The notes under the pieces were generated by a model. The model had not been told where the DNA came from, searched no databases, and saw nothing but the letters and a program-made list of their open reading frames with translations. Positions 1 to 64,000 of a stretch of DNA of 64,000 bases are shown here, piece after piece; the stretch's first letter is position 1, and every line of letters starts with the position of its first letter. A program made the translations under genes and the position numbers. Source of the DNA: Ignavibacteriota bacterium (GTDB lineage Bacteria; Bacteroidota; Ignavibacteria; UBA10030; UBA6906); assembly GCA_963801355.1 (NCBI GenBank), contig CAWDEM010000004.1, positions 768,001 through 832,000 on the forward strand, written 5' to 3'.

Positions 1-641
1 CGCGGGACATGACGGCGATACATCCGCGGAGCGGAAAGACCATCAGGCTTTCCAATGCCGCCAAGTTGTTCGGACGCGATCGTGAAACTGTCGATGAAGC
101 ATACCCCGGGGACATCGTCGGGTTCGTGGGCCAATCGCTCCTGGGCATAGGCGACACACTCACGGAAGATCCGGGGATTGTGTACGATGAAATACCACGG
201 TTCCCTCCTGAGTGCTTTTCGCTGCTGAGCAATCCCAATCCGTCAAAGTTCAAACGGTTCCGGGAGGGGGTTGACCAGCTGCTCCGCGAAGGCGTGGTGC
301 AGGGATTTCAACCTCGCAATTCGTCGACGCAGATTCCGATCCTCGCAGCTGTCGGTCCCCTGCAATTTGAAGTGTTCCAGTACCGTCTGGAGAGCGAGTA
401 CGGGGCGGAGGTGCGGCTCGAACAGACCGAGTGGAAATTTGTCCGTTGGGTGCATCCGTCCGTGGATGTGCAACTTCTCACGCCGGAAGTGCTGCCGACC
501 GGTGCGATCCTGGCCAATGACGCTCAGGGGCAACCGGTAATTCTCTTTCCGGGGGAGTGGGCACTGCATCTCTTCGTTCAAAAGAACCCTACGGTACTCC
601 TCGGGTTGCTTCCGTTTGAAAATGGGGTGGGAAATGAGTAA
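1..641 (+). CDS. prfC: Peptide chain release factor 3, C-terminal part (5' end outside the window)
   Basis: Motifs 'EAYPGDIVG', 'IGDTL', 'IPRFPPECF', 'FREGVDQLLREGVVQ' and 'AVGPLQFEVFQYRLESEYG' are characteristic of RF3 domains II-III. Confidence 0.93.
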   Translation, partial: RDMTAIHPRSGKTIRLSNAAKLFGRDRETVDEAYPGDIVGFVGQSLLGIGDTLTEDPGIVYDEIPRFPPECFSLLSNPNPSKFKRFREGVDQLLREGVVQGFQPRNSSTQIPILAAVGPLQFEVFQYRLESEYGAEVRLEQTEWKFVRWVHPSVDVQLLTPEVLPTGAILANDAQGQPVILFPGEWALHLFVQKNPTVLLGLLPFENGVGNE

Positions 642-803
642 ATTCGTACATTCTGCATCAACGTGTGCATCGAGATAGGGCCGCACACTGCTTCAGGCTG
701 CATGCCGCTGTAGAGTTCGAGGGCGATAACCTCACGAAACCGTGAACCCATTGAGACGGACACTGTCTCAAACGTGGGGATCACTGTATTCAGGGAGACC
801 AGA

Positions 804-1385
804 ATGGACAAGATCGTGGCTCGCTGGGAATGGCGGACATTCGGCAATGCGTTCGGCGTCGCCGAAGAGAAAATCACAACGTATCCCGCTAAAGTCCGGG
901 AAAGTGCAGAGGTGTACATCCTCTCGACCCGCAGCATGGACAACACGAAGATCCGTGACATGCTCATGGACATCAAGTATCTCGTGCAGGTGAACGAGAA
1001 CAGGCTCGAGCAGTGGTACCCCCTGATGAAGGCGGGTTTTCCGATACAGCCTGATCAGGTGCGTGAGACGGTGAAAGCCTGGAAGGTGGAGGTGCCCCCA
1101 TCGGCGATTATGCTATACAGCTACGACGATTTCCTGAATGTCCTTGTGCGGAAGCATCCCGATCTCAAGATGGTGCACGTGGACAAGGAGCGCCACGGTT
1201 ACACGATCAACAACTGCATTGTGGAGATCGCCAACCTGAAATTCGACAACCAGCCGATCCGTACGATCGCGGTTGAACACGAGGACCCCAAACTCGTGTG
1301 GGAGACGGTGTGCATGCTGGGGTTGGACAAGTTCGAGAATATCAACTATCTCAAAGCGCTGAAGAAATTCGCCGCGATTCCCTAA
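804..1385 (+). CDS. CYTH-like (triphosphate tunnel) superfamily protein, 'RWEWRTFG' subtype
   Basis: N-terminal 'RWEWRTF' resembles the CYTH ExExK strand; also 'KIRD..MDIK', 'VDKERHGY', 'VEIA' and C-terminal 'NINY'. ATG at 804 follows a GGGAG RBS. Confidence 0.6.
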   Translation: MDKIVARWEWRTFGNAFGVAEEKITTYPAKVRESAEVYILSTRSMDNTKIRDMLMDIKYLVQVNENRLEQWYPLMKAGFPIQPDQVRETVKAWKVEVPPSAIMLYSYDDFLNVLVRKHPDLKMVHVDKERHGYTINNCIVEIANLKFDNQPIRTIAVEHEDPKLVWETVCMLGLDKFENINYLKALKKFAAIP

Positions 1386-1411
1386 ACCGCATGTCAGGAG
1401 GCATCAGCACT

Positions 1412-1882
1412 ATGGCCAAAGAAATTGAACGCAAGTTTCTTGTCATCGGGGAGGAATGGAAACGCGGGACCTCCGGCGTCTCCTACCGGCAGGGCTACCT
1501 CTCCACTGTGAAAGAACGGACGGTTCGTGTGCGCACCGTCGGGGACAAAGGATTCCTGACAATCAAAGGTGTCACGGTGGGTGTGAGTAGGAGCGAATTT
1601 GAATACCCGATTCCGACGGCCGACGCAAATGCGATGTTGGACGACCTGTGTGAACGTCCGCTGATCGAGAAGACACGCTACAAGGTCCAGCACGCGGGTC
1701 TCACCTGGGAAATCGACGAGTTTTTTGGCGAGAACCGGGGACTGATCGTTGCGGAGGTTGAGCTGAAGGATGAACAGCAGACATTTGACCTTCCCTCCTG
1801 GGTTGGCAAGGAGGTGTCAGGAGACCCCCGGTATTTCAACTCCAATCTGATTAAGACGCCCTACACGCAATGGAAGCGGTAA
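1412..1882 (+). CDS. CYTH domain protein (inorganic triphosphatase / adenylate cyclase-like)
   Basis: Canonical 'EIERKFLV', 'QGYL', 'VRVR', 'LTIKG', 'EFEY', 'IEKTRY', 'WEIDEF', 'AEVEL', 'EVSGDPRYFNSNL'. AGGAGG upstream. Confidence 0.93.
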   Translation: MAKEIERKFLVIGEEWKRGTSGVSYRQGYLSTVKERTVRVRTVGDKGFLTIKGVTVGVSRSEFEYPIPTADANAMLDDLCERPLIEKTRYKVQHAGLTWEIDEFFGENRGLIVAEVELKDEQQTFDLPSWVGKEVSGDPRYFNSNLIKTPYTQWKR

Positions 1883-3402
1883 CGAGCGACGAGCTCGACG
1901 ACATCCTTGACCTTGAGAAGCACAAGCTCGCGGTCATTCCGCAGAAGCAGGTAACGCGCTTCGAACGCCGGATGAAGTATTTCAGCATCCCGTTCGGGTT
2001 CCTGGTCTTCGGATGGCTCTATTTCATGCCCACGCCGGCCGGGTTGACTGCATCGGGCCAGGCCGTGCTCGCAAGTTTCTCGCTCGCGTTGATACTCTGG
2101 ATCTCCGAAGCCATCCCCACCCACGTCACCTCCCTCGTCCTGATGGTGTTTCTCGTGTTCCTCAACGGATGGGACATGAGCAACGTGCTGGGCACGCTCG
2201 GGTATGACGTGATCTGGCTGAACGTCATGGCGTTCATCCTGAGCTCGCTGCTTGTGAAGACCCAGCTGGCCAAACGCATCGCACTGAACCTTATCGTGCG
2301 GTTCGGCCGCCGCGGGATGCCGATGCTCTTTGCCTTCGTGATCCTGCAGTTGATTCTCGCTCCGCTGATTCCCGCCACCGCCCCGCGCGCGGTCATGACG
2401 TTGCCCATCATGTTGATTGTCGGCGCGATCTATGGTTCGACAAGCGAAAGACCCAACAGCTTCGGTAAGAATCTCCTCCTGCAGAACCTTGTCGGCATCA
2501 ATGTGGCCTCCTCTGGATTCATGACCGGAAGCACGGCGAATATCATTGCGATTGGCTTCATCTATGATCTTGCCGGCACAAAGGTGTACTACTCCGACTG
2601 GATGCTGGCCAATCTTCCGGTTGTCCTGCTGCTCCTCCTCGCGACATGGTACCTGGGGCCGAAATTGTTGATACGGCTGAAGCCGGAGGAGGCCACTCCG
2701 CGCATTGCGGGAGGGCTTGACGCGTTGAAACGGCAACTGGAACGTATGGGCAAGATCACACGGGTGGAGCTGAAGGGCGCGGCAATCTTCGGCATCGTGA
2801 TCCTTCTCTGGCTCACCGACCGGTTCCACCGGAGCATGTTCGGCTTCGAAATCGATCCTGTCATGGCGGCGATGGTGGGCGGAATCATCGCCCTGCTGCC
2901 GAAGGTCGGCATCCTGAAGTGGAACGAGGCGGATATCCCGTGGCATCTTATGCTGTTCAGTGCCGGGGCGTATGCCGGGGGACTGGCGCTCAACGATTCC
3001 GGTGCGGCGCAGTGGGTGATCGGACAGGTGTTCCAACTCATCCACTTCAGCCGCGACGTGCAGTTCTGGCAGGTGTATGTCATCGTCGTCGCACTCATGC
3101 TCTATTCGCATCTGGTGTTTACAAGCAAAACGATGCGCACCATCATTCTCATTCCGTTTATTATCGGGCTTGCACGGGAGCTGGGCTTCGAACCGCTCGC
3201 TCTCGCGCTGCCGGCGGCATTCACTATCGACTGGGTCATCGGCCTCCCGATCAGCGCGAAGCCGAACGTCATTCTGTTCACTACGGGACAATATTCCGTG
3301 CTCGAGAATCTCCGGTACGGCGTGATTGTGTCAACGATCGGCCTTGTTCTCCTGGTGGTGGCCGGGTTCACGTGGTTCCGTTTTCTTGGTATTACCCCTT
3401 AG
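1870..3402 (+). CDS. DASS/SLC13 family anion transporter
   Basis: About 13 hydrophobic segments; 'LWISEAIP', 'IPATAPRA', 'MTGSTANII', 'IPWHLMLF', 'PISAKPNVI'. Start overlaps the CYTH gene. Confidence 0.88.
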   Translation: MEAVTSDELDDILDLEKHKLAVIPQKQVTRFERRMKYFSIPFGFLVFGWLYFMPTPAGLTASGQAVLASFSLALILWISEAIPTHVTSLVLMVFLVFLNGWDMSNVLGTLGYDVIWLNVMAFILSSLLVKTQLAKRIALNLIVRFGRRGMPMLFAFVILQLILAPLIPATAPRAVMTLPIMLIVGAIYGSTSERPNSFGKNLLLQNLVGINVASSGFMTGSTANIIAIGFIYDLAGTKVYYSDWMLANLPVVLLLLLATWYLGPKLLIRLKPEEATPRIAGGLDALKRQLERMGKITRVELKGAAIFGIVILLWLTDRFHRSMFGFEIDPVMAAMVGGIIALLPKVGILKWNEADIPWHLMLFSAGAYAGGLALNDSGAAQWVIGQVFQLIHFSRDVQFWQVYVIVVALMLYSHLVFTSKTMRTIILIPFIIGLARELGFEPLALALPAAFTIDWVIGLPISAKPNVILFTTGQYSVLENLRYGVIVSTIGLVLLVVAGFTWFRFLGITP

Positions 3403-3419
3403 GTCCCGGGAATAGGAAA

Positions 3420-4199
3420 ATGCGTACTCTGCTCATCTGCATGGCGTTGCTTCTTTCGGCAGTCTCCCCGCTGACCGGGGCTGTCCGGGAAGTACCGTTG
3501 TCATTGTACGCCGAAACCGTTTCTCTTGCATCTGACGGCGGCGCGGAAATCACCGTGCGCACCATCGCCCGGGGGCTATCCGGGGGAGACACGATCGTGG
3601 TTCCGTACGCGTACGCAGGGTGGCCTGACTCCGTCGTGTACGGCGAGAACGTGCGGCAGTTGTTTGCGCAAACCGTGCAGGGACAGCGCAGGACGTTTCT
3701 TGCCCTCAGCGGGACAGTCACCGGGGAGGATACTCTGGAGTACAGGTTCCGGCTCGCTCAGGTGACATCGTTTGCCAAGGCGTCGACGGAGGACTTCGGG
3801 GTCTATGTCGTCTCGTACAGGCTGGTGCAGACCTCAATCGCACCCATTACAGCGGCGTCGGTTTGCGTGGTGTTGCCGGAGGAGATGGTGGTCAACAAAG
3901 TCGTCTCGAGTCTCCCGGTGCGGAAAGCCAACACGCCCGGGTCGCCCTACATTCTTGGCATGAAAGACGGCCGCCATTGCGTGACGCTGACAGATTCCAC
4001 CGTGCAACAAGGAGACGTTCTGTCGCTGGTGTTCCAGGCGAAGGCGGCCGCCAAATCCCCATGGCTGATCCTGGGACTGGTGCTGTGTGCCGCCGCATAT
4101 CTTATTGCGTTCCGTGACCTGCTGAAATCACCGGAAACGGTTGGGAGTATTCCAGGCAAGAACATTCATTCATCATCTTACAAGGAGCAAGGACAATGA
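3420..4199 (+). CDS. Hypothetical exported protein with C-terminal membrane anchor
   Basis: Signal peptide 'MRTLLICMALLLSAVSPLTGA', beta-rich body and a TM helix 'PWLILGLVLCAAAYLIAF'. AGGA RBS; ATGA overlap with the next gene. Confidence 0.7.
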   Translation: MRTLLICMALLLSAVSPLTGAVREVPLSLYAETVSLASDGGAEITVRTIARGLSGGDTIVVPYAYAGWPDSVVYGENVRQLFAQTVQGQRRTFLALSGTVTGEDTLEYRFRLAQVTSFAKASTEDFGVYVVSYRLVQTSIAPITAASVCVVLPEEMVVNKVVSSLPVRKANTPGSPYILGMKDGRHCVTLTDSTVQQGDVLSLVFQAKAAAKSPWLILGLVLCAAAYLIAFRDLLKSPETVGSIPGKNIHSSSYKEQGQ

Positions 4200-5449
4200 A
4201 AAAAGCCGCAGGAGTTTTGTGTGCACTGTTGATGCTGCTCCCGTGCGTGTCGTCTGCGCAGTCGGAGGGCGGCGCAGATGAGGGGTCGCGGGTGCCGCTG
4301 GGTGTCGAGCAGCGAGCGGGAAAGCTGGTATTCGAGTCGCAAGACGGCGCCTTCAAGTGGTGGATCGACTCGCGCATCCAGGTTGACGGTGCCATGTATT
4401 TTGAAAACAAGAATCCCTTGAGCAACGGGACCATCATGCGCCGTGCGACGTTGGCCTTGAAGACGGTGCTCTGGACAAACTGGCAGGCGGAAATCGATAT
4501 GGATTTCGGCGATGCCGTCCTGGACGCAAGAGACATCTGGATACGGTATAGTTTTCCCAAGACGAATCTCGCCTTGCAGGTCGGGAATTTCAAAGAGCCA
4601 TTTGGTCTGGAACGGCTCGGCAGCTCCCGCCTGCTGACATTTCTGGAGCGTTCAACGCCTACCAACGCGTTCACGCTCGGCCGGCGCATGGGGCTGGCGG
4701 GGCGTTACTGGACCGACTTCGGCCAGTTGACGCTGGCCGTGATGGGGCATGAGCTTGGCACGCGGGTTGACAAGGGGACGCTGGATGAAGGGGTCGAGGC
4801 GGTGGCGCGTGTGACCTTCGCGCCGATCAATGAGAAGGGGAAGACGCTGCACATCGGCGGGGCATACGCCTCGAAGACACCGGACGTCACGCCCGACCTC
4901 GCCCCAAATACCATCGAACTGAAAGCCCGGACCGAGACCTACGTGTTCGATCCCAAGCCCCTGCACTCCGGCGACATCACAGACGTGAACTACTACGACC
5001 GGATGGGCGGCGAGCTGGCCGCTGCCTGCGGTCCGCTCTATGTCCAGGGCGAGGTGTTCACAACGGCAGTGCACCGCTGGTACGAGAAACCAACCGGCAA
5101 CTTCATGGGAGGATACCTGACAGCCAGCTACATGCTCACCGGCGAATCCCGTAGCTACTTCGTCGATGAGGGGGAATTCGGCCCGATCGACCCGCCGGGC
5201 AGCGAGTGGGGCGCACTGGAAGTTGCCGCCCGGTTCAGCCATGCCAATCTCAATGATCATGATGCCGGCATCGGGGGGGGCAAGTGCAACCAGGTGATGC
5301 TCGGGGTCAACTGGTATCCCAATGTGAATATCAAGATTATGCTGAATTTCTCGAACGTGAACCTGGACGAGAACGCCACCAGCAAGGGCCGGATGATAGG
5401 AGGAGACAACTTCTCGTTCCTCCAGATGCGGTTCCAGGCGTCGATGTAA
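4196..5449 (+). CDS. Phosphate-selective porin OprO/OprP family
   Basis: Signal peptide; 'RIQVD', 'MRRA', 'GNFKEPFGLERLGSSRLLTFLERS', 'SYMLTGESRSY', 'WGALEVAARFS', 'LGVNWYPN'. Confidence 0.9.
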   Translation: MKKAAGVLCALLMLLPCVSSAQSEGGADEGSRVPLGVEQRAGKLVFESQDGAFKWWIDSRIQVDGAMYFENKNPLSNGTIMRRATLALKTVLWTNWQAEIDMDFGDAVLDARDIWIRYSFPKTNLALQVGNFKEPFGLERLGSSRLLTFLERSTPTNAFTLGRRMGLAGRYWTDFGQLTLAVMGHELGTRVDKGTLDEGVEAVARVTFAPINEKGKTLHIGGAYASKTPDVTPDLAPNTIELKARTETYVFDPKPLHSGDITDVNYYDRMGGELAAACGPLYVQGEVFTTAVHRWYEKPTGNFMGGYLTASYMLTGESRSYFVDEGEFGPIDPPGSEWGALEVAARFSHANLNDHDAGIGGGKCNQVMLGVNWYPNVNIKIMLNFSNVNLDENATSKGRMIGGDNFSFLQMRFQASM

Positions 5450-5502
5450 TCAGTCCCATGGCTTTGAACACAGATTTGTCATATCTTTCATGAGGTCTCA
5501 AT

Positions 5503-6030
5503 ATGAACTCGCATTATCCGAAGATCCTTCTCGTGATCACTCTTATCGGTTTGACGGTCCTGGCATCATGTTCTCGGGATGAGCCGACGCTTGTCGCGCC
5601 TGTTGTAGTTGTGCCGGGAGCGATAGTCATGAACGATACCTACTCCAGAGGAACTCCCGGCAATCTCGATTGGGTCGAACTCTACAATGTGGGCGGCACG
5701 GCGGTTGATCTTACCGGCTACAAGATCTACGACAGCGGCGGTCAGACGGGCGTAAAATCGAAGAAACCCATTCCGGCAGGTACTGTCGTCCCCGCTCATG
5801 GGTTCTATGTGGTGACCACGGATACGGTCTCGCCAGGGATCGCCGACGATGGCTTCGGGCTGTCAAGTGGCGGAGACGAAGTGTGGCTTGAAAACGCTGC
5901 CGGCGGCGTCATTGACCACGTGCAAATTCCGGCGATGGAGACTACACAGACGTACGGGAGATACCCCGATGGTGGTTCAACGTGGCAACTCCTAAACACC
6001 ATAACGAAGGGCACGTCGAACAAGCAGTAG
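5503..6030 (+). CDS. Lamin-tail-domain lipoprotein
   Basis: Lipobox-like 'LASC'; LTD motifs 'DWVELYN', 'VDLTGYKIYD', 'FGLSSGGDEVWL', 'TYGRYPDG', 'TKGTSN'. Confidence 0.82.
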   Translation: MNSHYPKILLVITLIGLTVLASCSRDEPTLVAPVVVVPGAIVMNDTYSRGTPGNLDWVELYNVGGTAVDLTGYKIYDSGGQTGVKSKKPIPAGTVVPAHGFYVVTTDTVSPGIADDGFGLSSGGDEVWLENAAGGVIDHVQIPAMETTQTYGRYPDGGSTWQLLNTITKGTSNKQ

Positions 6031-6102
6031 GAGGGACCGATTTTGGCAATAGAACATGTACATGGGTATCACTTACTATCCTACTCCCCAGGAGGGACAA
6101 CG

Positions 6103-7275
6103 ATGAAAAAACTGTATAGGATTCTTGCGGCGATGTTCGTCGCGTGTACCATCGCGTCGGTGAGCTTCGCGCAGGTACTCCTGAACGAAGCGTATTCGCG
6201 TGGTGTCGTGGGCAATCTGGATTGGGTGGAGGTCTACAACAATTCGGCCAGTGTGATCGATATCAGTGGATACAAGGTCTACGATGACGGTGGCCAGAGC
6301 GGTTCAAAGGACAAGAAACCATTCCCAGCAGGGACCCTCGTTCCTGCGTACGGGTTCGCCGTGATTGTGACCGATACTGCCACGGTCGGACTCAATGACA
6401 AATTCGGCCTGTCAAGCACCGGCGACAAGGTGTGGTTGGAGAACACCTCGGGTGTTCTGCTCGACAGCGTCATTGTTCCTGCGCTGGGCAACGACACTTC
6501 CGTGGCGCGGCAGACGGATGGATCGGCCAGTTGGGTGAAGCTGTCGCCGGTAACCAGGGGGACGACAAACAGCCAGGTCGTGATGAATGAAGTCTATTCC
6601 CGCGGCGTGGTTGGCGCTCTTGATTGGATTGAAATCTACAATGCCAGCGACGGCTCGATCGACATTTCCGGCTACAAGATCTACGACGACGGTGGTCAGT
6701 CGGGTTCAAAGGACAAAAAACCCTTCCCGGCAGGAACTGTCGTCCCTGCTCACGGATTCACTGTGATTGTAACCGATACTGCCACGGTCGGACTCAATGA
6801 CAAATTCGGCCTGTCAAGCACCGGCGACAAAATATGGCTTGAGAACGCAGGTGGCATCATCATTGATAGCGTCGCAATCCCTGCGCTTGGCATTGATACA
6901 TCGTATGCACGAAAACCCGATGGATCGGCGACCTGGGTAAAGATGAGCCCGACGACAAAAAGTCTCACGAACGGCACAGGTACCGCAGTGCGCGAGGAGG
7001 GCTCCGTCGCTACACGGTTCACCCTCGAGCAGAACTATCCCAATCCCTTCAATCCGAGCACAACAATACGATTCTCAGTTGTGGATCCACAATTTACCAC
7101 TCTGAGAGTGTATGACGTGCTCGGGCGTGAGGTAGCGGTCCTGGTGAACGAAGTTGAGCAACCGGGACAGTACACTGTGCAGTTCAACGCGGCAAATCTG
7201 AGCAGCGGCATCTATTTCTACACGCTCCGCGCTGGCAGCTTCGTGGAAACGAAGAAGCTCACCGTCATGAAGTAA
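6103..7275 (+). CDS. Secreted protein with two tandem lamin-tail domains and a T9SS type A sorting domain
   Basis: GGAGG RBS and signal peptide; two ~134-aa LTD repeats ('LLNEAYSRG..DWVEVYN' and 'VMNEVYSRG..DWIEIYN'); CTD 'LEQNYPNPFNPSTTI...SSGIYFYTL..GSFVETKKL'. Confidence 0.88.
   Translation: MKKLYRILAAMFVACTIASVSFAQVLLNEAYSRGVVGNLDWVEVYNNSASVIDISGYKVYDDGGQSGSKDKKPFPAGTLVPAYGFAVIVTDTATVGLNDKFGLSSTGDKVWLENTSGVLLDSVIVPALGNDTSVARQTDGSASWVKLSPVTRGTTNSQVVMNEVYSRGVVGALDWIEIYNASDGSIDISGYKIYDDGGQSGSKDKKPFPAGTVVPAHGFTVIVTDTATVGLNDKFGLSSTGDKIWLENAGGIIIDSVAIPALGIDTSYARKPDGSATWVKMSPTTKSLTNGTGTAVREEGSVATRFTLEQNYPNPFNPSTTIRFSVVDPQFTTLRVYDVLGREVAVLVNEVEQPGQYTVQFNAANLSSGIYFYTLRAGSFVETKKLTVMK
6175..6975 (+). 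repeat. Intragenic tandem duplication, 402-bp period (two LTD units)
   Basis: 6370-6428 is identical to 6772-6830 (59 bp, offset 402). The flanks are similar but diverged. Outer boundaries are approximate. Confidence 0.85.
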
Positions 7276-7403
7276 TGCGGGCACCTCATCGTGTGCTGCC
7301 GGATTGCCACAGGAGCCCATCGGACGATGGGCTCCTGTGTTCCAAAGCTGAGGGATGCACCATGAGTCCTGGCATTGTCGCTGCACCGGGTCGCTCTTCC
7401 ATC

Positions 7404-8165
7404 ATGACCGCACTTCCCAGGATCTGTGTCATGTGTATGGCGGCGTGGGTGATCTGTCTTGTATCGTGCAGTCGTAGTGAGCAGGCCGAGAGCAACCCGG
7501 TCGCGCCCGCGGTGCAGCGGCTCCAACTCATCACATCCTATTCCATGAGCATCTCGGAACCGTCAGGGCTTGTCTACTCCCCCAGGACGCAGAAGCTCTA
7601 CATGGTGTCAGATTCCCGGGCGGCGATCTTCGTCATTGACACCACCGGCCTCATCGTGAGCACGCTCCCGGTGGACGGGCAGGATCTCGAAGGCGTTACG
7701 CTCTCGGCGAACGCGGACACCTTCTATGTGGCGGAGGAGACCCTGTCACAGATCACCTCATATCTCCCCAACGGGGTTAAGATCGCCTCCTTCCCGATCA
7801 GTGTCCGGACGGATACAAAACACGGTCCTGAAGGTGTGACCATGGACGCTGCCGGTCATCTTGTCGTTATCAACGAAAAGTTCCCGATGATGATGCTGGA
7901 GTATACGGGAACCACAGAGGTGAAACGCACGACGCTGCCATACACCACGGACATTTCCGACATCTGTTACGATGCCGCAACGGATGCCTTCTGGATTGTC
8001 AGCGATGAATCACAGATGGTGATAAAGATCTCGCGCACCGGAGCGTTGCTCGGGCAATGGAGTACGCCGGTGAATCAGGGGGAGGGGATCGCGTTCATCG
8101 GCAGCCGGATGTACATAGTGTCTGATACTGATGCGAAGCTCTACGTGTTCGTGAAGCCGTCCTGA
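7404..8165 (+). CDS. SdiA-regulated (YjiK-like) beta-propeller, probable lipoprotein (start uncertain; ORF open from 7275)
   Basis: 'EPSGL', 'VSD', 'DLEGVT', 'VAEE', 'GPEGVT', 'DISDI', 'WIVSDES', 'QGEGIAF', 'YIVSD'; lipobox-like 'LVSC'. Confidence 0.8.
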   Translation: MTALPRICVMCMAAWVICLVSCSRSEQAESNPVAPAVQRLQLITSYSMSISEPSGLVYSPRTQKLYMVSDSRAAIFVIDTTGLIVSTLPVDGQDLEGVTLSANADTFYVAEETLSQITSYLPNGVKIASFPISVRTDTKHGPEGVTMDAAGHLVVINEKFPMMMLEYTGTTEVKRTTLPYTTDISDICYDAATDAFWIVSDESQMVIKISRTGALLGQWSTPVNQGEGIAFIGSRMYIVSDTDAKLYVFVKPS

Positions 8166-8336
8166 TTACCAAGTCCCCATTCACTCCCGGCCCCGCACAT
8201 CCATGCTCATCACTATTTCCTCTTCCCTCATCGAAAAACACACACTCCGGCTGTAGTAATCTGGTGAGAATCAATGGACGCGAAGCGAGACACCATTGAC
8301 GAACTCACACTCACGTACCCCCCCCAAGGAGCAGCC

Positions 8337-8534
8337 ATGAAAAGAATACTGATTGCGCTTGTCATCGTGCTCTTGCTCTGCGCGACGATCACTGCTGATT
8401 CCTTTGCAAAGCCGGCATCGTGTGTGAATGCACTCCGGCAATGCGCCAATTGGTGCAGTAATTACTACGGTGATTGGTTTCCTCTGGTCGACGCCTGCGA
8501 GACCGGCTGCGCCATCGCGTATCTTTTCTGTTGA
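8337..8534 (+). CDS. Small secreted cysteine-rich peptide (65 aa; predicted 41-aa mature part with 6 Cys)
   Basis: AAGGAG RBS; Sec signal 'MKRILIALVIVLLLCATITADSFA'; mature KPASCVNALRQCANWCSNYYGDWFPLVDACETGCAIAYLFC. Confidence 0.8.
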   Translation: MKRILIALVIVLLLCATITADSFAKPASCVNALRQCANWCSNYYGDWFPLVDACETGCAIAYLFC

Positions 8535-8548
8535 TCCGGGAGAACGCC

Positions 8549-9547
8549 ATGAACGGTCTTCGCTGGATGCACATGTTGCCGGAGTACCTTTCTGTTCTCG
8601 GCGTGCTCATGATATCTCCCAGCCCGCAGCCGGCCGCCACTCGAGCGCAGACCGTTCTGAACCTCGCCCCGCATGCAACAATCGGCCTCACCGAAGAGAA
8701 TCTCATCCTGGGGGCTTTCGGCCTTGCAGCCCTCCGCGGCGAACACCTGGTCGTCGCGGACAAACTGGAATGCAGCATCAAGGTTTTCAACGCACACTGG
8801 CAGCTGGCGTATTCCACAGGCCGCAGGGGTGAAGGCAACGGAGAGTTCCGGGGGCCAGGTCCTGTCGCGACAACCGACACCCTGATAGCCGTTGCTGACT
8901 TCCAATCCACACGAGTGCAGGTCTTCACGCACCAACTCAGACACCTTTGTACGTTTCACACTGACAGACCCGTTTTCGCGCTTGCCTTCGACGGCACCGG
9001 GCAACTCTGGATCGGGCAATTGCCCAACGCCCGGGGTGAGACGCTCTTCCGTGTTGATATCCGCGGCAACATTTTGGCGCGCATAGCTCTCCGGCACGCT
9101 TCCGGGGACATATTCGACAGTGTCTTCACGCTGGCGATCACAGACAACGGAGAGCTGGTTGTAGCATACATGACCCGCAATATCGTGGAGGTCCGGGATT
9201 CCGCCGGGCGCTTCGTCCGGGACTTCTCTGTTCCTGGAATGCGCGCCGAAGCTGGACGCAGAAAGCTCTCCACCGGCTTGTTCTCGGCCAGTGTGTCAAT
9301 CCCCGAAGAGAATATGTTCCTGGGTGTCACCGCCGGCGGGGACGGCATGATCTACCTGCTCGCTGATGCCTACACCGAGAACCCCCGTCAGGATATCTAC
9401 GTCGTCAACCCGCACGGGAGAGTCATGTCCCGATTGAAGCTTCAGGAAGCATCCTCCGGCATCTGTTGTGACGGCCATGAACGGCTGTTCAGTATCGAAC
9501 GTGCCCGCATGCTCATCCATGTCTACCAGTTGCGGAGACCATCATGA
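8549..9547 (+). CDS. Exported NHL/6-bladed beta-propeller protein
   Basis: GGAG RBS; hydrophobic N-terminus; NHL-type 'GRRGEGNGEFRGP', 'IAVAD..STRVQVF'. Confidence 0.8.
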   Translation: MNGLRWMHMLPEYLSVLGVLMISPSPQPAATRAQTVLNLAPHATIGLTEENLILGAFGLAALRGEHLVVADKLECSIKVFNAHWQLAYSTGRRGEGNGEFRGPGPVATTDTLIAVADFQSTRVQVFTHQLRHLCTFHTDRPVFALAFDGTGQLWIGQLPNARGETLFRVDIRGNILARIALRHASGDIFDSVFTLAITDNGELVVAYMTRNIVEVRDSAGRFVRDFSVPGMRAEAGRRKLSTGLFSASVSIPEENMFLGVTAGGDGMIYLLADAYTENPRQDIYVVNPHGRVMSRLKLQEASSGICCDGHERLFSIERARMLIHVYQLRRPS

Positions 9548-10573
9548 TCATTCGGGCGCTGTCATTCTTCCTCGGCGCTGTTTTCCTCGTTGCCGGCGTT
9601 GGGAAAGCTTCTCATGATCGGAACGTTCGCGGCAACCGTGGCAGCCCTGGTACCCGCCACACACGCAGTTGCCCCCGGCGTGGCGATGGTCATTGTAGCA
9701 ATTGAGATCGCCGGAGCACTCGCGCTACTCGCGGATTACAGGACGAGGATGATCTCTCTGCTCTTTTGTGTCGTGGTGGGTGCCTTCATCTGGGTGCTCT
9801 CCGCAGCAATTCTATCCGGGGAAGAGATGAGCTGCAACTGCTTCGGTATCATAGGGATAGCCCTGAGTAATACGCAGGAATTGTTCCTTGACCTTGTGTT
9901 GTTCAATGCCTTTGCCGTCCTGGCCGCCTGCACTCCCCGCCGCGACGCAGTGCCGTCTGGAGGAGATGCGAGTACCGGAGTGAGTGCACGACTCGTTGCC
10001 GGAGGGATGCTTGTACTGCTGGAAGTATTGCTGGTTCTGTTGGTTCTGCGCGGGGGAACAGACAGAAGCGGATTGACATTCGATGCGGTGATTGGCTTTG
10101 CCGAACGCGCAGACGCTCGATTTGCCGCACGCGACAACGGAAACCGCGGCCTGCTGCTCATGAACTATACCGACCTGAACTGCCCTCTGTGCCTGGATGA
10201 TTTCACTGTCTTGCTGGATTCCCTCGAATCAAGATTCGGTGAAAACTCAGACCGGGTGCTTCTGGTCTTCAAAGAAGATCAATTCATCAGGTCCGATTCC
10301 TCGCGACATATGCGGCGGTGGATTGCCGCCAACGGAATCGCGTTTCCCGTGTTCGTCGCGCCTGATTCCGTGTTCGACAGGACCCGGTTTGAAAAGAGCA
10401 CGGCTCTCGTCATCGACCGGCGAAATCATGTACTGCTCGCGGAACGGTTCCCCATGGGCATCACAAAGCGGACAGTTGCTCTTCACCTCCTCGATTCTTC
10501 TGGCTCGATAATTTCGAATTCAGGGACATTGCCTGTATCCAGGATGCGAACAGAGACACTCTTGCCTTTCTGA
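9544..10573 (+). CDS. MauE/DoxX-family membrane protein fused to a thioredoxin-like domain (apparent +1 frameshift near 9601-9607)
   Basis: ATG 9544 overlaps the upstream stop (ATGA) and reads 'MIIRALSFFLGAVFLVAGVGK'. Removing one base in GGGAAAG joins it to 'LLMIGTFAATV...'. MauE-type 'SCNCFG' and a C-terminal 'NCPLC' CxxC motif are present. Confidence 0.78.
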
Positions 10574-12522
10574 GGAATTACGACGGTGTAGGTTGTGGAA
10601 TCGCGCTGGATTGTCACATTGCCGGCGGCAGTGCCGGTAGTCGGAAGAAGCGCTGTAACGAGACAGACCTCTTTCCCGGGTTGAACCGTGCTTACGTCGG
10701 CGTACGGGTGCCGGCGGGAAACTTCAAGCGGGATATCCGGAAATGCCGATGTGAATCCCGTGCCTGCTGAGGAGGCGGCAAACCCGAACAAGCTCGCCGA
10801 AGGTCTCCGTACGACAAATCCCTTTTCGTTCGCCTCAATTGCTCCCTTCGCGTCGGAGTTGTGCGTGTAGAAGCGGGCCTGCACCGTCGACGGCGTGGAG
10901 TGCTTGATTACCTTATCCACGATGATTACGGCGGGGATTCGGGTGAGTGTGATGACCGTGCGTGTTATTGCTGCGACATCCGGTTGGACCAGCTTGTAGG
11001 CCGGTGTTGCGTCGCTTGTCCAGTAGAGACATCCGTCCCGTTCACCGCAGCGGATGATCGACGCCGATGCAAGAGACGCGTTCGTACCGTCATGTCCATC
11101 AACGTACTGGTGTCCCTGTCCGTCGATAAGGACGGCGCTGTGCCCGGCTGTGAGCCGCATCTTCCACGACGGGTCACGGAATCCATAGGGCGGACGCATG
11201 GGATCGACGATCAGGCGTTCACCGTAGCATTTGAGCATCATACCGTTCCGGTCTGCGTGCTCATGATTGAACGGCTGGCCGCTCCGCATTGCGACAACAA
11301 GGTCGTCGGTTGCATATCCGGTGCGCCCGACAACCCAGTCCAGGTCCGAGTGCCAGAGATGAGTCGATTCCCGGGGCGGGGTTGCGCGAAGGGTAGTATC
11401 ATAATAGAGCACGGACCAGATATCGCGTGACACTGCCATATTCTCGCCGAACCAACGGGCAAGGCCGCTGCGCGTCTGCCGGGAAATCCAGAATGGAACA
11501 GAGGCATGAGATCCGGTGCTCGCATCACCAAAGTTGACGGTGGTTGTGGGGTCTTCGCGGGAAGGGAAGGTCATCTCGAGCATATAGGTCTGGTAACCGT
11601 CCCAGTTCAGGAGGTCGGTCAGATCCGCAACGCCTCCCCGTTTGAGCGCATCGATGGCCTGGATGAGGTGCAGGGTGGTGTAGTGAGCGTACGAAACGCC
11701 TTCATTGTACGACCCGTCCTTCGCATAGATGTCGCCGAATGTGCCTACGCTGTAGGATGCCTGTTCCAGCCAGCGCCGCGTATCGGCATTCTCCCCGAAG
11801 TGATTCCGGTAGACCAGAGCGGCAAGGGCAAGGGCAGAAGCGGGAATGGCTTTGAGGTTGATCGTATTCAGTATGATCGGCCAGCGCGCCAGGCTGATGC
11901 CCCGATCGAGCGGGCGATGAACGAAAAAGGTGCTGGTTGTGTCCATGGTCCATCCCTTCACGCGGTCCGGATAGCGCATCCCGTACGTTGCCCGGAAACA
12001 CGGCTCTATCCCCCGGGCGGCCGTGGTCTGGAGCCACCGGTCGGTCTGCGACCCGGGGAGACGATCGCCCAGCGCTTCCACGACCAACGCGACGGCAAGG
12101 GCTGAATTGGGAGCCCGTTGGAGACCGATCACATCCTTCCCGCCCTCAAGAAAGTAGTCCCATTTCGGAAACTTCATGAGGGTCTCTATGCACTCTTCGG
12201 CAAGCAGGGCGGCATCCCGGTCGCCGGTGTAGAGATAGACAAGTGCCATCTGCTGGGCAAGAGTCCCCACGCGCTCGATGTCGAAGAGGTGGTCGTTGTA
12301 ATGCACACCGGTCCGAAGAAATGTTCGTTCCCGGGCCCGGTCGACAGTGTCCATCCGATGTCTGAGAGCTTCAAAGACCGGATGTGTGGAGTACAGCTGC
12401 CTGGACCGCGCAACATCGGAGCGGTCAAAGAACACGCCGTGATTGTTATCTGCGGCAAAGAAAGTGCACGAGAAGAGCGCGGTGAAACAGGCAATCAAAA
12501 GGTATCGCATGTGAGGCTTCAT
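10483..12522 (-). CDS. Heparinase II/III-like (alpha/alpha + beta-sandwich) secreted polysaccharide lyase
   Basis: Signal peptide; 'DGSYNEGVSYAHY', 'VNFGD', 'NHEHADRN', 'LIVDP', 'TAGHSAVLIDGQG'. Confidence 0.85.
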   Translation of the reverse strand: MKPHMRYLLIACFTALFSCTFFAADNNHGVFFDRSDVARSRQLYSTHPVFEALRHRMDTVDRARERTFLRTGVHYNDHLFDIERVGTLAQQMALVYLYTGDRDAALLAEECIETLMKFPKWDYFLEGGKDVIGLQRAPNSALAVALVVEALGDRLPGSQTDRWLQTTAARGIEPCFRATYGMRYPDRVKGWTMDTTSTFFVHRPLDRGISLARWPIILNTINLKAIPASALALAALVYRNHFGENADTRRWLEQASYSVGTFGDIYAKDGSYNEGVSYAHYTTLHLIQAIDALKRGGVADLTDLLNWDGYQTYMLEMTFPSREDPTTTVNFGDASTGSHASVPFWISRQTRSGLARWFGENMAVSRDIWSVLYYDTTLRATPPRESTHLWHSDLDWVVGRTGYATDDLVVAMRSGQPFNHEHADRNGMMLKCYGERLIVDPMRPPYGFRDPSWKMRLTAGHSAVLIDGQGHQYVDGHDGTNASLASASIIRCGERDGCLYWTSDATPAYKLVQPDVAAITRTVITLTRIPAVIIVDKVIKHSTPSTVQARFYTHNSDAKGAIEANEKGFVVRRPSASLFGFAASSAGTGFTSAFPDIPLEVSRRHPYADVSTVQPGKEVCLVTALLPTTGTAAGNVTIQRDSTTYTVVIPQKGKSVSVRILDTGNVPEFEIIEPEESRR

Positions 12523-12756
12523 GGCGTTTCCATGGTGAGATGGTGGGGGGTGACTCGTATATAAGAACCTATGGAATCGTCGCGCAAGAATCAATAATCC
12601 CCGTCCACGGTGCGCAGTTTCTTGAATCTTTCCGTCGGAATCTCCCCTTTCGAATTTTCCCTGCAGGAAGTGCTCCTTGACATTCCATCTCCACTGGCGT
12701 ATCATTTATACGATTGCCAGGCCCTGTTTTCACCCTCCCCGGAATCGAGCACGAGC

Positions 12757-13305
12757 ATGAAGCTGCACCTTGGTTGCGACAAACGCTACATACCCGGTTT
12801 CACGCACATTGACCTTGCCGACTATCCCCATATTGACCATCGGCATGACATCCGGACTCTTCCGATGATCGCCGACAACGCCGCGGAACTCATCTATGTC
12901 TGTCACGCGCTGGAGTATTTTGACCGCGTGGAAGTTCTTGATGTGCTCCGTGAGTGGCGCCGGGTGCTACGGGAGGGCGGTGTCTTACGGGTCGCCGTGC
13001 CCGATTTCGAAGCATTGATCCAGGTGTATCAGAAGCACGGCGACCTGTCGCTGATCCACGGACCACTGTTCGGCAGGTGGCAAATACACGCGGCATCGGG
13101 TGTGCAGTGCATCTATCATCGCACGACGTACGATTTCAAGGCACTCCGGGGCGTTCTGGAATCGGCCGGCTTCACAAACGTGCACCGCTATGATTGGCGC
13201 ACAACACTCCACCGGGACTTTGATGACTATTCCCAGGCTTATATTCCTCATATGGATAAAGAGCATGGCATGCTGATCAGTCTCAACGTGGAGGCGGTGA
13301 AGTGA
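12757..13305 (+). CDS. SAM-dependent methyltransferase (Methyltransf_11-like, glycan-cluster type)
   Basis: 'KLHLGC', 'HALEYF', 'LREWRRVLREGGVLRVAVPDF', 'SLNVEAVK'. Confidence 0.85.
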   Translation: MKLHLGCDKRYIPGFTHIDLADYPHIDHRHDIRTLPMIADNAAELIYVCHALEYFDRVEVLDVLREWRRVLREGGVLRVAVPDFEALIQVYQKHGDLSLIHGPLFGRWQIHAASGVQCIYHRTTYDFKALRGVLESAGFTNVHRYDWRTTLHRDFDDYSQAYIPHMDKEHGMLISLNVEAVK

Positions 13306-13309
13306 GTTC

Positions 13310-13597
13310 CGGACCTTCACCGGCGACATTGAAGTATTGTCAATGAGATACCTGCAGTCAATGGTGTCAAAGTGCCTTGTGGTCGGGCATGCACCGGCGG
13401 AGTTGACCGCGCTCTTCGGCTACAATCCCGTGGTTGAACTCGACATGCATGATCCGGCCGCACACATTCTGGCACTTCTTAACGATCCCCGAGCATACGC
13501 ACCGTTGATCGAGCGGAACTACGAGACGGTCGTGCAGCGCCACACCTGGCATCACCGGTGGGCCATGATAGCAAAAGTCCTTTTCCCCGACGCTTGA
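13310..13597 (+). pseudogene. C-terminal fragment of a glycosyltransferase (GT-B C-terminal-like)
   Basis: Reads '..TGDIEVLSMRYLQSMVSKCLVVGHAP..FGYNPVVELD..ERNYETVVQRHTWHHRW'. There is no room for an N-terminal domain after the methyltransferase stop. Confidence 0.6.
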
Positions 13598-13670
13598 TTC
13601 CGGTTTAGCCATTCCATATACTGCGTTTTCAAAAGCGCATTAGGCACCATCACACCTGAAGGAGGAACAA

Positions 13671-13928
13671 ATGAAGCTATTTCAATGGATTTGGGCCATC
13701 GTCATCGGTTTCGTCGTGGGCCTGATTGCCCGTGCCCTGATGCCCGGCGTGGATCAAATGGGATTCATTGCGACCACGGTCATCGGGATCCTTGGTTCGT
13801 TCGTCGGAGGATATATCGGCGCGCTGATCAAGAAACCTGCGGAAGGGGCGAAATTCCATCCGGCCGGCTTCATTATGTCAATCGTAGGTGCAGTCCTCCT
13901 CCTGCTGATCTGGCGATTAGTCCAATAG
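13671..13928 (+). CDS. GlsB/YeaQ/YmgE (transglycosylase-associated) membrane protein
   Basis: AAGGAGG RBS; 'IGFVVGLIARALMPG', 'IGILGSFVGG', 'SIVGAVLLL'. Confidence 0.92.
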   Translation: MKLFQWIWAIVIGFVVGLIARALMPGVDQMGFIATTVIGILGSFVGGYIGALIKKPAEGAKFHPAGFIMSIVGAVLLLLIWRLVQ

Positions 13929-13930
13929 AC

Positions 13931-14002
13931 AGTGCTTTTAGAACAGCACTTTCGGATTCGCACCGATGAAGTTCGGACCGATGGTGAAGGGCCATTCACC
14001 AT
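13931..14002 (+). terminator. Two hairpins downstream of the YeaQ-like gene (possible terminator)
   Basis: AGTGCT...AGCACT followed by a short T run; perfect 8-bp stem ATGGTGAA/TTCACCAT at 13981-14002. Confidence 0.35.
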
Positions 14003-14051
14003 ACGCGCTTGTATGCGGTGAGTAGGGTATGATCAATAGGAGAGCTTCCCC

Positions 14052-14654
14052 ATGACCGGAGAGACGATCCTGAGCATTATCACGGGGCTTGCACTGAGTG
14101 CCGCATGCGGCTTTCGTGTGTTCGTGCCCATGCTCGTGATGAGCATCGCCGGATATCACGGTCCCCCGCTCTCACTCCCTCCGGGCTTCGAGTGGTTTCA
14201 ATCATTGACCGGTCATCTCCCGCTCGCGGCGGGATTTGAGTGGATTGGCACGACCATCGCGATGAAGACCTTTGCAATTGCCACGGTGTGTGAAATTGCC
14301 GCATACTACATTCCGTGGTTCGACAACGCGCTTGATCACGTCACGACTCCCGTTGCAGTCATCGCCGGCGTGATGGTCATGGCATCCTCGATCACCGGTC
14401 TGAGTCCTTTTCTGCAATGGACTCTCGCCGTTGTTGCAGGCGGTGCGGCAGCAGGGTTAACACAGGGTGCGACCGTTGTTGCGCGGGGAGGCTCGACAGC
14501 CACGTCGCTCGGCACCACCAACTGGATCGTCTCGACAGCCGAGTGGGTGGGTTCGTTGTTCCTTTCACTAATTGCCCTGTTGATTCCGGCGATTATTTTA
14601 ATCATCCTCGGTGCCATTTTGGTGTACACCTCTCGCCGCAAGAAAGCTGCTTAA
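14052..14654 (+). CDS. DUF4126 family membrane protein
   Basis: 'GLALSAACGFRVFVP', 'EIAAYYIPWFDNALD', 'LAVVAGG', 'NWIVSTAE'. Confidence 0.88.
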   Translation: MTGETILSIITGLALSAACGFRVFVPMLVMSIAGYHGPPLSLPPGFEWFQSLTGHLPLAAGFEWIGTTIAMKTFAIATVCEIAAYYIPWFDNALDHVTTPVAVIAGVMVMASSITGLSPFLQWTLAVVAGGAAAGLTQGATVVARGGSTATSLGTTNWIVSTAEWVGSLFLSLIALLIPAIILIILGAILVYTSRRKKAA

Positions 14655-14685
14655 GGCCTGCGGGGGAAACAATGAGGGCTGTGCT

Positions 14686-15489
14686 ATGGCACGCGTGTGG
14701 ATCATCAGAAGTATCCTCTCTGCAGCCACAATGTGGCTCCCCTTCAGCGCTCACCAATCTCTGGCACAGGGTCGCATGGAAACAGGTTTTCTTGACAGGT
14801 TCATAGATTTCGAAGGGTCGAGCTATCATTATCAGGTCTATGTCCCGTCTTCGTACGCGCCGAGCGAGCGCTGGCCCGTCATCCTTTTCCTTCACGGGAT
14901 GGGAGAGCAGGGTCGTGACGGTCTGCTGCAAACACAGGTGGGCCTCGCGGCGGCGATCCGGCAGCATCCTTCACGCTTTCCGGCAATCGTTGTTTTTCCC
15001 CAGGCACCGAAGGATTCACTCTGGGTGGGGACCACGGCGCACATGGCAATGGCGGCACTCGGCAAAACAACGGAGGAATTTCAGATCGATACGGGGAGAG
15101 TGTACCTCACGGGGCTCTCGATGGGTGGAAACGGCTCGTGGTATCTTGCGTACCGCAACCCGGCTATGTTTGCGGCGGTTGTGCCGGTGTGCGGTTGGGT
15201 CACCCCCTTCAAACGACATTATCAAATCGTCGAGACCGTAATCCCTGTTGCCGAGAAAGCACCATTTGAGGCCCTCGCCGCCCGCCTGGCCCGCGTGCCG
15301 ATCTGGATATTCCATGGTGAAGCAGACGCCTCAGTGCCGGTGGACGAATCGCGGCAGGCCGCAGCCGCGCTCACTGCTGCCGGGGCGGCCGTGCAATACA
15401 CCGAGTTGCCCGGCATCGGACACAATTCCTGGGACGCAGCATACGGGTCGCTCAAGTTCACCACCTGGTTGTTTCAACAGAAGCGGTGA
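14686..15489 (+). CDS. Exported alpha/beta hydrolase (phospholipase/carboxylesterase-like)
   Basis: 'WPVILFLHGMGE', nucleophile elbow 'TGLSMGG', 'WIFHGEADASVP', 'GHNSWD'. Confidence 0.88.
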   Translation: MARVWIIRSILSAATMWLPFSAHQSLAQGRMETGFLDRFIDFEGSSYHYQVYVPSSYAPSERWPVILFLHGMGEQGRDGLLQTQVGLAAAIRQHPSRFPAIVVFPQAPKDSLWVGTTAHMAMAALGKTTEEFQIDTGRVYLTGLSMGGNGSWYLAYRNPAMFAAVVPVCGWVTPFKRHYQIVETVIPVAEKAPFEALAARLARVPIWIFHGEADASVPVDESRQAAAALTAAGAAVQYTELPGIGHNSWDAAYGSLKFTTWLFQQKR

Positions 15490-15523
15490 ACGGTCCGCAC
15501 GTCTTCACGTGCGGTCGGGCAGC

Positions 15524-16065
15524 TCACTGCGGTGTCTGTGTCAATCGGGAAGTGTCATAGCCCTGACGGGTGATCCGCTCAAGGATCCCGGCATAGGTGG
15601 CGGCGTCCAACGACGGAGATCGTGCGAGAATCCACAGGTACTCGCGACTTGGTTCACCGACGACTACATAGCTGTAGTCGGCGGCAAGGTCAATCACCCA
15701 GTACTTTCCCCACACAAACGGAAGGAAGGAAAGTATGGCAGGGGCGAACCGGACTTCGAGTTTGGAGTTGGGTTCGTCGTCGCTCATCCTGCGGACTTTT
15801 CCAACAGCCTCCGTTGTTTCTCCGTCGGCCTGACGACATCGATTCACCACTTTGATGGTGCCGTCTTCAAGAAGCGTGTAGGTCGCGGTCACGTCGCCGG
15901 CGCATTTACGCTGAAACGTGTTGGGAAAACGGGCAATTTCGTGCCACGTGCCGACATACCGCTGGAGATCGATGCTGGGAACCACCTCCACGGGTTTCTG
16001 CTGATGGGGTCCCCGGCGCCCTGTGGGGCAATCGGAATGACGAGTGCTGAGATCAAGAGCAGCAT
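15524..16065 (-). CDS. Bacterial lipocalin (Blc-like); signal peptide in a different frame (probable 1-base deletion near 16000-16030)
   Basis: 'VPSIDLQRYVGTWHEIARFP', 'YWVIDL..DYSYVVVGEPSREYLWILAR'. Upstream 'MLLLISALVIPIAPQG' with an AAGGA RBS is out of frame. Confidence 0.85.
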
Positions 16066-16151
16066 ATTCATATCCTTATTCCTCAGTCGGTGGTACAAGT
16101 ATCATAGTGTAACATTCTTTCTCAAAAGAAGGAATATCCTTCTTTGAGGCT

Positions 16152-17417
16152 ATGGGAATGCCACTTCTCAACGAAGCCGAGAAGCTCACCCGCAAGCACT
16201 ATCAGATTCTCTTCATGAGCTGGGCGGGATGGGTCTTCGATTTCTACGACCTGATTCTCTATACATTCCTGCTCATTCCCATCGGACAGGAATTACACCT
16301 CTCCAATGTGCAATTGTCTCTGGTCCTCGGCGCTTCACTGGGCGCAACGGCGATCGGCGGGGTGGTGTTCGGCATCCTCGCGGACAAGTACGGACGAAAG
16401 AGCGTCCTTCAATGGACCATTCTCACATACAGCGCCGGGACACTCCTGAGCGGCCTGTCTCCAAACGTTGAACTCCTGATAGTCTTCCGCATCATTACCG
16501 GGATGGGTGTCGGCGGGGAGTGGGCGACAGGTCAGACCTATGTGGGTGAGGCGTTCCCTGCGCGGGTCAGGGGACGGTACGGTGCGTTCATGCAAACCGG
16601 TGCCCCGATCGGGGTCGCGCTAGCGTCTGCCGTGGGCGGATTCGTTGCTCCGGTAATCGGATGGCGGGCCTCCTTCTTCGTTTCATTCCTGCCGGCGGTG
16701 CTTGTCATTTTCATCCGGAAACAGCTGCCGGAGTCCGATGTCTGGATCGCACGGCAGGAGCTCTCCGCACAGAAGGGAGGAAAGCAGGTTTCAGCTATCA
16801 GCGATCTTAGAGAGAAGGTGAAGCTCCTCTTGACATCCTACAGAAAGTACTTCGTCCTTGCGCTGATCCTTGCCATCTTTGACATGTCGGCATACTGGTT
16901 CACCTACTCCTGGCTTCCAGGATATCTCCACCAGGAACGGCAATTCTCTATGGTGAAATCGGCCGTCTGGGTTCTCGTGACACAGGCCGGCGGGTTTCTC
17001 GGATACTTCACGTTTGGCTTTGTGGCTGACAGTCTCGGGCGACGTCCCGCCTATTCCATATACTCTGTCGTCATGGCTCTCGGGCTTGTCATGATCACCC
17101 TCCTGTGGGACCTCATCGCAGCGGAGCCCGCCGTTATTCTGGTGTTCATGTTCCTGGTGGGATTCGGGACGGGGATGTTCGGCGGGTACGGTCCGTTGTT
17201 TGCTGAACTCTTCCCGACGGACATCAGGAGTACCGCGATGGGTTCCGCATTCAATCTGGCCCGAGGCGTGCAGTTCTTTACGCCGGTCGCGATCGCCGTG
17301 ATTGCGCAATCCTACGGTCTCTCAGGAGGAATTTTTGTGGCGGCACTTTTTGCCCTCCTGACTGGTGCATGGATATGGACATTCCCGGAAACACGAGGGC
17401 GAAAGCTGGAGGTGTGA
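16152..17417 (+). CDS. MFS transporter (sialate/carboxylate:H+ symporter-like)
   Basis: 'WVFDFYD', 'FGILADKYGRK', 'GMGVGGEW', 'ELFPTDIRSTAMG..FNLAR', 'PETRG'. Confidence 0.9.
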   Translation: MGMPLLNEAEKLTRKHYQILFMSWAGWVFDFYDLILYTFLLIPIGQELHLSNVQLSLVLGASLGATAIGGVVFGILADKYGRKSVLQWTILTYSAGTLLSGLSPNVELLIVFRIITGMGVGGEWATGQTYVGEAFPARVRGRYGAFMQTGAPIGVALASAVGGFVAPVIGWRASFFVSFLPAVLVIFIRKQLPESDVWIARQELSAQKGGKQVSAISDLREKVKLLLTSYRKYFVLALILAIFDMSAYWFTYSWLPGYLHQERQFSMVKSAVWVLVTQAGGFLGYFTFGFVADSLGRRPAYSIYSVVMALGLVMITLLWDLIAAEPAVILVFMFLVGFGTGMFGGYGPLFAELFPTDIRSTAMGSAFNLARGVQFFTPVAIAVIAQSYGLSGGIFVAALFALLTGAWIWTFPETRGRKLEV

Positions 17418-17543
17418 TCCGCCGGATGACTCCCGGCACTTTGGCATAGGACTCCACATTGCTTTTGCACGTCATATCGCGTACTTTCTCAACAGGAACT
17501 GCAAACCTACCTCCCCACTGCAACACTTATGAAAGGTCAGATC

Positions 17544-17750
17544 ATGTCCATCGCACGCGTAACCGAAATCACGTCTTCTTCCACAAAGAGTTTCGAAGAT
17601 GCGATTGTGGTTGGCATCAAACGTGCCAACAAGACCCTCCAGAATGTCAAAGGCGCCTGGATTCAGGATCAGAAGGTGGTCGTCGAAGACGGCAAGATCA
17701 CCGAGTACCGGGTCAACATGAAGGTCACATTCGTGTTGAAGGCAGTCTGA
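17544..17750 (+). CDS. Dodecin family protein
   Basis: 68 aa; 'SSTKSFEDAI..GIKRANKTL', 'ITEYRVNMKVTF'. Confidence 0.93.
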   Translation: MSIARVTEITSSSTKSFEDAIVVGIKRANKTLQNVKGAWIQDQKVVVEDGKITEYRVNMKVTFVLKAV

Positions 17751-18446
17751 ATGCGTGCACTTCATTTTGAGCAGCACTATGCAGAGCGCATAGGGTGGTT
17801 GCGTGCCGCGGTCCTGGGTGCCAACGATGGTATCGTTTCGACGGCCAGCCTGGTAGTGGGAGTCGCCGCTGCACAGGCGGCCCGCAGCGATGTGTTGGTC
17901 GCCGGGGTGGCCGGGCTCGTTGCAGGCGCCATGTCGATGGCGGCAGGGGAATATGTCTCGGTCAGTTCCCAGTCAGACACCGAGAGAGCCGATTTGAATC
18001 GTGAACGCGCCGAACTGAAAGCTGACGAGGAATTCGAACGCCAGGAGCTTGCCGCAATCTACGTGAAGAGGGGCCTTGACGATTCGTTGGCACAACAGGT
18101 CGCCGTCCAGCTGATGAAGCACGACGCGCTTGGGGCCCATGCCCGCGACGAACTCGGGCTATCGGAATTGCATACTGCCCGGCCGATCCAGGCGGCACTG
18201 GCATCGGCAGCAACATTCTCGGTAGGTGCAGCTTTGCCCCTGGTGATGACCCTGGTAAGTCCGTCTTCGATCCTTATTCCTTTCGTGGCTGGAAGTTCTC
18301 TCGCGTTTCTGGCGCTCATGGGCGGCGTGGCCGCCCGGGTCGGCGGCGCACCTATCGCCGTTGGTGCGGGCCGCGTAGCATTCTGGGGAGCTCTGGCGAT
18401 GGCCATCACGGCTTCTGTGGGTGCAATGTTCGGCGCCATTGCTTGA
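17751..18446 (+). CDS. VIT1/CCC1 family Fe2+/Mn2+ transporter
   Basis: 'WLRAAVLGANDGIVS', 'SMAAGEYVSVSSQ', 'HARDELG'. Confidence 0.93.
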   Translation: MRALHFEQHYAERIGWLRAAVLGANDGIVSTASLVVGVAAAQAARSDVLVAGVAGLVAGAMSMAAGEYVSVSSQSDTERADLNRERAELKADEEFERQELAAIYVKRGLDDSLAQQVAVQLMKHDALGAHARDELGLSELHTARPIQAALASAATFSVGAALPLVMTLVSPSSILIPFVAGSSLAFLALMGGVAARVGGAPIAVGAGRVAFWGALAMAITASVGAMFGAIA

Positions 18447-18500
18447 GTCCTTTCTCTGCCCGTTTCCTCCGTTCTTTCTTCCACTCAAAGGGGAGTTATC

Positions 18501-20984
18501 ATGGCGCTCGCACTTCGACCTCCTGCGGCACACCTGCGCTGCGTATTCGGTGTCTTGCTCTTGACGCTGATTTCAGCCTCGCTTGCTGCCCAAACCAACT
18601 ACAATAACGTGCTCAATGCCACTTCCGGGAAAGTTACTGTTCTCAATGCCGCCCCACTCGATTTTTCCCCGCAGCTGACAATTGAGGCGTGGTTGAAACC
18701 GGAACCAGTTGCAGACTCCTATGCCGCGGTGGTCGACAAAGACCGTCCCTACGGGCTTACATTCGGAGTTGCAGCGATTGTAGGCAGGACCGATAGCGTC
18801 GCATTGACGGTAGGGTGGCCCGAGGGTTGGGCCGGCGGGCCAAGGATTGCCTCCGATAGTCTGACATGGACACACGTTGCCGTGACAATCGACACCGTTG
18901 CGGGGGTCGTCGTCTATTACGTCAACGGCATCATGGCATCGACGCTCACTGGAACAAAGGTGCGCTTCAGCAAAAACACGTCGAGTTTGCGTTTCGGAAG
19001 ATCCCCGGTCGGGGATCTGTATCGGGGCATGTGTGATGAGATCCGCCTCTGGAATGTCGTGCGCTCAGAAGCTGAGATCAATTCCCTCTGGAAGTACGAG
19101 GCAAAAGGAAATGAACCGGGCCTTGTTGCGGTGTATCACTTCGAAGATTCCCGCGATACCATTGCGTGGAATCGTGCGTCCGGAGGCGGGCTTGATGGGA
19201 CTATCTCGGCACCCGGAAGCATAGTGGCACAACTCTGGCCGTCTGCGTTCACCGATGAGAATGAGTTCAACGGAAACTTCCTGAACGCCACACCGCTCAA
19301 CTACAGAAGCACCGTACTCAATGCGGCTGTGGCTCCCGGTGACACGGATATCTACAAGATCTACACGAAGCCGGGGGATATCGTCAGGATCGCAACCAGC
19401 GCGAAGAATACGGGCGATCTCGTCAATCTTCTGATATCGTTCGTCGGCTCTGACTCCACAAAGCACATCACAACTTACGTTGGCAATTTCCCCTGGTTCT
19501 ATTCAGCCGCTACGGCACCCGGTTACCACTATATCCGGGTGAGAATCAACAGCGGGTCAGGGGGCCCGTATATTCTGCAAACCACTCGAGAGGGATCTAT
19601 TCAGGCGGATTCGTGTGAACCGAACAACACACAAGCTATGGCCTCCCCTGTCCAATGGGGTTCTCTTACCAATGCAACGATATTCCCAGGACTTGATGCA
19701 GGGATTGCTTCTCCCGATACGGACTTCTATAGCTTCGAGGGTCTTGAAAATGAGATCGGTGTACTTCTCGAGTTTGTGGACGGTCTCTCAATCGGAAGCA
19801 CCCGGCTCTCATTGCACGGCATGTCAGGGATCCTCACCAATAGTTTTCCCACCAGTTTCTCCGGCGCTGTTGCGAATATCCGATTCCCGTCCACGGGAAC
19901 ATACTTTGCTCGTGTGGTCCCCAACGAGGCGGCCTGCTACTATGCGCTCGGCGTATACAAGGGACTTGCGGATATCAATGGGATGCTTTTCGATCCATGT
20001 ACATACTCCGACCGCACGTACCTCTTTGATGGGTGGAGCGACGCGTACGATGGGGCATACATGCTTAAGATCAATAACGCTTGGTACAATATGCTGCCGG
20101 ACTATAGCCTTTCCGAATGCGACGGCCGGCAGTTCTGTTTCAAACCGCAGACCATCGGCGGGCTTGCTGTGAGCCGGAAGTTCTTTGTGCCGACGGCCGC
20201 CCAGGGCGATACGCTGGGCTTCATGCGCATCCAGGAAATTCTTACCAATCCCACCACTTCACCCATCGACGTGAATGTCATTGTCTCCTCGAACTTCGGT
20301 GCAGGGAGCGGAATGAGATACCTCGCCACGTCATCCGGCGACACGGTCTGGCAGAAATCCGATTCGTGGCTGCTCACGGATGACAACATGACTCCGGGAG
20401 GAGATCCGGCACTATCGCACATCTATGACGGCACGGGAGGGGAGGACAGAATCGATTCCGTTTGGAGCAGTCAGGACCAATTGCAGTGGGAGTGGAGAAA
20501 TGTGACGGTGCGGCCGGGAGAGACAAAGATCTACATGTACTTTGTGGCGCAGGATACGCTCATCACTCAGGCACAGAAGAAAGGACCGGCATTCTCAGGC
20601 GCGGCCCTGCCCGCCGCAGCCAAACTCGGGCTCAATGCAGATGCGTTCAACGTCAAGAACTGGCTGAGCTCCGCGCTGGTATCGACGGAATCCGAGCCTT
20701 CCGTGCCGCTCATTTTCTCGCTCGGGCAGAATTTCCCGAACCCTTTCAATCCGCGCACACTTATAAGGGCCGAATGGCCGCTTGTCAGTGATGTGACCCT
20801 TGCGGTCTTTGATCTTCTCGGACGAAAAGTGGCGACTCTGGCGAATGGTCGCTTTCCAGCGGGCCGGTTTGAATTTGCGTTTGACGCTTCACGGCTTGCG
20901 AGCGGCGTGTATCTCTACAGACTGGAAACCAGGGCGGAGAGTGGCGTTCGGGTTGACGTGAAAAAGATGGTTTTGCTGAAATAA
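18501..20984 (+). CDS. Secreted multidomain protein: LamG-like jellyroll, PPC-like modules and T9SS sorting domain
   Basis: 'TIEAWLKP', 'WTHVAVT', 'YVNG', 'DEIRLWN', 'GLVAVYHF'; 'EPNNT..A', 'DTDFYSF'; CTD 'GQNFPNPFNP'. Confidence 0.82.
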   Translation: MALALRPPAAHLRCVFGVLLLTLISASLAAQTNYNNVLNATSGKVTVLNAAPLDFSPQLTIEAWLKPEPVADSYAAVVDKDRPYGLTFGVAAIVGRTDSVALTVGWPEGWAGGPRIASDSLTWTHVAVTIDTVAGVVVYYVNGIMASTLTGTKVRFSKNTSSLRFGRSPVGDLYRGMCDEIRLWNVVRSEAEINSLWKYEAKGNEPGLVAVYHFEDSRDTIAWNRASGGGLDGTISAPGSIVAQLWPSAFTDENEFNGNFLNATPLNYRSTVLNAAVAPGDTDIYKIYTKPGDIVRIATSAKNTGDLVNLLISFVGSDSTKHITTYVGNFPWFYSAATAPGYHYIRVRINSGSGGPYILQTTREGSIQADSCEPNNTQAMASPVQWGSLTNATIFPGLDAGIASPDTDFYSFEGLENEIGVLLEFVDGLSIGSTRLSLHGMSGILTNSFPTSFSGAVANIRFPSTGTYFARVVPNEAACYYALGVYKGLADINGMLFDPCTYSDRTYLFDGWSDAYDGAYMLKINNAWYNMLPDYSLSECDGRQFCFKPQTIGGLAVSRKFFVPTAAQGDTLGFMRIQEILTNPTTSPIDVNVIVSSNFGAGSGMRYLATSSGDTVWQKSDSWLLTDDNMTPGGDPALSHIYDGTGGEDRIDSVWSSQDQLQWEWRNVTVRPGETKIYMYFVAQDTLITQAQKKGPAFSGAALPAAAKLGLNADAFNVKNWLSSALVSTESEPSVPLIFSLGQNFPNPFNPRTLIRAEWPLVSDVTLAVFDLLGRKVATLANGRFPAGRFEFAFDASRLASGVYLYRLETRAESGVRVDVKKMVLLK

Positions 20985-20999
20985 TCGGGAAAGTTGCTC

Positions 21000-22247
21000 T
21001 CACAACGCCGGTTGCTGTACTGCAGTTCTTTGCCGGGTACGGTAAGCCAACAGGCCAAGTGCGGCGATCGAGGCGAATGCTGCCCCGGCTAGAAACGTGG
21101 CTGAAGCCCCGAGCCTGCTCCAGAGCTCTCCGGCAATGACGCTTGCGAGCAACAGTGCCACTCCGCTGATGAGGTTAAAGACACCGAACGCCGTGCCCCG
21201 CAACTCGGCCGGCGAAGTGTCAGCCACAAGTTTTGCCAGCAAACCTTGTGTCAATGCCAGATGCAGTCCCCACAGTGCGGCCCCACTCAAGGCCATGAAC
21301 GGTGCTGAGGCCGATGCCATCAAGAGATCGGCGGCGATGAGAAGCACAAGGCCGGCAAGCAACAAGGTGCGGGGGCTGAACCGGTCGGCGGCTGCACCTG
21401 CCGGATATGCGCACAACGCATAGAAGACATTCATGACAATGAACACCAGCGGCACGTAGCCGATGGCGAGCCCGACGTCCTGAGCCCGCAGTACAAGGAA
21501 GGCTTCGCTGAACCTCGCCAGAGTGAACACCGCACCGAGCGACACCACCAACCAGTAGCGCAGCGGCAGGCGCTTGGCATCCCCTAGCAAAAGCGGTGCT
21601 CGCGATGCCGCGCCGCCGCCACTGCGCCCGGGTTCCTCGACGTACACAGCGAGCAGCGCCACGGCGATGAAGGCCGGCAGGACAGAGATCCACATCACAC
21701 CCCGGATATCGTTGGCGAACCAGGCCATACAGATGACCGCCAGCACCGGGCCGACAAAAGCACCCACCGAATCAAGAGCCTGTCTCAAGCCGTATGCAGC
21801 TCCGCGCAGCTGCGGTGGCGCAATGTCGGCCACAAGGGCGTCCCGGGGTGCGCCGCGGATCCCTTTACCCACACGGTCGATAAACCGGGCGGCGAAGACC
21901 CAACCGATGGAATTCGCCAGCGGAAAAATTGGCTTGGTGAATGCGGCCAGCGTATAGCCGAGGACCATCAGAGACTTGCGCTTGCGGAGGAAGTCGCTCA
22001 GGGCACCGGAAAAGACCTTCGTAATCGCCGCTGTCGCTTCGGCCACACCTTCGACCACACCGATGGTGACCATGGAAACGCCAAGGCTTGTGGCCATAAA
22101 CACAGGGAGGAGGCTGTGGATCAACTCCGAAGAGATGTCCATGAACATCGAGCCCAGCCCCATGGCCCAGATGCCCGCGGGCAAGGCGCGTAACGCCGCC
22201 GGCCCGATGAGCGAACCTTTTGACGGTTTCGAAGTGTGAGCACCCAT
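21000..22247 (-). CDS. MFS transporter
   Basis: 'MDISSELIHSLLP', 'RFIDRVGKGIRGAPRDALVAD', 'ARFSEAFL'. Confidence 0.9.
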   Translation of the reverse strand: MGAHTSKPSKGSLIGPAALRALPAGIWAMGLGSMFMDISSELIHSLLPVFMATSLGVSMVTIGVVEGVAEATAAITKVFSGALSDFLRKRKSLMVLGYTLAAFTKPIFPLANSIGWVFAARFIDRVGKGIRGAPRDALVADIAPPQLRGAAYGLRQALDSVGAFVGPVLAVICMAWFANDIRGVMWISVLPAFIAVALLAVYVEEPGRSGGGAASRAPLLLGDAKRLPLRYWLVVSLGAVFTLARFSEAFLVLRAQDVGLAIGYVPLVFIVMNVFYALCAYPAGAAADRFSPRTLLLAGLVLLIAADLLMASASAPFMALSGAALWGLHLALTQGLLAKLVADTSPAELRGTAFGVFNLISGVALLLASVIAGELWSRLGASATFLAGAAFASIAALGLLAYRTRQRTAVQQPAL

Positions 22248-22277
22248 CTGTTCTTCGCTCGGTGGGAGAGAAAACAG

Positions 22278-23942
22278 CTATGCGTTCACTGCGGCCGTCG
22301 GAAGAAACCGAGGTGGCCGCCGGACTTTCGTTGCCTGTTCAAAGGCATACGCCAGCCTGATCAGCCCCGCTTCACCCCATTGCCTTCCGAAAAATGATAC
22401 ACCAACGGGCATGCCGAAGATGAACCCTGCAGGAACTGTTATGCTCGGGTATCCTGCTACAGCGGCTGCCGTCGAGCTCCCGCCGATATAATGATCGCCG
22501 GTGATGAGGTCCGTCACCCATCCTGGTCCGTCTGTCGGAGCCACAAGCGCATCCAGCCTCTGTTTGCTCATGACAGCGTCTATCCCCTGGACACGCGCAA
22601 GCCGGTGGATCTTTTTCAGCGCATCGAGATACTCTTTACTTGTTAACGGACCTTTCGCTTCTGCTTTCAGGAATGTCTCTTGACCGAAATAAGGCATTTC
22701 GGTTTTCGCGTTCTTGTCATTGTATTCGATGATATCCTTGAGGGACCGCACCGGAGCATCCGGTCCGAGGCGTGCGAGATACGCGTTCAAGTCGGCTTTG
22801 AGCTCGTAGCGGAGAACGAGTGACTCGGAATCATCGAACGTGCCGAGTGCGGCGATATCGGCAGGATCAATCAGGATTGCTCCCTGGGCTTTCAGCACGC
22901 CAAGAGCGGCTTTCAAAATGTCGTCGACAGCCGGCAGGAAGCCAAAGTATTTGCGCACGACACCTATCCGGGCTCCCTTCAGGGCGCCCGGATCCAGGCT
23001 CTTCACATAATCGGCAGCTTTTCCCCGGCTCCCGTGCGATGCGGCATCGGCCGGGTCAACGCCGGTGAGCGCGCCAAGAAGCAGTGCGGCATCCCGCACC
23101 GTGCGTGCAATGGGTCCTGGGGTATCCTGCGAATGCGAAATGGGAATCACTCCCGTGCGGCTCACGAGTCCAACGGTCGGCTTGATCCCGACGACGCCGT
23201 TGACTGATGACGGACTGACGATGGAACCGTCGGTTTCCGTACCCACCGCCGCAGCACAAAGGTTTGCTGCGACAGCCGCAGCAGAGCCGGAACTGGATCC
23301 GGAGGTATTCCTGTCGAGAGCGTAGGGGTTTTTCGTCAACCCGCCCCGGCCACTCCAACCGCTGGTCGAATGATTTGACCGGATATTGGCCCATTCACTC
23401 AGGTTCGTCTTTCCGAGGAGAACTGCGCCTGACCGTCGCAGTTGCTGCACAAGGAAGGCATCTTCCGGCGGCTTCGCTCCCACGAGAGCCAACGAGCCGG
23501 CGGTCGTCATCATGCGATCGGCGGTATCGATATTGTCTTTGAGCAGAACCGGAATCCCGTGGAGTGGACCGCGGGCCCCCTTTTCCTTCATCTCCCTATC
23601 GAGTGCCTCTGCAATCGCGAGTGCGTCAGGGTTGATCTCGATGACGCTCCGGATGGCGGGTCCCTGCCTGTCAATGGCCTCAATGCGTTGGAGATAATTC
23701 TGCACCAGGGAACGGCATGTGTACTTACCGGATTTCAGACCATCCGCAAGCTCGCTGATGCTGACCTCATCCAGTTCTCCGGATTGTATATCGGAGGCCG
23801 CATTGGAAAGGGCGGCCGCTTTGTTGCCCGCCGACGCTGCAGGAAATACCGCTGCGACCGCCGCCGCTGATAGGCCGGTCCGCAGGAAACCCCTGCGGCT
23901 CAAAGGATTTCCGGTATCGACAAATTGTTCGTCATGCCTCAT
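22278..23942 (-). CDS. Amidase signature family enzyme, Tat-exported
   Basis: 'SRRGFL' twin-Arg signal; 'GPLHGIPVLLKDN', 'GKTNLSEW', 'SGSSSGS', 'GTETDGSI'. Confidence 0.93.
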   Translation of the reverse strand: MRHDEQFVDTGNPLSRRGFLRTGLSAAAVAAVFPAASAGNKAAALSNAASDIQSGELDEVSISELADGLKSGKYTCRSLVQNYLQRIEAIDRQGPAIRSVIEINPDALAIAEALDREMKEKGARGPLHGIPVLLKDNIDTADRMMTTAGSLALVGAKPPEDAFLVQQLRRSGAVLLGKTNLSEWANIRSNHSTSGWSGRGGLTKNPYALDRNTSGSSSGSAAAVAANLCAAAVGTETDGSIVSPSSVNGVVGIKPTVGLVSRTGVIPISHSQDTPGPIARTVRDAALLLGALTGVDPADAASHGSRGKAADYVKSLDPGALKGARIGVVRKYFGFLPAVDDILKAALGVLKAQGAILIDPADIAALGTFDDSESLVLRYELKADLNAYLARLGPDAPVRSLKDIIEYNDKNAKTEMPYFGQETFLKAEAKGPLTSKEYLDALKKIHRLARVQGIDAVMSKQRLDALVAPTDGPGWVTDLITGDHYIGGSSTAAAVAGYPSITVPAGFIFGMPVGVSFFGRQWGEAGLIRLAYAFEQATKVRRPPRFLPTAAVNA

Positions 23943-24253
23943 GGCACTTGCCTCCAGGTTCTTCACGCGTGCTGATACCGCCGGTACGAGGTGCACCGGC
24001 ACCCTGCCGGTGTGTACCGGAATATACGAAGGAGCTCCAAAAGATATGAGGGGACGAAAACTTCTTCCTTTTGAGTTATTTGCCCCGGTCCCGGGAACAT
24101 TCCAGGCGCTCTATGCGTTCACCCCTATGCTGGGTTGCCCGTGATCTGAATTGGCGGCGACTGAGCGTTCGTGGTCACCCCTTGCTCTCATCTCGTTCAA
24201 ATATGAGGCTCATTGCAGGTCTAATTCACGTGTAACTTACCATGGAGGCATAC

Positions 24254-24700
24254 ATGACACATCGTGCGGTGTTCCTGGCTGTGGGACTTCTGCTGGCGAC
24301 AGTGCTGGTGCAGGCCCAAGAGAGCAAGTCAACCACTCGTCTTCAGCGGCAGCATAACTACACCGAATTTCAGAAGAAGATAATGCCTCAAACTGAGGCA
24401 ACCATTCTGGCTGGCATCCAGGGTGAAAGCGTCGCAATGCAACAGAGCGCACTTCAGACTCTGCGGGAATTGTCCCAGATTGCCGCCGACTATCCATTCA
24501 GTTCGCTCATCACTCCACTTGAGGAAAAACTGACAAGTCCGCAAACCGATCGCGTAGTGCGCCGGCTGGCTGCACTCGCCCTGGATGGGCTGCATTCTGA
24601 TGCGGGGGACGCCGTCATCAAATCAGTCGCGGAGAAGTGCGACGACGAGGGCCTCCAGTTGCTTTGCAAGGCTCTGTTGATAAGGAGCAATCTGGAATAG
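24254..24700 (+). CDS. Hypothetical exported helical (HEAT-like) protein
   Basis: GGAGG RBS and signal peptide; 'VRRLAALAL' helix-pair pattern. Confidence 0.65.
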   Translation: MTHRAVFLAVGLLLATVLVQAQESKSTTRLQRQHNYTEFQKKIMPQTEATILAGIQGESVAMQQSALQTLRELSQIAADYPFSSLITPLEEKLTSPQTDRVVRRLAALALDGLHSDAGDAVIKSVAEKCDDEGLQLLCKALLIRSNLE

Positions 24701-24914
24701 CCATCTGAGCCCCGACCTCATCCACCCGTCCCATATCTGAGAGCGAAAAGTTCACCGCCGCTTTCTCCCATGGAATGTTCCAGCAACAATGCCCCGATGC
24801 ACGGGGCATTGCTTAGAGCAGCACGCCTTTGATATATCCAGAAGACAAGAACCCGGCTATCCGTCGGGTTCTTGTCGTATTAATGCTCCTGCATCGGGCT
24901 GCCGGAACGAACGG

Positions 24915-26675
24915 TTATTCTTCGTCGGGAGAAGGAAGATTCTTGTACCACGTGAAGTAGAGGACCAGAGCCGTGAGGAGCGTGATGCCCAGCCAGAGCC
25001 CGACATGACTCCATTCCTTCAGGAACATGTAGAACGGAACGATGCCGAGGCAGAGCTGGAAGAATGAGGCCACAAAAGCGTTCACAACATCCATCCTTGG
25101 CATGGGATCATTGGACGGGACGAGTCCGCGTCGCACCGCCTCCTCCCGTACGGGTTTCCAGAAGCCGAACGGACGCACCTTAGCATAGAACCTGACCAGG
25201 GTATCCATGTCCGAAGGCGGGGTGAGCCATGTAATCAGCACGGTTACGAAAGTGCAGGAGAGCATGAGAAAAATGATGGCCCAATAGAGCGGCAGGAAAT
25301 CGAGAAATGCCTTGTGGATGCACACGACGGTTGTGGATGCTGCCACGCTCCAGATGAACGCACGCGCGCCAAAGCGCCACCAGTGCCACCGGAATGTCCC
25401 CGGAACGAGTATCATGGTCAGCATGACATAGAGCAGCATCTCCCAGGCCGAAATGATCTGTTCGTACATGAAGCTGAACGCGAACCCGACAACGATCACC
25501 GCACTGGAGACGACCATGCCGAGTCGTACAAGCGACTGTTCGGGGAGGTTGCGGGCTACGGAACGCTTCAAGAAATCATTGAGAACGACATTGCTCGTGA
25601 CGTTGATGATGGCGCTCAGGGTCGACATGAGCGCGGCGAGGAGGATCGCCATCAGAAGTCCCGCAACACCAATGGGGAGATGTTTCACAACCAGCGGCAT
25701 GATTCTTTCAGCGTCAAATGCCTTCTCTATTCCGAGATAGTACACCCCGAAACAGAGGAACGAGCCGGCGACGAGCCAGCGTATGGTATGCCCGACAGTC
25801 CAGATACCCGCCGAGAGGGAGGCCTCACGCGGGTTTTTTGCGGTGAGGAAGAAGTTAAAGTCCCATCCCAGCGGACCCGTCAACAGTCTCAAAACGAGCC
25901 AGAGCAGGCTTGCGGACATCAGCGGGCCAAAAGTAAAGTACTGCTGGTAACTCGCGGGGACCCTGGTGAGATAGTCCGGCCACAACGTCCATGAGATGGC
26001 AAGCGAATCCCATCCCGGGCTCCTGGCGGCAAGTGTGGAGAGTCCGTCGGGGAGTTGGAGTGCCGCAATAGTGAGACAGACCCCGCCGATGATGATCAGG
26101 CTGGTCTGGAAGATATCGGTCCAGATGACACCGAAGAACCCACCGAGCGTAACGTACACCCCGACAACCACAAAAATGATCAGTGTCGATTCCCACCGGG
26201 GAAGGGGGACAAACTCCTCCGCAAACTTCCCTGTGCCGACTGCGACGTAGACGAGTGTGAGCAGTAACGAGAGCAGGATGAACGCTGCCATGAGCGTCCG
26301 CACGTACTCTGTCTCCTTGTTCTTCCCGAACCGGGTTTCCATCCATTCCGCGGGAGTCATGACCCCGGACCGCCGGATATACTTCGCCTGGAATGCCATA
26401 AACATCGCCATACTGAAAAAACCCCAGCCGATATGGAAGATCCAGACCGACTTGATACCCACATAGAACATGACGCCGATGATGAGCATTGTGCCGCCAA
26501 TATCCACATAGCTCGAACAACCCGAGAGCCCGATCATCCACCAGCGCGTCTGGCGTTCTGCCAGGTAATATGCGCTAAGCCGCTTGGTGGCACGCCGCTG
26601 AAAAGCAACGCCGATGGAGACGGTGGCGAGCAGATAGATTATGACAATGACAATATCGATCGGATGGAGCTGCAT
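24915..26675 (-). CDS. Sodium:solute symporter (SSS), probably for a sugar
   Basis: 'YYLAER..WW', 'TPAEW..RFG', 'YVTLGGFFGVIWTD', 'LLAALMST'; AGGAGG upstream. Confidence 0.9.
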   Translation of the reverse strand: MQLHPIDIVIVIIYLLATVSIGVAFQRRATKRLSAYYLAERQTRWWMIGLSGCSSYVDIGGTMLIIGVMFYVGIKSVWIFHIGWGFFSMAMFMAFQAKYIRRSGVMTPAEWMETRFGKNKETEYVRTLMAAFILLSLLLTLVYVAVGTGKFAEEFVPLPRWESTLIIFVVVGVYVTLGGFFGVIWTDIFQTSLIIIGGVCLTIAALQLPDGLSTLAARSPGWDSLAISWTLWPDYLTRVPASYQQYFTFGPLMSASLLWLVLRLLTGPLGWDFNFFLTAKNPREASLSAGIWTVGHTIRWLVAGSFLCFGVYYLGIEKAFDAERIMPLVVKHLPIGVAGLLMAILLAALMSTLSAIINVTSNVVLNDFLKRSVARNLPEQSLVRLGMVVSSAVIVVGFAFSFMYEQIISAWEMLLYVMLTMILVPGTFRWHWWRFGARAFIWSVAASTTVVCIHKAFLDFLPLYWAIIFLMLSCTFVTVLITWLTPPSDMDTLVRFYAKVRPFGFWKPVREEAVRRGLVPSNDPMPRMDVVNAFVASFFQLCLGIVPFYMFLKEWSHVGLWLGITLLTALVLYFTWYKNLPSPDEE

Positions 26676-26946
26676 GATGCTGATGTCCCTCCTGCAGAAG
26701 TCGGGTGTTGTAGCGGTGGATTGGAGAAAGAGCGCGTGATCGCTGGGTACGGCGCACGGGGTCCGGGCCGGGATGGCACGATCGGTGGCCACAATATCGA
26801 CAGATAATTCCAGAAAAGAAACAACGTTGACTCTCGCATGCCCAGGCACTACATTCTAGTGTATCCGGAGTTCACCAGACCGCCGCCGCGTCGTACCAAC
26901 ACTCTACCGTCTTCGAAATCCGGTTTGCGCAAAGCCACCGATATTC

Positions 26947-28026
26947 ATGAGGTGCTGGACTATGAGGCTTAGGATCGTTGTTCCCTGTTTCTTTCTTGGA
27001 GCTCTCGGCCTTTCGTGCGGATCTTCGCTGTTTACTAGAAGCAACGAAGTCTGTGATCCCTACCGGCATGCCGGTGAACCCGGAGGTGCAGTGATGGTAC
27101 TCCGGCAGGATTCGGTGCTCTATGCAGACGCCTTTGGAATTGCGGACCTTGAGGCCGGAACGCCGAACGCGCTCACCACCAACTTCAGGCTTGCCTCGGT
27201 TACCAAGCAATTTACCGCGATGGCTGTGGTAATGCTGGCCGAACGCGGGAAACTGACACTGGAACAACCCCTGACAGACTTCTTTCCCGATTTTGCACCG
27301 GTTGGTCGAACGATCACCTTGAAGCATTTGCTCACGCATACATCCGGCATCGCAGCATATGAGGATGTGATGCCGGAGTCCACCGTCGTCCCCCTGCTCG
27401 ACAGGGATGTGCTTCAACTTCTCAAGAATATTGACAGTACCCGCGGTGCGCCGGGTTCATCGTTCGCCTACAGCAATTCCGGCTTTGCACTGCTCGCCTT
27501 GGTCGTCGAAAGGGTCTCCGGCGAATCCTTTGCCCGCTTTCTGAAGGATAACATCTTTTCGCCCCTGGGGATGGACAACACGGTGGCGTACGAGCGCGGG
27601 GTCTCCGAAGTTCCACAGAGAGCGTACGGGTACTCACCTGCTACAGTCAAGGCGGGACGACCTGCGCTGACAGACCAGAGCATGACCAGTTCTGTCCTCG
27701 GCGACGGCGGCATCTATTCATCAGTGACCGACTTGCGAAAATGGAATGCAGCGCTTGCCGCTGGCTCTCTCGTGTCCGCACAATCGATGAGCGAAATGCT
27801 CTCACACCACGCAACTATTGAAGAAGGGAGGATCTGGTACGGATATGGATGGTACATGAGGAGTCTTGACGGTATTCCGGCCTATTACCACGGCGGCTCA
27901 ACGGTCGGCTTCCGGACATTCATTCTGCGCATTCCCGATCGTGCTCTGACTGTCATCGCGCTGTTCAACCGATCAGATGTACTCGCGGAGGACATCGGCT
28001 GGAAGCTTGCACGGCTGTACCTCTGA
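26947..28026 (+). CDS. Serine hydrolase, beta-lactamase/class C PBP family, probable lipoprotein
   Basis: SxxK 'ASVTK', 'LLTHTSG', YxN 'YSNSG', 'HGG'; lipobox-like 'LGLSC'. Confidence 0.9.
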   Translation: MRCWTMRLRIVVPCFFLGALGLSCGSSLFTRSNEVCDPYRHAGEPGGAVMVLRQDSVLYADAFGIADLEAGTPNALTTNFRLASVTKQFTAMAVVMLAERGKLTLEQPLTDFFPDFAPVGRTITLKHLLTHTSGIAAYEDVMPESTVVPLLDRDVLQLLKNIDSTRGAPGSSFAYSNSGFALLALVVERVSGESFARFLKDNIFSPLGMDNTVAYERGVSEVPQRAYGYSPATVKAGRPALTDQSMTSSVLGDGGIYSSVTDLRKWNAALAAGSLVSAQSMSEMLSHHATIEEGRIWYGYGWYMRSLDGIPAYYHGGSTVGFRTFILRIPDRALTVIALFNRSDVLAEDIGWKLARLYL

Positions 28027-28055
28027 TGTGATACGGAGCCAGGGAGACTTTTGGT

Positions 28056-31000
28056 ATGAGAAGATTCCTCGTTGTCCTACTTGTGAATTCCTTCATGCTG
28101 TCAATCGCGGCCGGACAGGCCGGTACACTCCTCAACAGTTTTCGCTCTCCCGCTGACTCGCTCCGTCCATGGGTCTATTGGGTCTGGATGGACGGGAACT
28201 TGAGCCGGGAAGGGATTACCGCTGACCTTGAAAGCATGAAACATGCCGGCATCGGCGGAGCCATCATTATGGAGGTGAATGTCGGCATCCCGCAAGGACC
28301 GGTGAAATTTATGAGTCCCGAGTGGCGGCGGCACTTTGGGCATGCTATCGCTGAAGCGCAACGACTGGGTCTGGAGATTACGCTGATCACCGGCCCCGGG
28401 TGGACAGGAAGCGGCGGGCCGTGGGTGAAACCGGAACAGGGAATGCAGCACATTGTGTCAAGCGCCACGATCATGCGCGGACCGAAACTTTTTGCGGATA
28501 CGCTGTCACAGCCCGTACGACGCCCTGCCTTCTTCGGCGACGGAGTACTTCCTCCCGGGCAGGAAAAAGAGAAGAACAAATTCTATCGGGATGTCGCTGT
28601 CCTCGCATACCCGACACCCACGGGTAACGACCGTATCGCGGGCATCGACGAAAAGGCGCTCTACGTGCGGGCACCGTATTCCTCCATGACCTCGGTGCCG
28701 TCATACATTCCCTCCTTCGCAGACTATCCCCCCACCGCCCCTGGGGGGGCCATCGACACGTCTCACATCGTGAATCTCAGTAACCATCTGGATGCCAAGG
28801 GAGTCTTCACCTGGGATGTGCCCGGGGGGAACTGGACGGTCTTACGGCTCGGCCGGACGAGCACCGGCGCGAACACCCGTCCGGCGCCGACGCCCGGATT
28901 AGGATTGGAGTGCGACAAGCTGGACACTGCGGCACTCAATGTTCACTTTGATGCCTTTGTCGGGGCCTTACTGCGGGAAATCGGCCCGCGGGATGCATCC
29001 GCCACAGGCGGCTGGAAAATGCTGCACATTGATAGCTGGGAAATGGGTGCACAGAACTGGACGGGAGCCTTCCGGACGGAATTCAGAGCGCGCCGCGGCT
29101 ACGATCTACTGAGCTATCTCCCTATTCTGACCGGTTCAGTGGTCGAGTCCCGCGAAGTCTCCGAACGATTCCTCTGGGACCTGCGCCAGACAATCCAGGA
29201 ACTCATTCTGCAGAATCATGCAGGACATCTCAGGGAATTGGGACGCCGGAATGGATTCGGCATATCCATCGAGCCTTACGATATGACGCCCTGCGCCGAT
29301 ATGAGCCTGGGCTCCATTGCGGACGTCCCCATGTGCGAGTTCTGGCTTTACGGCTTCAATACCAGTTACAGTGTCATTGAGGCATCGTCTGTAGCTCATA
29401 CCTGTGGCAGGACTGTCGTAGCGGCTGAGGCGTTTACATCAAGCGACGTTGAACACTGGGATGCCTACCCCGGCTCGATGAAAGTGCTGGGGGATTGGGC
29501 TTTCTGTGCAGGTGTGAACCGTTTCGTTTTCCATCGGTATCAGCATCAACCGTGGCCTGCATTGCGCCCGGGGATGACGATGGGCCCATACGGCATACAT
29601 TGGGAGCGGACCCAGACGTGGTGGGATATGGCCCCCGCGTACCACGCCTATCTGTCACGATGCCAGCTCATGCTGCGACAGGGTCTTCCTGTAGCGGATG
29701 TGTGCTATCTGGTCCCGGAGGGTGCCCCGCAGGTATTCCGTCCGCCGTCATCGGCAGTGCGTGGCAATCCCCCCGATCGGCGTGGGTACAATTTCGATGG
29801 CTGTGCCCCGGAAATCCTCATCGCACGCATGTCAGTTGAAAATGGTGATCTCGTCCTCCCTGATGGAATGCGGTATCGCGTTCTGGTACTTCCTGAACGG
29901 GCGACTATGACGCCGGCGTTGCTGCGGAAAGTCAGCAGTCTTGTCGCAAAAGGAGCAACGGTCATCGGACCACGACCACGGAAGTCGCCCGGTCTGTCAG
30001 GGTATCCGCACTGTGATCGGGAGGTCGCTGAAATCGCCGGTCAAGTGTGGGGGGAATGCAACGGCATGGATGTTACAGAGCATACCTTTGGAAAGGGTCG
30101 GGTGATCTGGGTGCGGTCGACCGGAACTCCATACGATCCGGAGAGGCAGGATACGGTCGGGAGAGAACCATGCCGCATCATGCGGCTCGAAGCTTCGGGC
30201 ACGGCCATGTACGCCGGCAACTTCCGGAAGCGCACATCAGCGGATGGGATGGGTGAGCCGGAAGCAGAGCAATATGGTGACTTCGCTCTGGTCGAAAAGG
30301 TCTTGCGCAATAAAGGTGTGCAACCGGACTTTGAAACCGATGCATCGCTGCGCTACACACACAGAAGATATGGTGAAACCGAGATCTATTTTGTGGCGAA
30401 CCCTGAAGAGCGTGTGGTCACTGCCGCGTGCGTCTTCCGCGTAAGCGGAAAACAGCCGGAACTCTGGGATCCGGTGGAGGGAATTTCGCGCAAGCTGCCG
30501 GAGTTCGTGGACGTGCACGGCAGGACATCGATTGTTCTCCGTTTTGAGCCGCATCAATCCATCTTCATCGTGTTTGCAGAGACTCCCGGAAAGGAGCAAC
30601 ATGCCGGCAGCAATTTTCCGCGAATGCACAATGCCTTGAAGCTGGATGGCCCGTGGCAGGTAACCTTTGACACTGTGTGGGGTGGCCCCGGAACAATCAC
30701 ATTCCGGCATCTCGATGATTGGAGCAAACGGAAGGAAAAAGGGGTGAAGTTCTTCAGCGGGACAGCTACGTACAGAAAGACCTTTGATTTGCCTGTGGCA
30801 ATCTCCGCTCACCTCTCCGATGGGGGACACAGTCGGGCCGGCGTCTGGCTGGATGTCGGCAAGGTCATGAATCTCGCTCGTGTACGTCTGAACGGACATG
30901 ATCTTGGGGTACTCTGGACGTCCCCGTGGCGGTTGGACGCACGCTCTGCACTCACGCCCAAGCACAATATCCTGGAAATCTCCGTTGCGAATCTCTGGCG

Positions 31001-31214
31001 CAACAGGCTGGTGGGAGACGAACGTCTGCCGCCGGATGCCGACTTTGCCCCAGGCGGGAATATCCTTCGCTGGCCTGAATGGCTTGTGAAAGGAGAACGC
31101 CGTCCGACCACCGGGCGTTTTTCCTTTGCCAGCTGGAAACATTTCGGCAAGGACTCGCCACTACTCCCTTCCGGCTTGATCGGACCGGTGCGCATTCTTC
31201 TTGCATATCCATGA
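28056..31214 (+). CDS. GH106 family glycoside hydrolase (alpha-L-rhamnosidase-like), secreted
   Basis: 'RPWVYWVWMDGN', 'ITADLESM', 'GPGWTGSGGPW', 'GLECDKL', 'DSWEMG', 'AAEAFT', 'NLWRNRLVGD', 'SGLIGPV'. Confidence 0.9.
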   Translation: MRRFLVVLLVNSFMLSIAAGQAGTLLNSFRSPADSLRPWVYWVWMDGNLSREGITADLESMKHAGIGGAIIMEVNVGIPQGPVKFMSPEWRRHFGHAIAEAQRLGLEITLITGPGWTGSGGPWVKPEQGMQHIVSSATIMRGPKLFADTLSQPVRRPAFFGDGVLPPGQEKEKNKFYRDVAVLAYPTPTGNDRIAGIDEKALYVRAPYSSMTSVPSYIPSFADYPPTAPGGAIDTSHIVNLSNHLDAKGVFTWDVPGGNWTVLRLGRTSTGANTRPAPTPGLGLECDKLDTAALNVHFDAFVGALLREIGPRDASATGGWKMLHIDSWEMGAQNWTGAFRTEFRARRGYDLLSYLPILTGSVVESREVSERFLWDLRQTIQELILQNHAGHLRELGRRNGFGISIEPYDMTPCADMSLGSIADVPMCEFWLYGFNTSYSVIEASSVAHTCGRTVVAAEAFTSSDVEHWDAYPGSMKVLGDWAFCAGVNRFVFHRYQHQPWPALRPGMTMGPYGIHWERTQTWWDMAPAYHAYLSRCQLMLRQGLPVADVCYLVPEGAPQVFRPPSSAVRGNPPDRRGYNFDGCAPEILIARMSVENGDLVLPDGMRYRVLVLPERATMTPALLRKVSSLVAKGATVIGPRPRKSPGLSGYPHCDREVAEIAGQVWGECNGMDVTEHTFGKGRVIWVRSTGTPYDPERQDTVGREPCRIMRLEASGTAMYAGNFRKRTSADGMGEPEAEQYGDFALVEKVLRNKGVQPDFETDASLRYTHRRYGETEIYFVANPEERVVTAACVFRVSGKQPELWDPVEGISRKLPEFVDVHGRTSIVLRFEPHQSIFIVFAETPGKEQHAGSNFPRMHNALKLDGPWQVTFDTVWGGPGTITFRHLDDWSKRKEKGVKFFSGTATYRKTFDLPVAISAHLSDGGHSRAGVWLDVGKVMNLARVRLNGHDLGVLWTSPWRLDARSALTPKHNILEISVANLWRNRLVGDERLPPDADFAPGGNILRWPEWLVKGERRPTTGRFSFASWKHFGKDSPLLPSGLIGPVRILLAYP

Positions 31215-31276
31215 GATTGGTCGAATCCTTGCAGTTTGATCGTTGATTTTCGCTGATAGATGGCGTACGTTGTAGT

Positions 31277-32221
31277 ATGAATGCTTCGGGCAATGTATTC
31301 AATATCCAGCGGTTTTCCATCCACGATGGCCCGGGAATACGGACAACGGTGTTTCTCAAGGGATGCACGTTGGCCTGCTTCTGGTGCCATAACCCCGAGG
31401 GAAGACACACATATACAGAAATTCAGTTCTTCCCTGAACGGTGTATTACATGCGGCGAGTGTGTGCGGGTGTGTCCTCACTCCGCACATGAGATTCGCGA
31501 CGGTGTGCATGTCTTTCGCCGTGATCTGTGTCAGAATCACGGAGCATGTGCAGAAGCATGCTGTGCGCAGGCACTGCAGCTCGCCGGTCAGGTCATGAGC
31601 GTTGCACAGGTCATGGAGGAGGTCCTCCGGGACAGGCCATTTTACGAGTCCTCGGGCGGAGGAGTGACACTTTCCGGCGGCGAGCCGTCGTTGAGCAGCT
31701 CCTTTGCACTGGAAATCCTCAGACAATGCAAGAATCATCATCTGCACACCGCCATTGAAACGTGCGGCGATTGCCCGTGGTCGTTCCTGGAGCCGCTTCT
31801 GCCCGTGACCGATCTGATCATGATGGACGTCAAGCATATGTCGGGAGACCGCCACCGGTCGGCAACAGGCAGGTCCAACGAGCGCATCCTGGACAATGCC
31901 CGCACACTCGCTTCGGGTACTGTACCTGTCATATTCCGGACACCGGTTGTGCCGACCGTGAACGACTCTCCGGAAGATATCAGAGAGATTGCTTCGTTCG
32001 TGAAGGAACTGATAGATCTGCGAAAGGCCTACGGCATCGGGATGGACGGTGACGCCGGCATCACGTACGAACTCCTGACGTTTCACAGGCTGTCGTCTGA
32101 CAAATACCGGAGCCTCGGACTGGAGTACAAGGCCTCAGGCATGGACTCTCCATCAAAAGAACAGATGCAGATGCTCGCAGGCGTGGCGCGCAGTCTCGGG
32201 ATTGCTGTCAGCGTCCGGTAG
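31277..32221 (+). CDS. Glycyl-radical enzyme activating enzyme (radical SAM) with ferredoxin insert
   Basis: 'IQRFSIHDGPGIRTTVFLKGCTLACFWCHNPE'; insert 'CITCGECVRVC' and 'CQNHGACAEAC'; 'GGGVTLSGGEP', 'TAIETCG'. Confidence 0.95.
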   Translation: MNASGNVFNIQRFSIHDGPGIRTTVFLKGCTLACFWCHNPEGRHTYTEIQFFPERCITCGECVRVCPHSAHEIRDGVHVFRRDLCQNHGACAEACCAQALQLAGQVMSVAQVMEEVLRDRPFYESSGGGVTLSGGEPSLSSSFALEILRQCKNHHLHTAIETCGDCPWSFLEPLLPVTDLIMMDVKHMSGDRHRSATGRSNERILDNARTLASGTVPVIFRTPVVPTVNDSPEDIREIASFVKELIDLRKAYGIGMDGDAGITYELLTFHRLSSDKYRSLGLEYKASGMDSPSKEQMQMLAGVARSLGIAVSVR

Positions 32222-32263
32222 GCGCGCAGAACAACCGCACGGAACCATGAACGAAGGGAATCA

Positions 32264-34498
32264 ATGCACACACCTCCGATGAACGAACTCACTTATCGAC
32301 AGCGCGTCGATATGCTTCGTGCGACGAAGCTACGTCACACAGAAGAAAAGAGGCGTGCAATTGGTTCCCTCGATATGGACGATCTCCCCATCATGCTTCC
32401 GCCGCCGGAGATACGCAAGATCGTGCGTATTGTCAGCGGTTCCGGCATCACCATCGCCGATGCGCTCTTCAGTAACTTCGTGCCCAGGAGTAATCATCCC
32501 GGTGGCGGATTCTTTGGCGCCCGGGCGTGCGGTGAAAATTTCCACGCCCTGCTGGATACTCATCCGCCGTACATTGATCCGCTTAGCTCCCTCGCAGGGG
32601 GCTACATGGCCAGCTTCCTTGCCTATCGCGAACCCGCGTGGAATCCGGATTTCGACTACTCACACCTGTCTGAAGGACAGACCACGTACAGGCTGCACCA
32701 CGGCATCGGTGCGGTCCAGCACTTCTGCCAGGACATGACGATTGGTTTTTCCCTCGGGTGGGGCGGTCTCCTCGACAAGATCCGTGATTACCGCGTCGTC
32801 AATACGGACGAGGAGTCCACCGAACTCTATGATGGACTCGAACACTGTGTGCTGGGGATTCAGCACTGGATTTCACGGCATGCCCTGGCTGCACGTGAAA
32901 TGGCGGAACGGGAGGAGCGTCCCGAGCTGCGCCGCAATCTGCTGCAAATGGCGGATATCAATGCGGCGCTGGTCAACAGGCCGCCTGCAACCTTCCGGGA
33001 GACCTGTCAGTGGATGTTGTGGTACCAGCTCGCCGCAAAGGTGTACAACATGAGCGGCTCGCTCGGACGCATCGACCAGTTCCTGTATCCCTATTTTGAG
33101 AGGGAAAAGAGCCAGGGGACGCTGACGGACGAGGAGACGATCTTTCATCTGTGCTGTTACTTCCTCATGGATACCAGTTATACACAGCTGGGGGGTCCTG
33201 ATGCCGCGGGCAATGACACGACCAATGCCCTTTCGCATCTCGTGCTGGAAGCTGCACATCGACTCAAAATCCCGGTGAACGTGGGAGTGAGTGTGGGGAA
33301 GAATGTGGATCCTGCTCTGGTACGTCGCGGCGTTGAGATGTTGTTTGAGGACAAGACCGGCATCCCGAAGTTTCTGGGCGTAGATCGCACAAGCGAGGGT
33401 TTTGCCCGCAATGGATATCCTATCGCGCTGGGCAGGGAGCGGGCGTACTCCGGTTGCCACTGGTGTGCGATCCCCGGACGCGAGTATACAGTGAATGACT
33501 GTGTGAAGATCAATCTCCCCGCTGTGTTCGACGTTGCCTTTCGCGACATGATGGCCGATCAGTCCCGGACGCCGGGCATCCTCCTTCTCCGGGAGAGATT
33601 CGAGCATCACCTGCGCCGCAGTGTTGAAGTCATCGCGGAAAGCCTGGATTTTCATATGGACCATATGTACCGGGTATTTCCGGAGCTCATTCTGGACCTT
33701 TTGTGTTCCGGTCCGATCGAAAAAGGCCGGGATGCATCGCATGGCGGAGTGGAGTTCTATAATCTGTGCGTCGATGGAGCAGGCCTGGCAACCGTGGCTG
33801 ATTCGTTCGCCGCCGTCGAGCAGCGCGTTGAACGGGAGAGCAAGCTCTCCTGGCACGCACTGCTGCAACTGCTGGACGGCAATTGGGCGGGAACGGAAGG
33901 GGAGCGCATGCGGCAGATGATGAAGAGCATTCCCCGATTCGGGAGCGGCGGATCATGTGCCGACGAGTACGGACAATTTGTCGCCCGCATGTTCACCACG
34001 CTGGTGAAGGAAAAGGCTACGCCGCACGGGTTCAATATGATTCCCGGACTGTTCTCCTGGGCTGCGAATATCCTCATGGGGAAAGATGTGGGTGCCACAC
34101 CCAACGGACGCTATGCCGGAGCGCCGATCTCACACGGGCCCAATCCGGATCCCGGCTTCCGCAAAGATGCCGCTCCGACCGCTCTTGCTCTCGCGGTCGC
34201 CTCCATCCAGCCGGGGTACGGAAACACGGCGCCGATGCAAATTGAGCTTGACCCCGGTCTCTCAAAAAGCAGGGAGGATATTGACAAGGTCGTCAGTCTG
34301 ATCACGACACATTTTGAGCTTGGTGGAACGCAGATCAATATGAATATCCTCGATAAGAAAGCCATCCTGGAAGCACATGCGGATCCTGCCAGTCATCCGG
34401 ATCTTGTTGTGCGCGTGACCGGTTTCAGCGCGTTCTTTGCCAGCCTGTCGCCGGAGATGCGGCAGATCGTCGTCGATCGCATCATCGCAGAAGGTTGA
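32264..34498 (+). CDS. Glycyl radical enzyme (PFL-like superfamily), uncharacterised type
   Basis: Gly loop 'LVVRVTGFSAFF', 'SLGRIDQFLYPYF', 'ATPNGR'; Cys loop 'YSGCHWCAIPG'; adjacent activase. Confidence 0.92.
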   Translation: MHTPPMNELTYRQRVDMLRATKLRHTEEKRRAIGSLDMDDLPIMLPPPEIRKIVRIVSGSGITIADALFSNFVPRSNHPGGGFFGARACGENFHALLDTHPPYIDPLSSLAGGYMASFLAYREPAWNPDFDYSHLSEGQTTYRLHHGIGAVQHFCQDMTIGFSLGWGGLLDKIRDYRVVNTDEESTELYDGLEHCVLGIQHWISRHALAAREMAEREERPELRRNLLQMADINAALVNRPPATFRETCQWMLWYQLAAKVYNMSGSLGRIDQFLYPYFEREKSQGTLTDEETIFHLCCYFLMDTSYTQLGGPDAAGNDTTNALSHLVLEAAHRLKIPVNVGVSVGKNVDPALVRRGVEMLFEDKTGIPKFLGVDRTSEGFARNGYPIALGRERAYSGCHWCAIPGREYTVNDCVKINLPAVFDVAFRDMMADQSRTPGILLLRERFEHHLRRSVEVIAESLDFHMDHMYRVFPELILDLLCSGPIEKGRDASHGGVEFYNLCVDGAGLATVADSFAAVEQRVERESKLSWHALLQLLDGNWAGTEGERMRQMMKSIPRFGSGGSCADEYGQFVARMFTTLVKEKATPHGFNMIPGLFSWAANILMGKDVGATPNGRYAGAPISHGPNPDPGFRKDAAPTALALAVASIQPGYGNTAPMQIELDPGLSKSREDIDKVVSLITTHFELGGTQINMNILDKKAILEAHADPASHPDLVVRVTGFSAFFASLSPEMRQIVVDRIIAEG

Positions 34499-35619
34499 TT
34501 GGCCATACTTCCCCGGAAATCATGACGACTACCGCCCGTCAGCGATTCCTGCATTACGTCAGGGATCCCGCATCGTCACCGCCGATTGTTTCTCCGTTCC
34601 TTCCACATCCTGATGTTATTAACGCGACGCTGGCCTCCACACGCCTGCCGGTCACGGACGACCCCGTCGCCAATGAAATCAGGCTGGCACAACACCTCGG
34701 CTATGAGCCGATGTTCATGACGGACTGTTCGGGCCTGATCTTCAATTGGCGGATCGATGAGTCACGATCGGATGGTGTGGATGTGGTCCGGACCATCGAC
34801 ACGGAACGGGGTGAGTGGGTGCGCCGGTCGCCAAGAGTCGAAATGCCGTGGAGTGACGAGTCGGGCTGTCCGGTCAATACTCCTCACGATCACGCAATGC
34901 TCGTGTCCGCGTGCGATCAGATCGATGACCGGAACGATGAACTCAGGATGTACTTCCGGACCTGGCGGGAGAAGGTGGGTGAGAACGGCGTCATTGTCCT
35001 GGGGCATCCCCATCCGGCATGGCTTGGCTACCAGATCAGTCCATCGCAGATCTTCTATCAGTGGACGGACGATCGCGAGGTGTACCTGCGCAGCATGGAG
35101 GCCGTGTTCCGTGCTTCCCTGAAGGTGATGGCAATCGCAGTGGAGGAGGGGATCGATTTCATGAGTGATTCCAGCTATGGGCTGGAAATGACGTCCCCGG
35201 CATTGTTTGCGTCGATGGATCTTCCGTATATCCGCGCTTTTGCACAATGGACGAGAGAACACGACAGCCTGTTCTGGTATCACAATTGCGGTTTTACCCG
35301 TCAGCTCATCAAGGATGGCACGTTCAACACACTCGGAGCTGACGTGATTGAGACCATTGCGCCGCCACCGGAAGGCGACAACGATCTGGCGGAGTCGCGT
35401 CGCTGTCTTGATCCGGGCATCTGTTCCAAAGGAAATCTGAATCTTCAAATATTGCGGGATGCTGCGCCGGAACAGATCTCCAGAGAGGTGCGGAACATGG
35501 TACACGCGGTCCGCGGCTTCGCCCACATCCATTCCACGGCGGATGCGGTGCTCCCCGGGACGCCGCCGGAGAATTTCATTACCTTCGTAAACACTGCACG
35601 GGACGCCGCCGGACGATAG
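34495..35619 (+). CDS. URO-D/MtaA-fold protein (not HemE)
   Basis: 'SPALF..DLPYI', 'WYHNCG', 'IETIAPPPEGD.DLAE', 'KGNL', 'GTPPENF'; lacks the HemE 'WxMRQAGR' motif. Confidence 0.8.
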   Translation: MIGHTSPEIMTTTARQRFLHYVRDPASSPPIVSPFLPHPDVINATLASTRLPVTDDPVANEIRLAQHLGYEPMFMTDCSGLIFNWRIDESRSDGVDVVRTIDTERGEWVRRSPRVEMPWSDESGCPVNTPHDHAMLVSACDQIDDRNDELRMYFRTWREKVGENGVIVLGHPHPAWLGYQISPSQIFYQWTDDREVYLRSMEAVFRASLKVMAIAVEEGIDFMSDSSYGLEMTSPALFASMDLPYIRAFAQWTREHDSLFWYHNCGFTRQLIKDGTFNTLGADVIETIAPPPEGDNDLAESRRCLDPGICSKGNLNLQILRDAAPEQISREVRNMVHAVRGFAHIHSTADAVLPGTPPENFITFVNTARDAAGR

Positions 35620-35651
35620 ATACCGGGCGATTCTTTCATCACTGGTGAACT

Positions 35652-36935
35652 ATGAGACACGCATACGCGAACACTCTGTTTCTTTCTCTTCTCATCCTTT
35701 CCTGCGGCAAAAAAAGCGAGATGGTTGAAATCCAGGACTGGAATTTCGGCGGGAGGCCGAACCTGATGGTCTGGCTGCGTCAGAGGACCGAGAGCTTCGA
35801 GGCAACGCATCCAGGAATCAAGGTTGTCCAGAGTGACAAGAGCTGGAACATGATCCGCGAGATCCTGTATACAAGCTTCAGCACCGGGACGGGGCCGGAT
35901 GTTGTGAATACGCACGCCAACTATGCCTCTGAATTCGGTGAAGCGGGCTACTACTATCCCGTGAACAAATTCCCGGATTTCGATTCGGTAAAACAGTGGT
36001 TCGTCCCTCAGCTGTTCGAATCGACACACTACAAAGGCAACTACTACGGTTTGCCGTCAAGCGCCATTGCGTTTGTTCTGGTCTGCAACAGGCAACTCTT
36101 CGACGCAGCACACATGGTGCCTCCGAAAACCTGGTCGGAATTTCGCAGCGCGGCAAAGCGTCTCACCAGGGACACCAACGGCGACGGCCAGATCGACCAG
36201 TTCGGTCTCGTCCTTATAGGCGGCGACAAGGGGGGATTCGCCTACCGTATGGTGCCATTTTTCTACAAGGCGGGAGCCGACTTCATGTCTGACGATCTCA
36301 CGAAGGTGGTGTTCAATTCGCCTGCGGGTGTCGCGGCATTGACGCTGTTCGCTGAAATGTATCAGGTGGATCACTCGATCGCCCCGGGGTTTCTTGCGTA
36401 TGGACATTCCGAATCCAATGACGTGTTTTGCGGCAACAAGGCGGCGATGGCAATCGAAGGCCCCTGGATCAGGGCGATGGTGAATGAGATGAGCCCCGGC
36501 AAAGACGTGTACGTCGTCAGCGTACCTGTTCCTGACAACATGCTTGATCAATACGACACGCTCCCCACCCTGCAGGATATGGTGATGTATTCCATCAACG
36601 CGCAGTCCAAGAACCTGGAAGCTTCGTGGGAGTTTATCAAGTATCTCCGCAACGAAGAGGCCGATATGGCCTGGATCCGGGAAGATCTCGGTGCAATTGC
36701 CACGACACACTCTGCGCTGAACAGCCCTGAAGCGCAGAACATCAAAGATCTGCCCCTTTACATCAATGAACTCAAGCATGCGAGACCGTTGCCTCCTCAT
36801 CCCAAAATCGTCGCACTCACAAGCAATACCTTCACCCCGTTCTGTCAGAAGGCGATCGTCGGTGAGCTGACGCCCAAAGATGCGCTCGACCAGGCCGCCC
36901 GGGAGGCACAGGAGGTCATCGAAGGCACGAAATGA
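35652..36935 (+). CDS. Carbohydrate ABC transporter substrate-binding lipoprotein
   Basis: 'ILSC' lipobox; 'GTGPDV', 'YYGLP', 'PPKTWSE', 'AAMAIEGPW', 'AS WEFIKYL'-type CUT1 motifs. Confidence 0.9.
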   Translation: MRHAYANTLFLSLLILSCGKKSEMVEIQDWNFGGRPNLMVWLRQRTESFEATHPGIKVVQSDKSWNMIREILYTSFSTGTGPDVVNTHANYASEFGEAGYYYPVNKFPDFDSVKQWFVPQLFESTHYKGNYYGLPSSAIAFVLVCNRQLFDAAHMVPPKTWSEFRSAAKRLTRDTNGDGQIDQFGLVLIGGDKGGFAYRMVPFFYKAGADFMSDDLTKVVFNSPAGVAALTLFAEMYQVDHSIAPGFLAYGHSESNDVFCGNKAAMAIEGPWIRAMVNEMSPGKDVYVVSVPVPDNMLDQYDTLPTLQDMVMYSINAQSKNLEASWEFIKYLRNEEADMAWIREDLGAIATTHSALNSPEAQNIKDLPLYINELKHARPLPPHPKIVALTSNTFTPFCQKAIVGELTPKDALDQAAREAQEVIEGTK

Positions 36936-37801
36936 AAAAAGCTACTCCTTATCTGCTTCTGCTCCCTGCACTGCTGTTTACGGCATTTGTTCTGGGCTAT
37001 CCCCTCGTTCAGAATCTCGTGAACAGCGTGAGGGACGTGAGCCTGGTGAGTGGAGTGGGAGGATGGGTTGGACTCTCCAACTACGCCCACGTTCTGGATG
37101 ACCCGCTCTTCCTGAGTTCTTTGCGGAACACACTGATCTACGCGCTGGTTGGCACCCTCCTGGCTCTGGTGATCGGGCTCGGGTTTGCCCTCCTGCTGAA
37201 CATGAAAATCGGCCGGATCACAACCATCGCCTCTTTTCTCTATACCATACCATGGGTCATCTCGCCGGTGGTGGCGGGTTTTTCCTGGAAGTGGCTCCTG
37301 AACGACCATTTCGGAATTATCAACTACTGGCTCTCCTCGGCAGGCCTCATCGACCCCGGCACCTCATGGCTCGGAGATCCCCGGACCGTCCTTGCCTGCG
37401 TCATCTTCGCCAGAGTGTGGCAGTTCTATCCGTTTGCGATGGTGATGTTCCTTGCGGGGCTCCAGGCTATTCCCCTGGAAGAATATGAGGCTGCTGCTGT
37501 CGATGGAGCCACGATGGTCCGGAAGTTTTTCCATATCACACTTCCCAATCTGAAACCGGTGTTCTCTGTGCTCCTCGTTCTCGGTGTGATCTGGAGCTTC
37601 AATGATTTCAATATTGTGTTTGTCATGACGCGTGGGGGGCCGATGAATGCCTCCATGGTCCTTCCCGTACTCGTCAGAGAATTCTCGTTCGTCTTTTTTG
37701 ATCTCGGTAAAGGTTCGGCGCTCTCCATTATGACCTTCATGCTGCTTGTCTCCCTCTCCTTCCTGTATCTCAGAGTCCTCTCCGGGAAGGAATCCGCATG
37801 A
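36932..37801 (+). CDS. Carbohydrate ABC transporter permease
   Basis: EAA loop 'LAGLQAIPLEEYEAAAVDGA..FFHITLP'; 'MTRGGP'. Confidence 0.93.
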   Translation: MKKATPYLLLLPALLFTAFVLGYPLVQNLVNSVRDVSLVSGVGGWVGLSNYAHVLDDPLFLSSLRNTLIYALVGTLLALVIGLGFALLLNMKIGRITTIASFLYTIPWVISPVVAGFSWKWLLNDHFGIINYWLSSAGLIDPGTSWLGDPRTVLACVIFARVWQFYPFAMVMFLAGLQAIPLEEYEAAAVDGATMVRKFFHITLPNLKPVFSVLLVLGVIWSFNDFNIVFVMTRGGPMNASMVLPVLVREFSFVFFDLGKGSALSIMTFMLLVSLSFLYLRVLSGKESA

Positions 37802-38610
37802 AACGATATGCTCTCACGGCCCTGATCATTCTGTTGTCTCTTCTTGTGTTGCTTCCGTTCCTGTGGATATTCTCCACTTCCCTGAAGCCGCTGTCGGAGG
37901 TGAACCGGTATCCCCCGGAGTGGTTCAGTTTGAACATGAGCCTGAAACCGTACAGGGACATGTTCTTCTTTCTGCCGTTTTCCATTTATGCGTTGAACAG
38001 CATGATCGTGGCGTCATCGGCGACCATCATTACGCTACTCGTTGGAAGTCTGGGGGCGTTTGCGTTCTCCAGGTTCCAGTTTGCAGGTAAACGCATCTTC
38101 CTTCTGGTGTTTCTTCTCTCGCAAATGCTGCCCGGCGCTTCCGTCATCATTCCGCTGTTCCAGCTGCTGAAAGAGATCGGGCTCTATGATACGCATGTCG
38201 GATTGATTCTTGTCCATTCGTCCGTCTTGTTGCCGTTTGTCATCTGGTTGCTGTACGGCTTCTTTCAGGGTATCCCCAGGGAGATAGAAGACGCGGCGCT
38301 GATTGACGGATGCTCAAGATTGAGTGCTCTCCGCAGGGTCATATTGCCGCTGGCCCTCCCCGGCATCGGGGCTACGGCACTGTTTGCTTTCCTCGGCTCC
38401 TGGAACGAGTTTTTCTTTGCCCTGATATTGACATCGTCGGATGCCACAAAAACCATCCCCGTCGGCATAGGTCTTTTTGTCGGGGAATACAACGATCTCT
38501 GGAACCAGATGGCCGCGTCGGCGGTGCTGTTCAGTCTGCCACCGTTAGTGCTTTTTGCCCTCATGCGAAAGACATTCGTTAAAGGGCTGGCAGCGGGAGC
38601 GGTGAAATGA
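37798..38610 (+). CDS. Carbohydrate ABC transporter permease
   Basis: 'FFQGIPREIEDAALIDG', 'SWNEFFFA', 'FVKGLAAGAVK'. Confidence 0.93.
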   Translation: MKRYALTALIILLSLLVLLPFLWIFSTSLKPLSEVNRYPPEWFSLNMSLKPYRDMFFFLPFSIYALNSMIVASSATIITLLVGSLGAFAFSRFQFAGKRIFLLVFLLSQMLPGASVIIPLFQLLKEIGLYDTHVGLILVHSSVLLPFVIWLLYGFFQGIPREIEDAALIDGCSRLSALRRVILPLALPGIGATALFAFLGSWNEFFFALILTSSDATKTIPVGIGLFVGEYNDLWNQMAASAVLFSLPPLVLFALMRKTFVKGLAAGAVK

Positions 38611-38658
38611 AGGGATTGATGAGAAGTGGATTTGACCACTGAAACCCAAGGAGGGGTC

Positions 38659-40155
38659 ATGCAGAGAACGATGCGGTTCGCCATTTGCGCCTCGGTGTTG
38701 TCGGTCGGGGCGAACGTTGCCTTGTGTCAGGGCGTCGTCATCGGACGCGACGATGTGACGTTGATGTTTGCCATCGGGCAAGCTGTGACATATCACCATG
38801 ACACATTGACCACATCCGCGGATATCGGTGCGCCGGGTGGCCCGGCAAGCTGGGATTTCACCGGCCTCACAACCCAGTTCGTTGAGACACGGACAGGTGT
38901 GGCTGTACAGTCCACGCTGTATGCTGCCGGGTTCCCTCAGGCCACACACGCCCTTCTTGATCCAGCACTTGCCATGCGCCTGAATACCGGTTCTCTTGGA
39001 TGGGCAACGCTGACGTCCCCCCAGGCATACTATTACTATAGTATAGGCGATGACCTGAACTACTACGGCGTTCAAGGAAACGGGATTGGATTCCTCGACA
39101 GTTCACCTGGCACGCCCATTCCTTTTTCAGCCCGGTGGTTTGGTCTGCCCTCGGCGATCGAGTATCGCTTCCCCGTCGAACTGTCAAAGAGCTGGTCCTT
39201 CGATTATGTCGACTCGCTTGTCGGTACCGCCACGTTGCCCGGTTTCCCCGTCCCCCTGTCGTTGACAATGGGCGATCACTACTCCGTCGCGTGTGAAGTG
39301 GACGCCTACGGCACACTCACGTTGCCCGGTGGGACCACGCGGGAGGCGTTGCGCATTAAGAGAGTGAGCACAAAAAACAACAGTCTGGTGGAAGCCGCGT
39401 ACACTATTGTGACAAGGAATGGGGCCGCTGTGCAATTGAAGGTGAACGATCCTTCCGCGACCAGCGGTGCCGTTTCAGTGAGCGGTATACGATGGACGGA
39501 AGGTGTGCCTGACGAACTGGTCCCGGTGCAACTGGCGAGTTTCACGGCAACGCAGCAGGAAGGAAGCACTGTTGATCTCGCGTGGACCACTCTCTCCGAG
39601 ACCAACAATTTCGGATTCTACGTTCAGAGAAAAGACTCAGAGGAGGGAGAGTTCGCGGAATTGACGGGTGCTTTTATCCCCGGCCACGGCACGACCATTG
39701 TTCCCCGGAACTACACCTATCGCGATGTTACCGGGGGGATCGGTGCGCGGTGGTACCGGCTGAAGCAAGTTGACCTTGATGGCACCGCTCATCTGTCGGA
39801 GCCGGTGCAGGTGAACGCTGTAACGGCTGTCCCGGCTATTGCTCCCGCGGTGTATGCGCTGTCGCAGAACTACCCGAACCCTTTCAATCCTTCGACAACG
39901 ATCCGCTACAGTCTGCCATATCGCTCTCATGTCAGACTGACGGTCTTCAATGCCCTCGGCCAGCAGGTTGCACAACTGGTCGACGGTGAAGTGCAGGGCG
40001 GGCAACATGAGGTACAGTTCGATGCGTCAGGCCTTGCCGGCGGCGTGTTGTACTACAGAATGCAGGCACGCCCTCTGGACTCCACCGTCGGGCGTGAGTC
40101 GGGGAGCGGAGGCGGGACTTTTCTCGAGACGAAGCAGCTGATACTTCTGCGGTGA
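38659..40155 (+). CDS. Secreted protein with T9SS type A sorting domain
   Basis: Signal peptide; 'VPVQLASF..LAWTT.SETNNFGFYVQR..YRLKQVDLDG' Ig module; CTD 'QNYPNPFNPSTTI'. Confidence 0.87.
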   Translation: MQRTMRFAICASVLSVGANVALCQGVVIGRDDVTLMFAIGQAVTYHHDTLTTSADIGAPGGPASWDFTGLTTQFVETRTGVAVQSTLYAAGFPQATHALLDPALAMRLNTGSLGWATLTSPQAYYYYSIGDDLNYYGVQGNGIGFLDSSPGTPIPFSARWFGLPSAIEYRFPVELSKSWSFDYVDSLVGTATLPGFPVPLSLTMGDHYSVACEVDAYGTLTLPGGTTREALRIKRVSTKNNSLVEAAYTIVTRNGAAVQLKVNDPSATSGAVSVSGIRWTEGVPDELVPVQLASFTATQQEGSTVDLAWTTLSETNNFGFYVQRKDSEEGEFAELTGAFIPGHGTTIVPRNYTYRDVTGGIGARWYRLKQVDLDGTAHLSEPVQVNAVTAVPAIAPAVYALSQNYPNPFNPSTTIRYSLPYRSHVRLTVFNALGQQVAQLVDGEVQGGQHEVQFDASGLAGGVLYYRMQARPLDSTVGRESGSGGGTFLETKQLILLR

Positions 40156-41276
40156 CACCTCCGCGATCGCACACGACCGGGACGGGTTTCTGGTCGGTAG
40201 TGTCCCAGGACCCTCTGTTTGACCTCGAGATAGTAGGAATAGTTGTCGTATGTCACATCCGGCGGGACCCTGTGATCGACGCAGGGAATATACCGCCCCT
40301 GATCTATCAGGGGCCGCAGGCGATCCATTTCCGCATCGATGGCATTCTTGCCCGCAATGAGGGCGTGTTTGTCCACACCGCCGAAGAGGAGGATCGCGGG
40401 CAGATCTTTCCTCAGCTTGAATACATCAGTATGAGCAACTTCGAGGGGGAACATGCAGTTGATGCCTGCTTCGAGCCAGCCGGGTGCGAGCTCGTGGATG
40501 CGCCCGTCGCAATCCAGCACGTTGACGTCAATACCATGCTCCGTCAGTGCGCGGGTAATTCGGCTGTAGCGGGGGATCATCATCTCTTTGAAAAGACGGG
40601 GAGAGAGCAGCGGGCCCCTGTTGTAGCACATATCCTCCCACCACCAGGCAAGGTCCACACCATGGACCGGCAGCGCCCGATCGATCAATGTGAGAGTTAG
40701 CTCGATAAGGTGGTCCATCATTTCCTCGACCCATGTCCGGTCGGTCATCAGGGCGATGGAAATGCCCTCGACGCCCATCCAGTTTCTCAGCCAGCCATAG
40801 AGTGAGCCGGCATGGAAAAAGACAGGCGATCCATCGACTTGCGCCTGCCGCAGCAGTGCTTCTACGTCGCCAATCCTCCCGTTCGTGTCCGGATCAAGAC
40901 GCTCCCGGCGTAAGCGCTCCCAGTCCTGCCGGGTTTCCAGCCCGAACTTGACATAGCGCGGCATGCTCGAGTGTTCGGAGAACACCTCGCAGATGTTTCC
41001 TTCATCGTCCCTGATCAATTCGCGGTCCCCATGCCTGGAGAGAACAGTCCGCTCAAAGGCGGGAAACAGCCCGTTTGATATCGGAAGCTGTTTGAACAGC
41101 GTGATGCCATCCAGGCCGAAGTGTTCCTCGGCGGTGGCATCTGTCGTCACTGTGACGGGCAGCCCCTGTGAGTGCCAGGCGGAAAGAGTTTCGCTCCAGT
41201 AGCCGAACTCCACGTTTGGAATCCGGTCGGTGCTCTGACCCTTGAGAACTGCAAGTATTTGTTTGCGGACGGTCAC
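40053..41276 (-). CDS. URO-D/MtaA-fold protein (second, divergent copy)
   Basis: GTG start with GAAGG RBS; 'EFGYW.ET', 'GWLRNWMG', 'WWEDMCYNRGPLLSP', 'DCDG', 'GGVDK', 'PCVDHRVPPDV'. Confidence 0.83.
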   Translation of the reverse strand: MTVRKQILAVLKGQSTDRIPNVEFGYWSETLSAWHSQGLPVTVTTDATAEEHFGLDGITLFKQLPISNGLFPAFERTVLSRHGDRELIRDDEGNICEVFSEHSSMPRYVKFGLETRQDWERLRRERLDPDTNGRIGDVEALLRQAQVDGSPVFFHAGSLYGWLRNWMGVEGISIALMTDRTWVEEMMDHLIELTLTLIDRALPVHGVDLAWWWEDMCYNRGPLLSPRLFKEMMIPRYSRITRALTEHGIDVNVLDCDGRIHELAPGWLEAGINCMFPLEVAHTDVFKLRKDLPAILLFGGVDKHALIAGKNAIDAEMDRLRPLIDQGRYIPCVDHRVPPDVTYDNYSYYLEVKQRVLGHYRPETRPGRVRSRRCHRRSISCFVSRKVPPPLPDSRPTVESRGRACIL

Positions 41277-41461
41277 GGAACCTTCAGGAGGAGAGTAGAG
41301 ATCGGGCGGCACAAGTCGCATCCACCATGCAAAGGTACGCAGTCTCGATACAAACCTCAAGGAGCGGGTGTGCGGCAGTCGCATTCGTGATTCTTCTCCC
41401 CTATATTGGTGGAGTCACCGTGATTCATAGAACGTGGTCTACGAGATTGAAGGAAAGAACG

Positions 41462-42994
41462 ATGTCGGAACCGGCAGAGCCTTGTTCGCGTGCGAATATG
41501 GTCAGCTATTCTGTAGGGGAATGCGCCAATTCTTTGATAATGAATTCGCTTTTCGGGTTTGCCATGCTGTACTACACGGATGCCCTGGGACTGAAGCATT
41601 CAGACGCCGGCATCGCCATGGCAGTAGCAGTGTTCTGGGATGCCATCACCGATCCCGTGATGGGTCATATCACGGACAACACCAGAAGCAGATTCGGACG
41701 GCGTCATCCCTATATCCTGCTGGGAGGGCTGGCAGTGATCGCCGCCTATGTGTTTCTGTGGTATGTCCCGAGTGTGTTTAGAACGAATGCGGAGACGTTG
41801 TTCTGGTATCTTGTCGGCATCAATCTTGTTCAGCGGACAGCCATCACCGTCTTGTACATCCCATACACGGCGCTCGGATTTGAAATGTGCTCCGACTATG
41901 GCGGTCGGGTAAGACTGCAGGGGATCAGATCCGCGATGAATATGCTCGCGAACATTCTGGGTCCGGGGCTGGCATGGTCCGTTTTCTTCTCTCACAACGA
42001 AATCGTCAGGGCGACATCGGTTGAGGAGAACTACTTGCGTATGGGACTAAGTTTCGCCGCTGTGTCCCTCTGCTGCATTCTCTTTGTCGTCGTCGCAACA
42101 AGGAAGTATATGAAGGACAGCAGGCACATGCCGGTCAAGGGTGCTTCTGTCGGCGGCTTCCTGCGGAATATGAAGGAGATCGTTTCGGATTTCTATCCCC
42201 GGTACGCGTTCGTGTTTATTATTGTCGTCACGGTGGGCATTGCACTTGTCAGTTCGTTACAGATGTATCTCTATGAGCATTTCATGAGATTCAGCGGTAT
42301 TGAAAAGTCGGTGGTTCATGGAGGGAGCATGGCTGGTTTTGGTGCGGGTGCATTGATGGCGTCTTTTCTGTCGGGAAAACTGGATAAGAAGGGCGCGGTG
42401 ATATTTGCGGGATCGCTGAGCGTTGCCTGCAATGTCGTGCTTGCCGCGCTGTTTCTTCCGGCCATCTTGACTCCCGGACAGTCTGTGACGATCTCCGCAT
42501 TGACCATTCCGTATGCATTTGTCATTTTTGCGCTTCTCCACGGGCTCTACTGGCTGGGCAACGGTATCATCTTTCCTACCGGCACATCCATGATGGCTGA
42601 CGTTTCGGAAATCAATGGAATCAAGACTGGAATCAACAAAGATGGCGCGTATGCCGCTGTTTTCAGCTTCGCCCAAAAATGTGCGATCTCTATCGCCGTC
42701 CTGGTGAGTGGATACAGCCTGACATTGATCGGGTTTGAACCCGGAAAGGAGGTCGTTCAGGCTCCGGAGACCCTGTGGAGGTTGTGTGCTGTGACACTGC
42801 TGGCAGGTCCTATGATCTCGCTCCTTTCACTAGCTTTGATATGGCGGTACCCGGTCACCCGCGAATTGCTCATGAACTTGAGGTCCGGAAAAGCTGCAGC
42901 GCTGAGGAGTAAGTATACGGCCCAAGCTCCTTGCGGCCCATGCTCGTCAAACGCACGTTGCAGTTATACCTTCGCTGAAGTAAGTTCTGTGTAG
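41462..42994 (+). CDS. Glycoside-pentoside-hexuronide (MelB-like) MFS transporter
   Basis: 'WDAITDPVMGHITDNTRSRFGRRHPY', 'IPYTALG', 'SMMADV', 'FAQK'. Confidence 0.9.
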   Translation: MSEPAEPCSRANMVSYSVGECANSLIMNSLFGFAMLYYTDALGLKHSDAGIAMAVAVFWDAITDPVMGHITDNTRSRFGRRHPYILLGGLAVIAAYVFLWYVPSVFRTNAETLFWYLVGINLVQRTAITVLYIPYTALGFEMCSDYGGRVRLQGIRSAMNMLANILGPGLAWSVFFSHNEIVRATSVEENYLRMGLSFAAVSLCCILFVVVATRKYMKDSRHMPVKGASVGGFLRNMKEIVSDFYPRYAFVFIIVVTVGIALVSSLQMYLYEHFMRFSGIEKSVVHGGSMAGFGAGALMASFLSGKLDKKGAVIFAGSLSVACNVVLAALFLPAILTPGQSVTISALTIPYAFVIFALLHGLYWLGNGIIFPTGTSMMADVSEINGIKTGINKDGAYAAVFSFAQKCAISIAVLVSGYSLTLIGFEPGKEVVQAPETLWRLCAVTLLAGPMISLLSLALIWRYPVTRELLMNLRSGKAAALRSKYTAQAPCGPCSSNARCSYTFAEVSSV

Positions 42995-43058
42995 TCCAGA
43001 AGCTCTACAGCATGTCGTTTTGGTCTATCGGGATATTCAGCACCAAGGAGAGTCTGAT

Positions 43059-43607
43059 ATGCGCACATGGATCTTTGCCCTTGCACTCATTTGCATAGCA
43101 ACGGCCGCAGAGGCCCAGCTGACCCGCACAGAAGTACTACGAGCCACGACGCCGCTCGACGACGCGAAACTCAATAGCGACGCGGTGCCGGAGGTCTCCA
43201 TCACAGCGGGGCAATTTCGACGCATTCTCGTCGTGCGTGAGAAACATCAAACCGATCTTCTCCAGGGCCTCGAGCGGATAATTGCACAGCACAAGATACG
43301 CAATGCGGTCATCCTCTCGGGGATCGGGTCGGTGCGCAGCATTCACTATCATACTGTCAGCAATGGCACGTTCCCCTCAAAGACCATCGACGTCAAAAAT
43401 CCTGTAGCCCCGGCTGATATCACGGGTATGAATGGTTATGTCATCGATGGCAGGGTCCATGCGCATGTGACATTTGCGGACGCGGACAGGGCATTCGGGG
43501 GGCATCTGGAGCCGGGGACCGAAGTGTTCACGTTTGCCATCGTGACACTTGGAGAGCTGCAGGAGGGCATAGACCTCTCGCGGGTTGACGACAAAACCTA
43601 CCGGTAG
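43059..43607 (+). CDS. DUF296/PPC-domain protein with signal peptide
   Basis: AAGGAG RBS; signal 'MRTWIFALALICIATAAEA'; 'ILSGIGSV', 'VHAHVTF', 'FGGHLEPG'. Confidence 0.85.
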   Translation: MRTWIFALALICIATAAEAQLTRTEVLRATTPLDDAKLNSDAVPEVSITAGQFRRILVVREKHQTDLLQGLERIIAQHKIRNAVILSGIGSVRSIHYHTVSNGTFPSKTIDVKNPVAPADITGMNGYVIDGRVHAHVTFADADRAFGGHLEPGTEVFTFAIVTLGELQEGIDLSRVDDKTYR

Positions 43608-43691
43608 CCTGATCGATGTTGGCGCGCTCTAGAAACTCTCAACAAAGAGTTGTGTTCTCTCAGCATAGGTGAATTTCTCTGAGGATTCCAT

Positions 43692-44291
43692 ATGACTCCA
43701 CACACAAACATGGACACTTCACAATCTCCCGAAATTCTTTCGTTCGCTTCGGCGGAGAAGTGGGAGCGTTGGCTCGCGAAGAATCAGGACCTCTCAGTTG
43801 GTGTGTGGCTCCGGTTCTTCAAAAAAGATTCCGGCGTTGCATCGGTGACTTATGATCAGGCGCTGGAGGTCGCGCTTTCGTGCGGTTGGATCGACGGGCA
43901 GCTGAAATCGTACGACCCGAAATCGTATCTGCGTAAATTCACTCCACGCCGGGCGAAAAGCTCCTGGTCGAAGCGAAACACTGACATAGTCCGCCGCTTG
44001 ATGAGAGCCGGCAAGATGAAACCTGCCGGCCTGAACGAGGTCCGGGCCGCGAAAGCGGACGGCCGGTGGACGAATGCATATGGCCCCGGAAGCACGATGG
44101 ACCTCCCCGCGGATTTTCTCCGGAGACTTTCCGGAAACAAAAAAGCCGAGACATTTTTTCAAACGCTCACCAGGACAAACACCTATGCCATCGCCTGGTG
44201 GCTGCAAACCGCGAAAAGACCGGAAACGCGGGAAAAGCGGATGAGGGCCATACTTATCATGCTGGCAAAGGGAGAAAAACTTCATGCCTGA
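43692..44291 (+). CDS. YdeI/OmpD-associated family protein
   Basis: 'WERWL', 'AL.CGWIDG', 'FTPRR.KSSWS.RN', 'AKRPETR.KR'. Confidence 0.9.
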   Translation: MTPHTNMDTSQSPEILSFASAEKWERWLAKNQDLSVGVWLRFFKKDSGVASVTYDQALEVALSCGWIDGQLKSYDPKSYLRKFTPRRAKSSWSKRNTDIVRRLMRAGKMKPAGLNEVRAAKADGRWTNAYGPGSTMDLPADFLRRLSGNKKAETFFQTLTRTNTYAIAWWLQTAKRPETREKRMRAILIMLAKGEKLHA

Positions 44292-44521
44292 CTACGCTCC
44301 CTGAGGGGGGGGGTACCGGGAACTAAGTGCAGAAACCGTTGGTTCTGATGGATGTGCGGCATGTGCGTGAGATGAAAGTCTGACTCTAGTCCTCCCTCCT
44401 GAATGACTGACTCCGTGCAGCTAACCAGTCTGTGAATCCCATCTCCGCCCGTGACGCACTGACAAAACACCGGCAGAAATCACTATGTGCTATACATTCA
44501 ATAATATACGAGGAGGGTGAG

Positions 44522-45625
44522 ATGAGAGGAAATGAACGTGGGGTCCAAGAGGTAGCGGTCGAGCACGCCACCGCTATTGACGAGCGCAAGATTGAAGCAC
44601 TGCTTGGGAAAGCTGTGACGGACTTCGGCGCTACTATAAGCACATCTATGGCTGTTGTGGGAGACAGGCTTGGCCTGTATAAGGCGGTCGCACGCTACGG
44701 TCCACTGGACTCACAGAAACTCGCCTCGATCACCGGAACACACGAGCGCTATGTACGTGACTGGCTGGTGAACCAGGCAGCAGGCGGCTACATCATGTAT
44801 GATCCGGAAGAAAACCAGTACAGTATGACCCCGGAACAGACAGCCCTGATGGCGGATGAAGACTCTCCATTCTACGTCGCCGGGGGCTTCCAGCTCTTCA
44901 GTGCGCTCATAAAGGCGGAGGGGCGCGTTCTTCACAATATTCGATCCGGAGACGGCATGTACTGGACGGAGCACGATCCTGGGCTCTTTGAAGGGACGGA
45001 ACGGTTTTTCAGGCCGGGCTATGAACAGAATCTGGTTAAGTCGTGGATTCCCGCGCTGAAGGGCGTCGAGGCGAAATTGATCTCGGGTGCACGCGTGGCC
45101 GATGTGGGATGCGGACATGGCGCATCGACGATCATTCTGGCGAAGGCCTATCCGAAATCACGATTCTGGGGCTTTGACTTCCACAACGCATCAATTGCAC
45201 GTGCAAGACTGGCGGCCGAGGAAGCGGGCGTCGCAGACCGCATCACTTTTGAAGTCTCGGGCGCCACGGAGTTTCCGAGGAAGGACTATTCACTCATCGC
45301 GTTTTTTGACTGTCTGCATGATCTACCGGATCCTGTCGGTGCAATTCGTCGGTCACACTCTGCTCTCGCCCCCGACGGAACAGTGCTCATCGTCGAGCCG
45401 ATGGCCACGGAGGACGTCGCGGGGAATCTCAATCCGGTTGGAAGAATATATTCCGCAGCATCGGTATTTGTGTGTATGCCAAACGCCATTGCCGGAGGCG
45501 GCATCCCGCTTGGAACATTGGCCTCCGAAAAATCACTCAGAGAAGTAGTGAACAAGGGAGGGTTATCTCACTTCACGCGCATTGCGGAAACGCCCTTCAA
45601 CAGGATCTTTGAGGCCAAGCCATAG
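44522..45625 (+). CDS. Class I SAM-dependent methyltransferase with N-terminal wHTH (Rv2258c-like)
   Basis: 'GDRLGLY', 'ERYVRDWL..QAAGGY', 'VADVGCGHG', 'FDCLHD', 'TPFN'. Confidence 0.9.
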   Translation: MRGNERGVQEVAVEHATAIDERKIEALLGKAVTDFGATISTSMAVVGDRLGLYKAVARYGPLDSQKLASITGTHERYVRDWLVNQAAGGYIMYDPEENQYSMTPEQTALMADEDSPFYVAGGFQLFSALIKAEGRVLHNIRSGDGMYWTEHDPGLFEGTERFFRPGYEQNLVKSWIPALKGVEAKLISGARVADVGCGHGASTIILAKAYPKSRFWGFDFHNASIARARLAAEEAGVADRITFEVSGATEFPRKDYSLIAFFDCLHDLPDPVGAIRRSHSALAPDGTVLIVEPMATEDVAGNLNPVGRIYSAASVFVCMPNAIAGGGIPLGTLASEKSLREVVNKGGLSHFTRIAETPFNRIFEAKP

Positions 45626-45827
45626 CGTCATGTCCCGGAGAACCGTGATGTGAGTCGCGTTCCGTCTGAGAATTTCCGGGTTGCCCGCAACAGGTCTTCC
45701 CGCGGAACAGAACGCTCGCTTTTGCGGTGTTCACCAAATCGGGCGGCTGCCGCGTGGATACTGGCGGCAGCCCCCCGACTCCAGCTCAATCTGAGAGTGT
45801 TGCAGGTCATCGCGAATCCATCGCTCT

Positions 45828-47299
45828 TCAGGGGGAAGCCTTTCGTGCCGACGCATTCAACAGTTCATCCGCGGCATGGACCAGATAGAGGTAACCGGCC
45901 GCGAGAGTGATGACATATTCATTTTCCCCCCAGAGGAAGGGCCAGTCGTCCTTGTTCTCCGGGAAATCGGGCTTGACAATGATAATACCGGGAACCACAC
46001 CGCCAGCGATGAAGGAAAAGTCTGCTCGATTGTTCCCGTAGGCGACTGTCTTTGACACAGCTCCAACCCCCGACACAAACGACGTCGACGAGCCAGGATG
46101 ACACCCGAAGAGGTACGCCAGGGCCCTCAAGGTGAACTCTGCCCCGACAATCTCAGGGAAGGCTTTGTGCAGGAGATAACTCGTATTGGCAAAGCCGACA
46201 ATGTACCCGTTTCCCCCCCAGGTGCCCGTGGAGATGGGAACACCAAAGGGGTTCTGCTTAGAGAGGCCGTCCGCTGGTCACCGTACTCAAGGACGTAGAG
46301 GCCATTCTCCGTGAGAGGTGTGAAATCAATCGTTGCATAGGAATAACGAAGATACTGGCCCCACCGTTTCGGCTCCGATCTGAACACTTCTGTTTCCTCC
46401 CCGCTCCCCGTGACTTTGAACAAGCGTGCAATGGGGAGGCGAAGATCGTTTCTGTCAAGTTCGACAACCGCAATCTTCTTTTGATTGGGATGATAACCCA
46501 TCTGCGAATAGGCAACCACGGGCGGCCGGGTCCACCCCGGGATCGTGCCGGCCGTGAGAACCCACTCGATTACCTTGCCGGCCTTTCCGGCAGGCAGAAT
46601 CGAGCGAACCACAAACCATCCGTTCTGTGCCTTATTGCGGCCGTCATACAGTAACAACTGCCCGGAATTCGAGTATATCGAGACGCGCCTTGCAGGGTCT
46701 TCCGGCGCAAGAACAAGCGAGCGCCCGGACGCGATGGACTTCGGCTCGACGAGACCCGGAGACACCCTTTCCATGGGACCGCCAGCAAACCGTGGAAAGT
46801 ATCCGCTCTTTCCGTCAATCAGGTACGCCTTGCTGAAATACGCGGACGGCAGGAACTCAAGGTTGAACCCGGCCCGACCTTCCAGAGCTTCAGGAAGCGG
46901 CTTCTCAAGGGTAACGGAAATGACGATCGTCCCCGCCTGTGGCGCTACACGCACTGAGTATGCGAAACCATACGAGGGATACCTGAGAAACGCCTCAATG
47001 CTTTGCCCATTTCTATCGACTTTTCGCTCTACAAACTGAGGTACGGGGTCCCATTGCTCCGGCGTCGGGTCGAGCCTGACATCTCCATTGGTCGCGGTCC
47101 TCACCCCGTGATGGATGATCTCGACCCCGCTCATTTTGGAATCGCTGAAGAGCTCGTTGTACCAGTTGCTGTACACCAGAACAGTGTAGTCTCTGGTCTC
47201 AAAGTACTCGAGTTCGTTCAGCCTGGGTCGCTCAGCGTCTTCAGGCGAACAGGTGAGGAGGAGAGGCAGGAGGGGGAACACTGTCAGGCCAACCATCAC
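45828..47299 (-). pseudogene. GH9-type glycoside hydrolase with an out-of-frame internal deletion of the catalytic core
   Basis: The N-terminal part with Ig-domain 'SQMGYHPNQKKIAVVE' stops being recognisable at about 46262. It is joined directly, in another frame, to the C-terminal part 'QNPFGVPISTGTWGG..HKAFPE..LFGCHP..FVSGVG..AYGNNRAD..WGENEY'. Confidence 0.78.
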
Positions 47300-47494
47300 G
47301 ATTTCTCCTTGTTATTCCTGGCCCAAGGTAAGGAGGGGAAGCGGTATGAGCAAGGTGAAACATGAGCCCCTTCGTTGTGTTCCGGACCTTGTTGTTAAAT
47401 TTCTATTCGAACGCGGACTTGCACCTGGACGACCAGAGATGTAATTTTGGGTACCTTCATACACTACTTCACACCATGAAAGCACCCGGAACAT

Positions 47495-49624
47495 ATGCCC
47501 CGCATAGCCTCCATGTTCATGATTTGCCTGGGACTCGCCTTGAATCATGTCCTGGGCCAGACACCCGGTAGGGAACCTGCCGTGTTTCAGCCATGTACAG
47601 AGGCGGAGGCCTACACAAAGGCCAGGGTAGTATTGGCGCGCATGACAGTAGACGAAAAGCTCGCGTACATCGGCGGCGACAAATCGTTCTTTATTCGCGC
47701 TCTCCCCCGGCTGGGTCTTCGAGAAGTGTACATGACCGACGCAACACAGGGCGTCCACATCAGGGGATCCTTCCGGGATATCGACCTCTCGAAGTATCAG
47801 CTCGAGCGTTCAACCGCATTCCCGTGCCCGATCCTCCTCGCGGCGACCTGGAATGTCGACCTTGCGTACTCCTACGCAGAAGCGGTAGGAGAAGAGTGCC
47901 GTGCGGGGGGCATCGGGATCCTGCTCGGGCCGGGTATGAACAGCTACCGGCACTCACAGTGCGGGCGGAATTTCGAGTATTTCGGGGAAGATCCGTTTCT
48001 CCGCTCACGCATGATCGAGCACTATGTCCGGGGTGTCCAGAGCACCGGCACGATCGCCACCCTCAAACACTTTGTTGCGAACAATACGGAATTCTATCGC
48101 CGGAAAAGCAATTCCGTTGTCGACGAGCGAACGCTTCACGAGATCTACCTTGCACCGTTCAAGGCCGGCATCGATGCCGGCGCTCGCGCAGTCATGACAT
48201 CGTACAATCTGCTCAACGGAGAATGGTGTGGAGAAAGCAAGCGGGTGATCACCGGCCTGCTCCGGGGAGACCTCGGCTTCAAGGGTCTCGTCATGACTGA
48301 CTGGACATCGGTGCACGATGCTGCGAAGCTCGCCGCATCAGGACAAGATCTCGAGATGCCCCACACCATCGCGCTCGAGAACGGGAAGGAGCTCATCGCG
48401 AAGGGTGCGGTCGATATGCACGACATCGACAGAATGGTGATGAGCATTCTCCAGACGTACTTCGTGATGCGGCTGGATGAACGGGAGGCTTTGCCCGCAT
48501 ACCTCGAGCGGTTTCCCGCGCATGAAGAGATCGGACTCCGTACTGCCGCCGAGGGCATTGTCCTGCTGAAGAATCAACATGGTATTCTCCCCATCGACGG
48601 CCGGGCAAAGGTCATCCTCCTCACTGGGCCGTATGTCGAGAAACCCGTTGCCGGCGGAGGCTCGGCGGAAGTGAAAGGGTACAACCAGCGAACAATGCTC
48701 GATGAGCTCCGGAAGATGTTCGGGGAACGCATAAGGTTTACACAACACCCGAGCGATGCGGAGATACGCTCCGCCGACATCGTGCTGTGCAATGTCGGGA
48801 CGGCCGACAGCGAGGGATGGGATCGACCTTTTGCACTGCCGGATGAACAGGAGGATCTCGTGGGTCGATGTGTCGGCGGGAATCGGAACACGGTTGTTAT
48901 TGTTACTTCGGGGAGCGGTATTCGCATGACCGGCTGGAGTGACAGGGCGGGCGCAATAGTGTATGCCTGGTATGTCGGGCAGTCGGGCAACACCGCGCTT
49001 GCGGAGATTCTTGCGGGAAAGACGAATCCGTCCGGGAAACTCCCGATCACGATTGAGAAGGAATTCCACGATTCTCCAGGTGCGGGGTACATACCGGAAG
49101 GGGAGGAATTGTATACCGATTGGAACGGCGACGCGGAAAAGGCTCATCCGGTGTATGACGTTCGCTACAATGAAGGCATCTTCGTTGGATACAGATGGTA
49201 CGAGAAGAAGAACATCACACCGCTCTTTCCGTTCGGCCACGGATTGTCGTATACGACCTTCGAGTATCGCGATCTCAAAGTCTCGCGTGGGAAGGCCGGA
49301 CAGGGGGTGGTCACTGTGAACTTCACGGTGAAGAATAACGGAGTCCGGGAAGGAACCGAAGTCCCGCAACTGTACGTGCAGGATGTTGCATGCACGGTTC
49401 CGCGGCCGGTGAAAGAATTGAAGGGATTCAGCAGGGTGTCCCTGAAGCCGGGTCAACAGAAGACCATCCAACAGGAGCTCCGAGCTATCGACTTTTCTTT
49501 CTGGGACCCCAAGCAGCGGCGATGGCAAGCCGAACCCGGGGTCTTCCGGATCCTCGTCGGCTCTTCTTCCGCGGATATCCGATTGACTGGCGAGGTCTCA
49601 GTGGAGAGCTTTGGCACTCCATGA
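47495..49624 (+). CDS. GH3 beta-glucosidase-like enzyme, exported
   Basis: 'GRNFEYFGEDP', 'LKHF', 'LHEIYL.PF', nucleophile 'VMTDW', 'GIVLLKN', 'NPSGKLP', 'FPFGHGLSYT', FnIII tail. Confidence 0.95.
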   Translation: MPRIASMFMICLGLALNHVLGQTPGREPAVFQPCTEAEAYTKARVVLARMTVDEKLAYIGGDKSFFIRALPRLGLREVYMTDATQGVHIRGSFRDIDLSKYQLERSTAFPCPILLAATWNVDLAYSYAEAVGEECRAGGIGILLGPGMNSYRHSQCGRNFEYFGEDPFLRSRMIEHYVRGVQSTGTIATLKHFVANNTEFYRRKSNSVVDERTLHEIYLAPFKAGIDAGARAVMTSYNLLNGEWCGESKRVITGLLRGDLGFKGLVMTDWTSVHDAAKLAASGQDLEMPHTIALENGKELIAKGAVDMHDIDRMVMSILQTYFVMRLDEREALPAYLERFPAHEEIGLRTAAEGIVLLKNQHGILPIDGRAKVILLTGPYVEKPVAGGGSAEVKGYNQRTMLDELRKMFGERIRFTQHPSDAEIRSADIVLCNVGTADSEGWDRPFALPDEQEDLVGRCVGGNRNTVVIVTSGSGIRMTGWSDRAGAIVYAWYVGQSGNTALAEILAGKTNPSGKLPITIEKEFHDSPGAGYIPEGEELYTDWNGDAEKAHPVYDVRYNEGIFVGYRWYEKKNITPLFPFGHGLSYTTFEYRDLKVSRGKAGQGVVTVNFTVKNNGVREGTEVPQLYVQDVACTVPRPVKELKGFSRVSLKPGQQKTIQQELRAIDFSFWDPKQRRWQAEPGVFRILVGSSSADIRLTGEVSVESFGTP

Positions 49625-49638
49625 TGTCTGACCCGCCG

Positions 49639-51843
49639 TCAATGGGCTGCAGGCTGAAACCGGATTGTGCGGAGAGAAAACGACCCGATGGAGATATCGG
49701 CATCGCCGATGGGCGAGCAGGAAATGAGCCCTGAAGCTGAGCCGGAGGGGGCTGTAGACAGCACGCGGAGGGTGTCACTTCTTGGCAAAAACACACCGGT
49801 CGTCTCGTCTGTCCTGATTGGCTTGCCGTCATTGCGCAGCCACGTCACCTGGAAAAGAATAGTCGCGGGCGCCGATCGGGATTCCCCTACGCAGGTGCCG
49901 TAATACAGTGCGCCGCCTTGGGCTGTGAAGTGAATTCCATTCGCTGCAGCGCTGTCCGATTGCTCCGGCCGAGCGACGACCATCTCAGGGCCGTAGACCG
50001 CGGAGTGGGGCTCTTCCTTTACGGCGAAGAGCGCGGTGCCGGGGGTCCGGAAGACCGGAACGACAAACCGTCTCACCAGCCATTCCGGCTTGCATTCGGA
50101 GCCACCCGATCCTTCCCGGATGAGAAGGTGGCTGCTTCCCATGCTGTTGAGTTCCTGCCGCAGACTATCCTCGCTGCCTCCCAGCAGGCCCGTGAGTCGG
50201 CTATAGCGCCACGGGCCGAACACGTCCCCACGAAATTCTCCTTCCGCATAGTAAGCTATGCGCGCATCACCATAGGAGTAGAGGTTGTACGACGATCCGG
50301 CAACGTTGTTCAAATAGTGGACGGCGCCATACGAGGGAAGACGCTTCGCGAGGTATTCAGCGCGTTCCTCCGGTATGGCGGGCGGTGGCCCCATGGAAGT
50401 CACCGTGTGCAGGACGAAACGCCATCCTGGAAGCATGAGAAGTACCGTGACAACAACGGCTGCCAACGTCCTGGCCAGCCTGGATGAGGGGAAGAATTGT
50501 TCGAAAAAGCGGCCCATGCCGGCTGCAGCTAGAACGCAAACGAGCGGCAGCACGGGAATGAGATAGCGGAGGATCTGCGAGGTAAAGAACCAGAAGAACA
50601 TGAAGCCTAGTGTGACGACTGCGATCCTCCGGGCATATGCCTTGCGCGCAATCTCATACATCGCGAAGGGAATGCCAATCAGGAGCGATATCGAGAGCCC
50701 TGCATCCGAGTGAAAATACTCGGCGTGCATGAAGAGGTTCCAGGGGAGGATCAGCAACGCGCGCAAGCTGGTCCCCGTGCCGTATGATGCAAGCAGGTCC
50801 GCGGTCTGTCCCTGCACATCAGCGTCGTTCCAGTATGCGTGACCAAACAGGGAGGAGAAGAAAGGCCATACGGGATTGCCGGTATGGTATGCGTTGTACA
50901 GATACCACGGCAAGGCGGTTATGATGGCGCAAATGGTGAACGTGAACAGCGGTCGTATTGAGCGTCGTTGCAGCAGCACAACGATCAACAGCGCCCCGAG
51001 AGCCAGCGGGAAGAACAGGGCAGAGTACTTGGTTCCCGCCGCGCAACCAATCATCAGGCCGCTCAACACCAGCCAATGGTCGTTCTTGTCTTCATACCAG
51101 CGTTCGAATGAGAGAACTGCCAGTGTCACAAACGCCACGAGCGCCATATCAGTGTAGGCCACTCCCGCCAGGACGAGGAGAATGGAGTTGGAGAGGAGCA
51201 GTGCCGCCCCCCAGTACGAAGCTGCTTTCTGGCCGATATGTCTGAGAAAAGCGGCGACGGCTAATGCGGTGACAAGCAGAAAGATCAGGCTGATGCATTG
51301 TGCAAGGATATCACTGCCCATCATGAGAGCTGACGCGAAGAGCATTTCCACGAGTTGGGGGAATACCGCATAGCGGTACTGGGGTGTCGGTTGCACTGAT
51401 CCCGTCTGTATGTAACTCTGCGCGACCGCCAGATGATACGTGACGGAGTCAGAAGCCGTCGGTGGATACAGGGGAAGCATGAACAGAGGAACAAGCACAA
51501 GAGCAGTGACAAGGGCGACGAGAAGATGGGAACGGAGGATATTCCGTATCCGGATGACCGGTCGGTCGGCCTGAAGGAGAATGAACGCACCTGCGATAAG
51601 GAGCGCAGCGATCGCGAACCCCAGGACCCACGGAGAAAGGAGTCGACTAATCCCGAGGAGAAATACCACCAGCGCAACAATGCCCAACCCGGCAGCGACC
51701 GAGTATGCCGTTTCCTCGGTAAAGGAATCAAAACGCAACCTCAGAAGTTCTGCTGCGGACCGGCCGAGGATGAACGCGACTGCAACGATCATCAGGGTTC
51801 CGGCAACCGTTGTTTCGAGAAACAGGAGGGTATTGAAATTCAT
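49639..51843 (-). CDS. GT-C fold (ArnT/PMT-like) polytopic membrane glycosyltransferase
   Basis: Many TM helices; 'PP..SDSVTYHL', 'GTKYSA', 'PWYLYN..TGNPVWP', 'RYLIP'. Confidence 0.8.
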   Translation of the reverse strand: MNFNTLLFLETTVAGTLMIVAVAFILGRSAAELLRLRFDSFTEETAYSVAAGLGIVALVVFLLGISRLLSPWVLGFAIAALLIAGAFILLQADRPVIRIRNILRSHLLVALVTALVLVPLFMLPLYPPTASDSVTYHLAVAQSYIQTGSVQPTPQYRYAVFPQLVEMLFASALMMGSDILAQCISLIFLLVTALAVAAFLRHIGQKAASYWGAALLLSNSILLVLAGVAYTDMALVAFVTLAVLSFERWYEDKNDHWLVLSGLMIGCAAGTKYSALFFPLALGALLIVVLLQRRSIRPLFTFTICAIITALPWYLYNAYHTGNPVWPFFSSLFGHAYWNDADVQGQTADLLASYGTGTSLRALLILPWNLFMHAEYFHSDAGLSISLLIGIPFAMYEIARKAYARRIAVVTLGFMFFWFFTSQILRYLIPVLPLVCVLAAAGMGRFFEQFFPSSRLARTLAAVVVTVLLMLPGWRFVLHTVTSMGPPPAIPEERAEYLAKRLPSYGAVHYLNNVAGSSYNLYSYGDARIAYYAEGEFRGDVFGPWRYSRLTGLLGGSEDSLRQELNSMGSSHLLIREGSGGSECKPEWLVRRFVVPVFRTPGTALFAVKEEPHSAVYGPEMVVARPEQSDSAAANGIHFTAQGGALYYGTCVGESRSAPATILFQVTWLRNDGKPIRTDETTGVFLPRSDTLRVLSTAPSGSASGLISCSPIGDADISIGSFSLRTIRFQPAAH

Positions 51844-51938
51844 GTGGGCCCGGAGACGTTAGCGCCAATGTACTGACATTCGTGAATTGATGAAAGAATT
51901 GGAATTAATTTGTGGATTTTCTACCTTGCACCGCACCT

Positions 51939-52667
51939 ATGGAACCACGTCAGCGTACCATTGCGGTTGTCATCCCCGCGTTCAACGAGGAAAAAGCCAT
52001 CCGCGGTGTGGTAGAGGATGTCTATTCTTCGCTTCACGTGCAAAGTGTGGATGCGCATATCATTGTAGTCAATGACGGCTCCTCTGACGGGACTTCCGTA
52101 GCGTTGCAAGGGCTTCCCTGTACTTGCCTCAATCTCCCCTTCAATCTCGGCATCGGCGCAGCAGTGCAACTCGGATTTCGCTATGCACAGAAGCTTGGAT
52201 GCGACGCGGTGGTCCAGGTTGATGGTGACGGCCAGCATCCTGCACGCGAGATCGGGCGGCTCCTGGAACCGGTGTTTAACGACAGCGCAGACGTTGTCAT
52301 TGGCTCCCGTTTTCTCTTGAAGGGAGGTTCCCGCTCGACGCTCTCCCGCCGTATCGGCATCCGGTACTTCAATGCACTCGTTGGGGTTCTGATCGGTAGG
52401 CGCATTACCGACAGCACATCCGGATTCCGCGCATTCAATCGCGTGGCGCTCGACGTGTGCGCGTGGGAGTACCCGGACCAGTATCCTGAACCGGAAGCGA
52501 TAATTTCGTTCACGAAACGAAAACTCCGGATCGTCGAAGTGTCTGTGCTCATGAACGACAGACAGGGTGGTCGGTCATCGATCAACACGTTTGCCGGGTT
52601 TGTCTATATGATCAAGGTTTCCCTCGCCATGTGTATTGCGGTCCTCAGAAATCATGAGGAAGGATAA
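51939..52667 (+). CDS. GT2 glycosyltransferase (polyprenyl-phosphate sugar synthase-like)
   Basis: 'VIPAFNEE', 'VNDGSSD', 'NLGIG.AVQ.G', 'DGDGQH', 'GSRF', 'DSTSGFRA'. Confidence 0.92.
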   Translation: MEPRQRTIAVVIPAFNEEKAIRGVVEDVYSSLHVQSVDAHIIVVNDGSSDGTSVALQGLPCTCLNLPFNLGIGAAVQLGFRYAQKLGCDAVVQVDGDGQHPAREIGRLLEPVFNDSADVVIGSRFLLKGGSRSTLSRRIGIRYFNALVGVLIGRRITDSTSGFRAFNRVALDVCAWEYPDQYPEPEAIISFTKRKLRIVEVSVLMNDRQGGRSSINTFAGFVYMIKVSLAMCIAVLRNHEEG

Positions 52668-52672
52668 CGCTC

Positions 52673-53038
52673 ATGGACACGATTGTCCCCCTCCGGATAC
52701 AAATTGTCAGCATTCTCGGAAGCATCCTCTTCCTTACGGTGATTGGCCGTCTGATTCTGAAAGGAAAGCTGCGGGAAGAATATGCTATCATCTGGATTGT
52801 TGCGACGGCGGCATTGCTTCTCCTGTCGATATGGCGAAACAGCCTGGAGGTGCTGGCAGCCGCTCTTGGTGTCTACTACGCTCCGTCTCTTCTGTTCTTA
52901 GTAGCATTGTTCGCAATCACCGCGTTCCTGGTTCACCTTTCGGTTGTGGCGACAAAACTCCAGAGGCAAAACAAGATTCTTGCCCAGGAGCTTGCCCTGC
53001 TTCGGGATGAAATGCAGAAAAGGAACAGCGGCAACTGA
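52673..53038 (+). CDS. DUF2304 family membrane protein
   Basis: 'GKLREEYAIIW', 'LGVYYAPS', 'LAQELAL'; the usual partner of this GT2 type. Confidence 0.88.
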   Translation: MDTIVPLRIQIVSILGSILFLTVIGRLILKGKLREEYAIIWIVATAALLLLSIWRNSLEVLAAALGVYYAPSLLFLVALFAITAFLVHLSVVATKLQRQNKILAQELALLRDEMQKRNSGN

Positions 53039-53058
53039 TGTCTGCATTGTCGCCTGGT

Positions 53059-54048
53059 CTATATCTTTTCGCTCTGCGAATGAAGCGGGCTGCGCATTCC
53101 GGAACTTCCCTTCGCTGACGTGTCTGCCGCTGTCCCATGGGTCAGCGCCATCTCCTGCAGCCATGTGGCCAATTCCTCCGCTCTGCAGTTGGGTTCCAGA
53201 ATCGCACGGAGGTACGCCGGGGGGTTCTTCACCCCGCCGTATAGTTGTTCGCAAGCACGGTCGAACTTCGGTCCGTGTTTGTTCCTGAGGACTTCAATCT
53301 TGCGCAGATCCAGACGCGATAGGGGCGTGTTGCGGCCGATCCGTTCGCAGATCATCCGCTCCAGATCCTGCTCGAGAATCACCGGAGTCATATCTGCGGG
53401 GACGGCATGAATAACGTTAGCCGGCGATTCATCAACATCGCCATGGCGGTGATGGTGTTGGTGAGGTTGGTCAGGTTTGATGAGGTCAGGTTTGGTTATA
53501 TAAGGTTGGTTAGGTTTGGTTAGGTTAGGTGGAACGTTGCTGTCCCTCCCATCCTGGGCATTTGTACCGTTACTGTCACCCCCATCGTGTGCCTCTGTAT
53601 CGTTACTGTCCCTCTCATCTTGTGTATTTGTACCGTTACTGTCCCCCTCATTTTGCGCAACTGTACCGTTACTGTACCCCCCCTCTTGTTGATAGAGGGC
53701 TTGCACGCGCCGCCAGATCTGAGGGTGACGTTTATACTTTACCTGCAGGAAGGGACCGACATACTGCCACCAGTTATGCACGCGGAAATAGGGAAGTCTG
53801 TCCATCCAGCCTGACTGGATCATCGCCCTGACGAATCTCTTGCTCTGATCGGCCGGGAGTCCGACGGCTGCTGCAAGGCTCGCTTGCTTGTGTCGCCGGA
53901 GATCCCCGTCAGGGGCATAGTCCAGGCACCACCACCAGAATCTGTTGAGCTTGCCAATAGTAATGTCGACGTCCCAACCCATCGAATTCATAAGGTCCAG
54001 TGTTTTGGGATGGTTGAGCAGCTGCTGATGACTTTCGATCCATGCCAT
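53059..54048 (-). CDS. Phage/prophage-type replication initiator (replisome organiser-like)
   Basis: AGGAGG RBS; N-terminal 'MAWIESHQ.L.NHPKT..GKL..FWWWCLDYAPDGDL..SGWMD..VHNW..Y'; low-complexity linker 'PNLTKPNQP'; C-terminal 'VKNPPAYLRAIL'. Confidence 0.72.
   Translation of the reverse strand: MAWIESHQQLLNHPKTLDLMNSMGWDVDITIGKLNRFWWWCLDYAPDGDLRRHKQASLAAAVGLPADQSKRFVRAMIQSGWMDRLPYFRVHNWWQYVGPFLQVKYKRHPQIWRRVQALYQQEGGYSNGTVAQNEGDSNGTNTQDERDSNDTEAHDGGDSNGTNAQDGRDSNVPPNLTKPNQPYITKPDLIKPDQPHQHHHRHGDVDESPANVIHAVPADMTPVILEQDLERMICERIGRNTPLSRLDLRKIEVLRNKHGPKFDRACEQLYGGVKNPPAYLRAILEPNCRAEELATWLQEMALTHGTAADTSAKGSSGMRSPLHSQSEKI
53535..53682. repeat. About 4.5 tandem copies of an imperfect 33-bp repeat (iteron-like) inside the initiator gene
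   Basis: Units start at 53535, 53568, 53601, 53634 and 53667 with CGTT(A/G)CTGT; the junction core is TGTA(C/T)CGTTACTGT. Confidence 0.9.
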
Positions 54049-54327
54049 GGGAGTCCTCCTTTTCCGAATGGAGGGAAATATAGCCTGTCGAGGGGCCGAT
54101 GAACAGCAGTTTTTTTTGTCGAAGTTTCTGGGAAATGGAATCATCAAATCGGTGAAGGGGCGAAAATGAGCTGGAAAGCGCGATTTTCATGCGGAATATG
54201 AACATGTGCCATTTTTAGCGCAGTTGTGTCTGGAACAGAATTTTGGGCTTTTTCGTTTACATAATCACAAAAGGCTTCTCGCCGACCTGACATATTCGTC
54301 ACGACGCCAGCAATACCGGGACAGGGA

Positions 54328-55620
54328 ATGAAAGGAAATCACATGGACAACCCGTCCAGATCAGCGGAACCAGCTTTCGATGTCGCTGTCATTGGTGCGG
54401 GTCAAGCAGGCCTTGGCATCAGCCATTTCCTGAAACAGTATGGCATGCGCCACATCGTTTTGGAACGTGACAGAATTGGTGAAACGTGGCGCACAAAACG
54501 TTGGAATTCCTTCTCACTCAATTCACCGAACAAATTCAATATGCTGCCTGGTGACACCTACAAAGGAGCGAACCCGGACGGGTTCGACTGCGCACAGGCT
54601 TTTGTCTCATACCTCGAAGGCTATGCGAACAGATTTCAATTGCCTGTCCAGGAACATTCCCGTGTGGTCTCTGTTGAGCGCAACTCTTCGGCGTACCATG
54701 TGACAGCACTGGTGCATGGAACGACAAGGAGCTATGCGTGTCGGCAGGTGGTAGTTGCCTCCGGAGCGATGAATGAACCCAAGATCCCTGCATTCGCGAA
54801 GAACATCTCCTCAAGTGTCAGGCAATTTCACGCTGGTGAATACCGGGCGCCTTCGGATCTGCTCGATGGTGCAGTCCTCGTTGTGGGGAGCGCACAGACA
54901 GGGCTTCAGGTGGCGGAGGATCTCATCGAGGCAGGCAAGAAAGTCTACCTGTCAACAAGCGCCGTTGGACGGGTCCCGCGTAGATACCGTGGCAGTGATA
55001 TTCTCGAATGGTTGCTGAAGGTCGGATTCTATGATGTGACAACTGAGGATATCACTGACCCCAAAGACCTGGAAGTGAGACAACCACAAGTATCCGGCGT
55101 CGGTCCGCTCGGCCATACCATTAGTCTTCAATCTCTAGCAAGAAGAGGTGCTGCAATCATCGGAAGGATCGAGAGCGTGAGCGGAAGTGAAGTCAACCTG
55201 CAGGCCAATGCGGCAAATCATATCAGGTTTGCGGATGAGGTGTCCCGTAGAATAAAGACATTGATCGAGCAATTCATAGCGGAAAATCGATTGAATGTCC
55301 CACCGCCTGAATTTGACCCGGCCGACGAACCTGATACCAATGCTTTATCTGCTTCATCCATGAGAGTACTTGATCTCGGGAAAGAAGATATCCAGTCGAT
55401 AATTTGGGCCACCGGCTTCACAGGAGACTTCAGCTACTTGAAAGACGGCGTCGTGGATGGCAGCGGACGGCCTGCACACCGCAGTGGCATTTCGAATGCG
55501 TCAGGGCTGTACTTTCTTGGGATGCCATGGCTCCGTAAGCGAAAATCGGGACTTATCACGGGCATAGAGGAAGATGCTGCGTTCGTCGCAGAACACGTTA
55601 AGCGCACTTCGTCGAAGTAG
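54328..55620 (+). CDS. Flavin-containing monooxygenase-like NAD(P)/FAD oxidoreductase (CzcO/TrkA-type); start may be 54343
   Basis: 'VIGAGQAG', 'GETWR..RWNS', 'VLVVGSAQTG.QVAE', 'WATGF', 'GLYFLG.PW'. Confidence 0.9.
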   Translation: MKGNHMDNPSRSAEPAFDVAVIGAGQAGLGISHFLKQYGMRHIVLERDRIGETWRTKRWNSFSLNSPNKFNMLPGDTYKGANPDGFDCAQAFVSYLEGYANRFQLPVQEHSRVVSVERNSSAYHVTALVHGTTRSYACRQVVVASGAMNEPKIPAFAKNISSSVRQFHAGEYRAPSDLLDGAVLVVGSAQTGLQVAEDLIEAGKKVYLSTSAVGRVPRRYRGSDILEWLLKVGFYDVTTEDITDPKDLEVRQPQVSGVGPLGHTISLQSLARRGAAIIGRIESVSGSEVNLQANAANHIRFADEVSRRIKTLIEQFIAENRLNVPPPEFDPADEPDTNALSASSMRVLDLGKEDIQSIIWATGFTGDFSYLKDGVVDGSGRPAHRSGISNASGLYFLGMPWLRKRKSGLITGIEEDAAFVAEHVKRTSSK

Positions 55621-55683
55621 CCACTCTGGCATTCCTTGTGGGGTGAGCCGATTGTAGGCCAATCAAAAAGGAGTATTCACCGA

Positions 55684-56551
55684 ATGAGATCTCGCATGAT
55701 ATTTGCAGCACTGCTATGCTCTTCGACAATATTGTTGGGAACGGTACATCTGCAAGGACAATCAGGACCTGCATCTCCTGTTCCGTATGGAGATAACAAG
55801 GATGCAGGCAACTATGCACTTCTCAACGGTATAAGACTCTATTATGAAATATACGGTAAAGGGGATCCCCTTATTTTACTCCATGGCAACGGCGGGAATA
55901 TCAAAGGAATGGAGCACCAGATTGAATATTTCTCCAAGCAGTATAGGGTTATCGCAATGGACTGTAGGGGAAGAGGCAAGTCCGAGTTGGGCAAGGATTC
56001 CCTTACGTACATGCAAATGACAAAGGATGTAGCTTCTCTTCTGGACTATTTGCAAGTGGATTCTACTTACATAATCGGGAGAAGTGACGGTGGTATCATC
56101 GGGTTACTGATGGGGATTTACTTCCCGGAGAAAGTAAAAAAGATTGCGGCTTTTTGGCGCGAACCTCTGGCCTGAACCAACCGCCCTCTATCCCCGCGAA
56201 GTTGATCAAACAAAACAAGTCCGAAGGCAAGCAGAAGAAATGATCGACAGAAATGATACAACGCAAGATTGGTATCTTATCAAACAACGATATAGAATGA
56301 TGGAATTTCAACCACATATTTCAGCTGATGATCTGAAGAAGATACAATCGCCTGTGTTAGTCCTTTCCTGTGACAGAGACTTGATTCAAGAAGAACATAC
56401 GCTATTCATATATCGGAATATTCCCAAGTCCAATCTATGCATTTTCCCGGGTGAGACACATTGGATAACCAGTACTAATCCAGATCTTTTCAATTCGACT
56501 GTGGCGAAATACTTTTCTGAACCTTACAAGGGAGAGGAAATGAGAAAATGA
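55684..56551 (+). CDS. Exported alpha/beta hydrolase with a +1 frameshift at the T-run 56151-56155
   Basis: 'LLHGNGG', 'DCRGRGKS', 'GRSDGG'; removing one T gives 'KIAAFGANLWP', continuing to 'DRD' and 'THW' catalytic motifs. Confidence 0.85.
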
Positions 56552-56793
56552 TGGGGCGGGCGCTAGTTGACAATGCATAATGAGTTCAGTAGATTCGGGC
56601 GATGTACATCGGTCTCCATGCGGTGGACGGGGCGGTTGCCGTATGAGACCTGAGGGCGCAAGTCCGATTTTTGCCTCTGCTCTTACACTCCCATCTCTCG
56701 TACGCGATCACCCGCTGGTTCACCAAGCGACCTGAGCATTCAATCCCCGATCAGGTGGAATGGAACAGAATCGAAACAGAACAAGAGGCCGCC

Positions 56794-58638
56794 ATGAAAA
56801 CCTCTGTGCTCGTGCTTCTCTTGTTCGCGCAAATCAGCACACACCTGGGTCAAAATGTGATCGTAGATCTTGGCTCCGCAAGTATGCTCACATTCTCTCA
56901 GGTCACTGGCGCAGGCTTGACAACAGTTGAGCCATCCGAAACAGGCGCGGCTCCTCCGTCGGGTCAGAAACTTCTTCCTCTGACGCTTGGCGGGACGCGC
57001 TTGATGGTCACGACAACAGCAGTCTTTCAAGGTGATGTCTCGGTCCGCCTTCAGTACGATGACGCCGGTCTCGCATCTGGGGAAGAAGCTGCCACAGCAC
57101 TCCACCGGTACGACGCCAACACCGGCCTCTGGACGGACATCACCAATTCGCGCGATGTGGGTGCGAACTACCTCTACGGCACCACGACACATTTCTCCGA
57201 TCTGGCCGTCATGACGCCGTTGGGAGTCTCCTCAGCAATGCTCGTCACGAATACGGACGACAGTGGCGCTGGAACACTCAGGCAGGCAATAACCGATGCA
57301 AACCTTCATGTCGGCGCGGATACGATCACGTTTGCCATTCCCACCAGCGATCAAGGGTACTCGCCGGTGTCAGGAGTCTGGACCATACGACCAGTTACCC
57401 CTCTTCCGGATCTTACCGATCACGGCACAACGATCGACGGGTTAAGCCAAACCGCTTTTCTTGGGGATTCCAACCCGAAAGGCCCTGAGATTCAGATTGA
57501 CGGGTCTCAGGTCGGGACTCCATCAAACGGACTGACACTACGATCAGGACTCAACCGTATAGTGGGGCTGTGTATAACCGGGTTCAGCTGGAACGGTATC
57601 CTCATTCAAGGGCCGTCTGCAGATGCAAATATCGTTGCTCGCTGCTACCTCGGGGTGAGCCCTGACGCTGCAACCAAGGTGGGGAACAAGTATGCAGGCG
57701 TCTGGATACTCAATGCCTCCTTGAACGCGGTCGGTTTCTTCGATACGGCCTCGGCAAATATTCTCGGCGGGAACTCCGTGGCCGGAGTGGTGATTGCCGG
57801 CACGAACTCCCGGTTCAATGCCGTAACGGCCAATTTCATCGGGACAAACTTCTCACGTCAAGTCGATCTGGGGAATGAAAACATCGGTGTGGTCATTACT
57901 GATGGTGCCACAGACAACTCGGTTACCGGGTTCGATTTTCCTCTGAATGTTGTCATCATGTACAATGTGTCTGGAGGAATCCTGGTCAGTCAACCCGGGA
58001 CTGTCCGCAATTTCCTCGGCGCAGGTTGTATTACAAAGAATGGTTCCTGGGGAATCGCTTTGAATTCCGGGGGAAACGACTGGATGGCCCCTCCCGTCAT
58101 TACGTCCGTGTCCTCGACCGCCGTGAAGGGCACCGCTCTCGCCCGGAGCATGGTCCTCCTGTACAACGATCCGGGGAGCCAGGGAGCAGAGTACTTTGCG
58201 ACGACGTACGCTGACGCCAGTGGAAATTTCCAGTGGAACGGCAAGGCGAAGGGGCCGCATGTGACAGCCCTTGCGGTGGACACGACAGCCGGTGCAACGT
58301 ATCACAACACATCGACATTTAGTGCACCGTTCACTGTTACTGCTGTTGAGCCGCCACCAAGTGCCGGAATCCCGGAGGCAATAGTCCTCAATCAAAACTA
58401 TCCCAACCCCTTCAACCCGAGTACGACAATTCGCTACGGTCTGCCCATTCGATCACATGTGACGCTCGCCGTCTTCAACACCCTCGGCCAGCAGGTCGCC
58501 CTTCTCCAGAATGGGGAGCAGGAAGCCGGGTACCATGAGGTGAAGTTCGACGGGAACAGTTTGTCAAGCGGCGTATACTTCTATCGCATGCAAACAGAGA
58601 ACTTCGTGCAGTCGCGCAAATTGCTCTTAGTCCGTTAA
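56794..58638 (+). CDS. Secreted parallel beta-helix protein with T9SS sorting domain
   Basis: GAGG RBS and signal peptide; 'VTNTDDSGAGTLRQAI.DAN', repeated 'N.IG/GN..GV.I' units; CTD 'LNQNYPNPFNPSTTI'. Confidence 0.87.
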   Translation: MKTSVLVLLLFAQISTHLGQNVIVDLGSASMLTFSQVTGAGLTTVEPSETGAAPPSGQKLLPLTLGGTRLMVTTTAVFQGDVSVRLQYDDAGLASGEEAATALHRYDANTGLWTDITNSRDVGANYLYGTTTHFSDLAVMTPLGVSSAMLVTNTDDSGAGTLRQAITDANLHVGADTITFAIPTSDQGYSPVSGVWTIRPVTPLPDLTDHGTTIDGLSQTAFLGDSNPKGPEIQIDGSQVGTPSNGLTLRSGLNRIVGLCITGFSWNGILIQGPSADANIVARCYLGVSPDAATKVGNKYAGVWILNASLNAVGFFDTASANILGGNSVAGVVIAGTNSRFNAVTANFIGTNFSRQVDLGNENIGVVITDGATDNSVTGFDFPLNVVIMYNVSGGILVSQPGTVRNFLGAGCITKNGSWGIALNSGGNDWMAPPVITSVSSTAVKGTALARSMVLLYNDPGSQGAEYFATTYADASGNFQWNGKAKGPHVTALAVDTTAGATYHNTSTFSAPFTVTAVEPPPSAGIPEAIVLNQNYPNPFNPSTTIRYGLPIRSHVTLAVFNTLGQQVALLQNGEQEAGYHEVKFDGNSLSSGVYFYRMQTENFVQSRKLLLVR

Positions 58639-58847
58639 CGAAATCCTTGACGTTCCCTCTTGAGTTCATGTTTCAGGTGGGTCGCTTGATCATGACACGG
58701 TAGGCCGTCACTTACTCATTTGAAATGGGACGTCTGGCTTTTCGCTTAGTCTGTGAGGCTCAAGATGATACTTCCTCGCGACATCCTTCCAAAGCCTCCC
58801 GGTCAGTGAAGTATGGTTTGTGAAGGAAGGCACATGAGCGCAAGGTT

Positions 58848-61800
58848 ATGAAGAGGATGCATTTCCAATACAGGGAAGCTCTGAGGAGACCATGCTTCCC
58901 GTGCAGGAAGCTCGCCTGTGTCATCCTGGCTGCTTCGCTGACTACCCCCGTGCGTGGTCAACCGCTAGAGCCCGCATTCGAACATATCACCATAGGAGTG
59001 GCATATTCTTTCTTGCACGATTCTAACGGTTTCCTTTGGATCGGGGCGCAGGAGGGCCTCGCCAGATATGATGGATACAATCTCAAGTTCTACAAGCATA
59101 TCCCATTCGATTCGACGTCATTATCGAGCAATTGGGTGACCGTTCTGAAGGAGGACAGAGACGGCAACCTGTGGGTTGGTACATGGGGGGGAGCTTTGAA
59201 CTACTTCAATCAGAGGACCGATAAGTTTACCCGTTATCTTCAGGACCCGGATAGTTCCAGCTCAATCAACTGTAGAAACATCTGCAGCATTGTTGTCAAC
59301 GATGACGGCACGTTGTGGATAGGTACGCAGGAGAGAGGATTGCTGCGCATGAGCTTTGACGGCAACGGCAATGCTGTTTACAGAAGGTGTGATCTTCGTG
59401 CCGCCAGAGAGGCCAACAACGACGAACGGGAAGTTTCTGTTTGGTGCCTACTCAAGGATAGCGAGGGCATATTATGGGTTGGCACGTTTGGAAACGGGCT
59501 CATCTGTCTTGACCCGGCCACCAACGAACGCCGACACTATGAACATGACCCCGGCAAGCCTGCCAGCTTGAGCTCCAATTCTATTAGTTGTCTTTGTGAG
59601 GATGACTCAGGGAATATCTGGATTGGAACAGGGAACGGAGCCTTGAGTATCAAAGGAAACGGATTATCCAGGTTTGATCGCAAAACGCGGAACTTCACGA
59701 CGTTCAAGCATAGTCCCTTGGACCCCACCAGCCTCTGCTCAAATTCTCCTCTCTGCCTGTTGATCGATCATGCGAATACTCTTTGGGTTGGCACTTCAGA
59801 TAACGGACTCTGTTCGATAGAATTGAAACATCTATATGGCAGTGGGAAGCCGGTATTTGCCAGACGAAAGAATGTCGGGGGTACGATGATCCACTCCGTC
59901 TATGAAGATAGACTGGACAACATCTGGGTGGGTCTGTTGGCGATGCACGTCTGCAGGTACGATGGACACCGGAATCCATTCATCTGGTATCGACATGTTC
60001 CCGGCAATCGAAACAGTCTGAGCGGTAACGCAGTTGCGTGCATCTACGTTGACCGAAAGGACAAGATTTGGTTCGGTTACAACTGGAGCGGTGTAACCAG
60101 ATTTGATCCGAGAAGTGGTGCGTACAAGCATTTCGCATGTGATCCCAAGAGTCCGACTGGTATCAGTTCTAACTGGGTCAACGCGATTTGCGAAGGCAAC
60201 GATGGTATCATGTGGCTGGGAACGTCTGATAGTGGAATAGACGTCTTCAATCCTTCCGATGACACTTTCACGCATCTGAAGGCAGATCCCGACAGGCCGT
60301 CTGGTCTGAGGTCAAACCGCGTCAGATTCCTTCTCAAATCCAGATCTGATGATATTTGGATATCCACTGTGAGTGAAGGGCTGCAATTGTATGATCAGGA
60401 AAGCAGAACCTTCACGTTCTTTGATGTTGACAGCAGCACTTCAGCAGACGAGGCAACGTCAATACTCTACGAAGACAGCAGGGGGACACTATGGATTGGT
60501 ACCATGAACAACGGAGTGTACGGCCTGACAGTCGCGGACAGAGAGATCAAGAGCGTCAAACACTATGTGCACGATCCAAGGAACAAGAACAGTCTGAGCT
60601 ACAATCACACTACGGACATTATTCAATCCAGAGTTCTTGACAACGATGCGTTATGGATTGCGACCAGCGTAGGGTTGAACAGGCTTGATCTCAAGACAGA
60701 GACGTTCACTCACTATTTCGCAAAAGACGGTCTGCCGCACGATTTTGTGCTGAAACTTCTAGAGGATAATGAAGGAAACATCTGGGCATCGACAGCTTAC
60801 AAGTTGTGTGTTTTCAGTGTCAGAACAGGGAAGTTCAGCAGTTATGGCAAGAATGACGGTCTACCCGTGACGGGTTTTGCCGGAGCCCGCCAGAATAGTG
60901 CTGTGACGCGTGATCACCAGCTCCTGTTTGGTGCGGCCTATGGAGTTCTCGGCTATCATCCGGAGGAGGTGCTCCGTAATCAGGCCATCCCCCACATATT
61001 CCTGACCGACTTCAGGATCTGGCACGAGAGCGTCAAGCTGGATACGGCGATACATGTTAAGAGAGTCATAACCCTGGAGCATGATGAGAATACGTTTGGC
61101 TTTGACTTCAGTGACCTCAATCTGACGACCTCGAAGAGAAATCAATTCGCCTACAAACTCGAAGGACTCTATGAGGACTGGATCTACATTGGCAATGAAC
61201 ATACGGTGAGTTTCACGAATATCGACCCCGGAACATACTCGTTTCGGGTAAAGGCATCAGACAATGATTCAACCTGGAGCAAGGGAGAAGCTTCTCTCTC
61301 AATTGTCATTACGCCGCCATGGTGGAAAACGACGTGGGCTTATCTCGTGTATGTTGTCATTATCGGCACCATTCTGAGTGCCGGCTACCGTGTTCGGATG
61401 CGTCGCATGCAACTCGCCCAGCAGTTGCAGATAGAGCATCTTGAGGCAGAAAAGATGCGTGACGTGAACAGGATGAAGTCCCGCTTCTTCGCCAACATCT
61501 CACACGAGTTCCGGACTCCGCTGACCCTTGTGCTCGGACCGATTCACAAATGGCGCGAGAAGGCGCACGAAGAAGGCGAGAAGAAGGATCTCGGTGTGGC
61601 AGAGCGGAATGCCCGTCGCGTTTTGCGGCTCATCAACCAGCTGCTGGACCTTTCGAGGCTGGAAGCCGGCGGGATGAGATTGCGGGCAAGCAGGATGAAC
61701 ATCGTCCCACTTGTCAAGGGGATTGCATATTCGTTTGCGACAGTTGATGGAAGAGGAGGAGTCGGGCTGACGGTGGATGTTGAAGAGAAGGAGATCGAAG

Positions 61801-63089
61801 TGTACTGTGACGGCGAGGTGCTCGAGAGGATTCTCAACAACCTGCTCTCCAATGCGTTCAAGTTCACGCCCAAAGGGGGTTCGGTAACGTGCACGCTGAA
61901 ACGGAAGAACGTTTCCTCTCACGAGGGGACGATTGAAGTGGCTGAAATCAATGTCAGTGATACCGGCGTTGGCATACCGCGCGAGCAACTCGATAGGGTG
62001 TTCGACCGCTTCTATCAGGTCGATGCGTCGCAGACGCGTGCCCACGAAGGCTCGGGCATCGGTCTTGCCCTCGTGAAGGAACTGGTCGAGCTGCATCATG
62101 GAACGATTCACGTGCAGAGTAAAGTCGGAAAAGGGTCGATCTTCAGCATCCAGATGCGCCTGGGACGAAACCACCTGACGGACGATGAGATTGTCGAGGT
62201 ACCTGAGGGCGTTGAGATGGCGGTGCGGGAATCGGAAGCAGGCGTTGGTTGCGAGGCTGCCGAAGAACCCATGGAAGGAAGAGGGTCTGAAGGAGAGAAG
62301 AGCGGGAAACCCATCGTTCTTGTGGTCGAGGATCATGCCGACGTCCGTGCGTACATCAAAGGCCACCTTGTTCCGGCCTATCAGGTGAGAGAAGCGCGAG
62401 ACGGAGCAGAAGGCATCGAGAAGGCACAGGAAATCATCCCGGATCTCGTAATCAGCGATGTGATGATGCCGAAGAAGGATGGCTTCGAAGTGTGCAGGAT
62501 ATTGAAGTGCGATGTACGGACAAGTCATATTCCTATTGTCCTCCTCACGGCGAAGGCGGCTAGCGAGGATAAAATTGAAGGGCTTGAAATCGGCGCCGAC
62601 GATTACCTGATCAAGCCATTCGAGCCGAAGGAGCTTCTTGCGAGGGTCAAGAACCTGATTGACCAGCGGCAAAAACTGAGGGAACGGTTTGCAGCATCGG
62701 CTCCGCTGAGGCCGGGCGAAGTTGCTGTTACCTCGATGGATGATGCATTTTTGAACAAAGTCATAGTGGCAGTTGAACTGCACATGGGTGACGAGCATCT
62801 GTCCATCGAAGGACTCGGCGCCGAGGTGGGAATGAGTCGAGTGCAGCTGCATCGCAAGCTCGTTGCATTGACGAACCTATCACCGGGGGAATTCATTCGC
62901 TATTTTCGCCTCCACCGGGCAATGGAATTGCTGCAAAAGGATACAGGCACGGTCTCAGAAATCGCTTATGCCGTCGGCTTCAACGATCCGTCCTATTTCT
63001 CAAAGTGCTTCCACAAGCAGTTTGGAAAGGCGCCCTCCGAAGTCAGGAACGCCTCGATTCAAGCCGAAAACCCAGGCAAGGCACTATAG
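58848..63089 (+). CDS. Hybrid two-component system (beta-propeller sensor, Y_Y_Y, HisKA, HATPase, REC, AraC)
   Basis: Many 'D..G.LW.GT' repeats; 'YKLEG..DW', 'PPWW', 'FFANISHEFRTPL', 'NLLSNAFKFT', 'SDVMMP', 'VGFNDPSYFSKCF'. Confidence 0.95.
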   Translation: MKRMHFQYREALRRPCFPCRKLACVILAASLTTPVRGQPLEPAFEHITIGVAYSFLHDSNGFLWIGAQEGLARYDGYNLKFYKHIPFDSTSLSSNWVTVLKEDRDGNLWVGTWGGALNYFNQRTDKFTRYLQDPDSSSSINCRNICSIVVNDDGTLWIGTQERGLLRMSFDGNGNAVYRRCDLRAAREANNDEREVSVWCLLKDSEGILWVGTFGNGLICLDPATNERRHYEHDPGKPASLSSNSISCLCEDDSGNIWIGTGNGALSIKGNGLSRFDRKTRNFTTFKHSPLDPTSLCSNSPLCLLIDHANTLWVGTSDNGLCSIELKHLYGSGKPVFARRKNVGGTMIHSVYEDRLDNIWVGLLAMHVCRYDGHRNPFIWYRHVPGNRNSLSGNAVACIYVDRKDKIWFGYNWSGVTRFDPRSGAYKHFACDPKSPTGISSNWVNAICEGNDGIMWLGTSDSGIDVFNPSDDTFTHLKADPDRPSGLRSNRVRFLLKSRSDDIWISTVSEGLQLYDQESRTFTFFDVDSSTSADEATSILYEDSRGTLWIGTMNNGVYGLTVADREIKSVKHYVHDPRNKNSLSYNHTTDIIQSRVLDNDALWIATSVGLNRLDLKTETFTHYFAKDGLPHDFVLKLLEDNEGNIWASTAYKLCVFSVRTGKFSSYGKNDGLPVTGFAGARQNSAVTRDHQLLFGAAYGVLGYHPEEVLRNQAIPHIFLTDFRIWHESVKLDTAIHVKRVITLEHDENTFGFDFSDLNLTTSKRNQFAYKLEGLYEDWIYIGNEHTVSFTNIDPGTYSFRVKASDNDSTWSKGEASLSIVITPPWWKTTWAYLVYVVIIGTILSAGYRVRMRRMQLAQQLQIEHLEAEKMRDVNRMKSRFFANISHEFRTPLTLVLGPIHKWREKAHEEGEKKDLGVAERNARRVLRLINQLLDLSRLEAGGMRLRASRMNIVPLVKGIAYSFATVDGRGGVGLTVDVEEKEIEVYCDGEVLERILNNLLSNAFKFTPKGGSVTCTLKRKNVSSHEGTIEVAEINVSDTGVGIPREQLDRVFDRFYQVDASQTRAHEGSGIGLALVKELVELHHGTIHVQSKVGKGSIFSIQMRLGRNHLTDDEIVEVPEGVEMAVRESEAGVGCEAAEEPMEGRGSEGEKSGKPIVLVVEDHADVRAYIKGHLVPAYQVREARDGAEGIEKAQEIIPDLVISDVMMPKKDGFEVCRILKCDVRTSHIPIVLLTAKAASEDKIEGLEIGADDYLIKPFEPKELLARVKNLIDQRQKLRERFAASAPLRPGEVAVTSMDDAFLNKVIVAVELHMGDEHLSIEGLGAEVGMSRVQLHRKLVALTNLSPGEFIRYFRLHRAMELLQKDTGTVSEIAYAVGFNDPSYFSKCFHKQFGKAPSEVRNASIQAENPGKAL

Positions 63090-63295
63090 AACCTCTCCTG
63101 ACCGTGGCTCGACACCCAGTCTCCTCTATCCCTCGCCGGATGTAACAGAATTACCTGAGTTTGAAACAATACTACTTGGTACCCCCCCTCCTCATTGTGC
63201 TAATTTCTCCACATACCATGCAGGTAGGTAGCGGCACCCCTTGGCTTTTTCAGCCACTGGGCCGTCGGTCTGGACTCTGTTCCAGCCTCTCCGCA

Positions 63296-63338
63296 GTAGA
63301 GCTTGCCCCGAGTCCCGCCTCTGGCGGGGTCGAGGGGC
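63296..63338. repeat. REP-like palindromic element
   Basis: GTAGAGCTTGCCCCGAGT-[CCCGCC TCT GGCGGG]-GTCGAGGGGC: perfect inner hairpin in an imperfect outer one. A related AGCCTGTCGAGGGGCC occurs at about 54082-54097. Confidence 0.45.
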
Positions 63339-63483
63339 CCATCCCGACATCCTCCTGGCTGACAAGTCTTCTTGTAGATTGACCCTGTTCTGATTTGGCG
63401 GATTCCTCGAAACTGACGTCAACCGGGTGGAACGCCCCCGGACCCTGACTCCTGGAGATTCGTCTTCCTGGAGGACACCTAAT

Positions 63484-63873
63484 ATGAAAACGCTAAAGTG
63501 CTTTTTCGCCGTTGTCCGCGTGTTATGCTCCGCACCAGGAGCGCAAGCGCAGTCTCAGAGGCTCCAGGATAGCACTCTGGCCCTCCTTGGCGTGTGGACA
63601 ACGGGTCCTTGCAACGCGGTTGCCGCAGAGAGCATTTTCGTTTACATAGCCAAAGCTTCTACGCTCGAGATTCTTGACGTATCCGGCGGCGTGGCGAGCG
63701 GTGTGTACTTCTATCATCTGTCCGTCGTGCCTTTGGCACGGCGGGACCTCGTCCCGACCGATGCTCGGGACGGGCAGGCGGGAGACCTTGTTAAGACGAT
63801 GAAACTCATTGTGATGAGACCAGCCGAGGGATCTTTTGCAGCATGTGTTCATCCAGCAGCGAGGCGACAATGA
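63484..63873 (+). pseudogene. Remnant of a T9SS-secreted LVIVD-type propeller protein (N-terminus fused to the last strands of the CTD)
   Basis: GGAG RBS and degenerate signal; 'LLG.W..GPC.AV..YIA...LEILDVS' joined directly to 'ASGVYFYHL...VKTMKLIVMR'; the 'QNYPNPFNP' half is absent. Confidence 0.6.
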
Positions 63874-64000
63874 AAACAAACCGGGGTCTGCATGTTGCAA
63901 CGGCCACACTCATGCTTGTCCTGCTTGGAACCTCGTCTCTTTGGACACAGAATGAAAGTGAAATCCCTGGGAGCAGCATAGAACCAACGATATCGCCGGC
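63870..64000 (+). CDS. Start of a probable exported protein (runs out of the window)
   Basis: GAGG RBS and ATGA overlap; 'MKTNRGLHVATATLMLVLLGTSSLW' is signal-like. Confidence 0.45.
   Translation, partial: MKTNRGLHVATATLMLVLLGTSSLWTQNESEIPGSSIEPTISP

Follow-up and report, generated by a model that had tools for sequence, protein, structure and literature searches.

A conserved operon joins a C-x-W glycyl radical enzyme, a URO-D-fold protein and a sugar ABC importer in an Ignavibacteriota bacterium

What does an oxygen-sensitive glycyl radical enzyme (GRE) do among sugar-uptake genes and beside a protein of the URO-D fold? The question is raised by positions 24915–42994 of a 64,000-nt stretch of DNA (hereafter the window, meaning the whole stretch analyzed) from an Ignavibacteriota bacterium (GCA_963801355.1, contig CAWDEM010000004.1:768,001–832,000, forward strand), for which an original prediction had proposed a new anaerobic sugar pathway. 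The operon described below probably marks an undescribed, oxygen-free breakdown of a sugar-like compound.

A six-gene core within a nine-gene run

Nine co-oriented genes, separated by gaps of 15–62 nt or overlapping by 4 nt, occupy positions 26947–40155. Only six of the nine form the conserved unit, all on the + strand: a GRE activase (31277–32221; TIGR02494, 344.5 bits, cut-off 174); the GRE itself, a 744-residue member of a C-x-W family (32264–34498; PF02901 and PF01228); UROD1, a 365-residue URO-D-fold protein and candidate MtaA-like metalloenzyme (34522–35619; PF01208, 49 bits); a CUT1-type substrate-binding lipoprotein (SBP) of a sugar ABC importer (35652–36935; PF01547, 120 bits); and two ABC permeases (36932–37801 and 37798–38610; both PF00528). 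Pfam and NCBIfam searches recovered every gene named in the original prediction at its coordinates, together with two members of the run that it had not mentioned, a serine hydrolase (26947–28026) and a 509-residue protein with a T9SS tail (38626–40155). Its description of short gaps or overlapping stop and start codons holds, permeases 1 and 2 each overlapping a neighboring gene by 4 nt. The open reading frame of UROD1 opens at 34495, but its homologues start at 34522, and the GRE and UROD1 genes are therefore separated by a 23-nt gap rather than overlapping. Signal or lipoprotein peptides are present on the serine hydrolase, the GH106 glycoside hydrolase, the SBP and the T9SS protein, and on none of the GRE, its activase and UROD1.

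The importer consists of an SBP_bac_1 binding protein and two BPD_transp_1 permeases, a CUT1 set for which the co-oriented run holds no ATPase gene. The best NCBIfam matches of permease 1 are of the UgpA/GlcT/MalF type and those of permease 2 of the GlcU/MalG/UgpE type, all below cut-off, and the nearest solved relatives of the SBP (5ci5 and 9xf5) bind ligands as unlike each other as tagatose and a cyclic glucan. Because uptake is by an ABC importer, the substrate would arrive unphosphorylated.

Linkage was surveyed in 46 related loci from species-representative genomes, the evaluable subset differing from gene to gene. Where the position could be judged, 30 of 36 loci carry a URO-D gene and 28 of 34 an SBP gene downstream of the GRE; these counts are not independent, because the loci come mostly from related metagenome-assembled genomes. 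The association, which the original prediction had expected to be conserved, recurs in records labeled Bacteroidota, Ignavibacteriota, KSB1 and Bacillota, and permeases 1 and 2 are 65–95% and 68–95% identical, respectively, to their counterparts in related loci. Moreover, orthologues of the GRE (at least 72% identity) and of UROD1 occur in the same 11 of 41 related genomes, always side by side.

A glycyl radical enzyme outside the characterized groups

The GRE is intact: its PF02901 (268 bits) and PF01228 (46.5 bits) domains carry a thiyl cysteine, C398, and a radical glycine, G720 (in the motif R-V-T-G720-F-S-A), both invariant in 17 family members, and its AF2 model reaches a pLDDT of 94.6. 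C398, which is also invariant in 80 aligned GREs, aligns with the Cys-loop cysteine of PflD, HpsG and glycerol dehydratase. The activase, a radical SAM protein with a ferredoxin-like insert, adjoins the GRE here and in 42 of the 46 loci, and is fused to it in one relative (P0126). In agreement with a PFL-like ten-stranded barrel, the model aligns with solved GREs over 675–691 residues (Z 32–38), the best matches, over ~685 residues, being B12-independent glycerol and 1,2-propanediol dehydratases (1r8w, Z 37.7; 9rcp and 5i2g, Z ~37), PflD (Z 37.6), CutC and YbiW (Z 35.8).

In sequence the enzyme stands apart, at 17–23% identity to solved PFL-type GREs (~23% by structural alignment) and below every NCBIfam equivalog cut-off. 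Its best equivalog score, 250 bits against TIGR01774, compares with a cut-off of 678; the models for HpsG (203 bits, cut-off 1000), HypD (180, 1100), CutC (159, 1050), indoleacetate decarboxylase (111, 1100) and HPAD (100, 1150) are further from being reached, and the comparison, which also included HpfG and the PFL2-3 subfamily, placed the protein above none. The HPAD and indoleacetate decarboxylase scores speak against identity as a decarboxylase or X-succinate synthase, as do the weak solved matches to MasD (E 2e-20) and BSS (E 3.5e-17). By contrast, more than 120 homologues, each of ~744 residues, are 72–98% identical to it; among representative clusters, 12 full-length ones score 538–1021 bits and two 344–354 bits, and the other full-length GRE representatives among the matches listed reach at most ~270 bits and are mostly 26–32% identical. 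The GRE belongs to a separate, unstudied branch of its superfamily, outside the characterized clusters as had been anticipated.

The branch is distinguished by its Cys loop, G-C398-H-W400-C, in which only C398 and W400 are conserved (the latter invariant in the 17 C-x-W members), the second cysteine at +3 being variable. The loop bears directly on an ordinary explanation, namely that the protein is a pyruvate formate-lyase, or some other characterized GRE, whose neighbors are unrelated to it. Homologues do carry source names such as 'pyruvate-formate lyase', 'formate C-acetyltransferase' and 'pyruvate formate lyase family protein', but the adjacent Cys-Cys pair is absent, formate lyases (PFL and TdcE) being described as having two neighboring cysteines on this loop (PMC13450708). 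With a score of 83 bits against TIGR01255 (PFL; cut-off 994), all other equivalog models far under cut-off, a comparatively weak solved match to PFL (E 7.6e-20) and the six-gene order repeated across phyla, such an identity is extremely improbable.

The same loop separates the enzyme from the dehydratases that head its structural matches. D412 is retained, aligning with D447 of glycerol dehydratase, but the C-x-E motif, which PMC13450708 describes as kept by all characterized GRE 1,2-eliminases and isomerases, is absent from this GRE, and the window, unlike the surroundings of glycerol and propanediol dehydratases, has neither microcompartment shell genes nor an aldehyde dehydrogenase. Both absences had been noted in the original prediction and hold: the genome's five PF00936 shell matches (C4:100052, C4:100356, C4:1444945, C8:154347 and C8:154623) all lie outside the window (C4:768001–832000), and no aldehyde dehydrogenase family was found among the scanned window ORFs of at least 100 residues. 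Since the glutamate of C-x-E is reported to deprotonate the substrate hydroxyl in characterized eliminases and isomerases (PMC13450708), and this residue is missing here, C–O cleavage of eliminase or isomerase type is not assured.

Closest in sequence among solved structures is PflD (8yjo, E 5e-55), which with YbiW cleaves C–O bonds of 1,5-anhydromannitol-6-P and 1,5-anhydroglucitol-6-P in 'anhydroglycolysis'. Both share the fold of the window GRE, and their genes likewise lie with those for sugar uptake and for an activase of the eliminase type; like them, the window GRE likely acts on a carbohydrate. It could, by extension, be a PflD/YbiW-like ring-opening C–O isomerase acting on a free anhydro-alditol, or a similar cyclic ether, delivered by the ABC importer rather than by a PTS. 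Such a role would be consistent with the PflD match and the two Z-scores, as well as with Opitutaceae loci that combine the GRE with an SBP and a GFO/IDH/MocA oxidoreductase, a family that includes anhydrofructose reductase. PMC13450708, moreover, describes the substrates of PflD and YbiW as sugars for which ring opening requires radical chemistry. This role is nevertheless doubtful, as the glutamate that deprotonates the C2 hydroxyl in PflD and YbiW is a tryptophan here (C-x-W against C-x-E), identity to them is only ~22–23%, and the chain is shorter (744 residues against 776–826). Unlike theirs, the window locus pairs an ABC importer with a URO-D-fold partner and has no aldolase gene, so that a deoxy-ketose product would find no aldolase in the core; a PfkB-HAD gene located behind the operon in nine loci looks like a heptose-phosphate kinase, and its place in this genome is on a different contig.

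The URO-D-fold partner

UROD1 is a cytoplasmic protein whose AF2 model (pLDDT 91.2) matches human UROD (3gw3; Foldseek E 4e-12, TM 0.64) and the methyltransferase MtaA (4ay7; E 7e-12, TM 0.64 and 0.68). Among PDB profiles, MtaA ranks first (3e-12), followed by CdmB (5e-9), both slightly ahead of HemE. Although UROD1 shares the HemE fold, it is encoded in a sugar operon rather than among haem genes, and PF01208 matches only its C-terminal half (profile positions 171–345, 49 bits; 101–341 and 39 bits for UROD2, the second URO-D-fold protein of the window). The genome encodes a true HemE elsewhere (462.6 bits, positions 3–345, against 49.6 for UROD1 and 36.6 for UROD2), and this comparison with partial, low-scoring matches speaks against HemE identity for either protein.

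Two motifs stand out in UROD1, H254-N-C256 (H-x-C) and D341. The former aligns with H-I-C of MtaA and the latter, within S-T-A-D, with the cysteine of P-G-C-G, the third zinc ligand of MtaA; in the MtaA/CmuA family the zinc ligands are His-x-Cys plus a distal cysteine. Such enzyme-like metal motifs are common to at least 17 paralogues in the same genome, and UROD1 may bind a metal.

The profile matches to MtaA and to CdmB, a corrinoid-dependent methyltransferase according to PMC13222342, suggest an O-methyl-sugar route, in which UROD1 would act as a methyl-sugar:corrinoid methyltransferase of the MT I type and demethylate an ether with the help of a corrinoid protein encoded elsewhere, and the GRE would act on the same imported sugar before or after demethylation. 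The genome does contain two corrinoid-protein systems with URO-D genes, one with RACo and an S-methyltransferase, the other with MTHFR and a pterin-binding methyltransferase and adjoining a GH88 gene; of its 20 non-HemE URO-D paralogues, at least ten, including the two in the window, lie beside carbohydrate genes. An optional demethylation would also suit a dispensable UROD1. The route is unlikely all the same, given that UROD1 is only ~15% identical to MtaA and CdmB, has aspartate where MtaA has its third ligand, and scores 26–31 bits against the NCBIfam MtaA models, whose cut-offs are 235–400 (26.5 bits against 235.4 for TIGR01463, MtaA/CmuA; 28.3 against 400 for NF040654). As the original prediction had stated, the window has no corrinoid protein gene, all seven B12-binding matches (PF02310) of the genome lying elsewhere, and a Pfam scan of the flanks of 14 related loci found none either, the sole B12-binding match being a radical SAM protein (locus L022). 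Demethylation alone would, in addition, yield an ordinary sugar and leave no task for the GRE.

UROD1 strictly accompanies the GRE, always as its neighbor, in 11 of 11 related genomes, and here its gene starts just 23 nt behind that of the GRE. It might instead be not a separate enzyme but an accessory subunit of the GRE, comparable to the small subunits that accompany benzylsuccinate synthase or HPAD. Those known GRE small subunits are described as small Fe-S or Fe proteins (PMC13450708), and UROD1 is a full 365-residue URO-D barrel with the conserved metal motifs shared by its paralogues. Furthermore, three Opitutaceae genomes and the Bacteroidota genome of locus L023 have no UROD1 orthologue (best matches 25–29% identical) and yet keep GREs that are 71–72% identical to the window GRE; on a quick tree these losses look secondary. 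UROD1 is thus dispensable, and a subunit role is highly unlikely.

Proposed pathway and lineage-specific flanks

We therefore favor, at a probability of about one half, a reading of the six-gene core as an accessory operon through which a sugar-like compound, imported in unphosphorylated form, is used anaerobically by radical C–O chemistry. The compound would enter by way of the binding lipoprotein and the permease pair, and the activase would place the radical on G720 of the GRE, whose C398 thiyl radical would abstract hydrogen from a substrate carbon that bears a hydroxyl group. A neighboring C–O bond would then be cleaved or rearranged by eliminase- or isomerase-type chemistry, with a presumably different acid/base set in which Trp400 occupies the glutamate position and D412 is kept. 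Cytoplasmic UROD1, with its MtaA-like H-x-C motif, may contribute a dispensable side step, in which, for example, a small substituent is removed or transferred or the product of the GRE is converted further. The core contains no kinase, aldolase or dehydrogenase, and its route into central metabolism is accordingly not visible.

In this genus, genes for exported proteins appear to have been added before and behind the core. Ahead of it lie the beta-lactamase-fold serine hydrolase that opens the run (26947–28026, +; PF00144, 219 bits) and the GH106 glycoside hydrolase, a member of an alpha-L-rhamnosidase family (28056–31214, +; PF17132, 637.5 bits, cut-off 29); the T9SS protein, an exported protein with a C-terminal sorting domain, closes the run (38626–40155, +). 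Together these would probably act outside the cell and free the substrate from a glycan that carries rhamnose. GH106 has a rhamnoside jelly-roll domain (130 bits), but its specificity is not assigned because it scores 247 bits against the equivalog model of characterized BT4145, whose cut-off is 1300. The serine hydrolase has a lipoprotein-type signal peptide with an N-terminal L-S-C, and it stays far under the cut-off of every NCBIfam beta-lactamase and peptidase model. For the T9SS protein, the tail matches fall slightly short (Por_Secre_tail, 24.5 bits against 27; TIGR04183, 19.9 against 23), and its N-terminal 410 residues have no family match, an atlas search returning nothing above 0.76.

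Two transporters flank the run, an SSS (sodium:solute symporter family) transporter divergent from it (24915–26849, −; PF00474, 99 bits) and a GPH/MFS_2 family cation symporter (41327–42994, +; PF13347, 215 bits; TIGR00792, 120 bits, below cut-off). The original prediction had counted both, with the ABC importer, as three sugar-uptake systems of the pathway and had linked it to rhamnosides through GH106. Neither proposal is supported by the comparison of loci: GH106, found only in this window, has no match in 45 of the 46 related loci and only a 39-codon remnant in the remaining one, the closest locus L001, so that it is present in 0 of 46; the SSS transporter is matched solely by a piece in L031, at 26% identity; and the GPH transporter occurs otherwise only in L001 (88% identical). 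As these genes are not conserved with the GRE, the three uptake systems and the rhamnoside link are features of the lineage rather than of the pathway. The serine hydrolase and the full-length T9SS protein are likewise common only to L001 (87% and 85% identical, respectively).

Of the two URO-D-fold proteins that had been assigned to the pathway, only UROD1 is conserved with the GRE; UROD2, like GH106 and the SSS and GPH transporters, is a lineage-specific addition, common at most to L001. Its gene (40053–41384, −; PF01208, 38.6 bits), convergent with the run and divergent from the GPH gene, overlaps the T9SS gene by ~100 nt at its 3′ end. The protein lacks the histidine of the H-x-C motif, reading L-D-C, and its counterpart in L001 is broken into three pieces.

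Operon layout and gene products

The window carries a run of nine co-oriented plus-strand genes (26947-40155), separated by 15-62 nt or overlapping by 4 nt, which opens with a beta-lactamase-fold serine hydrolase (26947-28026) and GH106 (28056-31214), continues with the activase (31277-32221) of a glycyl radical enzyme (GRE), the 744-aa GRE itself (32264-34498), the 365-aa URO-D-fold protein UROD1 (34522-35619), a CUT1-type sugar-binding protein (SBP; 35652-36935) and two permeases (36932-37801 and 37798-38610), and ends with a 509-aa protein bearing a T9SS sorting tail (38626-40155). Before the run, on the minus strand, is an SSS transporter gene (24915-26849); after it come the second URO-D-fold gene, UROD2 (40053-41384, also minus strand), and a gene for a GPH transporter (41327-42994). 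All the genes from which the original prediction had assembled a new anaerobic sugar pathway, namely the GRE, two URO-D genes, GH106 and three sugar-uptake systems, were recovered by ORF listing, Pfam and NCBIfam, together with two further genes. Because homologues of UROD1 begin at the ATG at 34522, the GRE and UROD1 genes are spaced by 23 nt rather than overlapping.

The serine hydrolase, GH106, the SBP and the T9SS protein carry signal or lipoprotein peptides and are exported, and the activase, GRE and UROD1, which have none, are cytoplasmic. The sorting tail of the T9SS protein was recognized as a Por_Secre_tail match below the Pfam cut-off, and its residues 1-410 have neither a Pfam family nor an atlas match above 0.76. 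A scan for promoters and terminators, using a consensus that is not that of Bacteroidota, gave counts no higher than the shuffled expectation. No RNA dataset was listed as containing this sequence, and the DNA datasets listed contain at most 0.21 of the sampled words. The surrounding genome, 4.8 Mb in 8 contigs and rated 100% complete, has as its nearest relatives among named records MAGs labelled Bacteroidota or Ignavibacteriota. Elsewhere in the window are a heparinase II/III-like gene (10483-12705), a GH3 gene (47495-49624) and a hybrid two-component sensor with AraC output (58848-63089), for none of which a link to the operon was seen.

An intact glycyl radical enzyme outside the characterised classes

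Both GRE domains are detected by Pfam, and the protein has the glycyl motif R-V-T-G720-F-S-A as well as the loop cysteine C398. In structural alignment, some 685 residues of its AF2 model (pLDDT 94.6) match glycerol dehydratase, PflD, propanediol dehydratase, CutC and YbiW, with Z-scores of 35.8-37.7. The solved PFL-type GREs listed there are only 17-23% identical to it in sequence, and against the NCBIfam equivalog models the protein scores far under every cut-off, the top model being the PFL2-3 subfamily at 250 bits against a cut-off of 678. In alignments, the GRE loop reads G-C398-H-W400-C at the position where PflD, HpsG and glycerol dehydratase read G-C-V-E, and D412 pairs with D447 of glycerol dehydratase. 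C398, W400 and G720 are invariant across 17 aligned members of this C-x-W family, among which the second loop cysteine is not conserved. According to a 2026 review, C-x-E, with its Glu bonded to the substrate, is kept by all characterised 1,2-eliminases and isomerases, two loop cysteines are found among GREs in PFL and TdcE only, and whole GRE clades lack validation (PMC13450708). The GRE is intact yet fits no characterised class: a position outside the characterised clusters, as had been anticipated, is borne out by the NCBIfam scores, the identities and the C-x-W loop.

Among known enzymes, the PflD/YbiW isomerases and GRE diol dehydratases come closest, and membership among them fails on C-x-E and on the curated scores. 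A rival reading, a PflD/YbiW-like conversion of a free anhydro-sugar, draws some support from this kinship and has clear gaps.

Spread of the family and conservation of its gene neighbourhood

The family is large. A word-index search with the GRE returned 1719 proteins at E 1e-10 or better out of 8000 candidates; the best 120 of these are 72-100% identical to the query and nearly all about 744 aa long, and the source names, where given, are 'pyruvate-formate lyase', 'formate C-acetyltransferase' or 'pyruvate formate lyase family protein'. An exhaustive search of 1.84 billion representatives returned 920 proteins at E 1e-30 or better, including 12 full-length clusters at 538-1021 bits (38-59% identity) and two more at 344-354 bits, with the remaining full-length GRE representatives listed at about 270 bits or less and mostly 26-32% identical. 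One library representative (P0126) is a natural fusion of 1052 aa in which an N-terminal activase of about 300 residues precedes a C-x-W GRE. The scan of species-representative genomes yielded 46 related loci, all from MAGs, labelled Bacteroidota or Ignavibacteriota, KSB1, Opitutaceae, Bacillota, Bathyarchaeota or Nitrososphaeria, and Spirochaetaceae.

Linkage was counted by tblastn of the window's proteins against these 46 loci. The activase adjoins the GRE in 42 of them; a URO-D-family gene follows on the same strand within 1.8 kb in 30 of the 36 loci with at least 1.2 kb of downstream sequence, and the binding protein lies downstream in 28 of the 34 with at least 2.7 kb. The expected linkage of the GRE to URO-D and sugar-transporter genes is therefore conserved among evaluable loci, and activase, GRE, UROD1, SBP and the two permeases make up a conserved six-gene core. 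A URO-D gene is missing from L023, from both evaluable Opitutaceae loci and from three loci of Bathyarchaeota. In two Bacillota loci (L033 and L034; GRE 51% identical), the URO-D gene that follows is a paralogue, and the surroundings hold two more URO-D genes, GH2, GH38, a regulator and ABC permeases; upstream of the GRE in the KSB1 locus L032 are two further URO-D genes, an MFS transporter, an alcohol dehydrogenase and a xylose-isomerase-like barrel. Other flanking genes differ between loci. In one Bathyarchaeota locus, an Amidohydro_2 barrel gene directly precedes the GRE (L037:9015-9890), a place where bacteria have no such gene, and an alpha-L-fucosidase and an aldehyde:ferredoxin oxidoreductase lie downstream.

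A PfkB-HAD fusion, which follows the operon in nine loci, was considered for the pathway as a possible seventh gene. It resembles HldE-type heptose-phosphate kinases and has a 67% identical orthologue on another contig of this genome; it was read as lineage synteny. The solved proteins nearest to the SBP bind tagatose and a cyclic glucan (E about 1e-33 to 1e-32), so that similarity does not allow a ligand to be deduced.

GH106 had been placed in the proposed pathway; no such gene turned up in any of the 46 loci, and it is rejected as a family trait. At L001, the closest locus (GRE 92% identical), the hydrolase is directly followed by the activase, and of GH106 only 39 C-terminal residues, 64% identical, survive between the two (L001:1081-1197), which indicates that GH106 was probably deleted there rather than gained in this genome. 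The SSS transporter, UROD2 and the GPH transporter likewise lose their predicted place as conserved pathway members, being common at most to L001, as is the T9SS gene. UROD2 extends about 48 residues beyond the ends of its relatives, overlapping the convergent T9SS gene by about 100 nt (40053-40200), and its match in L001 (10146-11678) is broken into three pieces, which may reflect a frameshift either in this genome or in that of L001. GH106, the hydrolase and the T9SS protein are a local addition to the six-gene core, and in this genus these exported products probably prepare the substrate from a rhamnose-bearing glycan.

UROD1, its paralogues and the proposed chemistry of the pathway

Among 41 genomes of the same order, which are kin, so that co-occurrence in them is not a statistical test, the GRE has matches at E 1e-100 or better in 12; 11 of these are at least 72% identical, and the twelfth (G007:C7:33602-35800, in a genome 61% complete) is a 44% identical paralogue with three in-frame TGA codons. 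Orthologues of UROD1 (64-100% identical) occur in 11 of the 41, the same 11 that have the GRE orthologue, and directly follow it in every case. The patchy distribution of the pair (10/24 in the family, 3/4 in the genus) implies that GRE and UROD1 were gained or lost jointly several times. UROD1 is not obligatory: three Opitutaceae genomes and that of L023 have GREs 71-72% identical to the window's and only 25-29% identical URO-D paralogues. In a quick maximum-likelihood GRE tree of 37 rows, rooted at its midpoint only and leaving out the ten loci without a full-length ORF containing both motifs (L017, L021, L024, L030, L036, L040 and L043-L046), the Opitutaceae rows fall within a Bacteroidota/Ignavibacteriota set (support 97) and L023 is sister of L015 (support 98), so that the absences of UROD1 in Opitutaceae and L023 look secondary.

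The AF2 model of UROD1 (pLDDT 91.2) has the URO-D fold and resembles human UROD and Methanosarcina MtaA to a similar degree (TM about 0.64, 13-15% identity). With a profile of 37 relatives, the top match is MtaA (3e-12), followed by the chloromethane methyltransferase CdmB (5e-9) and HemE (6e-9). H254-N-C256 of UROD1 pairs with H-I-C of MtaA, and D341 aligns with the Cys of its P-G-C-G, residues of MtaA that we take to be zinc ligands. MtaA and CdmB are the closest known proteins, and membership fails on the curated scores (26-31 bits against cut-offs of 235-400 for the NCBIfam MtaA models) and on the corrinoid partner: as stated beforehand, the window contains neither corrinoid nor shell genes. 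A second rival reading, an O-methyl-sugar route with UROD1, the co-inherited partner with an MtaA-like motif, as a demethylating methyltransferase, has some support in the profile matches and clear gaps in those scores and that missing corrinoid protein.

In the most likely scheme, the importer would take up an unphosphorylated sugar-like compound; the GRE would abstract a hydrogen beside a hydroxyl and then cleave or rearrange a C-O bond with acid/base residues other than the usual Glu; and UROD1 would carry out a dispensable side step. For a bolder reading we put the probability at roughly one in three: the C-x-W enzymes would be a further catalytic class beyond those listed in the 2026 review, performing a radical transformation of a free, unphosphorylated carbohydrate for which no oxygen-independent enzyme is known, such as the cleavage of a methoxy group, an anhydro ring or a sugar ether by acid/base residues centred on Trp400, D412 and D157, with a metal-dependent URO-D-fold enzyme as dedicated helper in soil and sediment Bacteroidota.

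Full-text literature searches found no paper linking a GRE to a URO-D-fold protein, none joining the URO-D family to a sugar ABC transporter and none relevant to URO-D with a methylated sugar or demethylase. To our knowledge, each newly characterised GRE so far has brought to light an anaerobic reaction thought to need oxygen or B12. Here, a large family annotated in public records as pyruvate formate-lyase or formate C-acetyltransferase is without the catalytic Glu of the nearest classes and, in bacteria and archaea represented solely by metagenome-assembled genomes, is linked to sugar import. The operon offers handles on the substrate, with a binding protein for ligand screening, an activase and a co-inherited partner enzyme. 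As a lead to new anaerobic sugar chemistry it is both good and open to testing; should its reaction prove new, carbohydrate turnover in anoxic habitats would gain a further anaerobic step.

Of the 21 PF01208 matches in the genome, one is a true HemE (462.6 bits). When the other 20 were aligned, 11 read H-x-C and 6 H-x-D, and in most a His or Asp aligns with D341 or with a residue adjoining it; UROD2 reads L-D-C at the H-x-C motif. Many of the paralogues have carbohydrate genes as neighbours, which include GH3 (4-nt overlap), GH78 with RhaT, a CUT2 ABC system with GalT, ROK and PfkB kinases, GH1 and an acetyl-xylan esterase, among others (for example L054:3224-6891, L060:109-6947 and L056:532-9566), so that URO-D-fold proteins with metal motifs have expanded in the sugar loci of this genome.

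Two of the paralogues sit within corrinoid systems. In one (L066:5646-11338, within G000:C8:1392000-1407000), a corrinoid protein, an MTHFR with C-terminal domain, a pterin-binding methyltransferase and a full-length URO-D-type gene directly adjoin a GH88-family gene, a set that may serve corrinoid-dependent demethylation next to a glycoside hydrolase. The other (L059:375-10092, within G000:C4:1260001-1277000), with an SSF transporter, an SDR, a URO-D-type protein (160 bits), RACo, DUF1638, a homocysteine S-methyltransferase-type protein and a corrinoid protein, is predicted to be a second corrinoid methyltransferase system. BMC shell genes occur at three other places in the genome (C4:100052-100583, C4:1444945-1445172 and C8:154347-154856), so that the organism may have shell-enclosed pathways away from this GRE.

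Follow-up and report, generated by a model that had tools for sequence, protein, structure and literature searches.

A protein of 744 amino acids, encoded on the forward strand at positions 32264-34498 of the window (the whole stretch of 64,000 nucleotides that was analysed), belongs, by tree placement and residue conservation, to a large, monophyletic and uncharacterized branch of the PFL-like glycyl radical enzymes (GREs), in which the Glu of the catalytic Cys-x-Glu (C-x-E) loop is replaced by Trp (the Cys-x-Trp, or C-x-W, branch). GREs carry out hard, oxygen-free bond cleavages of anaerobic metabolism, and new GRE clades, once characterized, have each given a new pathway (choline to TMA, hydroxyproline, sulfonates, anhydro-sugars). 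The C-x-W branch is without a residue that is deemed indispensable in current mechanistic schemes for eliminases and isomerases. We found no characterized C-x-W GRE in the literature searched, and databases mostly annotate the homologues as 'pyruvate formate lyase' or 'formate C-acetyltransferase'. Judged from its sequence, the protein is very probably a real and active GRE of this branch.

Translation of positions 33443-33478 (forward strand) gives the Cys loop AYSGCHWCAIPG, read as A-Y-S-G-C398-H-W400-C401-A-I-P-G, with codons at 33455-33457 (C398), 33458-33460 (H399), 33461-33463 (W400) and 33464-33466 (C401). The Gly loop R717-V-T-G720-F (34412-34426, forward strand; G720 at 34421-34423) is intact, the translation of 34403-34429 reading LVVRVTGFS, and both loops lie inside the single open reading frame. 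The earlier note had reported both the unusual Cys loop, which it set at 33445-33480 (2 nucleotides off the codons), and the intact RVTGF loop, and both are real on translation. The protein matches the Pfam models PFL-like (PF02901, E = 2.8e-79), with its first 150 residues outside the match, and Gly_radical (PF01228, E = 6e-12). HMMER alignments to PflD (8yjo), HpsG (6lon), glycerol dehydratase (1r8w) and propanediol dehydratase (5i2a) place C398 in the catalytic Cys column and W400 in the Glu column of the G-C-V-E loop of these solved GREs. In the AlphaFold2 model (pLDDT 92.4, pTM 0.92), C398 and G720 are both found at beta-hairpin tips; the top Foldseek match is PflD (8yjo_A, TMq 0.80, 22% identity), and the model matches solved GREs with TMq 0.74-0.81 over approximately 740 columns, with values near 0.8 for PflD, propanediol dehydratase, glycerol dehydratase and CutC. 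The features that define the superfamily are present together: a barrel and a glycyl radical domain, a Gly loop of the form R-V-x-G-[FY], a loop Cys, and a radical SAM activase. The presence of G720 separates the protein from the AAREs, in which the radical Gly is replaced by Ala, Ser or Thr (2026 GRE review, AARE paper).

The C-x-W sequences form one side of a single branch of the tree, with a support of 99 in FastTree and of 100 in IQ-TREE (SH-aLRT, with the Cys-loop columns removed), and the C-x-E eliminases and isomerases lie on the opposite side. The window protein nests in a starred group of 13 rows inside the 26-row C-x-W side. One scan recovered at least 550 relatives in species-level genomes from more than 12 phyla, Bathyarchaeia included; the family spans 46-98% identity, with intact reading frames across many phyla.

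We evaluated conservation of the loop in a set of the 120 closest homologues (72-100% identity; the loop was found by regular expression in 118), in 26 C-x-W representatives set against 54 C-x-E rows, and in 73 species-level loci, with a readable loop, of the sub-branch to which the window protein belongs. The loop reads G-C-H-W in 117 of the 118 close homologues (G-C-Q-W in the remaining one), so the motif is not a chance string. The column two residues past the Cys (Cys+2) is Trp in 26/26 representatives and in 73/73 loci, whereas it is Glu in 54/54 C-x-E rows; the replacement of Glu by Trp, which the earlier note had read from one sequence, is therefore a deep, conserved trait. The catalytic Cys is present in 26/26 C-x-W rows and the radical Gly in 25/26, and of 75 ORFs examined from the loci, 70 carry VRVTGF. 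T719 of the Gly loop is Thr in 23/26 C-x-W rows, versus Ser or Ala in C-x-E rows.

Three further positions were placed around the predicted pocket, together with W400, H399 and C401, by alignment to solved homologues. H153 (32720-32722, forward strand) lies in a column that is His in 23/26 C-x-W and 51/54 C-x-E rows, and in the alignment with PflD it falls on the G-Q-G-H-I-I-I-D His; we infer that it is the beta-1 His (glycerol dehydratase His164, HypD His160), on the basis of the conserved column rather than of a direct alignment to those two enzymes at this position. The roles of the latter residues are given in the 2026 GRE review and the HypD paper. The column of D412 (33497-33499, forward strand), 14 residues C-terminal of C398, is Asp in 26/26 C-x-W rows and in 13/54 C-x-E rows. 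D412 aligns with the glycerol dehydratase Asp that lies 14 residues past the catalytic Cys (1r8w), which we take to be a substrate-binding residue. Counting from Cys433 and Glu435 as numbered in the 2026 GRE review, this Asp would be Asp447. E474 (33683-33685, forward strand) is Glu in 26/26 C-x-W rows, its column being Thr, Ser, Asp and others in C-x-E rows, so that the invariant Glu is a mark of the C-x-W branch only. The AlphaFold2 model puts E474 off the barrel strands, in the loop that connects helices 439-471 and 475-478, and the residue may be structural or channel-lining rather than a relocated base; the HypD paper, searched for six residue types in seeking a placement for E474, names no residue numbered in the 500s, and the substrate-channel section of the 2026 GRE review has no mapping for E474. 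With Trp at Cys+2, D412, E474 and T719 all present, and with the tree placement described above, the window protein is by sequence a member of the C-x-W branch.

The best sequence relatives of the protein among known GREs (phmmer E = 5e-55; profile E = 7.7e-95), as well as its best fold match, are PflD and YbiW (PDB 8yjo, 8id0, 8id7 and 8yjn), which share with it the Cys and Gly loops, the beta-1 His, a ferredoxin-insert activase and a sugar-uptake context. These enzymes are ring-opening isomerases of 1,5-anhydromannitol-6-phosphate and 1,5-anhydroglucitol-6-phosphate, and they retain C-x-E, the Glu of which bonds to the C2 hydroxyl of their sugar 6-phosphate substrates (2026 GRE review). Unlike them, the protein is approximately 40-80 residues shorter, has only about 22% identity and carries Trp at the C-x-E Glu position, and the ABC importer at its locus would supply an unphosphorylated solute. 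The 1,2-eliminases (1r8w, 5i2a/5i2g, CutC, HypD, IslA and HpsG) have the same fold (TMq 0.74-0.81) and conserve the Cys, Gly and beta-1 His positions, but they keep the C-x-E Glu where this protein has Trp; the Glu is essential where it was tested, in IslA, HypD and CutC (papers on these enzymes; 2026 GRE review). Scores against NCBIfam models are far under cut-off: 249.6 versus 678.2 for PFL2-3, 202.9 versus 1000 for HpsG, 179.9 versus 1100 for HypD, and 158.9 versus 1050 for CutC. PFL and TdcE belong to the same superfamily, but only the C-terminal third of the protein aligns to PFL structures, and the score against the PFL model (TIGR01255) is 83.2 versus a cut-off of 994.2. The protein also falls outside the GRE decarboxylases and X-succinate synthases, among which HPAD and BSS have small accessory subunits: its decarboxylase-model scores are far under cut-off (given below), and BSS and MASS rank with its poorest matches in both structure and sequence.

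C-x-E is retained in all characterized eliminases and isomerases (2026 GRE review). Because these all keep C-x-E and the branch conserves Trp, a different catalytic arrangement is a fair inference, and the interpretation in the earlier note is to this extent supported.

The genes that surround the GRE on the same strand point to carbohydrates. The activating enzyme (31277-32221, forward strand, 42 nucleotides upstream of the GRE) is a radical SAM protein with a ferredoxin-type insert, which matches TIGR02494 (PFLE_PFLC) with 344.5 bits against a cut-off of 174.35 and the Pfam models Radical_SAM, Fer4_12 and Fer4; an activase adjoins the GRE in 37 of the 61 related loci for which both flanks were available, and the branch contains one natural activase-GRE fusion (P0124). 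Downstream are the URO-D-fold protein discussed below and a sugar-type ABC importer, the latter consisting of a solute-binding protein (35652-36935; Pfam SBP_bac_1, E = 3.6e-34) and two permeases (36932-37801 and 37798-38610; both Pfam BPD_transp_1), which overlap their neighbours by 4 nucleotides, all on the forward strand. The best solved relatives of the solute-binding protein bind sugars (5ci5, E = 2.3e-33; 9xf5; 4qrz; GacH), and its N-terminus, where a lipobox can be read, appears to be a lipoprotein signal. The cassette of activase, GRE, URO-D-fold protein and sugar ABC importer is found here and in Ignavibacteriota and Bacteroidota relatives; the full order activase-GRE-URO-D-SBP-permease-permease recurs at ten loci (L001-L005, L007, L014, L016, L026 and L044), and permease copies with 57-84% identity come after the GRE cassette in related loci.

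Over the 80 related loci, the neighbours of the GRE are mainly carbohydrate genes. The clustered neighbours include GFO/IDH/MocA oxidoreductases (13 loci), PfkB, ROK, MR_MLE, GH29, GH127, GH130 and a sulfatase, and same-strand neighbours also include GH2, GH10, GH38, GH95, GH99, FGGY kinases, UxaE, UxuA and D-lyxose isomerase. The context is heterogeneous, many flanking genes being housekeeping or unrelated (SecA, UvrA, PriA, TldD, MiaB-like). In the window, a glycoside hydrolase of family GH106 (the alpha-L-rhamnosidase family; 1052 amino acids, 28056-31214, forward strand; Pfam Glyco_hydro_106, E = 4.6e-191) lies 62 nucleotides upstream of the activase. None of the 80 related loci has a GH106 ortholog adjacent to the GRE (there is a single weak match, of 24%, on the opposite strand in L072), and GH106 was therefore rejected as a clue to a rhamnoside substrate, since it is not a trait of the family.

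The gene directly downstream of the GRE encodes a URO-D-fold protein, called at 34495-35619 (forward strand; 374 amino acids from a TTG at 34495). Most of the listed homologues begin at the ATG at 34522, and this is therefore probably the true start; the 4-nucleotide overlap between the end of the GRE gene and the called start of the URO-D gene is probably an artefact of ORF calling. Pfam URO-D matches the C-terminal half only (E = 5.2e-13), and the only NCBIfam matches are weak, of the MtaA/CmuA methyltransferase type (26-31 bits versus cut-offs of 235-400). The AlphaFold2 model (pLDDT 87.5) is a TIM barrel that fits human UROD with TMq 0.63, UROD structures in general with 0.57-0.63, and a Methanosarcina mazei methyltransferase (4ay7/4ay8) with 0.61; the top PDB sequence match has E = 0.0034, and the protein falls outside HemE and MtaA/CmuA proper. 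At least 85% of 18 relatives retain an H263-x-C265-G motif, which we take to resemble the MT2 zinc motif; no second Cys for a zinc site is conserved. In 13 of the 80 loci the gene immediately after the GRE is a URO-D ortholog; such an ortholog is beside the GRE in 0/32 loci of Chloroflexota, 0/12 of Planctomycetota and 0/5 of Bathyarchaeota.

Since the GRE lies in a sugar-uptake operon, it probably catalyzes an undescribed step of oxygen-free sugar breakdown. Its substrate is somewhat more likely than not to be of carbohydrate type, and C-O cleavage, the likeliest type of reaction, is proposed tentatively. The explanation that we prefer overall, to which we give slightly less than an even chance, is a GRE in which W400 and a relocated acid/base set together serve the radical C-O cleavage of an imported neutral carbohydrate. 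The activase would place the radical on G720, from which it would pass to C398 as a thiyl radical, as in all GREs. W400 would stand where the Glu of eliminases and isomerases hydrogen-bonds or deprotonates a substrate hydroxyl, and would pack against a sugar-type substrate or hydrogen-bond to it through the indole NH, with the acid/base work shifted to H153, D412 and possibly E407, E474 or H399. The radical C-O cleavage, a dehydration or a ring-opening isomerization that yields a deoxy-keto product, would act on a carbohydrate or derivative that is neutral, carries no phosphate and enters through the neighbouring ABC importer; in this lineage the probably co-transcribed URO-D-fold protein would handle the product, or the substrate beforehand. 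The lost Glu base counts equally against simple eliminase chemistry and for a relocated base. Several observations run against the preferred explanation: the heterogeneity of the context, the lack of conservation of GH106, the presence of a URO-D ortholog in only 13/80 loci, and the nearest annotated relatives of the URO-D-fold protein, which are methyltransferases and a decarboxylase, not sugar enzymes.

We weighed four other readings of the locus. The earlier note had taken the His at +1 and the second Cys at +3, along with the Trp, as pointing to different chemistry, and H399 and C401 could in principle join C398 in a radical or thiol chemistry of a new, multi-residue kind, resembling that of the Cys-Cys pair of PFL. 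Such a chemistry would be new, since PFL and TdcE, in which the two loop cysteines are adjacent and both essential, are the only known users of two loop cysteines (2026 GRE review). It would fit the 118 close homologues, which have Cys at +3 in 111 cases (Ser in 5, Asn in 2), as well as the occurrence of only His (66) or Asn (7) at +1 in the 73 loci of the sub-branch. It fits the species-level loci and the branch representatives poorly: C401 is replaced in 60 of the 73 loci (13 have Cys; the replacements are chiefly Ser [29], Met [11], Phe [10] and Leu [6], with Tyr, Thr and Val also among them) and in 24 of the 26 representatives (2 have Cys), Ser or Asn stands at +3 in sequences that are 80-98% similar around the loop, and no Cys of the branch other than C398 reaches 88% conservation, the extra Cys being at +3 rather than adjacent as in PFL. 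PFL-like two-thiol chemistry is unlikely because the +3 Cys is not conserved, and we give the multi-residue reading very little credence; because C401 is replaced in 60/73 loci, it probably has no essential catalytic role. The +1 residue varies across the representatives (Asn in 8, His in 6, Phe in 6, Gln in 3, and Pro, Gly and Tyr in 1 each), so the His is specific to the sub-branch, where it may tune the chemistry, and does not define the branch. The alignment of homologues that the earlier note had proposed leaves the Trp alone invariant among its three residues, and it is the Trp, taken with D412 and E474, that deserves following up, in place of the His and the +3 Cys. A decayed, non-catalytic relative of GREs that has given up its base and its radical function would also be expected to lack the Glu on which IslA, HypD and CutC depend, but this reading is scarcely credible given the full-length ORF with both loops, the intact activase, the high-confidence model, a Trp that is strictly conserved without drift, and a family with intact frames at 46-98% identity over many phyla.

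The remaining two readings change the reaction or the substrate, and each gives the URO-D-fold partner a different part. In one, the substrate is still a carbohydrate, but the GRE splits a C-C bond in a sugar acid or keto-sugar, or decarboxylates it, after the fashion of the PFL or decarboxylase classes and with no need of a Glu base, and the partner is a cofactor-free decarboxylase, as true uroporphyrinogen decarboxylase is. The absent eliminase base, the sugar-acid and keto-sugar neighbours (MR_MLE, UxuA, UxaE, GFO/IDH/MocA), the top structural match of the partner to uroporphyrinogen decarboxylase, and the variety of active sites and mechanisms among GRE decarboxylases (2026 GRE review) are consistent with this; however, the GRE scores far under the cut-offs of the models for indoleacetate decarboxylase (111 versus 1100), HPAD (100.5 versus 1150) and PFL, its nearest solved relatives are eliminases and isomerases, the importer is of the neutral-sugar CUT1 type, and the partner is lineage-restricted, and we consider the reading unlikely. 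We also regard as improbable the radical cleavage of a methylated or ether-linked substrate (for example a sugar methyl ether, a compound with methoxy groups or some other ether), with the partner transferring alkyl or methyl groups as a metal-dependent enzyme of the MT2 (MtaA-like) type. The methyltransferase matches of the partner are all far under cut-off, its conserved H263-x-C265-G motif is not joined by a second conserved Cys for a zinc site, no gene for a corrinoid protein was seen next to the GRE, either in the window or in the scanned neighbourhoods, and most loci do not have the partner at all. This reading draws on the fact that those matches are the only NCBIfam matches of the partner, on its fitting 4ay7/4ay8 as well as it fits UROD, on an MTTB-family gene that flanks the GRE in one locus (L051), and on PflD and YbiW, two GREs that already open a C-O-C ether ring (2026 GRE review).

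A bolder extension of the preferred explanation, which is possible but which we hold to be doubtful, would make the C-x-W GREs an eighth functional class of GREs: enzymes with a new type of reaction on unphosphorylated sugars (for instance radical deoxygenation, or scission of an ether or C-C bond that needs no Glu base), in which the Trp would serve as a substrate platform or radical shield, H153, D412 and E474 would form the relocated acid/base set, and the URO-D-fold protein would be a metalloenzyme responsible for an obligate second step in the FCB group (Ignavibacteriota, Bacteroidota). If true, this would imply a widespread and undescribed route of anaerobic sugar catabolism in soils, sediments and archaea (Bathyarchaeia). 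Assignment of a substrate would fill a gap in the anaerobic processing of sugars by uncultured polysaccharide degraders (Ignavibacteriota, Anaerolineae, Planctomycetota, Bathyarchaeia), and would also test the need for the C-x-E glutamate in GRE C-O chemistry.

Past the permeases, by 15 nucleotides, lies a gene for a 509-amino-acid protein (38626-40155, forward strand) for which no family was found at E = 1e-5, and which has a weak match to a T9SS C-terminal sorting domain (Pfam Por_Secre_tail, E = 3.4e-05; 24.5 bits, under the 27-bit cut-off). A second URO-D-fold ORF (443 amino acids, 40053-41384, reverse strand; Pfam URO-D, E = 8.4e-10) is convergent with the operon and neighbours an MFS_2 sugar transporter (41327-42994, forward strand; E = 2.1e-63). 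Terminator-like and promoter-like sites are no guide to the limits of the operon: between positions 26500 and 43200 there are 17 terminator-like sites versus 13.2 expected, and 2 promoter-like sites versus 8.1 expected.

The window holds a 744-aa ORF (32264-34498, + strand) that contains both catalytic loops of a glycyl radical enzyme (GRE) and belongs to the GRE superfamily. The Cys loop described in the earlier note is present, with positions 33443-33478 translating to AYSGCHWCAIPG (the note had placed it 2 nt out of codon register), as is the intact RVTGF Gly loop that it reported (34403-34429, translating to LVVRVTGFS). The protein matches the Pfam PFL-like family over residues 151-606 (E 2.8e-79) and Gly_radical (E 6e-12), and it falls below every NCBIfam equivalog cut-off. 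When the loop (G397, C398, H399, W400, C401) is aligned by HMMER to the solved enzymes PflD, HpsG, glycerol dehydratase and propanediol dehydratase, C398 falls opposite their catalytic Cys and W400 opposite the Glu of G-C-V-E; a 20-member family profile agrees on this Cys-loop register. The AlphaFold2 model computed from this alignment (mean pLDDT 92.4, pTM 0.92) puts C398 and G720 each at a hairpin tip; compared by Foldseek, it matches PflD (8yjo) over about 740 columns (E 1.7e-37, TMq 0.80, 22% identity), followed by propanediol and glycerol dehydratases, CutC, HypD, HplG and YbiW.

The loop sets this protein apart from the eliminases, the isomerases and PFL. According to the available parts of a June 2026 review of the superfamily, which recognizes seven classes, C-x-E is kept without exception by the six C-O eliminases and the three isomerases, and two loop cysteines occur only in PFL and TdcE; the window GRE has Trp at the position of that Glu and carries neither the motif that defines eliminases and isomerases nor that of PFL. 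Neither the available text of that review nor that of the AARE, IslA and HypD papers mentions a C-x-W (Cys-x-Trp) group, and a full-text literature search found no characterized C-x-W GRE. The locus is a member of a widespread, uncharacterized GRE branch with a different catalytic loop; it contributes a negative result for C401, identifies residues peculiar to the branch and delimits the lineages in which the GRE is partnered with a URO-D-fold protein.

The earlier note read the Trp, the His at +1 and the second Cys at +3 as signs of different chemistry, and we evaluated these positions in three nested samples. Among the 120 closest homologues (72-100% identity; from 1717 hits at E ≤ 1e-20), the loop was located in 118 and reads G-C-H-W in 117 and G-C-Q-W in one, with C (111), S (5) or N (2) at +3. 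Among 80 loci from one-genome-per-species contigs (the best 80 of 550 confirmed relatives), the loop was readable in 73 (five loci have no usable ORF and two do not match the expression) and reads G-C-H-W in 66 and G-C-N-W in seven; position +3 is C in 13, S in 29, M in 11, F in 10, L in 6, Y in 2, and T and V in one each, and of the 75 ORFs examined, 70 have V-R-V-T-G-F as their Gly loop. An exhaustive HMMER search supplied the broadest sample: its 4762 hits (E ≤ 0.001) were reduced to representatives at 50% identity, and the 85 listed ones with 600 aa or more were aligned together with the query (86 rows). The residue at Cys+2 is W in 26 rows, E in 54, D in three, and H, Y and Q in one each; where it is W, the preceding residue (+1) is N in eight rows, H and F in six each, Q in three, and P, G and Y in one each, and only two of these rows have C at +3. 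From these counts, therefore, Trp is invariant within the C-x-W branch and aligned with the Glu of solved GREs, as the note proposed; His at +1 holds as a character of one sub-branch, where it swaps with Asn, and gives way to Q, F, P, G or Y elsewhere in the branch; and a role for the second Cys in the chemistry finds no support, comparison of the sequences pointing to C401 (C in 13/73 loci and 2/26 representatives) as a recent, dispensable variant.

FastTree separates the 26 C-x-W rows from the other rows of this alignment by one branch (support 99), and an IQ-TREE quick tree computed with the Cys-loop columns removed recovers the same split (SH-aLRT 100); the root was not inferred, so the tree gives a split and no direction of change. 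The C-x-W rows fall into three sub-groups, G-C-[HN]-W (13 rows, with the window GRE), G-C-[QH]-W-[MW] (2) and G-C-[FPGYQ]-W-[YF] (11). Column statistics show that C-x-W and C-x-E enzymes share H153 (23/26 and 51/54), C398, G720 and the motifs G-A-T-P-x-G-R and D-S-x-x-A. Specific to the C-x-W rows are W400 (26/26), D412 (26/26, versus 13/54 C-x-E rows), E474 (26/26, where C-x-E rows have T, S, D and others), E407 and Y408 (23/26 each), W166 (24/26), T719 (23/26) and an N-terminal segment absent in C-x-E rows (the G34 column is filled in 25/26 and gapped in 51/54). In alignment H153 falls on the PflD His within G-Q-G-H-I-I-I-D and, by way of this conserved column, would correspond to His164 of glycerol dehydratase and His160 of HypD; D412 aligns with a glycerol dehydratase Asp 14 residues past that enzyme's catalytic Cys, and E474 is predicted by the AlphaFold2 model to lie in a loop between two helices. 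The available part of the HypD paper, searched for six residue types, names no residue numbered in the 500s. One representative (P0124, 1052 aa; loop G-C-N-W-F) is a natural activase-GRE fusion, with a radical SAM activase domain at residues 16-227; it is a single sequence and may be an assembly or gene-calling artefact.

The window GRE is one of eight co-directional, closely packed genes, all on the + strand: a GH106-family hydrolase (28056-31214; E 4.6e-191), the activase (31277-32221; TIGR02494, 344.5 bits against a cut-off of 174.35), the GRE itself, a URO-D-fold protein (34495-35619), a sugar-type solute-binding protein whose best solved relatives are sugar binders (35652-36935), two permeases (36932-37801 and 37798-38610) and a 509-aa protein with a weak T9SS sorting-domain match (38626-40155). 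The GRE-activase pair is intact, and a beta-lactamase-family (esterase-type) gene (26947-28026) precedes the eight.

The 80 related loci, every one a MAG or metagenome-derived record, are spread over Ignavibacteriota, Bacteroidota, Chloroflexota (32), Planctomycetota (12), Bathyarchaeota (5), Latescibacterota, Poribacteria, Spirochaetota, Verrucomicrobiota, Lentisphaerota, Bacillota, Acidobacteriota and others. Both flanks are available for 61 loci, and in 37 of these the activase adjoins the GRE; the complete cassette (activase, GRE, URO-D, binding protein, two permeases; 51-84% identity) recurs in L001-L005, L007, L014, L016, L026 and L044, partial cassettes are found in L006, L010 and L056, and the GH106 gene is not conserved beside the GRE across the 80. 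Clustering of 743 flanking ORFs from these loci gave recurrent GFO/IDH/MocA oxidoreductases (13 loci), PfkB kinases (6), ROK, MR_MLE, GH29, GH127, GH130, SDR, sulfatase and alpha/beta-hydrolase esterases. A Pfam run on 105 more same-strand neighbours (≥180 aa, ≤3.5 kb upstream or ≤2.5 kb downstream, outside the named clusters) added GH2, GH10, GH38 (two loci), GH95, GH99, GHL6, FGGY kinases (two loci), UxaE, UxuA, D-lyxose isomerase, xylose-isomerase-like barrels, SIS, additional URO-D genes and one MTTB gene, plus many unrelated housekeeping genes. The neighbourhoods are biased to carbohydrate metabolism, yet no one pathway is common to all. Among 41 genomes of the window's relatives, its own included, 12 carry the GRE, three of the four other same-genus genomes among them; the gene is accessory.

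Several loci have unusual arrangements. A second GRE gene lies upstream of the C-x-W GRE in L004 (3086-5443, 9001-11220) and L057 (1356-3701, 3839-6001); these extra GREs are about 25-26% identical to the window GRE, with a Pfam PFL-like match that is full length in L004 and begins only at profile position 156 in L057. One relative's genome (G007, C7:33602-35800) has a 44%-identical GRE match in a 1116-aa open frame with three in-frame TGA codons, which may be a broken gene, a fusion or an alternative reading of TGA. In four Chloroflexota loci (L021, L027, L030 and L034) a conserved protein that matches no Pfam family (about 271-288 aa; for example, L027 4085-4909) sits between GFO/IDH/MocA genes and the activase-GRE pair. 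A Lentisphaerota GRE (L070, 3758-7597, +) lies within a 1279-aa open frame, with about 560 residues of no Pfam family before the query-matching part (about 690 before the Pfam PFL-like match); this extra length may be an N-terminal extension or come from an ORF called too long.

In published work, the C-x-E Glu of eliminases hydrogen-bonds a substrate hydroxyl and is thought to deprotonate it, giving a ketyl radical from which the adjacent group is expelled; protonation of the leaving hydroxyl falls to His164 in glycerol dehydratase, in PflD and YbiW the ring is opened via C2-OH deprotonation by Glu, and IslA E470Q and HypD Glu436 variants are inactive. The window enzyme has Trp at the Glu position, keeps the beta-1 His and carries the branch-specific invariant Asp and Glu in a sugar-uptake context, and GREs of the C-x-W branch probably act on carbohydrates. 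We infer that C398 would take a hydrogen atom from a sugar-type substrate, with W400 serving as a stacking or hydrogen-bonding platform rather than as a base and proton transfers made by H153, D412 and perhaps E407, E474 or H399; a C-O bond would be cleaved in this way, by dehydration or by ring-opening, to yield a deoxy-keto product.

Two other reactions rival C-O cleavage: a sugar acid or keto-sugar may undergo C-C cleavage or decarboxylation, or a methyl or other ether may be split, in which case the URO-D-fold protein would act as an MT2-type transferase. Sequence comparison finds no near relative of that partner among solved structures (best E 0.0034); by fold comparison its model (pLDDT 87.5) matches uroporphyrinogen decarboxylases (TMq up to 0.63) and also the M. 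mazei MT2 methyltransferase (4ay7/4ay8; TMq 0.61). Its relatives keep an H-x-C-G motif but have no second conserved Cys, and its translation probably starts at the ATG at 34522, the position at which most listed homologues begin. An ortholog lies directly 3' of the GRE in 13 of the 80 loci, all of them Ignavibacteriota, Bacteroidota or unclassified, and in none of the 32 Chloroflexota loci; counting only the 70 loci with 1.3 kb or more of downstream sequence, the figure is 12.

A second, divergent URO-D-fold ORF (443 aa; 40053-41384, -) is convergent to the GRE operon and adjoined by an MFS_2 glycoside-type transporter (41327-42994, +), and in these bacteria URO-D-fold paralogues seem to accompany sugar transporters repeatedly. 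Locus L016 has two extra URO-D-fold genes past its cassette. The window's own genome (G000; 4.8 Mb, 8 contigs) has just one other GRE (L081, contig C8 2096389-2099694), whose G-C-V-E Cys loop makes it a C-x-E type enzyme and whose Gly loop is R-V-A-G-Y. Hybrid regulators of the Reg_prop/Y_Y_Y/AraC type control polysaccharide utilization loci in Bacteroidota, and the window encodes a 1413-aa hybrid two-component regulator at 58848-63089 (+) with Reg_prop, Y_Y_Y, HisKA, HATPase_c, receiver and AraC HTH domains. Other glycan-degrading genes in the window encode a heparinase II/III-like protein (10483-12705, -), a GH3 enzyme (47495-49624, +) and a protein with a cellulase N-terminal Ig-like domain (46127-47299, -), and T9SS C-terminal sorting domains occur in the proteins at 6043-7275, 18501-20984 and 56671-58638.
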